Virus record (IMG/VR): IMGVR_UViG_3300042484_002041
Coordinates: 103,585 to 167,584 of that record
DNA from: a virus
Direction: 5' to 3' (one strand)
DNA length: 64,000 nt
Part shown: positions 1 to 64,000 of the stretch, piece by piece
How positions within the stretch are numbered: the first letter of the stretch is position 1
Layout of the letters: the number at the start of each line of letters is the position of its first letter
The notes under the pieces: model-generated
Databases searched by the model: none
The model's input: the letters and a program-made list of their open reading frames with translations, nothing else
What the model was told of the DNA's origin: nothing
Translations under genes and position numbers: made by a program

Positions 1-850
1 ATTTTGATTTTAAATAGCTGCCATTGGTTTGTATGATGTGACGGATGTTGCTTTTTTTCTGTCCGATAATGTAGTCAATCAACTCGACATAAACTTGACT
101 GATAAACAATTCTCCGCCGGCCCATCGAATCTCTACAGGTTGATCTTTAATCTCATCAATAACTAGACGCTTGATCTTTTCAACAATGCCATTGTTAATT
201 TTTCGTATGTACAAGTGTTTGTTGTTGTTGATCAAGGCAGGTCTACAACTGGGACACTTGAAGTTGCAGGTATGATCAAAATCAAATATCAAGTTACTGG
301 GTACTTGTGAAAGCATTATGCTGCGACTGTCGACCGACTCCAGTGGTGCTGTATCGTCAGACGCTGCTACTGCTATTGGGTTAATGCTAAAGAACCTGCA
401 TAGATTATTGTTGCAATACAGATACCTACCGGCTAGTATTTCCTGACGTATGTCTTTGGCAGTCTGAGAATTTAAAATATCATAAATTGAATCAACTGCA
501 TTTATATTGCCGGCGAACTTTGGCAGCCAGGCAGGACTCTGACAGATGAATACGTCCCCGTATGAATTAATGCCCAGGGTTTCCCATGGTGCACGGCAGT
601 GGGCAACGGTAGCAGGTACTTTTTTATTAAAAAACACCTGTCCTTGCATGCGTCTGTTACCGTCGGCAATTTGGTTACCTTTGTTTAGCTGTTGATATTC
701 TTTGTATCTGCTGTCTACCGCAGTGCTAATACGTTGTTGTACAGCAGGATCAGAGGATCCTTTCCCATGTACTACTTCCCAAAATTCCGGCCAGCCTGGC
801 TCGGCTAGGGCTTGATATTCAGCTTCGTTTATGAAGTCATTTAATTTCAT
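1..850 (-). CDS. Radical SAM protein with N-terminal twitch/SPASM-like domain (3' end runs off the window)
   Basis: Not in the ORF track; translated by hand from ATG 850 (ATGA overlap with the upstream gene): MKLNDFINEAEY...HCRAPWETLGINSYGDVFICQSPAWLP...YCNNNLC...FDHTCNFKCPSCR...WAGGELF...QTNG. Contains CxxxCxxC and GGE motifs. Confidence 0.9.
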   Translation of the reverse strand, partial: MKLNDFINEAEYQALAEPGWPEFWEVVHGKGSSDPAVQQRISTAVDSRYKEYQQLNKGNQIADGNRRMQGQVFFNKKVPATVAHCRAPWETLGINSYGDVFICQSPAWLPKFAGNINAVDSIYDILNSQTAKDIRQEILAGRYLYCNNNLCRFFSINPIAVAASDDTAPLESVDSRSIMLSQVPSNLIFDFDHTCNFKCPSCRPALINNNKHLYIRKINNGIVEKIKRLVIDEIKDQPVEIRWAGGELFISQVYVELIDYIIGQKKSNIRHIIQTNGSYLKSK

Positions 851-1548
851 AATGATGTCAAAAAAGACTGTTGGGTGTAATTTATAAAATCAGCATTTTT
901 ATCGGCTAGCCAGACTTTAGCTAATTCAAATTCGTCAGCAAAGGTAAATGGCACGCGCCACTTTTTTATTAAACAAATTGCATGGCACCAGGCCAGCCAG
1001 GGTACATTATTTGATAGGTCTAAGTCTACTAGTGCCCAGGACGTATTCTTAAAATTTTCTATAGCTGCAGAAACAAACACTGTGTTTGGTTGATACTGTA
1101 CATGATGATGATCTAAAAAATTAAACACTTGCTGGGAAAAAAGCTCTTGATTCAGAAACATCTGATCTGCGTCAATAACTTGGTAATCATAATATTCGCG
1201 CTGTATCAACTTGTCTTTGTTCATTCTCCAACAGGCATTATCAGATAACAAAAAAAATACTTCAAGCTCTGATGAACTGTTATGCTGTGGCGTTCTACTA
1301 TACCATTTATAATAGGAGTTTAAGTATGCAATAAATTGGGATTTGATTCCAACAAAAGATCCAGCAATATCAGTATCAGAAAAAACATTAGCATGTCCGA
1401 CACGAAAATTACCGGTCCTTGGGTGTAGATTAAATTCGTTGTGTGGCGGCTGCTGGATTTCAAATTGACCAGTTTCAAGTCCGTAGAACAAATTGGCTAA
1501 CCAATGACCGCCTTGGCCATTGGGGTAAATCACCGCTGGCTTTGTCAT
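847..1548 (-). CDS. Hypothetical protein, possible degenerate sulfotransferase/P-loop fold
   Basis: 233 aa, overlaps both neighbours by 4 nt. N-terminal VIYPNGQGGHWL resembles the sulfotransferase 5'-PSB loop (YPKSGTTWL type). Confidence 0.6.
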   Translation of the reverse strand: MTKPAVIYPNGQGGHWLANLFYGLETGQFEIQQPPHNEFNLHPRTGNFRVGHANVFSDTDIAGSFVGIKSQFIAYLNSYYKWYSRTPQHNSSSELEVFFLLSDNACWRMNKDKLIQREYYDYQVIDADQMFLNQELFSQQVFNFLDHHHVQYQPNTVFVSAAIENFKNTSWALVDLDLSNNVPWLAWCHAICLIKKWRVPFTFADEFELAKVWLADKNADFINYTQQSFLTSL

Positions 1549-2804
1549 TTTAATTCTACTAACTCTGGAATTATATCTAACATATTTTCATTCCTTATGC
1601 TGTCGAGTTCATGTGTTTTGCGCCAGAATGTATCTATTAGATGCGTGTTGTCAGTGGCCATCATGAATGTGATTGCAGATTCAAATCCCTGGGTAGCTCG
1701 TTGCAATGGGTCTTGATCACGTAGCCAAACCAAATGCTCACGATACCGGGACTCAATTCGCTGTTTGTATTCCGTAGTAGCAATATCGATTCGATAGTGT
1801 TCTGGATCCTGTAGAATATTTACATTTAAATCCTGCGCTTTTAATAGACCTTTTGCAACCCAATCACGGTGAAAATCTGGCAAGTGCAAGGCATTCATTA
1901 TGCTTACAGTAGGACTAATATAGAAATCCACCTCAGGGCACATGTTGAGCATGTCTTTGCGATTTTGCTCTACTTGGGCCCACACAGTGCCCTTGCGTAT
2001 ATATTCACCATACCTGTACATGCCGTCTAAGCTGGCACCTACTGACACTGATTTGAACTGTTTCCAGTATTCAAATACTGACTTGCCCTTTAAATCCGTA
2101 TGCGTAAAGTTTGTATTATAAATCAACCGCACATCAAAACGGCCGCGCTTGACAAGTTCATTTAGAATGTTATAGTGCTCTTCCATGAGCAAGGGCTCGC
2201 CTCCGGCAAAGTAAATCTGCTCTACATAGTCCAAGTGCGGTTCTAACTGCGTCCACATGTCTGTGGGCGTACGGCCTGCAATATTCAGCACTGTGTTGTG
2301 TTTTTTCCAGTCTCCTCCAGCAAGCTTGGCTTGATCCTGGTACCACTGACTAGAGAAGATGTGCCCGCAACTACGACAACGCAGGTTACATAGGTTGCTG
2401 AATCGAATATCCCAGTAGGTCAGTTCAAAAGGATTTGATTCCAGTTTTTTGATCTGATGCCCGTGATGTTTATTAGCTGACCGCCGGCCTGAAAAGAAGC
2501 CGGCTGCTTCTTGTTCGTAGCAGCGTGTACAGGCTGAATTCTTGCGCTCGTTTAGCATGTCATCTCGCAGGAGTTGCAGAGGTTCGCCTTGCCAGATTTC
2601 TTCAAGTGTTTGAGTGCGGCAATTGCCCACAACTCCGGGTTTCATCTCAGCATGGCAACAAGGATAAGCTTCGCCAGTGGGATAGGCATGTAAGTGCACC
2701 CAAGGATAGATACAAAAAGTTTTAGATTCTTTGAGTAAGAATTCTTCGCGGCTTGTTAATTCAGTGGGCCGTACTAAATCACTGCTACTATAGTTGTATG
2801 ACAT
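1545..2804 (-). CDS. Twitch-domain radical SAM protein
   Basis: FCIYPWVHL...AYPCC...CTRCY N-terminal Fe-S domain; CNLRCRSC; FAGGEP; YNTN. Confidence 0.93.
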   Translation of the reverse strand: MSYNYSSSDLVRPTELTSREEFLLKESKTFCIYPWVHLHAYPTGEAYPCCHAEMKPGVVGNCRTQTLEEIWQGEPLQLLRDDMLNERKNSACTRCYEQEAAGFFSGRRSANKHHGHQIKKLESNPFELTYWDIRFSNLCNLRCRSCGHIFSSQWYQDQAKLAGGDWKKHNTVLNIAGRTPTDMWTQLEPHLDYVEQIYFAGGEPLLMEEHYNILNELVKRGRFDVRLIYNTNFTHTDLKGKSVFEYWKQFKSVSVGASLDGMYRYGEYIRKGTVWAQVEQNRKDMLNMCPEVDFYISPTVSIMNALHLPDFHRDWVAKGLLKAQDLNVNILQDPEHYRIDIATTEYKQRIESRYREHLVWLRDQDPLQRATQGFESAITFMMATDNTHLIDTFWRKTHELDSIRNENMLDIIPELVELK

Positions 2805-3511
2805 TATGTTCTAGGTTGATAAAGTTTAAGCCAGTGGCTTGATATGACATTTTGCAGATTAGAATTGACATCATGATCAAACACGCCCGGAGACAAAAAT
2901 ACAAATTCTGGAAATTGTATAAGATATTGAGTTATATCACTGTGCAATTGGTTTTCTTCATGGGGATCAGCTCTAAACATAATAAACTGACTGCTAGTGC
3001 TTCTACACTTCCATACTATTTGATTAACCCAGTTAGTAAATAAATCAAAATCATCTACCCACCCCAATTGCAGCACTAGGTTTATATTTCTAGTGTCAAT
3101 GGTCATAACTTTTTGATACAGTTGTTTATTACTTTTTACATTGTACACAGTGTGCAGTCCTGTGGGTTCGAAATGTTTAACAACATAACACCAGGCTTGC
3201 TGCGATTGTATGATCACGGGTTGATAGTTTTTTGCATGGCTGCACAGTGCATAGCTCTGATCATAGGATTCTGAATGTTGGTAAGTATCAATACTTTGAT
3301 CTAATAGTATTATCAAATCAAAACAATGTTCTACTGATCTTACAAAATCCACAGACACTGTTCCAACATCAGTATAATAACATCCATTTTTTATTTCAGT
3401 ATCTTCTGTCAACAGTCCATTCAGAGTAACTGCATACTTCTGTGCAATCAAGGCGCTGCGGTCAGCTGTATCCTCGGTACTGTTACCTATACAAAGAATT
3501 AATGATGCCAT
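2804..3511 (-). CDS. Hypothetical protein
   Basis: 235-aa ORF tightly coupled in the operon; no motif recognised. Confidence 0.65.
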   Translation of the reverse strand: MASLILCIGNSTEDTADRSALIAQKYAVTLNGLLTEDTEIKNGCYYTDVGTVSVDFVRSVEHCFDLIILLDQSIDTYQHSESYDQSYALCSHAKNYQPVIIQSQQAWCYVVKHFEPTGLHTVYNVKSNKQLYQKVMTIDTRNINLVLQLGWVDDFDLFTNWVNQIVWKCRSTSSQFIMFRADPHEENQLHSDITQYLIQFPEFVFLSPGVFDHDVNSNLQNVISSHWLKLYQPRT

Positions 3512-4131
3512 ACAAGATTACTTTCTCGGGCCCACGACTGCCATAACTGTTCAACAAGAGTCATGTCCAGGTGCAGGTTCAACTGTTGATTTAACTTTTC
3601 AATCTCTTGCATATAGCTATCTTGTTTTAAAAAAGTTAAAAATGGAATAGTGCATGATATATCCCTAAACTGATGTTGTAGTTGTCTTAACTGGGCAAGC
3701 TCACTAACAAAATTCAGAGTGTATTTTTTAGTTTCTTGATTATTAGATAAAAATTCCTGCTGTGTAGAGTCAACATCTATAAAAATAACATGCTGATAAA
3801 ATGTATCCCCCCATAGTGCGTTGGATTCCAATAACTGTGCAAATTCCACTGGGTGCCACCAGTCTATCAGCCAAAGATCGCTTTGTTCATAATGAAGAAA
3901 GTCTACTTTTCCTAGTTTATAACTCAAATAATCTTTTGCTTCTTCTTTTTTCCAATTATTAGCGTCCCATACAACATAACGATTGAATTTTTCGTGTGCT
4001 GATAATTTTTTTTTATATTCTTCTAGATCTACACAATTTGTACCAGTGATTGTTTTTTCAGAGAGGGTTAAAGTTTTGTATAACATACTACCGCCAGAAC
4101 CTGGTAAAAATACAATTGTAGCTTTCAACAT
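3499..4131 (-). CDS. Hypothetical protein, possible sulfotransferase-like P-loop fold
   Basis: N-terminal IVFLPGSGGSMLYKTL; coupled in the operon. Confidence 0.6.
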   Translation of the reverse strand: MLKATIVFLPGSGGSMLYKTLTLSEKTITGTNCVDLEEYKKKLSAHEKFNRYVVWDANNWKKEEAKDYLSYKLGKVDFLHYEQSDLWLIDWWHPVEFAQLLESNALWGDTFYQHVIFIDVDSTQQEFLSNNQETKKYTLNFVSELAQLRQLQHQFRDISCTIPFLTFLKQDSYMQEIEKLNQQLNLHLDMTLVEQLWQSWARESNLVWHH

Positions 4132-5468
4132 TATAGTGTGTTATACCAGTCTGCTAGGGCAGGAAACGTGCCGACAAAGTCTTTGCCGCGACGTTGATCG
4201 TATTGTGTGTAAAACTGTTTGAAGTCATTTAATAGTTTGGGACTATCAAACGCTTCACTGTGCGGTGTCTCTACAACCTCTAAGTAATCAATTAGCCGCT
4301 GTACTTGATTGATCTCGTGCTCGTGCAGCCAGGGGTTGCTGCGGTGGCGATACATCCAGTCCTGTAGCCGAACACAGTAACGGTCACGCAGCTCATCACT
4401 TAGTACCAAAGGACTTTGAAAGCTGGGGAAGCGCAGTATGTTCACGCTAAAGTTCACACGGCTGCGTCCGTATATCTGCTTGAACTCTAGTAGCTGGTGC
4501 AACAGGTCTGTAAAGCTGTCCAAGCAAAGTGCATTAATAGTGCACATGACATGCACGGCCTTGACAGTGTTGGACTCTAGTAGGGCACACACATTCTCGC
4601 GCCATTCTTCATAGTCCAGGCCATCACGTATGTACTCGGCCTGCGCGGCCACGGCTTCTATGCTGGTGTACAACTCCACGTGCGGCAAAGGACAAATGGC
4701 TTCGATAAATTCTTTCACCTTGGCCAGCGGGAATCCCAGGTTGCTGTTGATTGCTAGCTTGGTAGTGGACTTGCCTTGATTCTCTTTGAACCATTCAATC
4801 AGCTTCCAGGTGTAGCCAGACATCAGGGGCTCGCCGCCTGTGATCCTTAGTTCTTGTAGGGTGGCGTGTAGGTCTGTTTCCCACCACTTGAAGAACGCAT
4901 CCACATACGGATTGACTTGATTAAACGTGTAAAGTTGAGCGCTATCGTGAGCGTGAGTAAAGTGGTTACGCCCATCAGACACCAGGTCGGTATAAGGGCC
5001 ATGCTTTTTAATGTCATTAACCCATGTACTACTGAAAGCAGGGTTGCAATAACTACAAGCGAACTGACAAGTTCGATCAAACGCAATCTCCAGGGTCTTG
5101 AGGTTAACGTCTTCGGTATATGGGATGGCAGTGGCAGCATGTAGATCCTTAATGGGGTAGATTTTTGATTTGTACACACGGTCGCTGATGGCATCGCGGC
5201 CCATGTCTTCAATCTTCCAGCAGTACTCACACCCGGTGGGGCGCTCTCCTGCTAGCATTTTTTTGCGATCGTCCTTTTTCTGGGGCGTGTTGTGCAAGGC
5301 ACTGGGGCGGGCAGTGACTTCCTCCGGACTCACTCCATGTGCAGGCGGGTGGTGACAGCTGGTTGTTTGGCCGCTGCCTAACCATATGGTGGCATTGTAC
5401 CACTTGGCTGCACAGAAACTGCTACTGATGGGGTCAAGGACTTCTTGACGAAAGGTTAAATCATTCAC
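4131..5468 (-). CDS. Twitch-domain radical SAM protein
   Basis: FCAAKW...SCHHPPAH...CEYCW; CQFACSYC; ITGGEP. Start placed at GTG 5468, overlapping the upstream stop; the ORF track extends to 5534 with a 74-nt overlap. Confidence 0.9.
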   Translation of the reverse strand: MNDLTFRQEVLDPISSSFCAAKWYNATIWLGSGQTTSCHHPPAHGVSPEEVTARPSALHNTPQKKDDRKKMLAGERPTGCEYCWKIEDMGRDAISDRVYKSKIYPIKDLHAATAIPYTEDVNLKTLEIAFDRTCQFACSYCNPAFSSTWVNDIKKHGPYTDLVSDGRNHFTHAHDSAQLYTFNQVNPYVDAFFKWWETDLHATLQELRITGGEPLMSGYTWKLIEWFKENQGKSTTKLAINSNLGFPLAKVKEFIEAICPLPHVELYTSIEAVAAQAEYIRDGLDYEEWRENVCALLESNTVKAVHVMCTINALCLDSFTDLLHQLLEFKQIYGRSRVNFSVNILRFPSFQSPLVLSDELRDRYCVRLQDWMYRHRSNPWLHEHEINQVQRLIDYLEVVETPHSEAFDSPKLLNDFKQFYTQYDQRRGKDFVGTFPALADWYNTL

Positions 5469-6597
5469 GATGTTGGTTGATAAAGTTGAAAAACTTAGTA
5501 GGGAATTCAGATCGAATTCCTGGCACCATTTCAATCAAGTGCTGCTGGTTGTATTTACAAACTTCCCGTGCAGCAGCTAAGAAACTAGACAAGCTATTAT
5601 TACATAAATCTCCCACAATGTCAATGATTCTATCCATACGGTCCTGATGATTAGCTATACTATCAAAGCTTTCATCAATCAAATGGCCAAATGTTTTAAA
5701 CCCTAGGTTTCGAATATCACGATAAAATCCCGGGCTAGTGGCACAGATCCAAGGGTGACCCATGACCAACTCCTTGGCTATCTTCTCTGTGCGAAAGCTG
5801 TAAGGATAATCAAACACTGTTTCTGTTACCAAACTAAAGTATGTGTCACGGTATACTTCAGGAACAAGATAAATCTCGCCCCAAAGTCCATTAAATAGTG
5901 CATTCTTAACAAATGGCTGTTCTGAATTAGGCTGAATCTTGTTACCTCGGAATTGGGCAACTTCATACTCAGTCGGCAGGCATTGTATAGGTGTAGAAGT
6001 AGTCATTAGATCAATGCCAGACTGGGTCAATCTAAAATGTCGACTGGCTGTAGGTCTGCTATCTAGTATAGTCCATAAGCTGCGATCTAGTAATCCCCGG
6101 CGGTTAAGCTGTTCCCAGATGTATTTTCTATGAGGTCTGGCTCGGCCATTTAAGAAAAGGAAATCATAAGGCTTGTCCACGTGAGTGTAGATTTCCTCAC
6201 TGCGTTTCATTGCTGCCACATTCTCGTCGTAGTCTAGGATCTTTTCTAAAAAATGATCATGCAGTATATAAGGATACTTAGAGTCTAAGTCGCTGCCGCT
6301 GATCAGTAGTACCTTATGGTCAAGTATGAGCTGTTCTAATCCGATTCCTCGCAGCTGACTAACTAGCGGTTCTGAGCCTTCGGCAGAGTTACCAAATATC
6401 ATTATGTACTGCGGGTCCTGGGCCATTGCACAGAACTTTTCTCGATTGTCTAAGTACTGCCGTCGGCCTAGTACGTAGATGGAATCGGGGACCGGAGTAT
6501 GGCTAGCAAAGTCCCAAAACTCGTGTGTGCGCCAGGGCAGTAAAATATTGTAGACTTCACTGAATGTGTCGATTACTAAGTTACGTCTGTTGAGCAT
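5461..6597 (-). CDS. Putative GT-B glycosyltransferase (GT10/fucosyltransferase-like)
   Basis: FLFLNGRARPHR and FSLVTET...FRTEKIAKELVMGHPWI...GFKTF...DESFD, similar to the alpha-1,3-fucosyltransferase F-x-L-x-x-E-N...TEK...P motif. Confidence 0.65.
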   Translation of the reverse strand: MLNRRNLVIDTFSEVYNILLPWRTHEFWDFASHTPVPDSIYVLGRRQYLDNREKFCAMAQDPQYIMIFGNSAEGSEPLVSQLRGIGLEQLILDHKVLLISGSDLDSKYPYILHDHFLEKILDYDENVAAMKRSEEIYTHVDKPYDFLFLNGRARPHRKYIWEQLNRRGLLDRSLWTILDSRPTASRHFRLTQSGIDLMTTSTPIQCLPTEYEVAQFRGNKIQPNSEQPFVKNALFNGLWGEIYLVPEVYRDTYFSLVTETVFDYPYSFRTEKIAKELVMGHPWICATSPGFYRDIRNLGFKTFGHLIDESFDSIANHQDRMDRIIDIVGDLCNNSLSSFLAAAREVCKYNQQHLIEMVPGIRSEFPTKFFNFINQHRE

Positions 6598-7318
6598 GGC
6601 GTTCTACTATCCCTAGAATTCTTTTAGCTAGCAACTGAAAACAATGCCTGGCTGGATGACAGTTGTCAGGAAAGTTTGCGCTGCGTTTGGCAAAGTCTTC
6701 GATTCGTATCTGTTGATCCAGTTGGTCCAAGTGATCAATAATGTATTGTCTTTGACTCAGTTGGTAGTGATCTAAGATACGCTGTATTTTTTCAAAAGAA
6801 AAAAATGTATTAATTGGAGTGTTAATTCCTCCCAGTAGCTCACTGAGCCAATTTGGGATTACATGCCTGGCAAAGGAAAAATTTACAATACTGGATCCAA
6901 CTGGACTTTGCCCGCCAACTACAACAAACGGAATGTTGTATTCTTCACTAATCATCTGTGCGTATTTGTAGTTTTGATGATTAATATATGCTAAACTAGA
7001 ATCAAACTTAGTTATATCAAACTCAGGAAACTGTATGGCTGCTTCCTCAGGATCATCGATGATGATTTCTTGAATGTCTCTAAAGGATTCTGTATGGAAC
7101 CAGACAGCATAATCGTACTGATGATCTTGTTTTAGTGTCCAATACGCATGTCTTAATTGCCCAAAGTTTCCGGCGCTGCCAGCTGATATGTTGGTGACAC
7201 TGTGCCCAAACTCTCTGAGATAATGATCTAGGCCTGTGCCGGGAACAGGCTCAAAGAAATGAGTCTTGTTGGTCCATTCTCCCACACCCCAGCTGTCACC
7301 TAATATAAAAAATCGCAT
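6581..7318 (-). CDS. SGNH/GDSL-like hydrolase or acyltransferase
   Basis: FILGDSW block I; SAGSAGN; C-terminal DNCHP (D-x-x-H-P). Confidence 0.75.
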   Translation of the reverse strand: MRFFILGDSWGVGEWTNKTHFFEPVPGTGLDHYLREFGHSVTNISAGSAGNFGQLRHAYWTLKQDHQYDYAVWFHTESFRDIQEIIIDDPEEAAIQFPEFDITKFDSSLAYINHQNYKYAQMISEEYNIPFVVVGGQSPVGSSIVNFSFARHVIPNWLSELLGGINTPINTFFSFEKIQRILDHYQLSQRQYIIDHLDQLDQQIRIEDFAKRSANFPDNCHPARHCFQLLAKRILGIVERHAQQT

Positions 7319-7320
7319 TA

Positions 7321-8391
7321 CTACCCAAATACATTATTAATTTTATATTGTTGCTCTTGCGCAAATTCCCAAAACCGTTGTTCGTTGTGCTTGAGGTCTG
7401 GCAACATATCGGTATACATCTGTTTGATTTGCTGTTTGGAAAGCCTGGTTAAAAACTTTATCACAGATACGATTGAATCGTGTATTTGGTGTTCTGGAAT
7501 ATCCTCTAGTTCGATACCATCAAACCAGTGCGTAAATGTTCGGAATCCATTGTCTCTTAGATACCGATAAATCTTTGTTTGGCCGTTTAGTATAAAAGGT
7601 CTCAATCCTAGTATGGGCTTCCATGTTTTCTCAGTGACAAACATATTGTCCCAGGGAAAGAATTCAGATTCGCAGACTATATTTAAAAAATGTGTTTGCC
7701 AGATATCCAGACGCCCTAGACTCAGTAAGTCGTACGGGATCCCTCCAAAATTGTTATGCACCAGGAATCTATTATTATAACTGTAGTCCTGGGCATTTTC
7801 TTCTACTGTCAAATACAAGTCTGTTTTTAGTCCCTGGCTAACATCGTAATCAACATCATTCTTGCCCAGGGTTACAATGCCAAACTGTTCTAGCTTATTA
7901 GAGTATATTTTTTCAACCAACTCAATTCGGTGCGGCTTTGGTTTTCTATTATAGCAAAGGTAGTAGTTATCTACTTCAGTAAGTAGGATCTGATCCTGGC
8001 TGTATCTGATAAAATCTTCTGCCGTTATAGTCGATGAAAAATTAAATGCAAACTCCGACTGCTCAAAGCCCCCAATATAATAGGCTTGTTTTACTTGTAG
8101 ATTCTTTTCAATCTCTGTTATTTGAGCAGGCAGTAGGAATATTGGTTCAGTAGATGCCATCCAAAATAAATTATCAAATTGTACTTTATCTTTGATCAAT
8201 TTGATAACATTATTGTATATACTGTTGTTATTTCCAAACTGTGGCCCGAACCAGGTCAGGTTGATCAGTAGGTTCGATTCGTCTTTGAATCTAGAACTAA
8301 TTTGATCTTGTATATTTTTAACTAACATGTGTTCTTGCGGTCCCCATTGCTCTTGTGGAGAAACCGCAGTGCCTATATAAGTTACAGTCAT
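7321..8391 (-). CDS. Putative GT-B glycosyltransferase (GT10-like), paralog of 5461-6597
   Basis: YLCYNRKPKPHR; FLNIVCES...FVTEKTWKPILGLRPFILNG...GFRTF. Confidence 0.65.
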   Translation of the reverse strand: MTVTYIGTAVSPQEQWGPQEHMLVKNIQDQISSRFKDESNLLINLTWFGPQFGNNNSIYNNVIKLIKDKVQFDNLFWMASTEPIFLLPAQITEIEKNLQVKQAYYIGGFEQSEFAFNFSSTITAEDFIRYSQDQILLTEVDNYYLCYNRKPKPHRIELVEKIYSNKLEQFGIVTLGKNDVDYDVSQGLKTDLYLTVEENAQDYSYNNRFLVHNNFGGIPYDLLSLGRLDIWQTHFLNIVCESEFFPWDNMFVTEKTWKPILGLRPFILNGQTKIYRYLRDNGFRTFTHWFDGIELEDIPEHQIHDSIVSVIKFLTRLSKQQIKQMYTDMLPDLKHNEQRFWEFAQEQQYKINNVFG

Positions 8392-9179
8392 TGTCGCATG
8401 CCTTGAAAAACTGTTGTTTTAATTTTTTGGTTATCGTTGTCGATTGCTCGGAGCAACTCAAAGTCCAGTTTGTTTTCTTTAAGATAGTTAATTAACACTT
8501 TTACATCCTTGGGCAAACACATCCCTCCATAACCACGTAGAGTTTCGCTGCAATCCATATAGTTGTCAGACGCAACGTCCCTAAGTAGGTATGCTTCTTT
8601 TATTAGATTGTAGTTAGCATTGGCAGCCTGACATACCTCATACATAACATTTGAAAATGCTACTCTGACAGCATTGAACACATTATTATAATATTTCAAT
8701 ATTTCAGCTTCGGTAGGGGAGAGTTTTTTGATATTGTCCGGGAGGGTTCCGTGACTTTCTACAACCAACTGATATGCTCGATCGCTTGCTGTTCCAATGG
8801 CCAATAACTTGTGGTTTGTAACGAAGTCTTCAACTGCACATCTTTCACGCAAAAACTCCGGCACAAAACATATATCTAACGTTGTTTGTTTGCTTAACAT
8901 TTCGGTAGTGCCTGGCGTCACAGTGCTTTTTATAGCAACTACACCTGTGTATTGATAGTCATTTAATAAATTAACAACATCAATGACATTAGACTGGTCA
9001 ATTGCTCCATCATTCGATAACGATGTTGATACACATATATAAACAATATCTGTATCAAGTACATCATTGATGGTAGTGCGTAATGCTAAATCGTGTATGC
9101 TTACTTGATGTTTCTGTAATAAAAATCCTTGTCTACATGCTTCGCCAACTACACCGACTCCAACGATTCCGACTTTCAC
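8388..9179 (-). CDS. ugd: UDP-glucose/GDP-mannose dehydrogenase family protein (short form)
   Basis: GVGVVG Rossmann motif; IKSTVTPG; PEFLRE; AEILKYYNN; catalytic GYGGMCLPKD. 263 aa, apparently lacking the C-terminal domain. Confidence 0.88.
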   Translation of the reverse strand: MKVGIVGVGVVGEACRQGFLLQKHQVSIHDLALRTTINDVLDTDIVYICVSTSLSNDGAIDQSNVIDVVNLLNDYQYTGVVAIKSTVTPGTTEMLSKQTTLDICFVPEFLRERCAVEDFVTNHKLLAIGTASDRAYQLVVESHGTLPDNIKKLSPTEAEILKYYNNVFNAVRVAFSNVMYEVCQAANANYNLIKEAYLLRDVASDNYMDCSETLRGYGGMCLPKDVKVLINYLKENKLDFELLRAIDNDNQKIKTTVFQGMRQ

Positions 9180-10051
9180 GGCAATGACTCCAGGGTTAAT
9201 TTAATCCCTGTATTTAAGTTAACATTTTGCGTATACTCTATTTTTGATTTTAACAAGGATATATCTGGACATCGTCTGCTAACAGAACCTAGCGGTGCCG
9301 GATGTAACACCAGCCGGCCACTGACATTAAGATATGTTTTAATTAGATTTGCTACTGCCAGGATTGATATTTCTTCGTCAGAGCCAACATTGATTGGACC
9401 ATTGATCGGAGCGTCTAGTAACTTGATAGTTGCATCAATTGCATCAGTAATATAAAAAAACGATCTAGTGTTACTGTGTCCATGTAAATCTGTGTTACCC
9501 TGGCGCAATCTATTAGCAAACTCTGGAATAAAATGATCCACTTGCCCGGGACCATAAATGTTATGATATCTAATTATTGTAAAGGGTTGGCCGAACTGTT
9601 GATGGGCAGCAGCACACAACAGCTCAGATGCAATTTTAGATCCTCCATAACTCCACCGTGGATTTAATATGTCATTGACTGTCAGTGGCACTTGTTCATC
9701 AGTCGGTACCAAATATCCAAATGTATCAACACTGCCAGCATAAGATTCACAAGTACCGGTGAAGATAAAATGGTTACACTGATTCAGATACCGGTCCAGT
9801 AAGTACTGTGTCGGTAAAATATTGTTTGTAGCAACGTCCCAGGGGTTGGTATAAAAATACTTTGTACCATTGAACGCTGCGGCGTGAAATACGATATCAA
9901 CATCGGGTAGATTTTTAACAGTGGTTTGATCACATAAATCAATGCCAATTTTCTTATCAGCGCAATACACTGTATATCCATTCTTTTCAAGTGCTGTTAC
10001 CAAATAAGAACCAATAAATCCGCTGCTGCCCGTGACTAGTATTTTTTTCAC
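9176..10051 (-). CDS. NAD-dependent nucleotide-sugar epimerase/dehydratase/decarboxylase (extended SDR)
   Basis: ILVTGSSGFIG; FHAAA; PRWSYGGSK (YxxxK); RYHNIYGP; RSFFYITD. Confidence 0.92.
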   Translation of the reverse strand: MKKILVTGSSGFIGSYLVTALEKNGYTVYCADKKIGIDLCDQTTVKNLPDVDIVFHAAAFNGTKYFYTNPWDVATNNILPTQYLLDRYLNQCNHFIFTGTCESYAGSVDTFGYLVPTDEQVPLTVNDILNPRWSYGGSKIASELLCAAAHQQFGQPFTIIRYHNIYGPGQVDHFIPEFANRLRQGNTDLHGHSNTRSFFYITDAIDATIKLLDAPINGPINVGSDEEISILAVANLIKTYLNVSGRLVLHPAPLGSVSRRCPDISLLKSKIEYTQNVNLNTGIKLTLESLP

Positions 10052-11430
10052 TGTTTACTCCAGTACTCACATTCGGCCCACCAGGTGCGCATCTCGGGAA
10101 ATGTCTTCAAGAAATCTGTTCCTCTTCTGCGATCGTGCTCACTAAAGAATCGATAAAAGTCTGCACGAGCCTGAGAATGATTTTGCCCTAATCCACTACG
10201 CATCCAGGCAAGATCTCGATCTAGTCGAGCAACTTCGTAGTCCTTGAAACCTTTAAAAGGTAAGCTAGCGTTTTCTTTATTCTCTGACATCCAGGTATGC
10301 ACTTGATCTAATCTAGTAACATAGCTTTCGGGCAAGATCTGCAAGCTTTGCCAAGCAGGTTCGCGCAGCACAGGCGTGTCAAACCACACCCGTTGATAAG
10401 TTTCAGAATAACGATTGCGTAATTCTAATATGCCAGCAAACAAGGTTTCTAGACTAGGTATACTCAGGTTGTTCATTGTTATGATGAACGTTAAGCTGTT
10501 ATAGCTAGGGATTTCTGTGAGGAATTGATTTACCCTATCCCATAACAGATCAAAGTCTAGTCCGTGTCTGATGTATTCAGCCTGTGCACCCCATGCGTCC
10601 AAGCTCACGTACTGCATAAAGTGTTCGATACGACCGTCGCACAGTTGCTTAACGGATGACAAGTATTTCTGCCACAGCTTTTCTTCCACACTAAAGTTGC
10701 TAGTAACATTCAGGTGCAGTTTAGGGCTGGGGTTAGCAATCACATAGTCAAACACACGGTATGTGTTCTTGTCCATGAGTGGCTCGCCACCGGTCATTCT
10801 AAAGTGTTCCAGCTGCGGGTATAACTCGGGCCACCAGGCCCAGAACGCATCCACATACGGATTGTCTTCACGGACAGGGATAACACGCCTTGACCCTGTA
10901 AAGTGGTCAGGTGCATTGTGTGGTGTTTTAGTAGGATAGGCACCGTGCTGGTCAACTTCGGCTTGCCAACTACTACTGAATTGCGGGCTACAGTAGCTGC
11001 ATTTCAAGTTGCAAGCATGATTAAAGTTGACTTCTACATAGCTAGGAATCACATCATCCTCGTTGCCGGTGCTGTTCTTTATCTTATCAAAGTCCAGGGA
11101 AGCCCAGGGTTCTCCACTACGGTAGTGTCTATCACTGAGCTTGCCTTGATCTTCCATGTTCCAACAGTACTGACATTCAACTGGTTTCTCCCCGCGCAGC
11201 ATCATCTGTCTCTGTGTTTTTTTGTGCGTGGTGTTATGCAGTGCAGACGGATTAAGTTTTATTTCAGCTGGGTCAATTTGATGCAACGGAGGGTGGTAAC
11301 AGCTATTATTCAATCCAGTGGGCAAGTGTAAACTGACTTGTTTCCATTTAGCTAGACATAGTGCAGGTCCAAGATCCTGTTTCATTTGTTCGGCTGAATT
11401 TAAAAATATGCTTTTGTTTGCTGCGGTCAT
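10048..11430 (-). CDS. Twitch-domain radical SAM protein, paralog of 4131-5468
   Basis: LCLAKW...SCYHPPLH...CQYCW; CNLKCSYC; MTGGEP. Confidence 0.92.
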   Translation of the reverse strand: MTAANKSIFLNSAEQMKQDLGPALCLAKWKQVSLHLPTGLNNSCYHPPLHQIDPAEIKLNPSALHNTTHKKTQRQMMLRGEKPVECQYCWNMEDQGKLSDRHYRSGEPWASLDFDKIKNSTGNEDDVIPSYVEVNFNHACNLKCSYCSPQFSSSWQAEVDQHGAYPTKTPHNAPDHFTGSRRVIPVREDNPYVDAFWAWWPELYPQLEHFRMTGGEPLMDKNTYRVFDYVIANPSPKLHLNVTSNFSVEEKLWQKYLSSVKQLCDGRIEHFMQYVSLDAWGAQAEYIRHGLDFDLLWDRVNQFLTEIPSYNSLTFIITMNNLSIPSLETLFAGILELRNRYSETYQRVWFDTPVLREPAWQSLQILPESYVTRLDQVHTWMSENKENASLPFKGFKDYEVARLDRDLAWMRSGLGQNHSQARADFYRFFSEHDRRRGTDFLKTFPEMRTWWAECEYWSKQ

Positions 11431-12374
11431 AATTGTGTTATTGTTGTTTGATAAGTGTGTTGTTGGAGCAAATTATAGTTGTGATCCAACGAGTACTGCA
11501 TATCCCAATACATTGCTTCTAGCTCAACTGTTGTTTTTTGTGATAGCATATCTATTAGATTGAAAATCTTTTTCAATCTGTCTCCGCTGGAGAATCCATC
11601 ATACTCTTCGTCCCAAAAATCATTGAACGTCCTAAATCCCATTTGTCGCAAGTATGCCAGGTAATCTTTAGATCCAAATATAATAAATGGTTTCTTTAAT
11701 AACATAGGTCTTACTGTTTTTTCTGTAGGGAAAAAAGTCCGGCCTGCGATATGAGATTCTACTACTATATCTACTAGCGTATGCTTATACATGCTAGTTA
11801 ATGGATCATCGTAGTGGTATCCTGCTGTGGCTGTATATCCCGCAGAACTATTTTGTAGCAGTGGTAAACGCGGTATCATCTCGCCGGCTGCCGAGGCTTG
11901 CTGTACATCATAGGTTAACAGCTTGTCTAATTCGAACTGTATTAAATTATTAGGATCAATCGTGGCAGAAAAATGTACTAGCGACTGATCGAAATAGTTT
12001 TTCCATACATAGCCAGCTAATCCTAGTCGCCCGGCCGTAGGTCTATGATAGAAACAAAGAAATCTCTTGCTTAAATCCCATGTGTGCAACTCTGGGTTTA
12101 TTTCATACGTATTTCGAATCCAAAAGTTAGGACCATTAAACTGTATATTATATTTCTGATGTTGTTCTAATGGATTCCATGTCTTAATACAAACAGACTC
12201 AAACTTAAACGCATCTAACAGTGTGTATACGCCTAGGTTTTCCAAACAAATTGCCTCGGGATCTAACTCTAACTCAATTGCTTGCCCCTGATGTTTCGTC
12301 AGAAACTGAATAAACTCAGTAAGGTTCCAGAAACGATCACTTGTAGCACTGATTACAAAACTAGGTGTTACCAT
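11427..12374 (-). CDS. Putative GT-B glycosyltransferase (GT10-like), third paralog
   Basis: FLCFYHRPTAGR; LVDIVVES...FPTEKTVRPMLLKKPFIIFG...GFRTF...DEEYD. Confidence 0.65.
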   Translation of the reverse strand: MVTPSFVISATSDRFWNLTEFIQFLTKHQGQAIELELDPEAICLENLGVYTLLDAFKFESVCIKTWNPLEQHQKYNIQFNGPNFWIRNTYEINPELHTWDLSKRFLCFYHRPTAGRLGLAGYVWKNYFDQSLVHFSATIDPNNLIQFELDKLLTYDVQQASAAGEMIPRLPLLQNSSAGYTATAGYHYDDPLTSMYKHTLVDIVVESHIAGRTFFPTEKTVRPMLLKKPFIIFGSKDYLAYLRQMGFRTFNDFWDEEYDGFSSGDRLKKIFNLIDMLSQKTTVELEAMYWDMQYSLDHNYNLLQQHTYQTTITQL

Positions 12375-13291
12375 CCCTCTTGCTGCCGTATAACATCAAT
12401 CTCTCGTACCATGACACCACGGCTGTGCCAGTTGCTGCGGTAGTGGTGCTTGAAGAATTTACTTTGATCCGCATCAAATAAATTGACCGGGAGTCCCAGT
12501 TGTGTATTAAGTGCTACAGCAGTGGAGGTGATCATGTGGTAGGCGCTTTGTTCCGAAACTTCATTCCAAATCTGTTCAAGGGCATCAAACGACTGTACTT
12601 CAGTATGGTCCCACTCACTTAGCATGGTCTTGAATGTACCTAATCTGGCGCCAGCAATGGCCCAGTTGCCGTGTTCAATATCCTGCCCGACGTTTTGCCA
12701 TACAGTAAGGTTGTCAAGGTTACGTTGGTGTACACGATCTCTGAACTCGCTTAGTGTGGGCTTGCGTCCTTTGTCCAGGCACATCTTAACACCTTCTCTA
12801 AACCCGGCGCGCCAGGCGTGCTGTGCTGATCCATTAGGGTATGTAGTAGAGAAGCAGTCATGCATGGACCAGTACAAGGGGTCAAAGCAAAACTCCACTT
12901 GTGTCTCTGTGCGCCCATCTGTAGCCTCATGGGTACGCATGTTTTGCACAAAGGTACGGGTCCAAGAACTCATGCCTCCATTGCCGTACATAAGGCCATT
13001 GACGTGATTTCGGGCGCGCCAACGGAACACTGCGTTTTGGTAATCCTCTGTGGGCAAGTCTAGAGTTTGATTAAAGAACGCAGGATCAGGCATGTTGTCG
13101 CCGTCGATCAGGATGAATCGTTCGGTATCACTTGCCTCTGCTGCTGCCTTGTGTGCTGCATCACTGCCCTTGACTCCGTCAACGCGGCGTGCCCAGGGTA
13201 CCATATTCCGAATCTTGATCCAGAACTCTTCCTTTTGTGGTTCATCATAGCTTAGATAAACTACATCTAACTCTGCTACATCAACTTTCAT
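12368..13291 (-). CDS. Putative GT-A glycosyltransferase (GT2-like)
   Basis: DVVYLSYDE; AAHKAAA...FILIDGDN (DxD motif); YGNGG; AWRAGFREG. Confidence 0.7.
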   Translation of the reverse strand: MKVDVAELDVVYLSYDEPQKEEFWIKIRNMVPWARRVDGVKGSDAAHKAAAEASDTERFILIDGDNMPDPAFFNQTLDLPTEDYQNAVFRWRARNHVNGLMYGNGGMSSWTRTFVQNMRTHEATDGRTETQVEFCFDPLYWSMHDCFSTTYPNGSAQHAWRAGFREGVKMCLDKGRKPTLSEFRDRVHQRNLDNLTVWQNVGQDIEHGNWAIAGARLGTFKTMLSEWDHTEVQSFDALEQIWNEVSEQSAYHMITSTAVALNTQLGLPVNLFDADQSKFFKHHYRSNWHSRGVMVREIDVIRQQEGW

Positions 13292-13634
13292 ATTTCTTTG
13301 TCCATTTGATATGCGGCGATAGGGCCGATACTACAATGCTAACATCACTAGGCGCACAAGGTGTGCCGTTCTCGGCGCCAGGAGTTAACTTAGCAAGTGC
13401 TGCGGTGCGAGCCGCTACTGTTACTAACTGTTGATCCACAACCCGCACATGATAAGATTGTGTTGCATAGGTAGCATGATCAATCTCAATATAGTTACCT
13501 GGCAAATCCTCCATGCTGTACACAATTGGCATGCCTGAATCATCATGATACAGTCTATAAAACACCGGAGGCGGTGCAGCACGATCCCAAGCTGCCCAAG
13601 CTGCCCAGAAGTTGTCTGTGGTTTCGTTACTCAT
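13281..13634 (-). CDS. Hypothetical protein
   Basis: Start placed at ATG 13634, which gives an ATGA overlap with the upstream stop; coupled in the operon. Confidence 0.7.
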   Translation of the reverse strand: MSNETTDNFWAAWAAWDRAAPPPVFYRLYHDDSGMPIVYSMEDLPGNYIEIDHATYATQSYHVRVVDQQLVTVAARTAALAKLTPGAENGTPCAPSDVSIVVSALSPHIKWTKKYES

Positions 13635-14401
13635 AACCAATTCTTAACATGATAGTGAAACATGCCCCATTGCGCAACTGTGTTAATTCGCACGCCAGGG
13701 TCGGTGTGTTCCCAGACCAGTTCCCGTGTCCAGTTGTCAGTCTGAATAGGATTTATATATCGTTTCATGTGCACAATCTGTGGGCCAACACCAGTAGGTA
13801 AAGTTACACGCTCGGGGCCCATGATTTGTGCAGCCATTGCGTATACAACGTCAGTTGTAGCAGCCTCGTCGGGGAACTTGAGTAAGGTACGATACTGAGC
13901 CCAGTTTTCAAATATTCGACGCACCCACTCAAAAAACTCTTGCGCGGTTGTGCTCAATCGCCAATAGGTTATGGCGTTGTATACATCAGGCAGGTTGTTG
14001 TCATCAAACAGCTTGCGGTAGCGGCGACTCGTAGCAGGCTGATCATAAAAATCTCTTGCGCCTTGACTAACAACAACATCACGATGTTCAAACAGTGTCC
14101 ACCAATGGTCGATAGGAGAAGCTGCGATCATGTCAGCTTCCAACTTGATAGTCTGACGGAATGGGCTGGCTCTAAACACTTGCCAGTCGTTGGCAAACCC
14201 GCCTAGATTACCAGACGGCAGTGTCCTCACAATGTCAAAGTCAGATTCCTCAACTGCTGAATCAGTTAACAAGCACACCCGAGCCTCGGGGTGCAGTTGG
14301 TGTATGCTACGGGCCAAGTGTCTAGCGCAATTTACATAGTCAACTGTGTCTGTATTGACTGCAGGGATTAAGTATCCACGTTCTTCAAGCATGGGCGACA
14401 A
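13631..14401 (-). CDS. Putative GT-A glycosyltransferase (GT8-like)
   Basis: GYLIPA...DYVNCARHLARSI...VCLLTD...SPFRQTIKLEADM; late HMK motif. Confidence 0.7.
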   Translation of the reverse strand: MSPMLEERGYLIPAVNTDTVDYVNCARHLARSIHQLHPEARVCLLTDSAVEESDFDIVRTLPSGNLGGFANDWQVFRASPFRQTIKLEADMIAASPIDHWWTLFEHRDVVVSQGARDFYDQPATSRRYRKLFDDNNLPDVYNAITYWRLSTTAQEFFEWVRRIFENWAQYRTLLKFPDEAATTDVVYAMAAQIMGPERVTLPTGVGPQIVHMKRYINPIQTDNWTRELVWEHTDPGVRINTVAQWGMFHYHVKNWL

Positions 14402-15182
14402 TGTTCATTAGAGTGCGCTTGCCCATGGCATGGAAGTCTTGGCCATTGAACTCTATCCACTTTCTCTGCGATTGCGCAGTCAGATAGTTGACCCTAAAAT
14501 GGTCGGTATCAGTCTGTACTAGTTCATGTTCAGGGGTCAAGCTAGCCAAGGGCCAGGCAATGTTGGGTTGGTGCAGTACATGCCCATTAACTATGTTAAG
14601 TGCTATGCTCAGTGCATGGTCGTTGCGGTAGGTGCTGCGCGGGTTTCCGTACAGGTTGCAGTAATGTTTCCAATTTTCTCGAACCATTTGCATACTTCCA
14701 AAAATTAACTCGGCTGTGGTGCTGCGTCTAAACATCATGACTGTAGCCCAATACATTGGCATACGATTGCGACCAAAGTAGTTTAGATCATTGAATGTTT
14801 GTAATCCTGTAACATCATATGCCAGTCGGTGACAGAGAAAATCTTGCTGCGTCTGCAATGTGTTCTCAAGTTGCGTGCTTGCAACTACATAGTCGGCATC
14901 TAGGACTAAGGTTTGATCCCAGGGTGTTATCTCGTATGCTGTGGTGCGGTTAGAGTTGTGCCATACAACATTGGTACCAAAATCAGTAAAGTGCCGTGTG
15001 CTTGATCCTTCTGGCACGGCGCGAATTACTTTGTCAAATGCATCTACGCGCTCTGTGCTGTCAGTTACTACTGCAACAGGAATATTCAAGTGACGGCGAA
15101 TCCGATTGGCAGACCAAGCAGCCATGGCCAAATAGTCAATTTCTGAATTGTTAAATGCAAAAATTAATGCACCAGTTGTCAT
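14385..15182 (-). CDS. Putative GT-A glycosyltransferase (GT8-like), paralog of 13631-14401
   Basis: GALIFA...DYLAMAAWSA...VAVVTD...TPWDQTLVLDADY; RND; HAMGK. Confidence 0.72.
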   Translation of the reverse strand: MTTGALIFAFNNSEIDYLAMAAWSANRIRRHLNIPVAVVTDSTERVDAFDKVIRAVPEGSSTRHFTDFGTNVVWHNSNRTTAYEITPWDQTLVLDADYVVASTQLENTLQTQQDFLCHRLAYDVTGLQTFNDLNYFGRNRMPMYWATVMMFRRSTTAELIFGSMQMVRENWKHYCNLYGNPRSTYRNDHALSIALNIVNGHVLHQPNIAWPLASLTPEHELVQTDTDHFRVNYLTAQSQRKWIEFNGQDFHAMGKRTLMNIVAHA

Positions 15183-15484
15183 CTCTGTTTGCTAACTTGT
15201 TCAAACTCCACTAACCATGCGTTCATTTGTTCTTGCCAGCGGCTGTAGGCCAGCAGTTGCAGATCTAAAGTGTTTACTCTTATTGGTGTGTTATACAGAT
15301 CTAGCAATACTACATCTTGTTCAGGGCAAGCCTGCAACAATGTTAGCAACTCTGGGCCAGCACGCCACATACCGCCGGCATGAGCAAACAGCATTTTGGC
15401 TGTGTACTTTTCGTTAAGTAACCGACGAGCAGACTCGTGGTCAAATCGTGCCCGTGAATGAGCGATAAGTTGATCTGTATCCAT
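15179..15484 (-). CDS. Hypothetical protein, first gene of the modification operon
   Basis: 101 aa; starts 9 nt after a consensus -10 box; ATGA overlap with the next gene. Confidence 0.75.
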   Translation of the reverse strand: MDTDQLIAHSRARFDHESARRLLNEKYTAKMLFAHAGGMWRAGPELLTLLQACPEQDVVLLDLYNTPIRVNTLDLQLLAYSRWQEQMNAWLVEFEQVSKQR

Positions 15485-15493
15485 ATAGCAACT

Positions 15494-15522
15494 ATTATAC
15501 AGAAATGCTAGACAAAAGTAAA
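15494..15522 (-). promoter_or_regulatory. Sigma70/T4-early-type promoter for the modification operon
   Basis: Minus strand TTTACT (15522-15517), 17-nt spacer, TATAAT (15499-15494), in the intergenic gap. Confidence 0.75.
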
Positions 15523-15537
15523 GTACTAAATTGTCCG

Positions 15538-16572
15538 TTACCCTTGGATTGCTTGTACTAGACCCACACCAAAACTTATTCGATTTTTAAATTCGTTATA
15601 TGTTTTCGTAAGGCATTCCATAGCAGCATTGTGCTCCAAATGCTCAACATTGCCAATAACATCATGATCGGCATAATTATCCCAAGAACCCCAATCTTCG
15701 AGTTTTGTGATCCCCCCAAAAAATCCGTAATCGACACATACTTGACAAAAATTTTGTATATCAAAGTAATTGTCGCGTTGGATTACAAGAGTTAAGGCAA
15801 CTGATATTTTGTTAGTCTGGGTTTGCTCTTTAAGGTAATCAAAGTTATCAAGTAATTGTTCCCATTTACCGCCGAGTCTAACTTTTTCATATACTTCTTT
15901 GCTACCGGCATCGATGCTGATTAGATATTCGGTGATACGATCACGTATGCTGCTGTCTGCAATTTGTTTTCTTATCAAGAGCCCGTTAGTAAACAGTTTT
16001 ATATGTTGATCTTTTTTAGGCTTAAATCGATGTATCAACGGACGTAGTATAGAACTAGCCAGAGGGTCGCCATTACCGCTCATGATAATTCTGCACGGAT
16101 GGTCAAAGTTTTCTAATAGTGTTACTAAATGATTAACCTGTACTAGTTTTATATCATAGTCAGGTCCACTTGTGATCATTTTTGCATCGCGTCTGCAACT
16201 AGGGCAACGAAGATTGCAGCTTTCATCTATGTTAATTGATATAGTGTAAATGGGCCGACTAATATTGCCATTGGTTATGCCGCAGCGCGAAACAGCACAG
16301 TGTGAGAATTTTTTACTTGCTATATCTTGCTGCAATTCTAACGCAGTAGGACTAGTCCATACTTGCTCTAATGTTGTAAAGTCTGTAATTTTACCCACAC
16401 TTATCGGTAACCATGCTTCGCACTCACAAATAAAACAATCACCTTTCCAATCCACTAGTAATGTTTTGTTAGGTATGTCACAGGAATGTGGTATGTCTAA
16501 CTGCAATTGTTTGTTTCGTGGGATTGCAGTATATGAAAATTGATTAGCAATTGGTATAACAAGAGTGGCCAT
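15538..16572 (-). CDS. Radical SAM protein with N-terminal twitch-like domain, paralog of 1-850
   Basis: CDIP...GDCFICECEAWLP...HCAVSRC; CNLRCPSCR; SGNGDPL; FTNG; SIDAG. Confidence 0.9.
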   Translation of the reverse strand: MATLVIPIANQFSYTAIPRNKQLQLDIPHSCDIPNKTLLVDWKGDCFICECEAWLPISVGKITDFTTLEQVWTSPTALELQQDIASKKFSHCAVSRCGITNGNISRPIYTISINIDESCNLRCPSCRRDAKMITSGPDYDIKLVQVNHLVTLLENFDHPCRIIMSGNGDPLASSILRPLIHRFKPKKDQHIKLFTNGLLIRKQIADSSIRDRITEYLISIDAGSKEVYEKVRLGGKWEQLLDNFDYLKEQTQTNKISVALTLVIQRDNYFDIQNFCQVCVDYGFFGGITKLEDWGSWDNYADHDVIGNVEHLEHNAAMECLTKTYNEFKNRISFGVGLVQAIQG

Positions 16573-16576
16573 TTAT

Positions 16577-16605
16577 AAGAAAGTAAAGGGCCAATAAGGC
16601 CCTTT
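16577..16605 (-). terminator. Intrinsic terminator after the fibre genes
   Basis: AAAGGGCC-ttatt-GGCCCTTT stem (16585-16605) followed on the minus strand by ACTTTCTT. Confidence 0.75.
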
Positions 16606-16625
16606 GACTATGTTAGTTTTTTACG

Positions 16626-17621
16626 TTATACCACAGTAGCAGCAATCGTAGGTGTGCCCCAACTTGCTGTAGTAAGGTAAGTGGAACTCGGCGGGAAATA
16701 TGTAACCAGTGTCGTTGGTGCTGTTGCTGCACCGAACGATGTGGCTGGGCTCGACAAGCCTGTGCCGCCAGAGATATTGTCTGACGATCCTGCACCTGAA
16801 CCGCCCGGGTCGGTCCAGACAGTTGTTAATACCAACTGTGTGCCGGTTCCTGCTGTTTTGGCATTTATCTGAATGAATGAACCTGTATAAGGGGCAGTAT
16901 CAGCAAATTGCTTGTAAATGAGTGTATCGGAAGTAAGTAGCTGGTACCAGCCAGTTGCAGTTAATAATGTATTCGGAGTTCCTGTTCCGCCAACTTTGGT
17001 GGTACCTGTATAGTTTGTACCAGCAATACTTGCTGTGCCGCCACCTGTGATATTAATATTACCAACTAGCGTGTTTGCCAGGTCATTCCATTCAGTATCA
17101 GCTGCTGTAGTATCAGCAGTCTTTTGTGTCTGCCATCTAACTATGCCACCGGCATTAAAGAAATACCGTGCAGCATCGGCACTGGCCCAGGTAATTGTGT
17201 GAGTAAATGTAATAGTCCAGGCGGCAGCGCCCGATCCTGTTGCAGTAGTTTTACTTATGTTACCAGTAAATGTACCGTACTGAGTGCCACTTGCTGCTGC
17301 GTTAGCACGATTTGCTGTTATTGTGGTAAGATCGGTGTTTACTGCTGCCAATACCGCAATAGTGTTGCCGGCCACTGGTGCTGTTCTTGCAGTAGTTGTG
17401 GCGCCGGTATGACTGGCCATTGATTGGATATTATTAACAAGGCCAGCCCATTGTGTAGCTGTTACAGTACCTGCAGCAGACACTGTAGTCAATTCAGATT
17501 GCCCATATCCACTGGTAGTGGAACCAGTTGCCCAAACGTTGTTAACGTTGGCGCCAACGTTTGTGCTAATAAAGCCATTATAATCCGCTGCTTGAATTAA
17601 GCTGCCGCTGGTGTAAGTCAT
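16626..17621 (-). CDS. Thr/Ala/Gly-rich virion structural (fibre-associated) protein
   Basis: Very Thr-rich, beta-type composition; ADAARYFFNAGG; lies downstream of the fibre gene in the late operon. Confidence 0.65.
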   Translation of the reverse strand: MTYTSGSLIQAADYNGFISTNVGANVNNVWATGSTTSGYGQSELTTVSAAGTVTATQWAGLVNNIQSMASHTGATTTARTAPVAGNTIAVLAAVNTDLTTITANRANAAASGTQYGTFTGNISKTTATGSGAAAWTITFTHTITWASADAARYFFNAGGIVRWQTQKTADTTAADTEWNDLANTLVGNINITGGGTASIAGTNYTGTTKVGGTGTPNTLLTATGWYQLLTSDTLIYKQFADTAPYTGSFIQINAKTAGTGTQLVLTTVWTDPGGSGAGSSDNISGGTGLSSPATSFGAATAPTTLVTYFPPSSTYLTTASWGTPTIAATVV

Positions 17622-17630
17622 GTTTGATCC

Positions 17631-19001
17631 TTATTTTGATGCAACAATGGCTTCGACAACGCCTTCTGCATCTGTTAATTTATCTTCTAGCGCACGACCC
17701 AGTACATTAAAATGCGTCGCTTCACCAGGTTTTGCTGATCTAGCAAGTCCATTTCCAGCCGAAACTAAACGGTCTCCTTTGAATACCTTACCAACTGCGC
17801 GAACCGGAACACGTCCAGTCATTGCAACCGGTGGGTGAGTTGCGTCGTCGCCGGCTGCTGAATTCATCAAATAAGCTGCTTGTGTGCTTATCACTCCAAA
17901 CACATTTTCGCTTAGTTCAAGCAAGGAGGTTGTGATTTCGGCGGTTCCGCCTAGTTCAACTACTGTGCCTGGAGCAATAAACTGATCAGCAGCAAATCTC
18001 TCAGCAACGTCAGCATACTGTGCCGATGTAGACTTGGCGAATATAGTGTTAAAGTACCCAGCCGAAGAACCGATGTTACCGACTCCGTTACCATTGCCGT
18101 TGATCAAGCTAACGACACTTAGCACAGTCGGCGAGCTAACTACGCCAGTTGCGCCAGCAACATCAAGCACTGTGGTGTTAACTCCAGCAACATTAACTTG
18201 CAATAGCAAGTTGCCGGTTTGTGTTTGATTACGAAAGAACACATCATTGCCACTGACCAGGACACGAGCATCACTATTAACACCAACAGCTAGGCCACTA
18301 TTGTTAAGTATGCCCAGCGTTCCTGTGGTAGTGTCGTTGCTGGTTGCACTCAAGAAGCCGGTACTATCAATACCATCAAGTAGTTGCGAATCAGTCGCAG
18401 TGCCACGGAACAGGTTATTGCTAACCGAAGTGCTTAGTTGCATACCAGGACTAATTGTAGCAAACCCAGTAATTAAAGTTTGTGGAGTAAACGTAGCATC
18501 CTTTGACAGGATTGCAACAATATCGTTCTCAACATAAAACATAACAACCACGTGGTCTGCAGACAGATTGTCAGTGACAGTCATAACAACTGCCCCCGAA
18601 GTGCCTTGACCAGCTGTGCTAGCCGGGCCAACTAAGATGAAGGCAGCTCCAGACCAGACTTTGAGCTGTGCATTGGTGCTATCATACCAAAGATCACCCT
18701 GCACATTACTAGTCGGTGCTGTGGCACTAGCTGTTGCTGCGCTAACAACCTTAAAGACGCTACCATTGTAGACCTTCAATAAATTATTAGCTTTGTCCCA
18801 CCACAGCTGACCCACTAGCGGTGCGCCGGGTTGAACTGTGTTTGATCCACTCTCTAGCAAGTGAATAAAGTTCTCGTCGAGGAACTCACCGTAACCGGCA
18901 TAGTTTTTACCAACTAGAGTCATGCTCGAGCTAGTGTTAATGGTACCATCTGCTACTGTTGCAAAAATAGTTCCATCTGTTAAGTTAATGGTATAGGCCA
19001 T
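17631..19001 (-). CDS. Tail fibre-like protein with C-terminal intramolecular chaperone (peptidase G2/S74-like) domain
   Basis: LVGKNYAGYGEFLDENFIHLLE; repeated GQLWWD/GDLWYD; C-terminal SAQYADVAERF...GVIST...TGRVPV...KGDRLVS. Confidence 0.72.
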   Translation of the reverse strand: MAYTINLTDGTIFATVADGTINTSSSMTLVGKNYAGYGEFLDENFIHLLESGSNTVQPGAPLVGQLWWDKANNLLKVYNGSVFKVVSAATASATAPTSNVQGDLWYDSTNAQLKVWSGAAFILVGPASTAGQGTSGAVVMTVTDNLSADHVVVMFYVENDIVAILSKDATFTPQTLITGFATISPGMQLSTSVSNNLFRGTATDSQLLDGIDSTGFLSATSNDTTTGTLGILNNSGLAVGVNSDARVLVSGNDVFFRNQTQTGNLLLQVNVAGVNTTVLDVAGATGVVSSPTVLSVVSLINGNGNGVGNIGSSAGYFNTIFAKSTSAQYADVAERFAADQFIAPGTVVELGGTAEITTSLLELSENVFGVISTQAAYLMNSAAGDDATHPPVAMTGRVPVRAVGKVFKGDRLVSAGNGLARSAKPGEATHFNVLGRALEDKLTDAEGVVEAIVASK

Positions 19002-19026
19002 CTTGTCGTTTACTCCGTCTTATTAC

Positions 19027-19034
19027 TATTTATA
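19027..19034 (-). promoter_or_regulatory. T4-type late promoter TATAAATA
   Basis: Exact T4 late consensus upstream of the fibre gene; a second CATAAATA lies at 19051-19058. Confidence 0.7.
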
Positions 19035-19053
19035 GGACAATAATACATCATAT

Positions 19054-19659
19054 TTATGTTGCGCTCAAGTTTGTCAGAGTCTGAATTCGAACCGTGTAAT
19101 CAATTTGAATTTGACGATTTAGACTCTTCTGAACTGGATGGAATATCACATGAGTGATCAACATAAGATTAGCTGAACTACCTTCCCAAGATTTAAGTCC
19201 TAATTCGTCAAAAACGAATTCACCGTTAAAATTTGTGCTGTTGTCAAACGCTTGCTGCCCGGGTGGCTCGCCGTAATCCAACAGGCAAGTTACTAACACA
19301 TCAGTGTACACTTTACCCGAAGTGTGTAGCACTGTAAGATTATTGCGAGTAGGGTCTGTGTTGGCTGCGCTACCATCTTCGACTACTTTGATATAGGTTT
19401 GATTGTAGAGGTCTGCATTTTGCCCAGTGGTATTTGGGGGCAAATATGTGATCACACCGGTAGGATCTACCGAGCTGCCGCCGTTGCCAAACGCCATTGC
19501 ATAGATGAACCCTAGATTTTTGTTAGCTAGTGTTTGTGCCAATGCCACACTCATATTTTCATAATGGATGGCATTGTATTTGTCCACAAATACTTCTTGT
19601 GTAACGGGATCATAAATCTTTAAAAATCCCTCGATTTTAGCAGGGCCCAGGTCCATCAT
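19054..19659 (-). CDS. Virion structural protein (baseplate/fibre-attachment-like)
   Basis: MAFGNGG...LDYGEP...FDELGL...THVIFHPVQKSLNRQIQIDYTVRI; located between the giant protein and fibre genes. Confidence 0.65.
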   Translation of the reverse strand: MMDLGPAKIEGFLKIYDPVTQEVFVDKYNAIHYENMSVALAQTLANKNLGFIYAMAFGNGGSSVDPTGVITYLPPNTTGQNADLYNQTYIKVVEDGSAANTDPTRNNLTVLHTSGKVYTDVLVTCLLDYGEPPGQQAFDNSTNFNGEFVFDELGLKSWEGSSANLMLITHVIFHPVQKSLNRQIQIDYTVRIQTLTNLSAT

Positions 19660-19808
19660 GATCGTATCTCCACGAAAACTTCTTTTGTGGATGGGTCAAA
19701 TATCTTTACAACTCCATCCACACTAAACCCTGCCACTTCATTAGGGACAGGGCCAGGTCTGGCGGACTGTGGCTTGGGTGTAGGGGTGTTTTGTTGCTTT
19801 TGGTCCAT
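19656..19808 (-). CDS. Small 50-aa protein (not in ORF track)
   Basis: MDQKQQNTPTPKPQSARPGPVPNEVAGFSVDGVVKIFDPSTKEVFVEIRS*. Fills the gap, follows GGTAAATA (19813-19820) and has an ATGA overlap with the next gene. Confidence 0.75.
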   Translation of the reverse strand: MDQKQQNTPTPKPQSARPGPVPNEVAGFSVDGVVKIFDPSTKEVFVEIRS

Positions 19809-19824
19809 ACGTTATTTACCTGCT

Positions 19825-22800
19825 TTAATTACCACGGATAAACCTAGCTGCCAAAGTATTTGTATCTTGTAGGCTAATCCCGTCACTTGGGGTACTAATG
19901 CCCGGGTGATACCAGCTTAGGCCTTGCCGAATTCGAATACTTACTTGATAACCTGCTGCAGGCGCTGTTGTAAACGCAATTGCAACCGGGGAATCGGTAA
20001 TTATAATGTACCCGCCCATTTGTTTAATCCCGCCCACATACACCTCGACTGCTTCAACTAGTTCAGTGCTGTCGAGACTAGAAATTGAGATCTCAGTTGC
20101 AGTGAATACAGTTTCTGTACCATCCCCCAGGAAGTTTTGCGCAATTATTCTATCTTGGTATTCTACTGGTAACAAATTACCAATACCAATGTCATATACC
20201 GCCGAACCAACCGCATGATCGGCTGCTGCTGTACCGGCAGTTCCACGACGTAACCCACTGAGTGTGTTGGTTATAAGGTCCCGGGTACGGTATGTAATCC
20301 TCTCGCCATTGATTGTAATCAAGCCAAATAATCCTGCAGTTAGATTAGGTTCAGACAGTTGGCCCGCATCATCAACATAGATTACCGCGTCGTCGCTATT
20401 CAATACAGACACAAGTTGTGTAGTAGTACTGGTTGTGATTCTGTAAGTGCTTTGTTGTCCGCGCATGTCTTGAAATATACGGAAAGCAATACCACCAGGC
20501 AATACGCTTTGGGTAAAGCTAGTAATAGCCACCACCTCATTAACAGCAATTGGAGGCCCAGAGATTACGATAGCAGTCCCATCAACTACATAATTTAAAC
20601 CTTCGTATAAGTAAAGTCCATCTAAGGATACCATGATACGATTAGGATTAGATATAATACGTCCAGTATCAAATCTATTGGTTTGAATAATTGTACCTTG
20701 GCTGTAATCGTATGACCCGGGATCACCTGTTATTGCGCCTGCGTCGTACAGAGTTGAGTCATATGATTCAGATACTAAAGTGCCAATTGTTTCTGGACCC
20801 ACAAACACCTGTGTTAAAATGTTTTGTTGTGCTGTGTCATTCCAGGTGGTTACTGAAACAACATCGTTCACAATAGGTATAAACCCGCTTCCAGATTTAA
20901 ATGTTAACACGTTGCCAACAATAGTATAAACAGATGCAGTGCTTACAGTGATTACAACTTCTGTTCCGATAAGAGGGAGTTCGGCTAGAACAACAGTTCT
21001 CGGGTCTCCGGTATACGGTGTTACTGTAAACTGTGATCCCAGGGTCAATCGAACGTTATTTACAAACACCGAAACCTCGTTGTCTGCGATTAAAGCCTGA
21101 CTATACCCACCACGGACAGGCAAGTAATATTCAAGACTTGATCCATCTCCAATATATTCTACGCCCTCGACTGGCCGAGCACGAACCCCATTTTTCTCAA
21201 CAATCACATTGGCCGGATTTGTCCCGCCTAAGTAGTTGGTTAAAGTATATACAAGTTCACCTGCACTAACAAAGTACTCAGTTACTGGTAGACTCCAGCT
21301 ATATGTTGTTGGGAGTTCTGATCCTAGTATTGTAACCACAACATCGTCAGTACTGGTCCAGGCGGCATCAAACACAATTTCAGTGTCTGAAATGTTGATT
21401 GTGTTATAGGTGTAATCAGTAACAAATATTCCATTCACAAACACCACAACTTCTGAGATGAGACTGTATGCAACAGGAACTACAACAGTGTCGCCAATGT
21501 CTGCACCATTGTAACGATTACGGTAGAATTGATTTCCTCCGCCTAATTCGTACACATCAATTAATAAAGTATTACCTGTAACAACGCCCGAATTAACGGT
21601 CACTGTTTGATTAACCCAATCAATTACATAATCAACTGATGGCACTAACTCGTTACCCACGGTCTTGTTAAACAGTCGAATTGCGCTTGGGAATTCGAGC
21701 AAATCAGCAAAACTATAGCTGGTCCCGGCTAAAGTGAATTGATAACCAATCGAGATTAACGGGAATCCATGACCGTCACTTTGCCAGTCGGCGCCCGGTG
21801 TAGTATATACTCGCAGATCTAATGTGTCAAATATTGCTCCGGGCACCAGTTCTTCTGGTGCATGACTTGAGTATGTGTCAACAAACGCACCACCATCCAC
21901 ATCAATTGCAGACGGGCCTACACCCAGGTACGGATCGACAAAGTTGCTTTCGTAGATAGCGTCTAGAATTGCCGGATCATAGGTTGGCAGTCCCTCTGGT
22001 CCGTATGCAATATTATCATATGGGTTAATGTCGAAGTTTCCAACATCGAAACCAGTATCTTGGTCAAAGTCCGGACCATACACTTGTACACCTGGATAAT
22101 CAACACCAGAAATTAACAGAGCAAGATCAAGACCGGGCTCATTAGGAGTTGCAACATAGTAGCCCATGGTACGGTCAACACCGTTGAGATCACCGGCAGG
22201 GACAACGGTCCATTGCTGTGGATCAAAAGTTTCGCTTTGTACACCAGTACTGTCATCGCTAGTGGCTTCCCACACACGGTTGATATAACGTACTAGCGTG
22301 CCGTTGTCGTAGTTTTCATTAGGTACCCACTCTTGCACATCAGTTTGATACTGGTAACGGTCGTACTTGATGGTGGTTTTAATATTACGCACCAATGCGT
22401 TAGACAGGTTAGCATATGCTCTTGCTCCGACTCCGTCACCGACAATGGTAATGACCGGTGTTTCGCTGTACCCTGAACCAGCAGAGATAATTTCAATTCC
22501 GATTACTCGGCCTGCACTGTTGATTTTTGCAACCAATTCAGCAGCAACCGCACTGTCTCCGGTGATCACTACTGCGGGTTCAAAGGTGTAGCCCGAGCCG
22601 TTGTCAATCATGACAACTGAATCAACTGTTAGCAAGTAGTTTTGATACCACTGGTTCCAGGGGAAAGTTTGCCATACGGTAGATGTAGACGGAACACTTG
22701 ATGTTGTACTTAATGTGCCCGAGTTATCAAGCACTGGACTTACAAACAATCCTTGTGTGGGATCCCAATAAGCCGGAAGGTCAAAGTCAGTGAGCGATCC

Positions 22801-25800
22801 CAGGAACTGGTCAAAGCCGTTGTATATTAGATTAAACTGTCGAATCTGCACATGATACGGTTTAACCTCCTGTATGTAATTCAATACAAAGTCTTGATTG
22901 TCTTCCCGATAGATCTGGTACGGCAGTAACTGACGAATTGTATGGTCAACATCAATCAGGCTGGTCTTGGTCAACCACAACGGTGCTTGTTGTTCGCTAA
23001 GAATAAAGTTAAACATCAAGGTCAGTAGATTATTACGTTCGATCGCTAAATCGTCAATGAATAATTCCTGATTGATAGCCTGGATTATTTTTCGTGTTTC
23101 TATAGTAGGCTCTTGATCATAATACTGGGCATCAAACACTTCAACATCAAATCCAAATCGTCCGGCACTATAATCCCAAAGAAAATTGGAGAATTTGATT
23201 GTTCCAGTTTGCAATCCTACACGAACCCATGTTGCATTAGTATATCGATAAATTTCCCACTTGCCTTGTGCATTAGCAGTAACCTTCACTGAACTACCTT
23301 CGGCCACAGTCAAAGTCAACAATGCAGAGGCGTTAGACACTTCAGTTACCGGACGTGTTAGTGGATTGTATCCGGCTAAGTACCAATTTTGATAGCTCCA
23401 ATACCTCTTTGTATCATATGTCTGCACTCGGATCAGCACAAGATATCGAAGTTGTTGCGGGCCTGTTTCGGCAAGTTGGTAAATTGTCCACAATCCGTTG
23501 AATTCGCTATCACTAGCAACGAGATATCGGTATCCGATCGGAACCTCTGCTAGATTTTGATACGCCAATTCTTCCTGATTTGCTAGACGTTTATCCCAGG
23601 CTCCGGATGTAGCCGACGGTTCTGGTTCTGAGCTGTTCAACAGATTAAACTTGCGCATTTCTGTGATTGGAAGCTCGGCTAACACAGTGTTGGCTTCGCC
23701 AAGGTAATTTTGCAATGCCAGGAAACGATTACGGAACATGCTCTGACGCGGCCTTGTGGTTACGCCATACTTTTCGCTGGGGCTTAAGAATGGATCAGGT
23801 ACCGCAGCGCCTTGAAGATCTTCTCCACTGAAACTGTCTTGAAACTTTTGATACAAGCCATCATTTAAGAACCCATCAGATCGATTAGATATCAGTTGGT
23901 ATTCCGAATGCACTACACTATCGTTAAACTGTTGATCAAACTCAACATGCAATACAGTATCGCTGGCAACAATATATTCAAGCCCGTTGTATACTGCAAC
24001 GGTGCTAGAATTAACAGGCGCAATATACGGAATACCACTTGCACGCGGATTTGCAATGTACTGAGCAATTGTGTTGGTGCTTAGTGTTTTCTTGGCTTGT
24101 TGGTTCACTGTTACTAGCCCGGCAACCCAGAAGTAGTAAGTGACAATAAACAAACCTTGCTCATTCACCGACGATGTTGCAGTGTAACTGTTAAAGGCGT
24201 AAGGGATCCCAGGGCCTGTGTAGTTGATTGGAGGAGTTGAACTTGAGATCCACTGGAATACTTCAATGATACTGCCCGGGAACACTTGTCCCCATCGACG
24301 GCTGGCATACACTATATCATTTTGGTTAGGATCAATGAATCGTGTATTTGTAGTATTCCACCAGATGTGTCCAACTCGAACCTCGTCCCAGTGCACTCCG
24401 TAATTGTTAACAGTTCCAATATTATAGGCAGCTGGGTCAATTGCACCGGTATAATTAATGTTTTGTGCTATTGCACCAAGCATACGACCTTGTAACGGAT
24501 CAAAGTAATCAAAATACTGTTTTGGTGCGTTGCTAACACGATCATACATGAACACTGTGTTTAACAAGTTAATGTCAACTACAGGTTGCTGCACTCTGCG
24601 TGGTTGCCACACAGGTGCGTGTGTGGGATTTGTGAACTGAACCATGCGTCCCCAATCAACTGATGGGGTCCCATCGACATTGACGGCATTGACACGACCC
24701 GGGGCTCCTACTAGCAGTTCACCTGTGGTATAGTTAAGTGCTGTTCCAAATTTGCCATAAGCTGTAATTTCGTTATCGTATATCTGTTGTCCAAATACAA
24801 ATTTTGCTGAGTTAGTCAAGCTAGGATTCGCCGAAGGTAGCATGTCGTACTCATAAACTGCCCCACTTTCAATTACAGTATCGGCAAATGCAGTACTGAA
24901 TGAATCAAAATAGGTTTTTCCTTGATCAAATGTAGTTGCAGCAATAGTACTGCCGTTGGGTGCACCAATTATCAACGATGTTACTTGATCGCTGATAAAC
25001 ACACTCTTACCAAAGTTTGCCCTATCTTGCGGGACTGGGCTAATAAGTGTCTGCACCCAAACATAGGTGTCGAATCCAAGATCATCAAACACAGTACTAG
25101 CGTTTGATGAATCATCCAGCACAGCACCAATGCCGGGCAATACCCGAAGTTTGTTTCTTACCGGAGCCGAATTATAATTCTTTACTGCAAATACAATCCG
25201 GCCGCTGACTACAACAATTGCTGCACCAGATACTGGTGCAGACACAAATATAATTTCTTCAGTGGTATTATCATAGGTGTAATCAGTTGTGTATATTTGC
25301 AACACGTCATTTACATAGACTACGGTAGTGTATGCGCTTGCATCTGAATAGATGGATCCAATGTTAAACACTGTAGTCGCCCCGGTACCAATTAATGTGA
25401 CATCGTTGGTTGCCGTTACGGTTACATTAGGTAATGCCCCAGAGGAGATTGCAGCATTGATGTCACTGATTAGATCGGCAATTGATGTGCCAGTCACCTC
25501 AACAAATACGTCATTGATACTTAGGTAATTTCCGATACTGAGGGTTGGGTTAGCAATGGTCGAGGTTGTTGTTCCGTACACACGACTAGGATTTGATAAA
25601 AATTCAACAGATCCTGCTTGTGGCAATGCAATGCTATCATTCGGTGCGCCGACATACAAACTGCAATTATTAACACAGATATCTAACGCATTACCATACG
25701 AAGCATTATTATCGGGTGTATTAGATTCAATTACCTGGACTAGATGAAATTGATTTGTTTCAATTTCGATAGTGTCTCCGACTGTGAGAGAGACTGAGTT

Positions 25801-28800
25801 TGATAATGTAACAATATTGCCAGACAGCGAGTAGTTGCCGTCAAGATAGTCAGCCGAGTTTACTAAGAATTCACCGTTGTGCAACACTGCCACAGGCTCG
25901 ATAGGTGTCTCGACTGTAGTGTATGCCAATTGAGACGCATTTGTAACTTGGAATCTCTGCACACTTCGACAGTAGATATAAACTTTACCTGCTTTGGTGT
26001 AGGTTTCTTCCCCGACTACATCAACATCAGGGCAACCAATAATGAGTTGGCGGCCATCTGTTGTAGTAGTAACGCTATGTCCAAATCGATCTGTCCCGGC
26101 TGCTGTAGCTGGAGTCAATGTAGCAATTGGATCCCAGTAATCACGGGCCGATACAATAATACTGTCCCCCAGTACAGGAAATGTCGGCAGCAGGTTGTCA
26201 AATGTTACAATGCCCGACGAGTAAGTGTAATCAATATAAGGACGATACAGAACTCCGTTAACTGCAACGGTAAACGAGAAGATATTGCTCGAACTAACTG
26301 TAGATAACTCAACAGTAATATCAAACGATGCAGTTGTGTCATTACCGGTGCCGGTTTGAACATTAGGATCTAATTGTGTAATTGGATTCAAGTCAGCAAA
26401 GAATACTAAAGTGTAGCTGATACTAGATGATCCAGGGATCGGAGTATCAATAGTAAATTGAGTTGCACTGTCAACTGATACAATTTCTGTACCAACAGTG
26501 ATTGATCCTGATCCAGAATAATAATATATCTTTTGGCCTGCTGCAAGCCCGGTAGTACTTGATACAGTAAGCTGTGTTGCAGCACCATTGACTATCGTGT
26601 TATATGTTGGGCCAGTTTGCCCGACTGTGATCACTAGGTCATTTGCCGGCGAAGAACCACCAATTTCTGTGTACAGGATCAGAATCTGATCACCGGGGGT
26701 ATAATTATCTCCAGGATTAATAATGCTAACACTATATTGCCCACGTACAACGTTAACCAGGAATGTTGCACCTGTACCACCGCCAGGGGATACTGTACCA
26801 GACACGTTGTTATAATTAGCAGTGTCAAGTTGCACTACACTACGGCGACTGAGCACGAGTCGCTGGCCTTGTGGTGGTGACTGTCCTAAAATAACATTAG
26901 TACCATCAATTTGATAATCAGTGTTAAGAATAAGGATTCGATTGTTTAAAACTACACCAATTTGCGTGTCAGTCAGGGAGGTATCGCCGAGAATCGGCAA
27001 TAAAGAATAAACAATGACTCCTGGGCTGGTAATGTATTCAGTAACACGTTCTTCAACCGATTGTAACCCATATGCATAAACTTTATTTTCGCCCGGGGCA
27101 CCGATATACATCCAACGCTCATCTTGGCTAATGGTTGCACTGTAGCCAAACTCAACGATCGTTGAGCCATCTGCGTCGGGTGCAACTAACAGTTGCCGTA
27201 ACTCAAACTGTGGTGTATTAGCCGGACGATATATTGTGACTGCATATCCAATGCCGCCGGCGCTTTCCGGAGCGCCGGCAATTGCCCAGGTCTGATCACC
27301 GATATCAATCGTGCTACCAAAACCAACAGTGTCGGCGGTAGACAAAGTGATGATAATTTCATCTTGCACATACTGATCCGACGACTCCTTGACGTAACTA
27401 AAAATGCCGCCTGCCCCACTGTTGTAACCCGGTGCACCCACTAGCGCACTAAGATTTCGAAACCCTTGTGCAATTGCTGCACCGAATCTTTGGCTGTCTT
27501 CTTGGACAGTTGGTGCAAATTCTTGTACCCCTTTAAATACGTCAGTTTTTTCCAACATGGTCCAATGGGATTGCCCATTGTTGTCGACCCATACCTTGGC
27601 GCCAGGTAGCAAGGACTTTGCATAAGGTAAATCTACAATGTCTGATGGTTGTGCAACTCGTGATGTCTGTAGGGTAAATCCTACCCCTGTACCAGTTGCA
27701 ACGTCGCGACCATCTGTAAAGGTGTAATTGATCAATACCGAGTAAATTCCCGGGATTGATTGCACACGATAGATGCCATTGATTGCAGGATCAAAATACT
27801 TAATAACCAAGTAATCGCTTTTTGCTAATCCATGAGCAATATTAAATGTTACTAATACAAAGCCATCAAGATTGTCACTAACCGTAACAATTTGTCCCGG
27901 GATAGGATCTGAGCGAAATACACCCCAGTTATAACTGTTGATTTTTGCAACCCAAATGGTTGTGCCTACACCCACAGTCAACAATGCTGCGTTTACATTT
28001 TGTGGATCATCGAGGCTAAACACCGTAATATCAACATCGTCAAGATCAACATATCCTGCACTTGGCAAAATACTATCGCCTACTACAACATTGGTAGTAG
28101 GTAAGAAATCCGGCGACGTAAGCTTGGCACTGCTTTTCCAGACATTTTCCAACAGAACTATTTGATCGGACTTGCTTGTCTGTCCAGGATTAATAACTTG
28201 AATCAATGCTGGATCTGATTTGAACAGTGCTTCGTTAAGTAACAGCTCAACATAATTACGGTTGGCAGTTGCACCGTACTGACTCTTAAGAATTGCCCAG
28301 TATTCATAAATGTCATACTGACTGGTTTCTTTGCCCAAGTTGGCATAGGTAAACAGCTCGGCGCTGCGAAGTGTGCCTTTGGTGCCCAGGAATTGTTGGT
28401 ATAGGCTAACTTGACTTATATCATCGAGATTCAGAGACTGCATGTATTCTCTTGGCCGGAATCCAATTAATCCAAACGAGAATAAATCAACTTCTTGCTC
28501 TAAGTTAGCGTCATAGACGCTGTAGCTAGTGGCCAGTTGGTTACTGGCCATAGCCGAGTTCGGTAACAACCCAATTTGAATCTCATCGTAATCGCTCTTA
28601 AGCCACAGTGCATAATTGAATTGCTGGCTAGGCTCAATAATTTTGCTGGCTGCCCAATAATCATTCTTAAACTGTACAATCTCGCCCTTGGCATACTTGC
28701 GATTAGGAATCCATTCAAGTACCGTGTCTTGATTAATAACAAAGCCTGGGGCGTTAACAGTTCCATTCCAGTCGGCACTGAGCACTCCAGACACCTGTAC

Positions 28801-31800
28801 TCGGCTTTGACGGGCTCCTGTCACTGGTTGATAGATCAAGTCAGCAAAAATACTAACGTTGTCGAGTGCAATTAAATGCTCAAAACTAGTAAAACGTAAA
28901 TCAATGTAATTGATTGTGTCGTTGTTGATGCTGGTTACTGTGAAGGTATTCTCTAATCGATCGATCACAAGACTACTACCAGGAATCGGAATACGATTCT
29001 GATTCAAAATCAAGTTATTGACTGTTGGAGTTGCAATGCTTTCTGCTACTGCTCCTGGCACAGTTATGCTTAACTTAGTAGCCGTCGGGTTCAGGTTAAT
29101 CACGCTACCTACACTCCAGCCCTGCTGTATCCAGTACAGAAACTCACGAGCCATTTGCACCCAGTCTAGCTCATATCCATTCTCTCTTGCATCAAACGTG
29201 AACCCTTTGTCTTTAAGCAAGCGGCCATAACTGACCAAGAAGTCGCATACTCCATTAAATGTTGTAAACACATATCCATACGGCACCTGTACGATGTTAT
29301 CGGTATACATGGTGTTAATTGTTGCTGTGGCATTCCCAACTGTTAAGTTCTGTCGGGGGCCGGCTGACTGACTAACAAAGATTTCAAAATACGGACGTGT
29401 GGTACTATAGCCAACTACTGCCCACCCAGTGTCGGTTCTCTGTACAATTACCGAGCTATAAACAGCACGCTCAAATGCTTGATTCTTGTACAGCAGGATC
29501 TGATAGCTTTCATCGGGCAGCATCAATCCAGTATTCAAACTGTTAGGGGTGCCACGCTCAGTGTAAATTTTTAAATATTGCTTATCAGTGAACGCTGCGG
29601 CGCGCCAGCATAATTGCACACCAATGTTTGCAAGTCCAATACTCAAATCTTCTGTACTGGTATTCCCGCCCATACGGTTATAGTCAATAATCCAGTTAAT
29701 GTAACTGGCCTTGCTTGTGCCATTGCCATATAACGGAGTTAGATTTTTTGCATCCAGCCGATATCGCCCGTCCCAGAGATATTGCTCCAGTGCGTCATCG
29801 TACACATAGCGATCTCTGTCTTCAAACAAGCTAAAGAACTTGGCTGGCTTTGTTAGAGCCAGCAGTCGCATGACTGCAAATGGCCAGGCGCTGCTTGAAC
29901 GCCAGGAATTTTCCACCGGGCCGTCATCGCCGAATTGCCAAGGACGACGGAAACTGGTTGCATCATAATTACCCACGGTAGCGGATAGTGGGCTCAACAA
30001 ATTGCCTTCAGAATCTGATGGGATAACTCTTAACAAGTCAGGGCGCTTGTATTGCTGCAATACATAAAACCCAGCAGGGTCTCGTACAAGGCCAGCTTGC
30101 AAGTCTTCCCACAACACTAAGTTACCAGAAGTGTACGGTGCAGGTCCGTATTCATTTTGCCACCAATCGGGTTCTTGACTAAATCCCAGCATTTCCCAGG
30201 GACGAGTGTTGGGATAGATTGTATCGTAGAAGTAATTGTAGATGCCTCTCCAGGCACCTGGCAAAACGTCACCGGTTAATCTATCTGCACTCTGGCTATA
30301 ATTCCAAGTAAATTGGTTGTTGGCCAAGTACCGTTGGGTAGTATAGTCTAGTTTGTTCCATCCGATCCAGCTCAAGAAGCTGGTGCTTAGTATTTGATTG
30401 ATCTCACCAAGATTATAATCCGTGGTACGGAACTGTCCAGGAAGAACATCTGCCAAGTCAATTGGGATCGGTGACTTGATCTTGAGATTATTAAAGATTC
30501 GTGTTTCAAACTCTAACAATACTTGATCTCGGAAGTCGCCAAATGCGCGAGTAATCGACCCATCGTGCCCTTGAATAACCAGTGTATCAGTTACCGATGT
30601 TTGGTCAACAAAAATTTGTGGGAGGTATGCTGGATACAGTCCCATTTTTGTCGGAGTGTTAGGTATATAACTACCATAGGTTGCCGAGTACTCTCGAATA
30701 GCAATAGTGTCACCCACTGCTAACGGTACTGTAATTGTCACAGTAGGGCTGTCAACGCCCACAGTGTACTCGTAGCCAAAAGTTAAAATGTTACCATTGA
30801 GATAGATCAATAGCCCTTGAAAGTTCGACGAAGTAAAATCGTATACGTATGTGGTATCAAATACCGGAGTAGAAATTAACGAATAGGTATATGTGTTTAG
30901 GATATAAGTTTCGCCAGACGGAATCATGTCCGACCAGTAAAACGGTAGTTGATCAGACTTGCCAACTGAGATTTCAAGTATCACCTGGTCCAGAATTTCT
31001 GTGGGAGTATTGTTAATAAAATCTCCCTTGCTCGCTAGGTCTAGGAAAATAGCCTTGTACTTTTCATATTCTTGACCATTGAATCGCAGTGAGTTAAACA
31101 GTTCATACTGTTGGCGACGCAGGAATACACCAGTCAACGTCAGCGGCGAGCTGTTTTGAACAATATTGGTGCCATAAGGGATAATATCACCCAGGTCACG
31201 TGTGTTGTTTGCCCCGTTGATAGGTCCTTGAATATTTTTAAGATTCTGACCAATACTATTATAATGATTGCGGATAGTACCTAATGTAAACGCATCACTA
31301 TTCTCATTCAACGGATTGTTTTCTAAGTTCAATGGAACTTGATAGTACGCAAAATTACTACGCACATCACTAATAATCTGCGCCTCAATAAGTACGCCCA
31401 CTAATTGAATACTTGTAAATGTCACAGTGGTGGTGGTGGTGGTACTAGTTATAACATATTGTGTAGGATCAATGAAGACTCCCTCAATGAACAGTTGCAA
31501 CACCGGATATACTGTATCGGTTGCCGGCGGAACATCAAACACCAGCGGTTCGCCGGCGTAAGTAAAACGGAACACTTGACGGCTACGATTTTCAGCAGCC
31601 GCAGTTTGCCACCCAATTAGCGGGCTGAACTGGGTACGGTCAATGTATTGCCGCACAAATCCCTGGCTGATTGGTATTTCAGAGCTGACGTTATTGCGCA
31701 CATAGATAAAACTGTCAGTGTACAGGTAGTTGGAAAATAAGATATCTCCAACATTGTTGATGTTGAGATATTTTAATCCAAACCCCAGTACAGCATCAGT

Positions 31801-34293
31801 TCGAGCTGTGCCACCATCGGTATACCCAAACAAACGACTACCAGTAAAGGTCGAGCTTGGATACACTGATCGATCAGCATAACTCACTCCCTGTGAGTCT
31901 CGAACGTTAAACAACGGTGCTTGGTTGACGCTGGTTTTTTCTTGTGCTAGATTCCAGGCCGCACCGTCATACCAAAAGCTTTGCCCTTGGCGGTTAACCC
32001 CATTAAGACAAACTACTGTTTGATTGATCTGGGTAAGACTATCGGGGACCGGAACAAGATCAATGATCAAGATTCCAGAGTTATTTGGATCAATAAATTG
32101 AACTTCAAACACACGGTCTCGTACCTGGGTGTCAATGTCCGCAGCAAAAATCACCCGTGTTCCGGTAACAAATTGATACCCATCAACTGCATAGCCGCGC
32201 TGTCCATTGATGTTGGAGAATGCGTCTGTTTCAGTAAAATCAATAATGTTTATTGGCAACTTACCTTGTGTACCAAAATTATAAAGTTCTGTGCCGGCAC
32301 GTATTTCAACAATAGGACGTTTTGCTCGAGTATTGTTGTCAAGTACTGCGACTTGATTTGTGTACTCAGCTGTGGCGTTGATCACATCAATATGGAACCA
32401 ACGGTTACTCCGACTCCACGCATTACGATCTCGTGCTGCACGGTTGATTGTAAGATAATCTGGAATAATTGGTGCATTTAAACTGCCATCAAACGCAAAT
32501 GCATCATAGGGAGAACTACTAAACGGGTCGGTAGCACTACGAGTATATGTTTCGGGTGTAACAAGTTCGCGTATTGGAATTAATTGAATACCATTGCCAC
32601 GGGTAGCACCAGCAATTCCTGTAGCAGGCAATGCTGCGCCAGCAGGTCCGCCGGCACCGGGGTTGGCCAAGCTCTCGGCTACAGTGTCATAGATATTCTG
32701 TTGGTACTCGGCTGCATTATATTCCAGCCCTGTTCTCTTTTGATTTTGATAGTAGTGCCATGTTCCAAAGTATGCCTCTCCGTCAATAAATCCCACACGA
32801 AAATCAATTCCCGGGCCGGTCCCAACTCCCTCCACATAGAACGAAAGTGTTTGAAATTCCGGTGGCTCAACTAATCCACGCAACTGAATTTTAAGTCCGT
32901 TAGTAAACACCACTCCATTAGGACTGGTGTAAGTACGTGCTCCAATAATCTCATCAATGTCAAGTGGCTCGTTCTGCTCAGGATCAACAAGACGGATACG
33001 TCCGAACATCTCTGGAGAAGTACTGTCTTGGTAGTACAATGTATCCAGCACAGCAGTTAGCAAGGGAACTTGTTCAAAATACCCTTGTGCTGTTTTATAC
33101 CATTGTGTACTACTGTACTGGGTACCAAACGAAATTTGAAACTTATCAAAAATTTCAATCGGACGGATTGCATTTAATTGCATGTACTGGCGGTCATCAC
33201 CATCAGTGATGTACTGTATCTGCCAAACGGAATAGCGATTTGCTAAACCTGTAATTACAGTAGCTTGATCAAACAGCAAGCTGTCGTAACTGCCAGGCCA
33301 GTCGTCAAGCGGATCAGGGTCATTAATCGGGGCAGTACGAACCAGTGGATCGAATAAGGTAGTCTGAGTCCAATCTTGATCAGTAGGGGCTTGATTGACA
33401 AAAATTACAGTGCGTCCATTTAGCCCAGTAATACCATCAATACCACCGGGAAAACTTGCTTGGAAATCATCAACGTAGACATTGTTTAGATCGTAGAAAC
33501 TTACTGTAGTCGACACCAAGTCGGCATTTGGCACGGTCGACAACGTGTAGTAAAAGTCCTGGGCGGTCTTTAACGGAACATTAAAGGTCACAGTACCCGA
33601 GTCGTTTCCGTTGTTAGCTACACCCAATACATCGCGGCTAGAAATGTTCGGCGAAGACGGTAACCGGCCGTTGACACCGGGTACAGTTTGAATCCAAAAT
33701 CCATTCCCAGTTTGATTGACGTTGAAGTTATAGGTACCGCCACGGACCAAAGTAACGGATGGGTTATCGTCCCGTAGGCCCGTGAATCGATATGCTCTTG
33801 TATCAAATGTGTCAACCCGCATAACATCCCAGGAATATTCGGTGGGATATTGTATTACGCCAACGTTGACGCTATCGGGACCTGCCGGCAGCCAGTAGTA
33901 CTGACTGTAGTTTACTAGCTTGTCTAAATCACAAAACGGATCCCAGGAATAGTATTCGCTTTCAAACAATCGATCTTCTAATTGAGTATTGGCGCCTTCA
34001 AGAGCCAGTGCGTCGATCATACCCGGGTAGGTAATAGCGTCAATTGCCCGCTTGGTTTCAGTTTTATAAAAAATAACACCCGGGTCAAGTTGATAGTTTG
34101 TTCTTGTTGCAGTTGGCTCAACTACATAATTGTCCGCTGGATTAACGCCAGGACCCACACGATTACCGACCCATCCGTAGGTCTTTTTAACAGCCGGTTC
34201 TTGTGTAAGCTGATCTAACGTTGCCGCAAGAAACTTTTTGTTAGTTTCAGTGCGGAATATTTCTGGTAGTAAATCTACAGTTTTGCGTGCCAT
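19825..34293 (-). CDS. Giant 4822-aa virion structural protein (baseplate/tail; FG-GAP propeller, CBM-like and beta-sandwich repeats)
   Basis: Uninterrupted 14.5-kb ORF directly downstream of the gp6-like gene; seven FG...GAP repeats; repeated V-x-V-N-G...Y...I-x-F...P modules. Confidence 0.85.
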   Translation of the reverse strand: MARKTVDLLPEIFRTETNKKFLAATLDQLTQEPAVKKTYGWVGNRVGPGVNPADNYVVEPTATRTNYQLDPGVIFYKTETKRAIDAITYPGMIDALALEGANTQLEDRLFESEYYSWDPFCDLDKLVNYSQYYWLPAGPDSVNVGVIQYPTEYSWDVMRVDTFDTRAYRFTGLRDDNPSVTLVRGGTYNFNVNQTGNGFWIQTVPGVNGRLPSSPNISSRDVLGVANNGNDSGTVTFNVPLKTAQDFYYTLSTVPNADLVSTTVSFYDLNNVYVDDFQASFPGGIDGITGLNGRTVIFVNQAPTDQDWTQTTLFDPLVRTAPINDPDPLDDWPGSYDSLLFDQATVITGLANRYSVWQIQYITDGDDRQYMQLNAIRPIEIFDKFQISFGTQYSSTQWYKTAQGYFEQVPLLTAVLDTLYYQDSTSPEMFGRIRLVDPEQNEPLDIDEIIGARTYTSPNGVVFTNGLKIQLRGLVEPPEFQTLSFYVEGVGTGPGIDFRVGFIDGEAYFGTWHYYQNQKRTGLEYNAAEYQQNIYDTVAESLANPGAGGPAGAALPATGIAGATRGNGIQLIPIRELVTPETYTRSATDPFSSSPYDAFAFDGSLNAPIIPDYLTINRAARDRNAWSRSNRWFHIDVINATAEYTNQVAVLDNNTRAKRPIVEIRAGTELYNFGTQGKLPINIIDFTETDAFSNINGQRGYAVDGYQFVTGTRVIFAADIDTQVRDRVFEVQFIDPNNSGILIIDLVPVPDSLTQINQTVVCLNGVNRQGQSFWYDGAAWNLAQEKTSVNQAPLFNVRDSQGVSYADRSVYPSSTFTGSRLFGYTDGGTARTDAVLGFGLKYLNINNVGDILFSNYLYTDSFIYVRNNVSSEIPISQGFVRQYIDRTQFSPLIGWQTAAAENRSRQVFRFTYAGEPLVFDVPPATDTVYPVLQLFIEGVFIDPTQYVITSTTTTTTVTFTSIQLVGVLIEAQIISDVRSNFAYYQVPLNLENNPLNENSDAFTLGTIRNHYNSIGQNLKNIQGPINGANNTRDLGDIIPYGTNIVQNSSPLTLTGVFLRRQQYELFNSLRFNGQEYEKYKAIFLDLASKGDFINNTPTEILDQVILEISVGKSDQLPFYWSDMIPSGETYILNTYTYSLISTPVFDTTYVYDFTSSNFQGLLIYLNGNILTFGYEYTVGVDSPTVTITVPLAVGDTIAIREYSATYGSYIPNTPTKMGLYPAYLPQIFVDQTSVTDTLVIQGHDGSITRAFGDFRDQVLLEFETRIFNNLKIKSPIPIDLADVLPGQFRTTDYNLGEINQILSTSFLSWIGWNKLDYTTQRYLANNQFTWNYSQSADRLTGDVLPGAWRGIYNYFYDTIYPNTRPWEMLGFSQEPDWWQNEYGPAPYTSGNLVLWEDLQAGLVRDPAGFYVLQQYKRPDLLRVIPSDSEGNLLSPLSATVGNYDATSFRRPWQFGDDGPVENSWRSSSAWPFAVMRLLALTKPAKFFSLFEDRDRYVYDDALEQYLWDGRYRLDAKNLTPLYGNGTSKASYINWIIDYNRMGGNTSTEDLSIGLANIGVQLCWRAAAFTDKQYLKIYTERGTPNSLNTGLMLPDESYQILLYKNQAFERAVYSSVIVQRTDTGWAVVGYSTTRPYFEIFVSQSAGPRQNLTVGNATATINTMYTDNIVQVPYGYVFTTFNGVCDFLVSYGRLLKDKGFTFDARENGYELDWVQMAREFLYWIQQGWSVGSVINLNPTATKLSITVPGAVAESIATPTVNNLILNQNRIPIPGSSLVIDRLENTFTVTSINNDTINYIDLRFTSFEHLIALDNVSIFADLIYQPVTGARQSRVQVSGVLSADWNGTVNAPGFVINQDTVLEWIPNRKYAKGEIVQFKNDYWAASKIIEPSQQFNYALWLKSDYDEIQIGLLPNSAMASNQLATSYSVYDANLEQEVDLFSFGLIGFRPREYMQSLNLDDISQVSLYQQFLGTKGTLRSAELFTYANLGKETSQYDIYEYWAILKSQYGATANRNYVELLLNEALFKSDPALIQVINPGQTSKSDQIVLLENVWKSSAKLTSPDFLPTTNVVVGDSILPSAGYVDLDDVDITVFSLDDPQNVNAALLTVGVGTTIWVAKINSYNWGVFRSDPIPGQIVTVSDNLDGFVLVTFNIAHGLAKSDYLVIKYFDPAINGIYRVQSIPGIYSVLINYTFTDGRDVATGTGVGFTLQTSRVAQPSDIVDLPYAKSLLPGAKVWVDNNGQSHWTMLEKTDVFKGVQEFAPTVQEDSQRFGAAIAQGFRNLSALVGAPGYNSGAGGIFSYVKESSDQYVQDEIIITLSTADTVGFGSTIDIGDQTWAIAGAPESAGGIGYAVTIYRPANTPQFELRQLLVAPDADGSTIVEFGYSATISQDERWMYIGAPGENKVYAYGLQSVEERVTEYITSPGVIVYSLLPILGDTSLTDTQIGVVLNNRILILNTDYQIDGTNVILGQSPPQGQRLVLSRRSVVQLDTANYNNVSGTVSPGGGTGATFLVNVVRGQYSVSIINPGDNYTPGDQILILYTEIGGSSPANDLVITVGQTGPTYNTIVNGAATQLTVSSTTGLAAGQKIYYYSGSGSITVGTEIVSVDSATQFTIDTPIPGSSSISYTLVFFADLNPITQLDPNVQTGTGNDTTASFDITVELSTVSSSNIFSFTVAVNGVLYRPYIDYTYSSGIVTFDNLLPTFPVLGDSIIVSARDYWDPIATLTPATAAGTDRFGHSVTTTTDGRQLIIGCPDVDVVGEETYTKAGKVYIYCRSVQRFQVTNASQLAYTTVETPIEPVAVLHNGEFLVNSADYLDGNYSLSGNIVTLSNSVSLTVGDTIEIETNQFHLVQVIESNTPDNNASYGNALDICVNNCSLYVGAPNDSIALPQAGSVEFLSNPSRVYGTTTSTIANPTLSIGNYLSINDVFVEVTGTSIADLISDINAAISSGALPNVTVTATNDVTLIGTGATTVFNIGSIYSDASAYTTVVYVNDVLQIYTTDYTYDNTTEEIIFVSAPVSGAAIVVVSGRIVFAVKNYNSAPVRNKLRVLPGIGAVLDDSSNASTVFDDLGFDTYVWVQTLISPVPQDRANFGKSVFISDQVTSLIIGAPNGSTIAATTFDQGKTYFDSFSTAFADTVIESGAVYEYDMLPSANPSLTNSAKFVFGQQIYDNEITAYGKFGTALNYTTGELLVGAPGRVNAVNVDGTPSVDWGRMVQFTNPTHAPVWQPRRVQQPVVDINLLNTVFMYDRVSNAPKQYFDYFDPLQGRMLGAIAQNINYTGAIDPAAYNIGTVNNYGVHWDEVRVGHIWWNTTNTRFIDPNQNDIVYASRRWGQVFPGSIIEVFQWISSSTPPINYTGPGIPYAFNSYTATSSVNEQGLFIVTYYFWVAGLVTVNQQAKKTLSTNTIAQYIANPRASGIPYIAPVNSSTVAVYNGLEYIVASDTVLHVEFDQQFNDSVVHSEYQLISNRSDGFLNDGLYQKFQDSFSGEDLQGAAVPDPFLSPSEKYGVTTRPRQSMFRNRFLALQNYLGEANTVLAELPITEMRKFNLLNSSEPEPSATSGAWDKRLANQEELAYQNLAEVPIGYRYLVASDSEFNGLWTIYQLAETGPQQLRYLVLIRVQTYDTKRYWSYQNWYLAGYNPLTRPVTEVSNASALLTLTVAEGSSVKVTANAQGKWEIYRYTNATWVRVGLQTGTIKFSNFLWDYSAGRFGFDVEVFDAQYYDQEPTIETRKIIQAINQELFIDDLAIERNNLLTLMFNFILSEQQAPLWLTKTSLIDVDHTIRQLLPYQIYREDNQDFVLNYIQEVKPYHVQIRQFNLIYNGFDQFLGSLTDFDLPAYWDPTQGLFVSPVLDNSGTLSTTSSVPSTSTVWQTFPWNQWYQNYLLTVDSVVMIDNGSGYTFEPAVVITGDSAVAAELVAKINSAGRVIGIEIISAGSGYSETPVITIVGDGVGARAYANLSNALVRNIKTTIKYDRYQYQTDVQEWVPNENYDNGTLVRYINRVWEATSDDSTGVQSETFDPQQWTVVPAGDLNGVDRTMGYYVATPNEPGLDLALLISGVDYPGVQVYGPDFDQDTGFDVGNFDINPYDNIAYGPEGLPTYDPAILDAIYESNFVDPYLGVGPSAIDVDGGAFVDTYSSHAPEELVPGAIFDTLDLRVYTTPGADWQSDGHGFPLISIGYQFTLAGTSYSFADLLEFPSAIRLFNKTVGNELVPSVDYVIDWVNQTVTVNSGVVTGNTLLIDVYELGGGNQFYRNRYNGADIGDTVVVPVAYSLISEVVVFVNGIFVTDYTYNTINISDTEIVFDAAWTSTDDVVVTILGSELPTTYSWSLPVTEYFVSAGELVYTLTNYLGGTNPANVIVEKNGVRARPVEGVEYIGDGSSLEYYLPVRGGYSQALIADNEVSVFVNNVRLTLGSQFTVTPYTGDPRTVVLAELPLIGTEVVITVSTASVYTIVGNVLTFKSGSGFIPIVNDVVSVTTWNDTAQQNILTQVFVGPETIGTLVSESYDSTLYDAGAITGDPGSYDYSQGTIIQTNRFDTGRIISNPNRIMVSLDGLYLYEGLNYVVDGTAIVISGPPIAVNEVVAITSFTQSVLPGGIAFRIFQDMRGQQSTYRITTSTTTQLVSVLNSDDAVIYVDDAGQLSEPNLTAGLFGLITINGERITYRTRDLITNTLSGLRRGTAGTAAADHAVGSAVYDIGIGNLLPVEYQDRIIAQNFLGDGTETVFTATEISISSLDSTELVEAVEVYVGGIKQMGGYIIITDSPVAIAFTTAPAAGYQVSIRIRQGLSWYHPGISTPSDGISLQDTNTLAARFIRGN

Positions 34294-34295
34294 TA

Positions 34296-37200
34296 TTAAT
34301 ACTCACCCGTTTGGCTAATTGTTGTTGATATTGTAGAACCTGTTACATTAACAGGATACAGACCCGCTACTGGCGTCTGACTGCGGATATTACTCTGTGT
34401 GAGTGCTTCGATAACCTCAACATCTGACACAGTGGCTGCGCTCACAAAAATTTCATTTGGCGCTGATCGGATTTCATAAAGATCACCGAAACTCTTTAAT
34501 GGGTTCAGCGGCACCAGCACTACTGAACTCACAATTGAACCCATTTGCCTGTGCAGATATGCAGATAGTTCAGAGAAGAAGAAGCTGTCTCCAAAATCCC
34601 ATTTATCAATTGTAAAATAAGAATTAACATTAGCAATAACTTGACTCTTGATTTCGCTTATGCTAGCAGTGCTCTTGGCAGCGCGAACTACTTTGATAGT
34701 TGCACGTAGTTCCGGGGCTGCCTTTGCGCCAAACAATGGTTTGAATACGACACTGTTAAGAACAATGTTATCAGATATCATCTTAAAGTCATTTAGCCTG
34801 CCGTACGCAGTGCTAAGATCAGCAATGGTGGGCATGGTTGGCATTAGCACAGTGCCAGTAGTATCCTTGATGTAGTTTTGATACGCAGTATAATACTCCT
34901 GCACCACCACATAGATATCAATGATATTAGTTGTGCCTGGGTCAATTACATTAGTAAGTGCACTATTGTGGCGGTACTGATAGTACAAATCTTGTCTACC
35001 GGTACGTGCAATAAAATCAGTACGTTGCGTCAAAGTACGTTGAACAAGACCGTTAACTGTTGCTACTGTTAGTTCATAGAACAATTTTGATATAGTAGTG
35101 TAAAATATTTGACCGTTAATGAATTCAGTCTTAACTAACTCAATAGTATCTAGTGTGGGGTACATGGTATTAACAATTCCCGATGCTAATGGCAGGTATC
35201 TCTCTAGATTATCAAAATCGGTTACTAGTTGTAAAAACACCAATTTGGTAGTGGGACTAACATTAGGTGCAACCAAATCATCAAAAAAGTCTGGGTTGTC
35301 TGCGACACCATCTGCATCGCTATCGGCAAAACTTACAACAACTTGATAGTCATTAACAAACCCATCACTTTCGATTGGCTGTGCAATGATATCCATTGTA
35401 ACATCAGACGGCAACGGCAGGTTTGAATCAGGACGACTATTGCTCTTGAGAGCCCGAACAAAGTCATTAATTACTAGCCCAGTTTTGGGATCATAGACTT
35501 TTTCGCTGCCGTCAAAAAAGAATCGTGTCTCAATGACGCTAGCAAAGAGGTAATCAAGCCCACGGTTAACCACAGTGTACTTGATTCCATTTGTTGTAAA
35601 CTGGACTAACCAAGAAGCATCAAGATTTAATCCTGCTGTGTTTTGTGCATAGGTCAGGCTAAAGGTCGAGTCGGCTGCTAAGTTTGTGCTGGTAATAATA
35701 TACCAAGATGCGTTAAGGTAATCATATCCGAGTCCAAAATTACGTGCTAGTTCAACTTGTTGCAGTATCTGTTGTTGAATTGCATTAGGAAGATCATCAA
35801 CAAACTTAGGAATAACTTCTAATGCTAGTGCGCCAGCAGGCACAAAATTATTCAGTGCAACCGGGCCTATTCCGTCGGGCAAGTTGCCTAACCCTTGCGC
35901 TGTGCCATCTAACACAACTGCAATTATTGTTGCCCAAATAACTATCTTGTCGCCCGGAGCAGTAGGTGTGCCAGCAATCAAACGATTGTTACTGTTGAAA
36001 TAATAACCGGCGGGTGGGCCAAATTTGATCAAGCTACCTTGTGTAAGATATTTGCAATTGTTAGTAGTATAGATACCAATTGGTTGCGGTAATCCTTTGT
36101 TATCTTTAAAGTAACCAGTGGTTTGATTGACCACAGTTGTGGTTTGTTGCCAAGACGTGCTTAGTACAGCAAGATTGGGTCTCGGAAAGTTAGTTGGATT
36201 GTAGTAAAACTGTAAGATGCTCCGGCTGGCCAGAAGTGGCTCGACTGTTTGTGTAAGAACATCCACAATGTCATTGACATTTATCCAATCAAATTGAAAG
36301 CTCGGCAATACATTTTCACGGTATAACACTCCGTCGCTACCAAAAATATTGGTGCTAGAATACTTGCCTGTAACGTCAGTCAAGTCAGTGTAGCGGCTAG
36401 TACCAGTTGAACTACGTGCAACTGCCTTGCTCTTGATAATTGAGTTATACTGTGTGAACGGGAAGTTGTTGTAATCTTCGCCATTGACCATACGGTTCTG
36501 AGTGTAGTAACGTGCAGGAGCACGTTGCTTGATCTCATCGATTGTTTCACGACTTTGGGCATTGCTTACCGGAGTAGTAATGCCGCAATTTAATGTAAGT
36601 GTTTCCAGGCGCCCATAGCGACTAACATAACTCACTTGGATTGCTACAGACTGCATTTCTTCAGGATTGATAACATACTCAAGCCCGTTGCTGGCGCGAA
36701 CATATGCGCGGAATATCCCGACCGGAATTTCTGCAAATACACCATCACCAAATGTCAGTGTGATTTGATCGTTGGCTCTGCTGGTAATGCTGTAAGTTTG
36801 CCGTTGATCCGGCGCCAACTGATTAACTGCAGCCGCATAGGTGTTTTGCACATAAAGCCACTCGCTAGCAATGCTGCCTAGGCCATCTAGCTTGTACAGC
36901 CAATGGTCCTCATCGTTACAGCCTTCAATGTTGATATTTACTGTGCGATTAGGCAATGCCTCGGCCAAGTTGAAGTCTTGGTTTTGCAATACGCCTTGTT
37001 TGAACAGAAAGAAAAACCCAGTATTATTACTTCCGAACCCTAGTTGGTCATTTCGGTACAGCATATTAAATGCGCCGCTGGGTTTTGGAGCTGGTTCGTA
37101 TACATAGTCTTTGCCTTGCGAGGTCCCGCTCACTGCTGCAAAAGGCATAGTAATGCCATCTACACTAGAAGTGTAGGGTACCACTGGCAAAAAACCCGGG

Positions 37201-37775
37201 ACAAGATTGAGAGTGTACTCGTCTGTTCGAATTCCCAACAGAGTTTGATCATTAGCCGGCCGGCCAAACTTTTGACTGTCAACAAGAGAAGCATTAACGA
37301 TAGCGATGAACTGCTCGAACCAATTTGGATTAGTTGGATCGTTCCAGTCAATAGTTAAGTTACTGAGATTTACGCCGTTGTAATCAATAACGCTTTCGCT
37401 GGTGGAAATTGAAAATACTTTAAGGAATCCCTGCGCTGCTTGATTACGTTTGGGTGTATAGCTAACCAAATTAGCCAGGCGTACCACGCTGTCACGTCGT
37501 TCAGCAGTGTCTAAAAAGTTTTCGCGGGCGTTTAAGTCATTACGGAATGCCAGCGACTGGCCCATAAATGCCATAACGTCCAGCAAGGCAACAAATTCTG
37601 ACGATTCAATGTAGTCGTTGAATGTCTCTGGGTAGTAAAGTCGCAGATAATCTATGAAACTTTTTCGTAATGTTTCAAAGTCGTAACTTTGAAAATCGGC
37701 TTCGCGATAGGTCTGGTATAATCTCTTCCAGTCCTCTACGCCGAATATAGCAGTTTGTCGTGCAGTCTTAGCCAT
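34296..37775 (-). CDS. gp6: Baseplate wedge subunit (T4 gp6-like)
   Basis: DFETLRKSFIDYL...DLNARENFLDTAERRDSVVRLA...SYTPKR; FGDGVF; ETIDEIKQRAP...TQNRMVNGEDY. Confidence 0.85.
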   Translation of the reverse strand: MAKTARQTAIFGVEDWKRLYQTYREADFQSYDFETLRKSFIDYLRLYYPETFNDYIESSEFVALLDVMAFMGQSLAFRNDLNARENFLDTAERRDSVVRLANLVSYTPKRNQAAQGFLKVFSISTSESVIDYNGVNLSNLTIDWNDPTNPNWFEQFIAIVNASLVDSQKFGRPANDQTLLGIRTDEYTLNLVPGFLPVVPYTSSVDGITMPFAAVSGTSQGKDYVYEPAPKPSGAFNMLYRNDQLGFGSNNTGFFFLFKQGVLQNQDFNLAEALPNRTVNINIEGCNDEDHWLYKLDGLGSIASEWLYVQNTYAAAVNQLAPDQRQTYSITSRANDQITLTFGDGVFAEIPVGIFRAYVRASNGLEYVINPEEMQSVAIQVSYVSRYGRLETLTLNCGITTPVSNAQSRETIDEIKQRAPARYYTQNRMVNGEDYNNFPFTQYNSIIKSKAVARSSTGTSRYTDLTDVTGKYSSTNIFGSDGVLYRENVLPSFQFDWINVNDIVDVLTQTVEPLLASRSILQFYYNPTNFPRPNLAVLSTSWQQTTTVVNQTTGYFKDNKGLPQPIGIYTTNNCKYLTQGSLIKFGPPAGYYFNSNNRLIAGTPTAPGDKIVIWATIIAVVLDGTAQGLGNLPDGIGPVALNNFVPAGALALEVIPKFVDDLPNAIQQQILQQVELARNFGLGYDYLNASWYIITSTNLAADSTFSLTYAQNTAGLNLDASWLVQFTTNGIKYTVVNRGLDYLFASVIETRFFFDGSEKVYDPKTGLVINDFVRALKSNSRPDSNLPLPSDVTMDIIAQPIESDGFVNDYQVVVSFADSDADGVADNPDFFDDLVAPNVSPTTKLVFLQLVTDFDNLERYLPLASGIVNTMYPTLDTIELVKTEFINGQIFYTTISKLFYELTVATVNGLVQRTLTQRTDFIARTGRQDLYYQYRHNSALTNVIDPGTTNIIDIYVVVQEYYTAYQNYIKDTTGTVLMPTMPTIADLSTAYGRLNDFKMISDNIVLNSVVFKPLFGAKAAPELRATIKVVRAAKSTASISEIKSQVIANVNSYFTIDKWDFGDSFFFSELSAYLHRQMGSIVSSVVLVPLNPLKSFGDLYEIRSAPNEIFVSAATVSDVEVIEALTQSNIRSQTPVAGLYPVNVTGSTISTTISQTGEY

Positions 37776-37822
37776 GGTCGCCCGTCTGTTTAAGTATTTA
37801 TGGTTCTCAAAACCATACAGTT

Positions 37823-38197
37823 TTAGACGTAGCTGGCTCGTCGGGTCTCTTGATTAAAGAATATAGATAAAAGTTCAGTGGTTTGATTTGGTACCAGCTG
37901 TACCAAGACCTCAATTAATATACCATTTTCCTGAGGATACAAATTAGCACTGGCAATATAAATCCTGGGGTCTTGACCGGCAACACGTTGTATTTCAGCA
38001 AGCATGGCAGCTTCAGTGTCCGGTGTTTGATTCTCAAACAGGTAATGCCAAATTGTAGTGCCGTATGCCGGCCGACCCGGTAATTCACCCTGTTGGATAT
38101 TAAATGCGTTCGAAAGATCCCGCTTGATCAATGCAAAATCCAGTAGTGTGAATTTTTTGTATTGATTGATAGTACTAAATCCAATGAATGTCGACAT
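37823..38197 (-). CDS. gp25: Baseplate wedge subunit (gp25/GPW-like)
   Basis: IKRDLSNAFNIQQGELPGRPAYGTTIWHYLFE...DPRI. Confidence 0.85.
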   Translation of the reverse strand: MSTFIGFSTINQYKKFTLLDFALIKRDLSNAFNIQQGELPGRPAYGTTIWHYLFENQTPDTEAAMLAEIQRVAGQDPRIYIASANLYPQENGILIEVLVQLVPNQTTELLSIFFNQETRRASYV

Positions 38198-38208
38198 GCT
38201 AATATTTA

Positions 38209-39708
38209 TTATAGAAAACGTCGAACTATTGGACCAAACGCAATTGCCGGGATTTTTGGATCACCTAATATTGACTTGGCTGCTGCGTCAACACTGGCTC
38301 TGTCCACAGTGCCCACAATTCCTGCTGGGTTAAAGGCTGCCTTGGCTGCTGCTTCTGCGCCACCAAGTAATCCCCCTAGCCCTCCAACAATTCCCCCTAG
38401 ACTACTTCCTAAGCTACCAATTGCACCCGATAATGCACTGTTAAGCTGACCTGTTAACGCAGCAGCCGGATTCCCGAGTGCTCCTGTAATTTTTCCACCA
38501 ATGCCGCCCAGCGCGCCTTGCAACTGCCCTGTGATGCTACCGACAGCGCCCGATGTACTACCTAGGCTGCTTAACGTACTAGCGGCTCCGCCTAGTGCGC
38601 TCGAAGCTGCGCCACTTAGTGCACCAGTAACGCTACCTAGTGCTCCTGAGGCCGCACTACTTAAAGCACCAGTGGCCCCACTTAATGCACTCGAGGCTGC
38701 ACCACTAAGGGCGCCTGCTGCGCCAGCGATAGAACCCCCTAATATGCTAGTGGCCTGAGTAGGCAAGCTACCGAGCCCGGGAATTTTGTTTAGCATAGCA
38801 GGTGCATTAGCCAAGTCTGTTATAGTTTTTAGAGCCGGGTTGTCTGCTAACGCTGGAATTTTTGCAAGACTTGCAACACTGCCGATCCCCGGTAACGAGT
38901 TTAATTGATTAGTAACCAGGTTGACTGCTTGCTGGCCACTTTTAGCAACGTCATTGATCTGCCCCGCAAGGCCTGCAGGTGCTTTCCCCGCTGCCCAAGC
39001 TGCTACATCAGTTGCACCAAACTTGCTTGCTGCTTGCACTAACCCGCCCAGGTTCTTCGCTGATTCTAGGCCGTTAACCACACCTAGTTTTTTCAACTGC
39101 GACATCCCGGCATTCATAACGCTTTGTTGCGCTTCGCTTTGAAGCTTAGAGTTAGTAACAAATCCGCCTAGGTCAGAAACTCCGTTCTTGCCAGTCCACA
39201 TCGAGGGACTTGCAAGTAAACTTTGTAATTTTTCTGGGTCAACCCCGGCGCTAAAATACGTTGCCACGGTCCCGGGTTTCAAAAATCCCTGCTGCTCGAG
39301 TTGACTTGGGCTCAATCCGTATGTGCCTATTCCGGCTGCTAATGGTGATGTGCCAGCGGGCAGCAATGATCGTGCTGTTGCGGTAAGAGATTGGGCCTGT
39401 GCTAACAGGCCTGTAACTTGCGAAGTATTCAACGATCCAATTGAGATACTGGCTACGCCTTGCTTTAACACATCTGCTGCAGACACAGCTTGTAGAATTG
39501 GCACGGTAGCTAATCCTGCTATTGTAGCTGCTGTCTGTGTTCCTATAGCGGACAACCCTTTTAATGCTTGCCCTGGACCAATTGCGCTTAATGTGCCGGC
39601 ATTAAGCTGCCGCTCGTATACAATTTTTGCCTGCTCGGGAGTTGTATCGTTGGGCACCGTTACGGTATAGTTGTTACCGTTCGAATCCGTGAAATTAAAA
39701 TCTTTCAT
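38209..39708 (-). CDS. Baseplate-associated protein with possible lysozyme-like core and G/A/S/L low-complexity tail
   Basis: GIGTYGLSPSQLEQQGFLKPG...WTGKNG; C-terminal GALSGAASSAL-type repeats; lies between the gp5- and gp25-like genes. Confidence 0.55.
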   Translation of the reverse strand: MKDFNFTDSNGNNYTVTVPNDTTPEQAKIVYERQLNAGTLSAIGPGQALKGLSAIGTQTAATIAGLATVPILQAVSAADVLKQGVASISIGSLNTSQVTGLLAQAQSLTATARSLLPAGTSPLAAGIGTYGLSPSQLEQQGFLKPGTVATYFSAGVDPEKLQSLLASPSMWTGKNGVSDLGGFVTNSKLQSEAQQSVMNAGMSQLKKLGVVNGLESAKNLGGLVQAASKFGATDVAAWAAGKAPAGLAGQINDVAKSGQQAVNLVTNQLNSLPGIGSVASLAKIPALADNPALKTITDLANAPAMLNKIPGLGSLPTQATSILGGSIAGAAGALSGAASSALSGATGALSSAASGALGSVTGALSGAASSALGGAASTLSSLGSTSGAVGSITGQLQGALGGIGGKITGALGNPAAALTGQLNSALSGAIGSLGSSLGGIVGGLGGLLGGAEAAAKAAFNPAGIVGTVDRASVDAAAKSILGDPKIPAIAFGPIVRRFL

Positions 39709-40532
39709 TGTGGTTTAGAATCCTCAGTGAGATTAAGTTTTTTTATTACAAAATCAGCAAATATATCGCTGTTGCTCGGATCATAATGAAATCTTGCATT
39801 AGCAGTACTATTAAGCACAACCAAGGCTCTATAATTAAATTCCTGTACATCTACTTTGTAGTTTGGTGGTAGCCAACTGATATTTTTTTCATGTGCGTGT
39901 ACGAATAATGGATCAACAAATACTATAAATGGGATTTGATGTTGTTGTAGACGGCGACAAGCATCGCTAATAATCCAACAATCCTGTTGCCGTTTAACAC
40001 GTGAATCATACAGATTTAACATGTATAGCTTTATCGCAGACACCTGCTCATCATTTAATTTGTAAAAATTATTCACTTTATTGTCTGGAAAAGCTAAATT
40101 ACCTAACGATTCACTTATAAGTGTAGGATCTGTTAAAAATTCATGCTTACTAGATAAATCTGGATGGGGGCTATACTGTATATTTGAAATCCCTCGATCC
40201 GGCTTGTAGTATCCCGGTTGAGTTCTTAACCAATTTTTAAAATTAAACTTATTCCTAATCCAGGTGATAAGCGTCTGGTTATTAGAATTTATTATCGGGA
40301 GTTCAATTCGATCCCATGTAGTAGTTCCGACTACTACATAATCCACACCAAGTTCGATAGCTTTATCAATCTGAAGAGCTATAGTAAAATTGCTACACCC
40401 GCCACGGGCTAGACTTACTAAATCAAAGTCGACTTTGTTTGCAAGTTTTTCTCCAAAACTCAATCCTGGGTAGTCGAGATCGGATGTGAACCAACTAGCT
40501 CCGCAGACTGCTATTTTTTTACGATTGTTCAT
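39705..40532 (-). CDS. SGNH-like hypothetical protein inserted in the baseplate operon
   Basis: AVCGASW, SLARGGCSN, TTWDRIE and a late FHY; visibly more AT-rich than its neighbours. Confidence 0.6.
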   Translation of the reverse strand: MNNRKKIAVCGASWFTSDLDYPGLSFGEKLANKVDFDLVSLARGGCSNFTIALQIDKAIELGVDYVVVGTTTWDRIELPIINSNNQTLITWIRNKFNFKNWLRTQPGYYKPDRGISNIQYSPHPDLSSKHEFLTDPTLISESLGNLAFPDNKVNNFYKLNDEQVSAIKLYMLNLYDSRVKRQQDCWIISDACRRLQQHQIPFIVFVDPLFVHAHEKNISWLPPNYKVDVQEFNYRALVVLNSTANARFHYDPSNSDIFADFVIKKLNLTEDSKPQ

Positions 40533-42022
40533 TATGCTGCCGGCACCTCTTCTGTTACGGTAGTATCCGGTGGTACTTCTTCAGTTACTACATCATTAGC
40601 CGTTGTATCAGTTTCTACAGGTGCGACCCCTCTGTTGTGATATGGGTACGGCTCATGTGTAGGTGCACGAGTCACAGAACTTATCAGTGTGCCGGGCTCA
40701 ACTTTCCACCCTTCGTTGGCAACAAATTTTACATCAGGCAATTCCTTATCGTCAATCTTGACTGAGGGAAGTACATTAGGCGGCGCGCCCGAGTTGAGCC
40801 CAATAGTAGTACCCTTGAAGTTTAATGTGCTTTCTGAATTCCATCCCCCGACGCCGGCTGACTTTAGTGCCAGAGCACCAGACGAATTGATGCTAACCGT
40901 GTTGGTTCCATCAAGTATTAACTTGTTAGTAGCAACCAGGTTCATAGCAGTGGCAGTCAACTTGACGTTGACACTTTTCAAGTTGATGTTCTTTCCAGCA
41001 TACATGTTGATGTCATCATCTGCGTGGAGATTAATTGTACCTTGTGTTCTTATGTTAACCGAGTTAGTCGAGAATACATCCATGGTACCTTCTGATCCCA
41101 GTTCAATCCAGGACTGCCCGTTAGCATGTGTTATATAGAAACAATCGCCATCATCACTCATGGTAATCTGATGGCCTTTACTGGTACGAATACGTACCAG
41201 ATTGTCGTAGCCGTCGATGTCGCCATCGTCCATGATAACGCTGTGGCCGCCACGACGGCCAATAATATTCAGATTTGCAAGAGTGACCTGGCCGGCTGCT
41301 AGCTGTTGTTGAAGTTGTTCATCAGTAATGCCGCTTTGATAGATTGCTCGGCCCGGGGTCGAAACACCGTATACTGAGCTAGGGCTTTCTCTCTGGCTGC
41401 TGGACGTGATGGGACCGCGGATAACATCATCAATCAGCCCTTGCTGTAACATGATAGCAGCAACGTAGGAATGGATTGGTTTAGGTGCGTCGAAGAATCG
41501 CGGACTTTCGGCAATTTTTGGGTCTACATTGTTAATTTCAGTCACTGGCAACTGAGCACTCTGAGAGAAGTATGGGTTATCAGATGGTATAAAGTTCCTT
41601 GTTCCGGCCACTGCCGGAATCATGTGATTAAGTCCATCTTCGGGCAAGCAGCCCACATAAATTCCCTGGTTAGGGTCGCCACCAATAAAAAAGCAAATTA
41701 CTCTTACGCCAATATCCGGCGGAGTAAACCACATGCCATAACTTTGTGGGTTGCTGCGAAATGTGCCCGGGCTAGAGTTAGAAGCTTCGCCGGGAGTAGA
41801 TCCGTAGAATGGCGGTATATAGCTAACTGTTCGCCACAGGCTAGTGTCATCTATTTTTTTTCCAGCAAACTGTTCAATATAAACCTGTAGACGTCCGCTG
41901 CGGGTAGGGTCAATGTTGTTACGAACTTCGCCAACAAATGGCCCAAATTCCGTAGGCGTGCCACCTCGTCCAAATTGATACCCTTGGCCACGACCCCGGC
42001 TGCGCTGTATATTATCTGCCAT
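40532..42022 (-). CDS. gp5: Baseplate central spike (gp5/VgrG-like OB-fold plus beta-helix)
   Basis: DPTRSGRLQVYI...YGMWFTPPDIGVRVICFFIGGDPNQGIYVG; GHSVIMDD...RIRTSKGHQITMSDD...SWIELGSEG. Confidence 0.82.
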   Translation of the reverse strand: MADNIQRSRGRGQGYQFGRGGTPTEFGPFVGEVRNNIDPTRSGRLQVYIEQFAGKKIDDTSLWRTVSYIPPFYGSTPGEASNSSPGTFRSNPQSYGMWFTPPDIGVRVICFFIGGDPNQGIYVGCLPEDGLNHMIPAVAGTRNFIPSDNPYFSQSAQLPVTEINNVDPKIAESPRFFDAPKPIHSYVAAIMLQQGLIDDVIRGPITSSSQRESPSSVYGVSTPGRAIYQSGITDEQLQQQLAAGQVTLANLNIIGRRGGHSVIMDDGDIDGYDNLVRIRTSKGHQITMSDDGDCFYITHANGQSWIELGSEGTMDVFSTNSVNIRTQGTINLHADDDINMYAGKNINLKSVNVKLTATAMNLVATNKLILDGTNTVSINSSGALALKSAGVGGWNSESTLNFKGTTIGLNSGAPPNVLPSVKIDDKELPDVKFVANEGWKVEPGTLISSVTRAPTHEPYPYHNRGVAPVETDTTANDVVTEEVPPDTTVTEEVPAA

Positions 42023-45000
42023 TAGTATTCCCTTGCAATCTGTTGTGGTGGTTCAGGATCTGCAGCCATTGGCGTAAATCCAAATGATACATTGGGCTCG
42101 ATCCCGACCTGCTGTGTACCACTAGTGGGAGGATCCGATGGTAGTGCCGCAGCAGTATTTGCTAAATCTACCCGCCTTGGATCTGTGGCAGCAAATGCTG
42201 CCGATGATTGTCCACCACCGGTTAATTGATCTGTATTAATTCCCAACTCGCCTAATGAATTCGGGTCTATGATGTCAGTTTCTGCAGATTGCTGGGTGCG
42301 GGAGTTATTATTAGCAGGATTCGAAAATCTTCTTGTTGATTCAGAATTTAAGTCGGTAATATCCGTTTTCTTGGTTGCCTTTGCCGGGAATGTTATCAGA
42401 ACCCCATCTAGGTCTTGAGTAAACCGACCACGGCTAAAATTACTCGTAACCTCAACTGCCTTGTACACATAAACATTATAGTTAGGACGGACGTTTTGAT
42501 TTGGATTCATCAAGCCTGTATCCATATCATAGTCAACAGGTGTGTTGAACTCAATCTCAAAAAGCACTTCCTGATTTTCAAAATTTATAGTGCCATCGGT
42601 TAAAAAGTTGTTGCTGTAAATCTTTTTACCTTGTAAGCCGTTCCACAACTCGCCTTGTTGTAGCCAGGCTGGATCGCCAACAATGGACATTTTAACCCGT
42701 GCTTGGTCCGCAGGGCTGTACAAGTAGGCGGCTGCGTTAGCGCCAGGCTCATTTGTTTTTCCGGGCTGGCCTTGATCGCTAATATTACTTCTTGTTTGCC
42801 AACTGTTTTTTTCTTGCTCTCGACCGTATGGCGTAGAGGTACGGTTGGTGGCGTTGACTGTGTTGTAGAACAAGTAGTTAAAGTCTTGCTCAAAGGTTAA
42901 AATCTGACTGTTTTGTCCAGTAAACCAATGCTTGTATTGTTTGTGTACACCATTTTTTCGACTGACCGGAAAGTAATCGCTACGAACACCATATACTTTG
43001 TACATGCTGACTTGATAAGTTATTTTATAAGCATAATCGTTGCGCTTGGGGTCATAGCCCTTGGGTGTTACTTGCGTACCAATACGATACCAGGCGAATG
43101 GACCTGCTGGTTTTCCGCTAGGGGTGTCTTTGTCATCAACCTCATTGCCCTCTTTGTCAACAGCAGGAGACCTAAGTTGTTGATCATAAATGTAGGTGCT
43201 ATTGCGCACTGCTTGGTCAATAAACTGTACAATGCTAGTACCTGCTAGTATTGCAGCATTTTTACTGTTAAAGTTAACAGTTTGTTTACTTGACAGCTTG
43301 GCTTGGGCAGCGTCTGCTGGTATTACCATGCCCACAGTAGCATTGCTTGTGAGCTTATTATCTTGCCTCGGCGGCTGCGTTTTGGCGTTTTGCATTGCAT
43401 CATCAACAATGATAATTTCGTACTCGTCGGGTATTGTAAATGTTCCCGGAACACGCTCTTGTTCAAATTTGTTAAGTGCTGCTGCTAGCCCTGATACAAT
43501 TGTCGGATTGGGTGCAGCACTGGCCACAGGTGGCGCAGTTTCTGTACTGGTATTAGCACGGGAAGAATCCGGCACAGGGGCATTATTAGTAGTATACTTG
43601 GCATTGCCAGACAGCAACTCTTTGAGCGTGGTGGCTGTTACTTCAACGTTGTACGGTATGACCCCGCGTGCTTGCCCAGTTGCGATACCATTCTGAGGAC
43701 AAACGGCGCTGCACTCATATTCAGTTAACTTGTTAGCAACACGGAACTTGATACCAGTAAACTGGAAAGGAATAAACTTTTCAACAATAGCAGTAGGGCC
43801 CATTGTTTGGTCAAAGTTGACCACTTCACCATTGACGTTGACTAAATTACCATCCTGGTCGTACCCATAAAATCTAATCACCATTAGATAGTTTTGAGCT
43901 GCATAATTTTGTGGTGATTTTGTTGCTCCTTGCGCTTTGGCCTGTTCCTGACAAGCAAAATACAAGTTATCTAATAAAGAAATGCCATTGGGTTCTGAAA
44001 TACGAAACCCTAGCTCAACTGCATTGTGCGCTCCTCTGGTGCCTTTGCCCATGAGAAGACTGCGTATCTTGACATCATCAATATAATAATCCAGTGGGAA
44101 AAACTGGTTACGAGAAGCAGCAGAGGGTGCAGCTTGATCAGTATTAATGCCCAGCTCACCCACAGTGTTTAGAACAGCTTGATCAGCAGAGTTGCTGTCT
44201 TTTTGTGCAGTTCCCATGGTGCCCTGAGGGGCTCCGCCCGACTGCATCAGCAGTTGCATGCCGTTTGTGGTCTTTTGTGGAGATTGTAATAATTTTGCGT
44301 AGGCCTGGGGACTTGCTATGTAGATGCTGATATTATAGGTATAGCTAGAATATTTGTCAAGCACATTGTCTTGGGGGATTAGTGCAGTTGCAGCAGTGCT
44401 GCCATACGCTGCATTGATGCTGCTGCGCACGGAGTTGTCATCTCCTGGGGCTCCCTTGCCCGAATCTCTAGTAGGGGACGCCACAGGGGTCGCTGCACTA
44501 GAACCAGCGTCTTCATTTAATGCACCAAAGTCTGTGCCCCGGGCAGCGGATTGTGCCGACGGCGCGGCTGCACCGGGTGTTGCTGTAAACGGTGGGTTTG
44601 ATTGTGTGGTGCCTATCGTTCTCGTGGGGGCATTGAGTCCAGTGTCGGTAGTTTTGTCTGGATCAAATGCGTCAGCGTTGCTGGGGGTCTGGGCACTGGC
44701 TGTTGCAGTGCTGGCCGGCGCTGCCGGTGGTGGCACAATTTCACCTGCCGAGACTGGGGGCGCAGCAGGTGGTGTCGGTGTATATAGACTCTTCAGTGAC
44801 GCATCTACTTCATTTATTACAGGGATCATACCTAGAAACCAGGCCGTCTGGGCTGGTGTCGCCGTGGGCGAAGCGGCAGTTCGGTTTATGCCACTGATAA
44901 CGGTAGCAGCAGAGCCGTCAAATACTATACTACCTGAACTACTTATCACCTGAAACGTTACATCCCCGTTGACTGTGTCGAGCATCCCCAGAATAGTCCA

Positions 45001-45054
45001 ATCACCACCCGGTGGTATATTAGGGTAGCTGCGTGTCTGTTGTACGATTGCCAT
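42022..45054 (-). CDS. Baseplate hub-like structural protein (gp27-like)
   Basis: NVLDKYSSYTYNISI; C-terminal MSIVGDPAW...YKAVEVTSNFSRGRFTQDL; lies upstream of gp5. Confidence 0.6.
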   Translation of the reverse strand: MAIVQQTRSYPNIPPGGDWTILGMLDTVNGDVTFQVISSSGSIVFDGSAATVISGINRTAASPTATPAQTAWFLGMIPVINEVDASLKSLYTPTPPAAPPVSAGEIVPPPAAPASTATASAQTPSNADAFDPDKTTDTGLNAPTRTIGTTQSNPPFTATPGAAAPSAQSAARGTDFGALNEDAGSSAATPVASPTRDSGKGAPGDDNSVRSSINAAYGSTAATALIPQDNVLDKYSSYTYNISIYIASPQAYAKLLQSPQKTTNGMQLLMQSGGAPQGTMGTAQKDSNSADQAVLNTVGELGINTDQAAPSAASRNQFFPLDYYIDDVKIRSLLMGKGTRGAHNAVELGFRISEPNGISLLDNLYFACQEQAKAQGATKSPQNYAAQNYLMVIRFYGYDQDGNLVNVNGEVVNFDQTMGPTAIVEKFIPFQFTGIKFRVANKLTEYECSAVCPQNGIATGQARGVIPYNVEVTATTLKELLSGNAKYTTNNAPVPDSSRANTSTETAPPVASAAPNPTIVSGLAAALNKFEQERVPGTFTIPDEYEIIIVDDAMQNAKTQPPRQDNKLTSNATVGMVIPADAAQAKLSSKQTVNFNSKNAAILAGTSIVQFIDQAVRNSTYIYDQQLRSPAVDKEGNEVDDKDTPSGKPAGPFAWYRIGTQVTPKGYDPKRNDYAYKITYQVSMYKVYGVRSDYFPVSRKNGVHKQYKHWFTGQNSQILTFEQDFNYLFYNTVNATNRTSTPYGREQEKNSWQTRSNISDQGQPGKTNEPGANAAAYLYSPADQARVKMSIVGDPAWLQQGELWNGLQGKKIYSNNFLTDGTINFENQEVLFEIEFNTPVDYDMDTGLMNPNQNVRPNYNVYVYKAVEVTSNFSRGRFTQDLDGVLITFPAKATKKTDITDLNSESTRRFSNPANNNSRTQQSAETDIIDPNSLGELGINTDQLTGGGQSSAAFAATDPRRVDLANTAAALPSDPPTSGTQQVGIEPNVSFGFTPMAADPEPPQQIAREY

Positions 45055-45055
45055 G

Positions 45056-45313
45056 TTATAACCCCAACACTGAACGTATCAACTCTGGCTTAGGCAAGTA
45101 AATTCCGACACCTACTACAAAGTCAAAGAATGGGTCAGCCAATCTGTTTGGGTTTCTGGCGGCGAATGTCCACCATAATCTAGAATCGCTGTATAAGTCA
45201 AATGCTAATAAGTCTGCAAGACTGCTGTCAATTTCCGTGATGTCTCTCTTTGCAACCGCAATTTGTTCTCGAATACCAGCAATAATTTCTTTAATTTCTG
45301 CAACGGTAGCCAT
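45056..45313 (-). CDS. Truncated/chimeric second copy of gp53-like wedge protein
   Basis: C-terminal DLLAFDLYSDSRLWWTFAARNPN...FDF...IYLPK matches the neighbouring gene; the N-terminus is an unrelated coiled-coil-like segment. Confidence 0.6.
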   Translation of the reverse strand: MATVAEIKEIIAGIREQIAVAKRDITEIDSSLADLLAFDLYSDSRLWWTFAARNPNRLADPFFDFVVGVGIYLPKPELIRSVLGL

Positions 45314-45316
45314 AAA

Positions 45317-45616
45317 TTAAAACCCCAGTGTGCTGCGCAATGTAGTAATCTTGGGAATGTAGATCATTTTGCCTGCTTCAAAATCCCAGGGTGGTGCAGT
45401 TAACGTGTTGGGATTGCGTTGATAAAACACCCACCATAGATTAGATTCCTGATACAAGTCATATGCCAGTAGGTCTGGGCGGTATTGGTACGTCTGATTC
45501 AACTTGATAAGATTGTCATCGTTCTCTTTGGGGATGGGACGATTGACCATGTTGTCAAGATAAAACTGAGAATATGGCGTAGTAAAGTACGGACTTGTTG
45601 CGTTGTAATTAGCCAT
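45317..45616 (-). CDS. gp53: Baseplate wedge protein (gp53/LysM-like)
   Basis: YRPDLLAYDLYQESNLWWVFYQRN...IYIPK. Confidence 0.8.
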   Translation of the reverse strand: MANYNATSPYFTTPYSQFYLDNMVNRPIPKENDDNLIKLNQTYQYRPDLLAYDLYQESNLWWVFYQRNPNTLTAPPWDFEAGKMIYIPKITTLRSTLGF

Positions 45617-47190
45617 TACCAGAACCCTCCCTTGAGCAGGCTGCCGCTGGCATATTGTTGCAAGTTAAATATCTTGCTGATGTCCGAGCGGCTTTGGATC
45701 GGCAACAATGTAAGACTGATATCCATTTTAGTGGGCACATAAGTAGGAGAATTAATTTGTAGGGTTGCTGGCGGCGGGGGTTTAGTCATGCCACCGGGTG
45801 CTGCCTTGATGCCCAGTAGTCTGCCCAACACAGCAGTAATGGTAGTCGGAGCAGCTATACCACGATCCCGACGATCAGTCAAGTTGGTACCGTTGTTGGA
45901 TACACTTCCGGCTCGGATGTAGTCCACATCATTAGGAAGATTGTAACTGAAACTAGACACCAACACAGGATGATAGTTGAACTGGTATTGCCCCAGGCCG
46001 GACAAGAAACACACCGGGGGAGGCGCGCCACGCATGGGGTCAGTAGCACCGTAGAACATCTTGGTAACACTGCGGAAAAAGTGAATCACTGCCAACAAAT
46101 AGTTAGCCTCGGACGTGTCCTGTGCAGTAAAAGTACCTGTCAGGCTTATTTCTTCCACGGCGCTGTTTTGATAAAAGTAGCCACGATAGTTGCTGTGCGT
46201 CAAGTCATAGGGAGTATAGTTTGCACGGTACGCAGTTGATATGGTAGGGGTGTAAGGGAATATCACACCATCTGTGTACAACAAAGGTTGCATGATACCA
46301 GCCGCAGACACCTGACCTGCATCAAGCTGCTCAAGTGCTGCAGCCTTGTACAAGTAGGTGGAGTTGGGAGCCAGGCTCAACTTGAATCGCCAGTCGCCGT
46401 CGTTTGCCTGTTTGCGTTGTTGTGACAAGCTGGTTTGATCACGGGCTTTTTGGAGCGTTACTTCTTTGCTAATCTGGGCAATTTGTTCGGTACTCAGTTC
46501 CCGACCTGCTCCTACCCGAGGATCTTTTTTAGGGGACATTGCAGCAACATCATCAGTAATGACGTCGTTAACTGCTTGGTCAGACGTACGGTACGGATCT
46601 TTTGCAGCTTTTGGGACAAAATTTAGCTCTGCTGCGGCATTGGCCGCAGCCAGGTCTTCTGGGTTTCGCTCATCGAACGGAAAAGCTTGTGCGGCCGGTG
46701 CGTCAGTTGTTATAGGTGGTGGTGGCGCTTCAGTTTGCTCATCGTACGGATAGGTCTGTGCGGCTGGGGTATCTGTTGTAGCTCGTGCTGGCGGGACAGC
46801 AGCAACTGCATTAGGATCCCCTACTGTCCCGCCAGGCGGAGTGTTTGTTTGGGTACCGGGCGGCCCGGTTTCTGCTTTTGCAGCCTCTGCGTTGGCATCA
46901 TTACGTAACTTTACTAAAGCTGTACCTTCGGCAACAGCTGATCGGATTTGGGCGCCCAGGGCATTTGATTTATTTTGTAAATCTCCGGCTAGATTAGCTA
47001 ATCGAGCTTCTTCGGCAGTATTACCACTGGCAATGGCCCTTTTTCGCTCGGCTTGTATTTCATCAAATTGCCGTATTATCTCTACTTGTTCTTTTCCTAA
47101 TGAAGCAGCGGTGGCTCTATACTCGGTGATTTGGGCAGTATAGCCTGCGGCTACTTGTCGCCAATCTGCTGCTGTGGTGGGGTCTGCCAT
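45616..47190 (-). CDS. Tail-tube initiator/baseplate-tube junction-like protein (gp48/gp54-like)
   Basis: N-terminal coiled coil and Pro-rich linker, then GVIFPYTPTI...HSNY...FTAQ...HFFRSVTKMFYG...PPPVCFLSGLG...VSSFSYNLPNDVDYI. Confidence 0.6.
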   Translation of the reverse strand: MADPTTAADWRQVAAGYTAQITEYRATAASLGKEQVEIIRQFDEIQAERKRAIASGNTAEEARLANLAGDLQNKSNALGAQIRSAVAEGTALVKLRNDANAEAAKAETGPPGTQTNTPPGGTVGDPNAVAAVPPARATTDTPAAQTYPYDEQTEAPPPPITTDAPAAQAFPFDERNPEDLAAANAAAELNFVPKAAKDPYRTSDQAVNDVITDDVAAMSPKKDPRVGAGRELSTEQIAQISKEVTLQKARDQTSLSQQRKQANDGDWRFKLSLAPNSTYLYKAAALEQLDAGQVSAAGIMQPLLYTDGVIFPYTPTISTAYRANYTPYDLTHSNYRGYFYQNSAVEEISLTGTFTAQDTSEANYLLAVIHFFRSVTKMFYGATDPMRGAPPPVCFLSGLGQYQFNYHPVLVSSFSYNLPNDVDYIRAGSVSNNGTNLTDRRDRGIAAPTTITAVLGRLLGIKAAPGGMTKPPPPATLQINSPTYVPTKMDISLTLLPIQSRSDISKIFNLQQYASGSLLKGGFW

Positions 47191-47254
47191 ATACTATCCT
47201 AGTCGATATTGTATTTACCGGCTCCAAAAAACACTAGCATTATAGGTTCAGAGC

Positions 47255-47288
47255 TTGACTTATCGGCAGCATTGTGCTACAATAAATA
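47255..47288 (+). promoter_or_regulatory. Sigma70 promoter (extended -10) overlapping a late-type AATAAATA box upstream of gp55
   Basis: TTGACT (47255-60), 17-nt spacer, TG-c-TACAAT (-10 at 47278-83); AATAAATA at 47281-88. Confidence 0.75.
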
Positions 47289-47307
47289 TATTTTAAGGAA
47301 CCCTAAA

Positions 47308-48186
47308 TTGGCTACCACTACACCTAGAGTAAACTATCTCAACAATCGAGACCTGCTCAAAGAGATCCACTTGAGCAAGAACACCTATTGTTCCTTTTTG
47401 ACACCTGAACTTGATCATAGATATGATCTAATTTTGCCCAGTGTTAGTAAAATTAATCAAAAGACCATTGCCGAAGCTCGAAAAGCACAGGCCGATCGTG
47501 TCAAATACGACACCGGCGAGGTAATCAACGAGAAGAAGATTCTGGTTACCGATCTTGTGTTCAGGGTCATGACCCGCGAGCACATTCCACTGGCTCCAAA
47601 GAAAAAGCCCAAGGTGTTGGCCAAGAAGAAAAAGATCGAGGACATTTTAGAGTTTGAAGAGATGCCACTGGATGACCCACTAGATGACTTGATCGACGAG
47701 CCCATGCTGGATCCTACTCATGTGCGTGTGAACTTCCCACCGTTCTTTCACTATCGGGTTACTGATCACAAGATTCCATATCTTGTGGGCAAGAGTCACT
47801 GGCGCGGCGATCTCGAAACCGGCGAGTACTGCCGGGATCATGGAACAATGACCAAAAAGCTGGCCCTGATGTTTATCAAGCTGTGCGAACGCTATGCAAC
47901 ACGCAGCAACTGGCGCGGGTACACTTACAATGAAGAAATGCGCGGCCAGGCGCTGCTTCAACTCAGCCAGATTGGACTACAGTTTGATGAGTCAAAAAGT
48001 GCAAACCCTTTCGCATACTACACCGCTGCCATAACAAATAGTTTCACCCGTGTGCTCAATATTGAGAAGAAGATGCAGAACATCCGTGATGACATTTTGG
48101 AAATGAACGGCCTTAACCCAAGTTGGACTCGACAAAATTCCGGCAAAGTGCCAGGCGCTGTCGTTCCTGTTGCTAGCGAAGAATAA
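47308..48186 (+). CDS. gp55: RNA polymerase sigma factor for late transcription (T4 gp55-like)
   Basis: NYLNNRDLLKEI; NWRGYTYNEEMRGQALLQL...FDESKSANPFAYYTAAITNSF. Start placed at TTG 47308 after AAGGAA, because the ORF-track start lies upstream of the promoter. Confidence 0.85.
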   Translation: MATTTPRVNYLNNRDLLKEIHLSKNTYCSFLTPELDHRYDLILPSVSKINQKTIAEARKAQADRVKYDTGEVINEKKILVTDLVFRVMTREHIPLAPKKKPKVLAKKKKIEDILEFEEMPLDDPLDDLIDEPMLDPTHVRVNFPPFFHYRVTDHKIPYLVGKSHWRGDLETGEYCRDHGTMTKKLALMFIKLCERYATRSNWRGYTYNEEMRGQALLQLSQIGLQFDESKSANPFAYYTAAITNSFTRVLNIEKKMQNIRDDILEMNGLNPSWTRQNSGKVPGAVVPVASEE

Positions 48187-48199
48187 TACACACTTACAC

Positions 48200-49216
48200 A
48201 TGGCAAACCTATTCAAGAAGGCCATTGTCTTTACGGACATTCACTTTGGTCTGAAAAGCAATAGCCTGCTACACAATCAGGACTGTGAAGATTTTGTAGA
48301 TTGGATCATTGAAACAGGACAAGCACAGGGCTGCGAGACTGGCATGTTTCTTGGGGATTGGCACCACCACCGCGCCTCTATCAACTTGCAGACCCTGAGC
48401 TTTAGCCTTAGGTCCTTGGAAAAGCTCAGTGCTGCTTTTTCACAGTTCTTCTTCATCCCCGGCAATCACGATTTGTACTACCGGGACAAGCGTGACATCC
48501 ACGGTGCAGAGTGGGCCAAGCACATCCCCAACATTCACATCTGCAATGACTGGTTCCAGGAAGGTGATGTTGTAATTGCCCCTTGGCTAGTCGGGGATGA
48601 CCACAAACGTATCGCCCGGATGTCCGGCAAGTACATGTTTGGTCATTTTGAGCTGCCACACTTTAAGATGAATGCCATGGTGGAAATGCCCGATCATGGC
48701 GACATCAAGGTGGAACACTTTGGACAATACGATCAAGTGTTCTCCGGACACTTTCACTTGCGGCAGCGCCAAAAAAATATCAATTACATTGGCAACAGCT
48801 TCCCACATAACTTTGCCGATGCCGGAGACACCAAGCGTGGTTGTATGATCTTGGATTGGGGACAGGAGCCCGAGTATCACGCCTGGCCCAATCAACCGCT
48901 GTACAATGTATGGGACTTGAGCCATGTTATCGATCATGGCGACACTATCCTCAAACACAACATGCATGTCCGGGTGCAGTTGGATATTGAGATTTCATAC
49001 GAAGAAGCCAGTTTTATCAAAGAAACATTTGTCAAGACCCATAATCTTCGCGAGATGGCACTGATTCCAAACAAGCGCCAGTCACTCGAGGACGACATGT
49101 CTCCCGGTGATGTCAAGTTTGAAAGTGTAGATCAAATTGTAACTGATCAGATCACCAAGATTGAATCTGAATTCTACGATCCCAAACTATTGCTGCAAAT
49201 TTATCAAGCTCTATGA
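48200..49216 (+). CDS. gp47: Recombination endonuclease subunit (Mre11/SbcD, T4 gp47-like)
   Basis: FTDIHFG, LGDWHH, PGNHD, GHFE and SGHFH metallophosphoesterase motifs. Confidence 0.92.
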   Translation: MANLFKKAIVFTDIHFGLKSNSLLHNQDCEDFVDWIIETGQAQGCETGMFLGDWHHHRASINLQTLSFSLRSLEKLSAAFSQFFFIPGNHDLYYRDKRDIHGAEWAKHIPNIHICNDWFQEGDVVIAPWLVGDDHKRIARMSGKYMFGHFELPHFKMNAMVEMPDHGDIKVEHFGQYDQVFSGHFHLRQRQKNINYIGNSFPHNFADAGDTKRGCMILDWGQEPEYHAWPNQPLYNVWDLSHVIDHGDTILKHNMHVRVQLDIEISYEEASFIKETFVKTHNLREMALIPNKRQSLEDDMSPGDVKFESVDQIVTDQITKIESEFYDPKLLLQIYQAL

Positions 49217-57664: not shown

Positions 57665-58501
57665 TTAGGAGGCGGCTCCGAAAAAATTTGACATATCAAG
57701 TGTGAATTGCTGGTCGTAGTCATTGCCGCAACTGGTGCACTTGATATGTAGTGGCTGCATTTCAGCCTGTTTCTTGATCTTGATGATCTGATCACGGATC
57801 ACAGCAAACACCTTGCGATCGCAGTTGGCTAACCACTCGTTAATGTGCTCTTGCTCAACCACACGCACCTGCGGCGTCTGCACCATGGCAATGCTCTGTG
57901 CCAGGGCCTGTGTGGTAAACATAGTGATCTTCTTTAGCATGTCGCCAATCTCTTTGAGACGGGTCTCATCTTCTGCACCGGCCTGTTGCAGCATGGCCAT
58001 GGTCTTTTGATCGGCAAACTGCGCCATGCTGTTTTCGTTGATCTGTTGGTAACTCATGGGCTTCAAGAACACCTTGAGTTCGCCCACGTCAATGCCAGAA
58101 GTGTAATCAGGTCTCCCGATAGTTTCCATCACAGTGCGCAAGTCCACGCCATACTCGTCCTCGTTTGCACAACCAGGACAGGTGGTGTTGATGTCCATCT
58201 CGTGCCCGTAGGTGGCGATTCTGATAGCAATCAATACAGTATCAATGTCCATAGCCGGCATGCCCCAGGCACTTTTGATATTGGGAATACAGCTTTCAAT
58301 CACCGAGTTCACAGCGTTGCCATTGAACAGTGCGTCTGGTGTTCGATAAGTGATCTCATCCAGTGTGGTCATTGGCAACACTGGGTATTCATTGTTGGCT
58401 GTGGGTTCCAGGGCGCCTTCTTGGTAGAATCGCCCGCCGCTGGGCAGTTGGATATAAATTGAAGGTTGGCGAAAATACTGTTTTAAAGGGTTAGTTTCCA
58501 T
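57665..58501 (-). CDS. gp26: Baseplate hub assembly chaperone (T4 gp26-like)
   Basis: IQLPSGG...PMTTLDEI...DIDTVLIAIRIATYG...CPGC...CTSCG...DMSNFF. Start placed at ATG 58501, downstream of the late promoter. Confidence 0.75.
   Translation of the reverse strand: METNPLKQYFRQPSIYIQLPSGGRFYQEGALEPTANNEYPVLPMTTLDEITYRTPDALFNGNAVNSVIESCIPNIKSAWGMPAMDIDTVLIAIRIATYGHEMDINTTCPGCANEDEYGVDLRTVMETIGRPDYTSGIDVGELKVFLKPMSYQQINENSMAQFADQKTMAMLQQAGAEDETRLKEIGDMLKKITMFTTQALAQSIAMVQTPQVRVVEQEHINEWLANCDRKVFAVIRDQIIKIKKQAEMQPLHIKCTSCGNDYDQQFTLDMSNFFGAAS
57680..57686 (-). other. Putative -1 programmed ribosomal frameshift heptamer U UUU UUC
   Basis: AAT TTT TTC GGA GCC GCC TCC TAA; the -1 frame reads RSRLLTLTPERVVKTIEG... 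into the 57450 ORF. Confidence 0.65.
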
Positions 58502-58514
58502 GAGTTTGAGTTTG

Positions 58515-58543
58515 AGTAAATACGATGTAGCTGTATATTTATA
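58515..58543. promoter_or_regulatory. Pair of late promoters for the divergent gp26-like and tape-measure genes
   Basis: AGTAAATA on plus (58515-22) and TATAAATA on minus (58536-43). Confidence 0.65.
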
Positions 58544-58554
58544 GGTAAAAAATC

Positions 58555-61500
58555 GTGGACCCACAAATTCAAGAACTAATCGAGCGCATGCGTGAGCTAG
58601 TTGCGACTATTAGAGCAACTAGTAAGACTAGCACCGTCGGCACTGGATCAGGCGATGATACTGGCGGTGATGCCGCCAAAGCATTTACACGTGGGTCGGA
58701 CAAGATTGTAAATGCAATGGCTACTCTAGCGCTCAAGTTAGATGGCAGAGCTAGAACCACCCGTGAAGAGACTCTAGCGGTCAACAGGTTTGCCAAGCAA
58801 GTTGAAAAGATTACTTCAAAACAAGATGCTGCTGCTAAGAAAATTGAAGAGGCGGCAGCGGCGGCGGCAAAAGCATTGGCTGACGCAGCCGAAGCTGCAA
58901 GATTAGCAGCACGAACAGATCAGCAAATTGCTGCCGATAAACGATCAGCAAATATTAAACAGTTAAGCGCCGGTGCACAAGATGCGAGAAAAGGTCGCGA
59001 AGGTGCTGCAGGAGTCTTCAAAGATTTTGAAGATCTAGGCACCGGAAGCCAGCTGCTTAAAGATAAATTCATGTCTCTAGGCGGAAATAGCATGACAGCC
59101 CAGATTGGGTTGCAAGCACTAGCAGCCGGCGCAGAAGGTGTAGTCAAAAGTCTTGCCGGGTTTGGCTCGGCATTAGATAAAGGACAACGAGGCGCAGCAG
59201 TTAGTGCACAGGCTTTCAGTGACTTGGTAACTCCTTTGCTTGATTTTGCTGACACCATTGGCAAAATCATAACTGTTGCATCTTTCTTTCTCCCGGGAGG
59301 TGCATTAGGTAAAGTATTATTTAAAGGTGCGGTAGCAGCCGGTGGCGCCCTAATTAGTTTGGGCAGTTCTGCTGGTAAACTTTCTCTTGAGTATATAAAA
59401 GTATCTGCGGCTGCAGCAGACGCCCTATTCAAGAGCTTTAATTCACTAAGCGAAGCTGGCGCAACCACTGCTGGCGGCATGGATGATGTATTTGTACAGC
59501 TTCAAACGCTGGGCATGACACTGTCGGAGATTGACAAGTTCACCACCCTCATTGGTAAGAACAGCAAGGTACTATCACAGTTTGGTGCCACTGCAGCCGA
59601 AGGCGCAAAGTTGTTTAGTGAAGTAGCCGGCACATTGGTCAAAAGTGATCTTGGAACGCAGCTTAACCAGCTAGGTATTACCGCTGATGAACAGCGTGAA
59701 TCGGCCCTGGCTTACATGAACATTCAAGCCAAGACCGGACAGCTTAATTTAAAGAACACAAAACAATTAATAGAAGAATCAGGCAAGTTTGTTAAAGAAC
59801 TTGACATGGCTGCTAGACTCACTGGCGCCACGCGCAAAGAACAACAGGAAGCTAGAGAATCTGCACAGACAGAATCACGTTTTCGCGCAGCGCAAATTGA
59901 AGCAGAGCAAAATGGCGATACAGAGCGACAAGCTGAATTAGAAGTTATACAACGCACGTTCGCCCTTGCAAGGCCTTTTGTTGGCGAGGAAGCAGCGAAA
60001 GGTGTATTACAGATTGGAGCAAGCGGCGGCGCCATGACAACCGACGCGGCTATTGCTGCTCAACAATCGCTTGGCGTAACAAAAATAATGCAAGAACGGC
60101 AAGATAAAGGTTCAATTACCGACGAACGTATAATGCAGATAATGGCAGAAACGGCCGATGCACAACGAAAAAGTACCCTTGGTACTAGTAAGTTTATTGG
60201 TGATATAAAAACACAAATTGATAATGCAGGGATAGACGATTTAATAAAACGAAATAAAGCACTTACTACAGGTGCTGCCGAGGCCGGATTCACTGGCCCT
60301 GATGCACGCGAAAAGTATTTGCAAAAGGAACTCGACGACCGAAAAACCAAACCTACCCAACCAGGTAGTACTACCGGGGCCATGGTTGGTGCAGATCGCG
60401 CACAGCAGTCAGCAGCCATGATGATGGACAGCGCCAAAGCGGTAGGAATGGCTGCATCGGTGAATCAACGTGCGTCTACTGCCTTTGCTGATGCAGTGAA
60501 AATGTTTAGTAAGACTGTTGGTGCCAAACAGCCCACGGGCGGAACATACTCTAACGCAGAACTGGGCACTACAGGTACGCTGGGCACTCCAGGTACGCTG
60601 GGAACTCCTGGTACTCTGACCACGCCTGCTACGCTGGGCACAGCGCCGACCCCGAATGCGCCGCAAGGACGGACCGAAACTGGTGCTCCTATCTCTCCGA
60701 TCGCTGCAATACAGACAAGTGCAATAGCCGAATCTCGTAAAGCCGCTGATGCAGCTAGAGAAAAAGCTATAGATGCAGTTAAGAAGCACGAAGAAGCCAA
60801 AGCAGAATTAGATATATTTAAAAAAGCCAATGCTAGCAGAGAACAAATAGCAGCAGTTGAAGCCAGACTTGCTGTATTGGCTAAAGAACGCGAAAAAGCC
60901 GAACAAGACGAGAGTGCTGCTTCGAGAAAAGTATCAACGCAAGCTACAGCATTAAGAGCTCAACAAAACAAGGATGCGCAAGAATACAACAAGTGGTTAA
61001 ACGGGAATGTCAATGAAAGCAAAAAAATTGGCACAACACTTGTTACTGATGAAGCCACACGACAGGTCTATGCATTTGATGAAGCTAAACTTGCAGAAAC
61101 TGATCGAGACAATTACGAACGATTTGTTAAACGAAAAGAACAACTGATCAAAGATGGCATTGAAAACTTTGAAAAAATTAATAAGATTAAGGCTGGGGAA
61201 GTTAGCGACGCAGAAAAAGAAAAAATCAAAGCAATTGCCCGTGCTCAAGCAGCCAAGGAGTTTACACCAGCAGCCGTAGAAACTGGTGCAGCTACTGTCA
61301 TGAAGACGACATTGCCGGCTGTTCCGACCACACCAACTGCACCGGCTGCAGCAGTATCAGCATCGACTGCAGCTGGTGCACCACCGCCAACTGTTAAACC
61401 CTCTGCACCACTGCCACCTGCACCACCGCCACCTGCACCACCGGTATCAGCATCGACTGCAGCTGGTGCACCACCGCCAACTGTTAAACCCTCTGCACCA

Positions 61501-62703
61501 CTGCCACCTGCACCACCGGTACTACCGCCAACTGAACAAACTGCTCCGCGTACTAAAGTAGCAGGGACTCCTAAACAGCCAGCAATCTCGGGCCAACTAA
61601 AAGAAGATTTACTATCTCAGTTGTCTGCTAGCGGAATTACAAGTAAAACCGCTCATGCAAATATTTTAGGGAATTTAGAAGCTGAGTCAAAAGGTAATGC
61701 AAGTGCAAGCGAAAGTTTAAATTATAGTCCTGAACGACTGTTGGCTGTTTTCCCTAAGAAATTTAAAGATTTAAACGATGCCAAAGAATTAGTAGCACAG
61801 GGACAAGAAGCAGTAGGTAACCGCGTATATGGCGGTCGAATGGGCAATCAATCTGATGAGGGATATATGTACCGGGGCCGTGGTTTAGTTCAACTAACTG
61901 GAAAAGACAACTACATAAAGTTTAGTAAGTTACTGAATATGCCAGACTTGGTAAAAAATCCAAACTTAGCAGCAGATCCAGAAATTTCTAAAAAGATTGC
62001 TGTTGCATTCTTTAGCGAGATGCAAAAAGGAGGAACTGATCTTACTGATATTTCTGCAGTCGGTAAAGGAGTTGGGTATGCTGGCGGCCAAGAAGAAACT
62101 AATAAAAGAGCAAATTTAGCAACCAACTACATGGCTACCGGCGGGGTAGTTAAATCAACACCGGGCGGGGTAGGAGTAGTAGCCGGGGAAGCAGGACGAA
62201 ACGAAGCGTTTGTGCCGCTGCCCGACGGTAAGTCAATCCCGGTTGTGATAAAGGATGTACAAAACTTATCCACCGAAATATCTGGATTGTCTAAACTAAT
62301 TGCCGGAATCTATGACACTGTAACACCATTCTTAAAATCAGATGATAACACTGCAACCTTGGCCAAGAGACAGATGCCGGTTGCACCTGATCTTGCAAAT
62401 TTAGCTGGCGTCAACACTCCGAACTTGGGCGAGATTACTGCTCCTAGTATCGACCGGGCTGATGTGACTTCTAATAACATTGGTAAATTAATCGACGAGC
62501 TCAAAGAGCAAAATAAATCCAACCTGAAGGATGCAATGAGTTCAGTTGCCGGCGAGTTAAAAGATGCATTAAAAGGCATGTCTCCGCAGTCACAGGATAA
62601 CTCAGCTAGTCAAGATCTTGTGGCAGCAGTGAACGAAATGGTACGGACACAGCGCGATACCAATGCAATCAGCTCTCGGATACTGCAAGTAAGCCAGAAC
62701 TAA
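58555..62703 (+). CDS. Tape-measure-like protein with C-terminal GH19 (chitinase/lysozyme) domain
   Basis: Long Ala-rich helical region; ESLNYSPERL...YGGRMGN...YRGRGLVQLTGKDNY (GH19); MATGGVV...AGEAGRNEAFVPL. Confidence 0.82.
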   Translation: MDPQIQELIERMRELVATIRATSKTSTVGTGSGDDTGGDAAKAFTRGSDKIVNAMATLALKLDGRARTTREETLAVNRFAKQVEKITSKQDAAAKKIEEAAAAAAKALADAAEAARLAARTDQQIAADKRSANIKQLSAGAQDARKGREGAAGVFKDFEDLGTGSQLLKDKFMSLGGNSMTAQIGLQALAAGAEGVVKSLAGFGSALDKGQRGAAVSAQAFSDLVTPLLDFADTIGKIITVASFFLPGGALGKVLFKGAVAAGGALISLGSSAGKLSLEYIKVSAAAADALFKSFNSLSEAGATTAGGMDDVFVQLQTLGMTLSEIDKFTTLIGKNSKVLSQFGATAAEGAKLFSEVAGTLVKSDLGTQLNQLGITADEQRESALAYMNIQAKTGQLNLKNTKQLIEESGKFVKELDMAARLTGATRKEQQEARESAQTESRFRAAQIEAEQNGDTERQAELEVIQRTFALARPFVGEEAAKGVLQIGASGGAMTTDAAIAAQQSLGVTKIMQERQDKGSITDERIMQIMAETADAQRKSTLGTSKFIGDIKTQIDNAGIDDLIKRNKALTTGAAEAGFTGPDAREKYLQKELDDRKTKPTQPGSTTGAMVGADRAQQSAAMMMDSAKAVGMAASVNQRASTAFADAVKMFSKTVGAKQPTGGTYSNAELGTTGTLGTPGTLGTPGTLTTPATLGTAPTPNAPQGRTETGAPISPIAAIQTSAIAESRKAADAAREKAIDAVKKHEEAKAELDIFKKANASREQIAAVEARLAVLAKEREKAEQDESAASRKVSTQATALRAQQNKDAQEYNKWLNGNVNESKKIGTTLVTDEATRQVYAFDEAKLAETDRDNYERFVKRKEQLIKDGIENFEKINKIKAGEVSDAEKEKIKAIARAQAAKEFTPAAVETGAATVMKTTLPAVPTTPTAPAAAVSASTAAGAPPPTVKPSAPLPPAPPPPAPPVSASTAAGAPPPTVKPSAPLPPAPPVLPPTEQTAPRTKVAGTPKQPAISGQLKEDLLSQLSASGITSKTAHANILGNLEAESKGNASASESLNYSPERLLAVFPKKFKDLNDAKELVAQGQEAVGNRVYGGRMGNQSDEGYMYRGRGLVQLTGKDNYIKFSKLLNMPDLVKNPNLAADPEISKKIAVAFFSEMQKGGTDLTDISAVGKGVGYAGGQEETNKRANLATNYMATGGVVKSTPGGVGVVAGEAGRNEAFVPLPDGKSIPVVIKDVQNLSTEISGLSKLIAGIYDTVTPFLKSDDNTATLAKRQMPVAPDLANLAGVNTPNLGEITAPSIDRADVTSNNIGKLIDELKEQNKSNLKDAMSSVAGELKDALKGMSPQSQDNSASQDLVAAVNEMVRTQRDTNAISSRILQVSQN
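60562..60642 (+). repeat. Degenerate 18-nt tandem repeat (LGTPGT) inside the tape measure gene
   Basis: ctgggcactacaggtacg / ctgggcactccaggtacg / ctgggaactcctggtact / ctgaccacgcctgctacg. Confidence 0.85.
61354..61518 (+). repeat. Exact 75-nt direct repeat (period 90 nt) encoding a Pro-rich linker
   Basis: 61354-61428 is identical to 61444-61518 (VSASTAAGAPPPTVKPSAPLPPAPP). Confidence 0.92.
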
Positions 62704-62704
62704 C

Positions 62705-62712
62705 AATAAATA
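62705..62712 (+). promoter_or_regulatory. Late promoter AATAAATA upstream of portal
   Basis: TAAATA core directly after the tape-measure stop; a GCCCG/CGGGC hairpin and an AAGGA SD follow. Confidence 0.6.
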
Positions 62713-62761
62713 TAGTGTCAAGCAAGGTGGCCCGATCGTACACGGGCAAAGGATCAAAACA

Positions 62762-64000
62762 ATGGCTGAACAAGAACGCGGTAAAAGTGGCGGGTGGAAA
62801 AAATATTTCAAGGTCGCTAACAACAATGGGCAACTGAGCCCACTGTCGGGCAGGGACTCCGAAGGCCTTCCCGGGTACGGGCGCCAAGACGGACGTGATC
62901 CCATGCGCGGCCACGCGGATGTTGTTTACAGAAACTACGCTAGCCGGCTGCCGGAAGTTTACACAGGCCACCCCAACCGTGTTGAACGTTACAATCAATA
63001 CGAGAACATGGATTCGGACTCAGAGATCAACGCCTGCTTGGACATTCTTGCTGAGTTTTCTACACAAAGTGATACTGACTCTGAAGTACCATTCCAGGTC
63101 AAGTACAATGACAAGCCCACAGATCATGAAGTTGAGATCATCAGGAAACAGCTACAGCAGTGGGTCAAGCTGAACAAGTTTGACCAGCGCATCTTCCGTA
63201 TTTTCCGTAATACCATCAAGTATGGCGATCAAGTGTTTATCCGTGACCCGGAAACATTTGAGCTGTACTGGGTAGACATGACCAAGGTTGCCCGAGTGAT
63301 TGTGAATGAAAGCGAAGGCAAACGGCCCGAGCAGTACATCATTCGTGACATCAACCCCAATTTCCAGAACTTGTCTGTGGCGGTTAAAACAACCAATGAC
63401 TTCCAGCACAACCCAGCCAGCTCGGGATACACTGCACCGTACAACTACAGTGCACCTAACTCTGCAGCAGGCGGGTCTGGCGGCAATAGATTCTCCGCTG
63501 CCATGAACGAAGCAGTAATTGATGCCAAGCACATTGTGCACCTGAGCCTGAGCGAGGGCCTGGACTATTACTGGCCCTTTAGCATGAGCGTGCTGGAGAC
63601 CATATTCCGTGTGTTCAAGCAAAAAGAACTGCTAGAAGATGCTGTGCTGATCTATCGTGTTGCCCGTGCTCCGGAACGCAGAGTATTCAAGATTGACGTT
63701 GGAAACATGCCCAGCCACATGGCAATGGCATTTGTTGAGCGGGTCAAGAACGAGATTCACCAGCGTCGAATTCCCAGTCACACTGGCGGCGGTGCAAACA
63801 TCATGGACAGCAGCTACAATCCGCTGTCTATCAATGAGGATTATTTCTTTCCCCAGACAGCAGACGGACGTGGCAGTTCAGTTGATACCCTGGCAGGCGG
63901 CAGCAACCTGGGCGAAATTGATGACTTGAAGTATTTCAACAACAAGATGTGTCGTGGCCTGCGTGTGCCGTCCAGCTACTTGCCAACAGGACCAGATGAC
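62762..64000 (+). CDS. gp20: Portal vertex protein (T4 gp20-like), runs off the window
   Basis: Not in the ORF track; hand translation MAEQERGKSGGWKKYF...LLEDAVLIYRVARAPERRVFKIDVGNMP...EDYFFP...LAGGSNLGEIDDLKYF...LRVPSSYL. Confidence 0.92.
   Translation, partial: MAEQERGKSGGWKKYFKVANNNGQLSPLSGRDSEGLPGYGRQDGRDPMRGHADVVYRNYASRLPEVYTGHPNRVERYNQYENMDSDSEINACLDILAEFSTQSDTDSEVPFQVKYNDKPTDHEVEIIRKQLQQWVKLNKFDQRIFRIFRNTIKYGDQVFIRDPETFELYWVDMTKVARVIVNESEGKRPEQYIIRDINPNFQNLSVAVKTTNDFQHNPASSGYTAPYNYSAPNSAAGGSGGNRFSAAMNEAVIDAKHIVHLSLSEGLDYYWPFSMSVLETIFRVFKQKELLEDAVLIYRVARAPERRVFKIDVGNMPSHMAMAFVERVKNEIHQRRIPSHTGGGANIMDSSYNPLSINEDYFFPQTADGRGSSVDTLAGGSNLGEIDDLKYFNNKMCRGLRVPSSYLPTGPDD

Follow-up and report, generated by a model that had tools for sequence, protein, structure and literature searches.

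The closest published description of the island reported here is the host recognition cluster (HRC) of pelagimyophages and cyanomyophages (Zaragoza-Solas et al. 2020, PMC7029224), which is hypervariable, borders the tail-fibre genes in T4-like phages from aquatic habitats, and carries glycosyltransferases, LPS-type and UDP-glucose dehydrogenase-type genes, and radical SAM (rSAM) cassettes. Its authors favoured modification of the host O-chain and gave neither a family assignment nor a mechanism. The island differs in its phage (a ~345-kb jumbo phage nearer to Ralstonia phage RsoM2USA) and in having a fixed skeleton of five conserved rSAM paralogs together with carbamoyl- and amidinotransferases. 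Virus-encoded virion glycosylation is established for mycobacteriophages (on the capsid and the tail tube), Mimivirus (fibril clusters), and PBCV-1; none of these systems is known to use radical SAM enzymes. As in those systems, some of which are cited in PMC12619734, soluble virus-encoded glycosyltransferases and sugar-modifying enzymes lie near structural genes and would act in the cytoplasm.

The island belongs to an uncultured freshwater jumbo myovirus from a group of ~345-kb genomes distantly related to RsoM2USA. It occupies genome positions 89170 to 120156 (~31 kb), i.e., positions -14414 to 16572 of the window (the 64,000-nt stretch of DNA that was analyzed); the window start cuts the island, and the remaining ~14.4 kb extends to genome position 89170. 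In full, it encodes eight N-terminal-twitch rSAMs (five within positions 1 to 16572), six GT-B proteins with a TEK motif, three or four A6/A7 proteins, an SDR, a truncated UDP-sugar dehydrogenase-like protein, a NodU/TobZ-type carbamoyltransferase, an AGAT/StrB1-type amidinotransferase, and two or three SGNH-like proteins. The original prediction had spoken of a complete pathway; this was not supported, as about half of the island lies outside the window and no sugar-activating enzyme set was shown. The carbamoyltransferase, the amidinotransferase, the skeleton with its variable cassettes, and the RsoM2USA module are additions to that prediction. Comparisons were made with 82 related loci and among G000 and four near-complete ~345-kb relatives (G001 to G004; at least 97% complete).

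Table 1. Features of the island and adjoining genes in window coordinates; genes are cited in the text as w followed by their first position.
Feature	Position	Strand	Remarks
Divergent N-terminal-twitch rSAM, 5' part	2..850	-	Variable cassette; full gene at genome 103178-104434, 418 aa
233-aa protein, N-terminal PNGQGG loop	847..1548	-	Variable cassette; 1/82 loci; no match in Pfam and NCBIfam searches
N_Twi radical SAM enzyme	1545..2804	-	Core skeleton; NF033640, 393 bits
235-aa protein	2804..3511	-	Variable cassette; 2/82 loci; no family match
210-aa protein, LPGSGGS loop	3499..4131	-	Variable cassette; no Pfam or NCBIfam match
N_Twi radical SAM enzyme	4131..5534	-	Core skeleton; NF033640, 308 bits
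TEK-family GT-B glycosyltransferase	5461..6597	-	Position kept in skeleton
SGNH-like protein	6581..7318	-	Variable cassette; GDS, SAGN, DNCH motifs; no Pfam match; 2/82 loci
TEK-family GT-B paralog	7321..8391	-	Variable cassette; BLASTP and family alignment, own HMM
Truncated UDP-glucose/GDP-mannose dehydrogenase-like protein, 263 aa	8388..9179	-	Variable cassette; Pfam N-terminal (partial) and central domains
SDR, NAD-dependent nucleotide-sugar epimerase/dehydratase	9176..10051	-	Variable cassette; PF01370, 135 bits
N_Twi radical SAM enzyme	10048..11430	-	Core skeleton; NF033640, 326 bits; same type as RsoM2USA ORF349
TEK-family GT-B paralog	11427..12374	-	BLASTP and family alignment, own HMM
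A7 family protein, YDEP and DGD motifs	12368..13291	-	73/82 loci at ~70% identity
Small conserved protein, 119 aa	13281..13640	-	Orthologs at equivalent position in 5/5 genomes
A6 family protein, DxD-like LEAD/LDAD strand	13631..14401	-	Paralog of w14385
A6 family protein, second paralog	14385..15182	-	Weak Glycos_transf_2 match, E = 0.053
Small conserved protein, 101 aa	15179..15484	-	First gene past fibre genes in relatives; 57 loci, ~63% identity
Sigma-70-like TTTACT-N17-TATAAT	15494..15522	-	In 53-nt gap; -10 element ends 9 nt before ATG
Divergent N-terminal-twitch rSAM, 344 aa	15538..16572	-	Position differs among relatives
Terminator-like hairpin	16585..16605	-	After fibre gene; 8-bp stem, 5 GC pairs, T-rich tail
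Fibre-like protein, 331 aa	16626..17621	-	Immediate upstream neighbour of island; 29% Ser+Thr; no Cys
Virion structural protein, tail pin or fibre type	17631..19001	-	tblastn; TATAAATA 25 nt upstream

The predicted run of 18 coupled minus-strand genes was recovered as 18 ORFs from position 15484 down to position 2, preceded by the further rSAM gene w15538. Their junctions are overlaps of 1 to 17 nt or a 2-nt gap, with one exception, a 74-nt overlap caused by an upstream TTG start at 5534; the true start of w4131 may lie downstream of this TTG. The proposed single promoter exists as a sequence, but its consensus is matched at chance level (55 TTTACT-N17-TATAAT-like matches versus 45.9 ± 6.9 expected from shuffles).

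All five rSAMs of the region carry CX3CX2C and, ahead of the rSAM core, a Cys-rich, four-Cys SPASM/twitch segment, and all cluster cysteines of the island enzymes are intact, so that the predicted five twitch-type enzymes are confirmed. The motif and the four-Cys segment are shared with NCBIfam NF033640 (N_Twi_rSAM, twitch domain-containing radical SAM protein; cut-off, 170 bits), a catalogued family name without a known reaction; no paper using the name was found in the literature searched. Across the full island, six genes score 218 to 393 bits, three of them (w1545, w4131, and w10048) within the region. The divergent w2 (85 bits) and w15538 (38 bits) fall below the cut-off and have the same architecture, with Pfam SPASM preceding Radical_SAM in each (residues 85 to 138 and 194 to 331 in w2, with CNFKCPSC at residue 195; residues 31 to 97 and 117 to 276 in w15538, the latter at 49.5 bits). 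The match of w4131 to NF033640 starts at residue 37, and orthologs of this gene occur in 80 of the 82 loci; w2 has an ortholog (identity of 50% or more) in only two. In G002, the w15538 ortholog lies between the A7 gene and the w10048-type rSAM gene.

The claim that these enzymes tailor sugars was not supported by structural comparison, in which BlsE and DesII lie within 1 Z unit of anSME, CteB, SkfB, and SuiB. DesII and BlsE, which act on sugars or sugar nucleotides, share 12 to 14% identity with the N_Twi rSAMs, as matches tied with peptide-modifying enzymes; their auxiliary domain is C-terminal, whereas that of the island enzymes is N-terminal. BtrN is a sugar-modifying radical SAM enzyme of the twitch class. 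In Vibrio phage K566, four N_Twi-like rSAMs form a cluster that includes no member of the island's transferase families; N_Twi rSAMs therefore do not require such partners. Among Bacteroidota, genome G288 has an N_Twi pair beside a carbamoyltransferase, GDSL proteins, and a weak GT11 match, and in G084 the genes flanking a chromosomal pair encode two PhyH dioxygenases, a WelO5-like Fe/2OG enzyme, a methyltransferase, and a protein of 842 aa that is secreted and fibre-like, as judged from its endosialidase-chaperone (Peptidase_S74) domain and T9SS sorting tail.

Three of the six TEK-family paralogs lie in the window. The family matches glycosyltransferases only and has a GT-B fold, which upholds the glycosyltransferase part of an earlier GT10-like assignment; GT10 membership itself was not supported by HMM. 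No support from Pfam, PDB, or hhalign was obtained for the three proteins taken as GT-A (w12368, w13631, and w14385). PDB and Pfam searches with w12368 gave no match, and an Atlas neighbour cluster at 0.99 is named "Glycosyltransferase 2-like"; we suspect a GT2-like/GT-A fold. A GT-A assignment is likewise suspected for w13631, which has >6,900 homologs, none bearing a Pfam domain. The A6 and A7 families may be GT-A-like; the searches assigned neither of them to a fold.

Regarding sugar-modifying enzymes, the SDR was borne out by Pfam and also matches PHROG 540 (nucleotide-sugar epimerase; E = 1e-53). The predicted UDP-sugar dehydrogenase (w8388) retains the catalytic Cys motif (GGMCLPKD) and is truncated, aligning to residues 76 to 306 of the 450-aa chain 3gg2 without the C-terminal domain; an ortholog was found in 0 of the 82 loci. 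Given this truncation and the absence of the SDR/dehydrogenase cassette from relatives, the sugar would have to be supplied by the host or by another part of the phage genome. Both Pfam domains of the NodU-type carbamoyltransferase were matched (E = 3e-49 and 5e-36), and the amidinotransferase profile matched AGAT (9e-19) and StrB1 (2e-13) in the PDB, with the Cys motif aligned. The motifs of the proposed SGNH protein are present in w6581, but Pfam does not recognize it. The two sulfotransferase-like proteins (w847 and w3499), for which neither Pfam nor NCBIfam gave a match, remain a language-model lead only; the nearest named Atlas clusters of w3499, at 0.91, are Sulfotransfer_1/3, Stf0, and DUF2972.

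In all five genomes, the same three fibre/virion genes are followed immediately by a common skeleton, while the cassettes differ; in one relative, a DegT aminotransferase adjoins the island. The neighbour w16626 is conserved in G001 to G004 and weakly similar to RsoM2USA ORF355, and the position of w15179 is kept in the same relatives and, weakly, as ORF354. By tblastn, w17631 matches proteins of PA5oct ("virion structural protein"/"baseplate wedge subunit and tail pin"), Atu_ph07, and Phosso, and it contains a weak Peptidase_G2 IMC domain. The link between island and fibre genes is conserved across the five related genomes as well as in RsoM2USA, a distant phage. There, ORF348 to ORF355 (MG752970.1) comprise, in the island's gene order, a fibre-like gene, a small protein, two A6 proteins, a small protein, an A7 protein, an N_Twi rSAM, and an A7-like protein, at 21 to 40% identity to the island and annotated as hypothetical. 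ORF349 is 35% identical to w10048 and ORF350 is 40% identical to w12368; ORF352 matches w13631, and ORF353 matches w14385 (E = 2e-30). Unlike the island, this module has one rSAM only and lacks the TEK GT-B proteins, the carbamoyltransferase, and the amidinotransferase. Mass spectrometry of virions detected products of genes neighbouring the module in the RsoM2USA structural region (PMC8504454).

Glycan building and tailoring stays the best reading of the six GT-B proteins, the SDR, the carbamoyltransferase, the amidinotransferase, and the SGNH-like proteins; no island protein has a transmembrane-grade hydrophobic segment, so all products are soluble. From gene content, we tentatively favour, at somewhat below an even chance, a glycan assembled in the cytoplasm and tailored by radical chemistry, with virion fibre proteins as its probable carriers. 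The transferases would make an oligosaccharide in the cytoplasm, and its soluble acceptor would most likely be fibre or virion proteins of the phage itself that are yet to be assembled. Each rSAM paralog might perform one radical step (epimerization, oxidation, deoxygenation, or decarboxylation; cf. DesII, BlsE, and BtrN) on a sugar residue or nucleotide-sugar, and carbamoyl, amidino, and acyl groups would be attached afterwards. Cassette turnover would yield product diversity, as expected of a surface-exposed structure. Regarding the Thr/Ser-rich virion proteins named as the target, the fibre linkage is conserved, while Ser/Thr richness is generic and not specific evidence.

It is also conceivable, if unlikely, that the primary substrate is protein, the rSAMs modifying a fibre or other surface-attachment protein itself (epimerization, side-chain oxidation, or cross-links) before the transferases glycosylate it. 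Fibre genes always precede the island, the best structural neighbours, which are tied, include anSME, CteB, SkfB, and SuiB, and the G084 pair lies near an S74 protein; however, S74 proteins are never near N_Twi genes in G156 and G288. The rSAM model begins with the twitch domain and has no RRE/PqqD-like leader-binding domain, the island contains no His-Xaa-Ser or Cys-rich small precursor, and w16626 and w17631 lack cysteine, so that neither can undergo thioether or formylglycine-from-Cys chemistry. Equally unlikely is that, during infection, the island alters the envelope of the host (LPS, O-antigen, or capsule), e.g., to block superinfection. Such a role was proposed for glycosyltransferases in pelagimyophage HRCs, whose gene content and favoured O-chain reading support it (PMC7029224), and the variable cassettes fit surface diversification. 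Yet every product is soluble, the five genomes lack the priming phosphoglycosyl transferases Bac_transf (PF02397) and WecA/MraY (PF00953), the island genes include no evident flippase, polymerase, or transporter, and the minimal module is kept beside fibre genes in RsoM2USA, a distantly related lytic soil phage.

The enzyme set also resembles aminocyclitol pathways (StrB1/AGAT amidinotransferase, TobZ/NodU carbamoyltransferase, BtrN-class twitch rSAMs, and glycosyltransferases), and to our knowledge AGAT-type amidinotransferases serve small-molecule pathways and not glycoproteins, which counts against the favoured reading. A diffusible aminoglycoside-like or pseudo-oligosaccharide product, instead of macromolecule decoration, would suit the DegT aminotransferase adjoining the island in a relative and the "antibiotic synthesis genes" under which a cyanophage study grouped an amidinotransferase, an aminotransferase, and an rSAM (PMC12801897). 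We consider it very improbable, as neither a cyclitol synthase nor an exporter or resistance gene was seen, the island is embedded in the virion structural module and varies together with the fibre genes, and six GT-B paralogs and eight rSAMs exceed the needs of known aminoglycoside pathways. Least credible is glycan hypermodification of phage DNA: the island is in the structural and not the replication module, BGT/AGT matches of the TEK family tie with dozens of unrelated GT-B enzymes, and the predicted absence of a thymidylate-synthase-like gene holds, no thymidylate-synthase/hydroxymethylase family gene being present in G000 or the four relatives. With RsoM2USA as a cultured phage carrying a smaller version of the island, the idea of a glycan coat becomes testable.

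The window forms the terminal 64 kb of a 167,584-bp IMG/VR record with a completeness of 48%. Close relatives are 342 to 353 kb long, and one of them, which carries terminal repeats, has a completeness rating of 100%. Together with the baseplate markers found just beyond the island region (gp25, a gp6-like wedge, and a hub OB domain), these lengths indicate that the record represents part of a jumbo myovirus genome. Homologs of its fibre/tail-pin gene occur in PA5oct, Atu_ph07, and Phosso, and a megablast search of the island region against 50,697 phage records returned no match. The "Moraphages" (PMC12619734) were considered as the phage lineage and rejected, given that they are not T4-like. 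We also observed an ORF of 4,822 aa with an FG-GAP repeat match, which occupies the position of the virion-confirmed 2,541-aa ORF361 in the cultured Ralstonia phage RsoM2USA.

The island proved to be larger than the window. The 18 tightly coupled minus-strand genes of the original prediction were recovered, with overlaps of 1 to 17 nt or gaps of 2 nt, and a 53-nt gap separates them from a further radical SAM (rSAM) gene upstream. The run continues for eight genes past the window start, down to record position 95744; beyond it lie a divergent plus-strand block and a gene for a 676-aa protein. The full island thus spans approximately 31 kb, and the window start cuts through it. As for expression signals, the predicted TTTACT-N17-TATAAT site is present, but sigma-70-like matches in general (55) were no more common than in shuffled sequence (46 ± 7), and the proposal of a single promoter for the operon was therefore not borne out. 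The T4 late-promoter motif TATAAATA was not enriched in the window either (2 sites versus 3.4 expected); a single one of them lies ahead of a gene close to the island (w17631; genes are named by start coordinate in the window [w] or the whole record [g]).

Coordinates of the island, its signals, and the related loci
Feature	Sequence	Coordinates	Strand	Remarks
18-gene run	window	15484 to window start	-	
TTTACT-N17-TATAAT site	window	15522-15494		-10 element ends 9 nt ahead of ATG
rSAM gene w15538	window	15538-16572		
Terminator-like hairpin	window	16605-16585		after fibre gene
TATAAATA, exact T4-type late-promoter motif	window	19027-19034	-	25 nt upstream of start of virion protein gene 17631-19001
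4,822-aa ORF	window	19825-34293	-	between gp6-like wedge gene and fibre genes
Mre11-like gene	window	48170-49216		
N_Twi rSAM gene	window	49213-50778	+	
Rad50-like gene	window	51569-53332		
339-aa ORF	window	55484-56503	-	
676-aa protein gene	record	89170-91200		
Divergent block	record	91199-95760	+	
Amidinotransferase gene	record	93449-94471		
Carbamoyltransferase gene	record	95744-97225		outside window
Long w10048 orthologs	relatives G002, G003, G004	G002:C1:165671-167620, G003:C1:50294-52222, G004:C1:250347-252296		
RsoM2USA module (L106)	MG752970.1	215949-223553		fibre-like ORF355, ORF354, A6 ORF353 + ORF352, ORF351, A7 ORF350, N_Twi rSAM ORF349, A7-like ORF348
Haliscomenobacter sp. EUL_031 MAG contigs	L085, NZ_JBBAKG010000003.1; L086, NZ_JBBAKG010000001.1			148 and 183 kb
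Chromosomal N_Twi locus (L093)	Bacteroidota genome G084	G084:C2:1208500-1228400		
Vibrio phage K566 rSAM cluster (L096)	OZ196521.1	161548-168284		

Comparison of the record with four related genomes revealed a common skeleton, which in each genome immediately follows three shared fibre/virion genes. It runs in the order 101-aa protein, A6, A6, small protein, A7, rSAM, TEK GT-B, four rSAMs, a 365-aa unknown protein, and carbamoyltransferase (A6, A7, and TEK are transferase candidate families described below), and is followed by a divergent TEK-TEK-amidinotransferase block. The cassettes vary by genome. In the present one they include an SDR/dehydrogenase/TEK/SGNH set, w847, w2804, w3499, and a pair of additional rSAMs, and few of 82 related loci carry them. 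We conclude that the enzyme island is real, conserved, and linked to the fibre genes.

All eight island rSAMs carry a CX3CX2C motif preceded by a conserved four-Cys twitch segment (Pfam: SPASM) that lies N-terminal to the Radical_SAM core. This permuted architecture is an already catalogued family (NCBIfam NF033640, N_Twi). Five twitch-type enzymes had been proposed for the window; three of these passed the curated cut-off of 170 bits (w1545, 393 bits; w10048, 326; w4131, 308), whereas w2-850 (85) and w15538 (38) failed it. With three rSAMs outside the window (g101237, 320 bits; g99036, 284; g94468, 218), six of the eight island enzymes pass (218 to 393 bits), and the remaining two are divergent. 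The invariant cysteines are C31, C49, C95, and C139/C143/C146 (w1545 numbering), and C92 is nearly invariant. The search yielded at least 8,000 candidate homologs, and a literature search found no paper that names the N_Twi_rSAM family or assigns a reaction to it. The His-Xaa-Ser (HXS) rSAM system was examined and discarded: no precursor with His-Xaa-Ser repeats occurs in any frame of the island, and the HxsB and HxsC HMMs gave no better than E = 1e-3 to 8e-3.

Two more copies in the genome, both outside the island, also score above the cut-off. One of them, far from the island in a DNA-recombination context between Mre11-like and Rad50-like genes, is a 521-aa N_Twi rSAM (381 bits) with an N-terminal extension of approximately 130 aa. 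The w10048 orthologs of three relatives are 642 to 649 aa long versus 460 aa here, implying a putative extra N-terminal domain of approximately 190 aa or a fusion. Four metagenomic proteins (P0121 to P0124; 794 to 817 aa; 644 bits to the N_Twi family profile) look like two N_Twi rSAM units fused in one chain.

The transferase candidates (TRANSFERASES) fall into three families. The three genes described as "GT10-like" are members of a paralog family of six (TEK, or A1) with the invariant motif E...TEK..P...G..TF. Membership in GT10 was not upheld, as the PF00852 HMM had no match at E ≤ 10 in the whole genome. TEK has more than 5,300 metagenomic homologs, the best 120 of which have no Pfam domain or name, and none were found among deposited phage genomes; we have assigned the genes to an unnamed family of GT-B enzymes. 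The three "GT-A" genes form two large, conserved families, A6 (w13631 and w14385; >6,900 homologs) and A7 (w12368 and the C terminus of the 676-aa protein; approximately 1,500 clusters at 50% identity). Profile searches of TEK, A6, A7, A9, A12, and A13 against PDB sequences gave no meaningful match, and deep profiles of A6 and A7 found nothing there. Likewise, hhalign comparisons of A6, A12, and A7 with E. coli WaaJ/WaaO (GT8; E = 0.2 to 0.6), with WaaG/WaaB (GT-B) as a control, produced no significant match. A GT-A identity for A6 and A7 is suspected from their conserved DxD-like motifs (DGD and L(E/D)AD), a match of one member to Glycos_transf_2 (GT2; E = 0.053, the best Pfam match among w12368, w13631, and w14385), and the "GT2-like" name of an Atlas cluster, which together constitute its support.

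Regarding the other enzymes, the SDR was confirmed by a full-length PF01370 match (135 bits; positions 1 to 240 of 240) and by PHROG 540 (E = 1e-53). UDP-glucose/GDP-mannose dehydrogenases are defined by N-terminal NAD-binding, central catalytic-Cys, and C-terminal UDP-binding domains. The predicted UDP-sugar dehydrogenase (263 aa, aligning to residues 76 to 306 of a 450-aa enzyme) retains the central domain (66 bits) and the catalytic Cys motif GGMCLPKD, but its N-terminal domain is partial and the C-terminal nucleotide-sugar domain is missing. In w6581, putative counterparts of SGNH blocks I, III, and V (GDS, GxN, and DxxH) were recognized by eye (GDS, 7 to 9; SAGN, 48 to 51; DNCH, 218 to 221), with no Pfam or NCBIfam match, and a GDSL protein is also encoded beyond the window. 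Sulfotransferases are recognized by an HMM match or by PAPS-binding 5'-PSB and 3'-PB motifs. The proteins w847 and w3499 have only a P-loop-like N-terminal motif and no HMM match; their sulfotransferase neighbors in the Atlas (0.91; 121 to 145 shared features) offer a weak, language-model lead to that identity. Beyond the window, the amidinotransferase belongs with AGAT and StrB1: its profile matches AGAT (8.7e-19), StrB1 (2.4e-13), HsvA, and SxtG, and its GGISCCTQD aligns to the catalytic Cys motif GGFHCWTCD. The carbamoyltransferase has both domains of the NodU/CmcH/TobZ family (Carbam_trans_N, 125 bits; Carbam_trans_C, 167 bits). It is a family member only; NodU itself was rejected (equivalog score, 133 bits versus a cut-off of 1,000). 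Elsewhere in the window, a 339-aa ORF gives a faint match (E = 0.0096) to the arginine deiminase/amidinotransferase family, at the family's C-terminal end, and may be a second amidinotransferase-like gene.

RsoM2USA encodes the head of the skeleton in the same gene order after a fibre-like gene, with 21 to 40% identity and a single rSAM. All genes of this module are annotated as hypothetical, and no deposited phage record other than RsoM2USA has an A7 homolog. The module lies within the structural module, where neighboring products were detected in virions by mass spectrometry (PMC8504454). That the fibre-gene link persists at such low identity argues more strongly than anything else for a role related to the virion. 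In another cultured phage, the KVP40-like Vibrio phage K566, four N_Twi-like rSAMs cluster among hypothetical genes, with no TEK, A6, or A7 family members near them.

N_Twi genes above the cut-off were present in 3 of 301 Bacteroidota genomes. They include a Haliscomenobacter MAG holding two contigs of the present phage group, both of which carry the island (5 to 6 N_Twi rSAMs each; 78 to 80% identity). These look like phage contigs and reflect either mis-binning or a hint of a Bacteroidota host. In a second genome (G288), an N_Twi pair occurs with a carbamoyltransferase, GDSL proteins, and a weak GT11 match. The chromosomal locus of the third (G084) contains two divergent N_Twi rSAMs, two PhyH dioxygenases, a WelO5-like Fe/2OG enzyme, a methyltransferase, and an 842-aa secreted fibre-like protein with Peptidase_S74 and T9SS sorting domains; no S74 protein was found near the N_Twi genes of the other two genomes. 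N_Twi genes are thus found in glycan as well as fibre-protein contexts.

We lean toward assembly of a glycan in the cytoplasm and its tailoring by radical and group-transfer chemistry, probably on virion fibre proteins, and give this reading slightly less than an even chance. No island protein has a transmembrane-grade hydrophobic stretch. The fibre-protein context of N_Twi would also suit direct modification of proteins by the rSAMs, which we consider unlikely. Remodelling of the host envelope, as proposed for the host-recognition clusters of pelagimyophages (PMC7029224), is improbable as well: neither Bac_transf nor WecA/MraY-type proteins were found in the record or in the four relatives (at least 97% complete), which argues against self-sufficient undecaprenyl-linked synthesis.

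A small glycoside product appears very unlikely, and modification of DNA is the least likely reading of all. The same five genomes encode no thymidylate-synthase-type protein, extending the original prediction for the window and arguing against hydroxymethyl-pyrimidine DNA glycosylation. The TGT/DpdA model PF01702 had no match in five genomes.

A bolder form of the glycan assembly reading is rather doubtful. In it, the N_Twi rSAMs would form a new class of radical enzymes that tailor glycans and would act on one residue after another of an oligosaccharide assembled by GT-B, A6, and A7 enzymes on fibre proteins of the phage itself. The outcome would be a hypervariable carbamoylated and amidinated virion glycan coat that tunes adsorption or shields the fibres.

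The new results are the amidinotransferase, the separation of skeleton from cassettes, the absence of priming and base-priming enzymes in the genomes searched, and the minimal module of the cultured phage RsoM2USA, which makes a metagenome-only puzzle testable at the bench. The N_Twi, TEK, A6, and A7 families are very large, and abundant aquatic jumbo phages repeatedly carry them next to their fibre genes. Should the bolder reading hold, the island would represent the first glycoprotein pathway in any virus to depend on radical SAM enzymes. A virion glycan as the product would add radical chemistry to virus glycobiology, with a bearing on host recognition and defence evasion.
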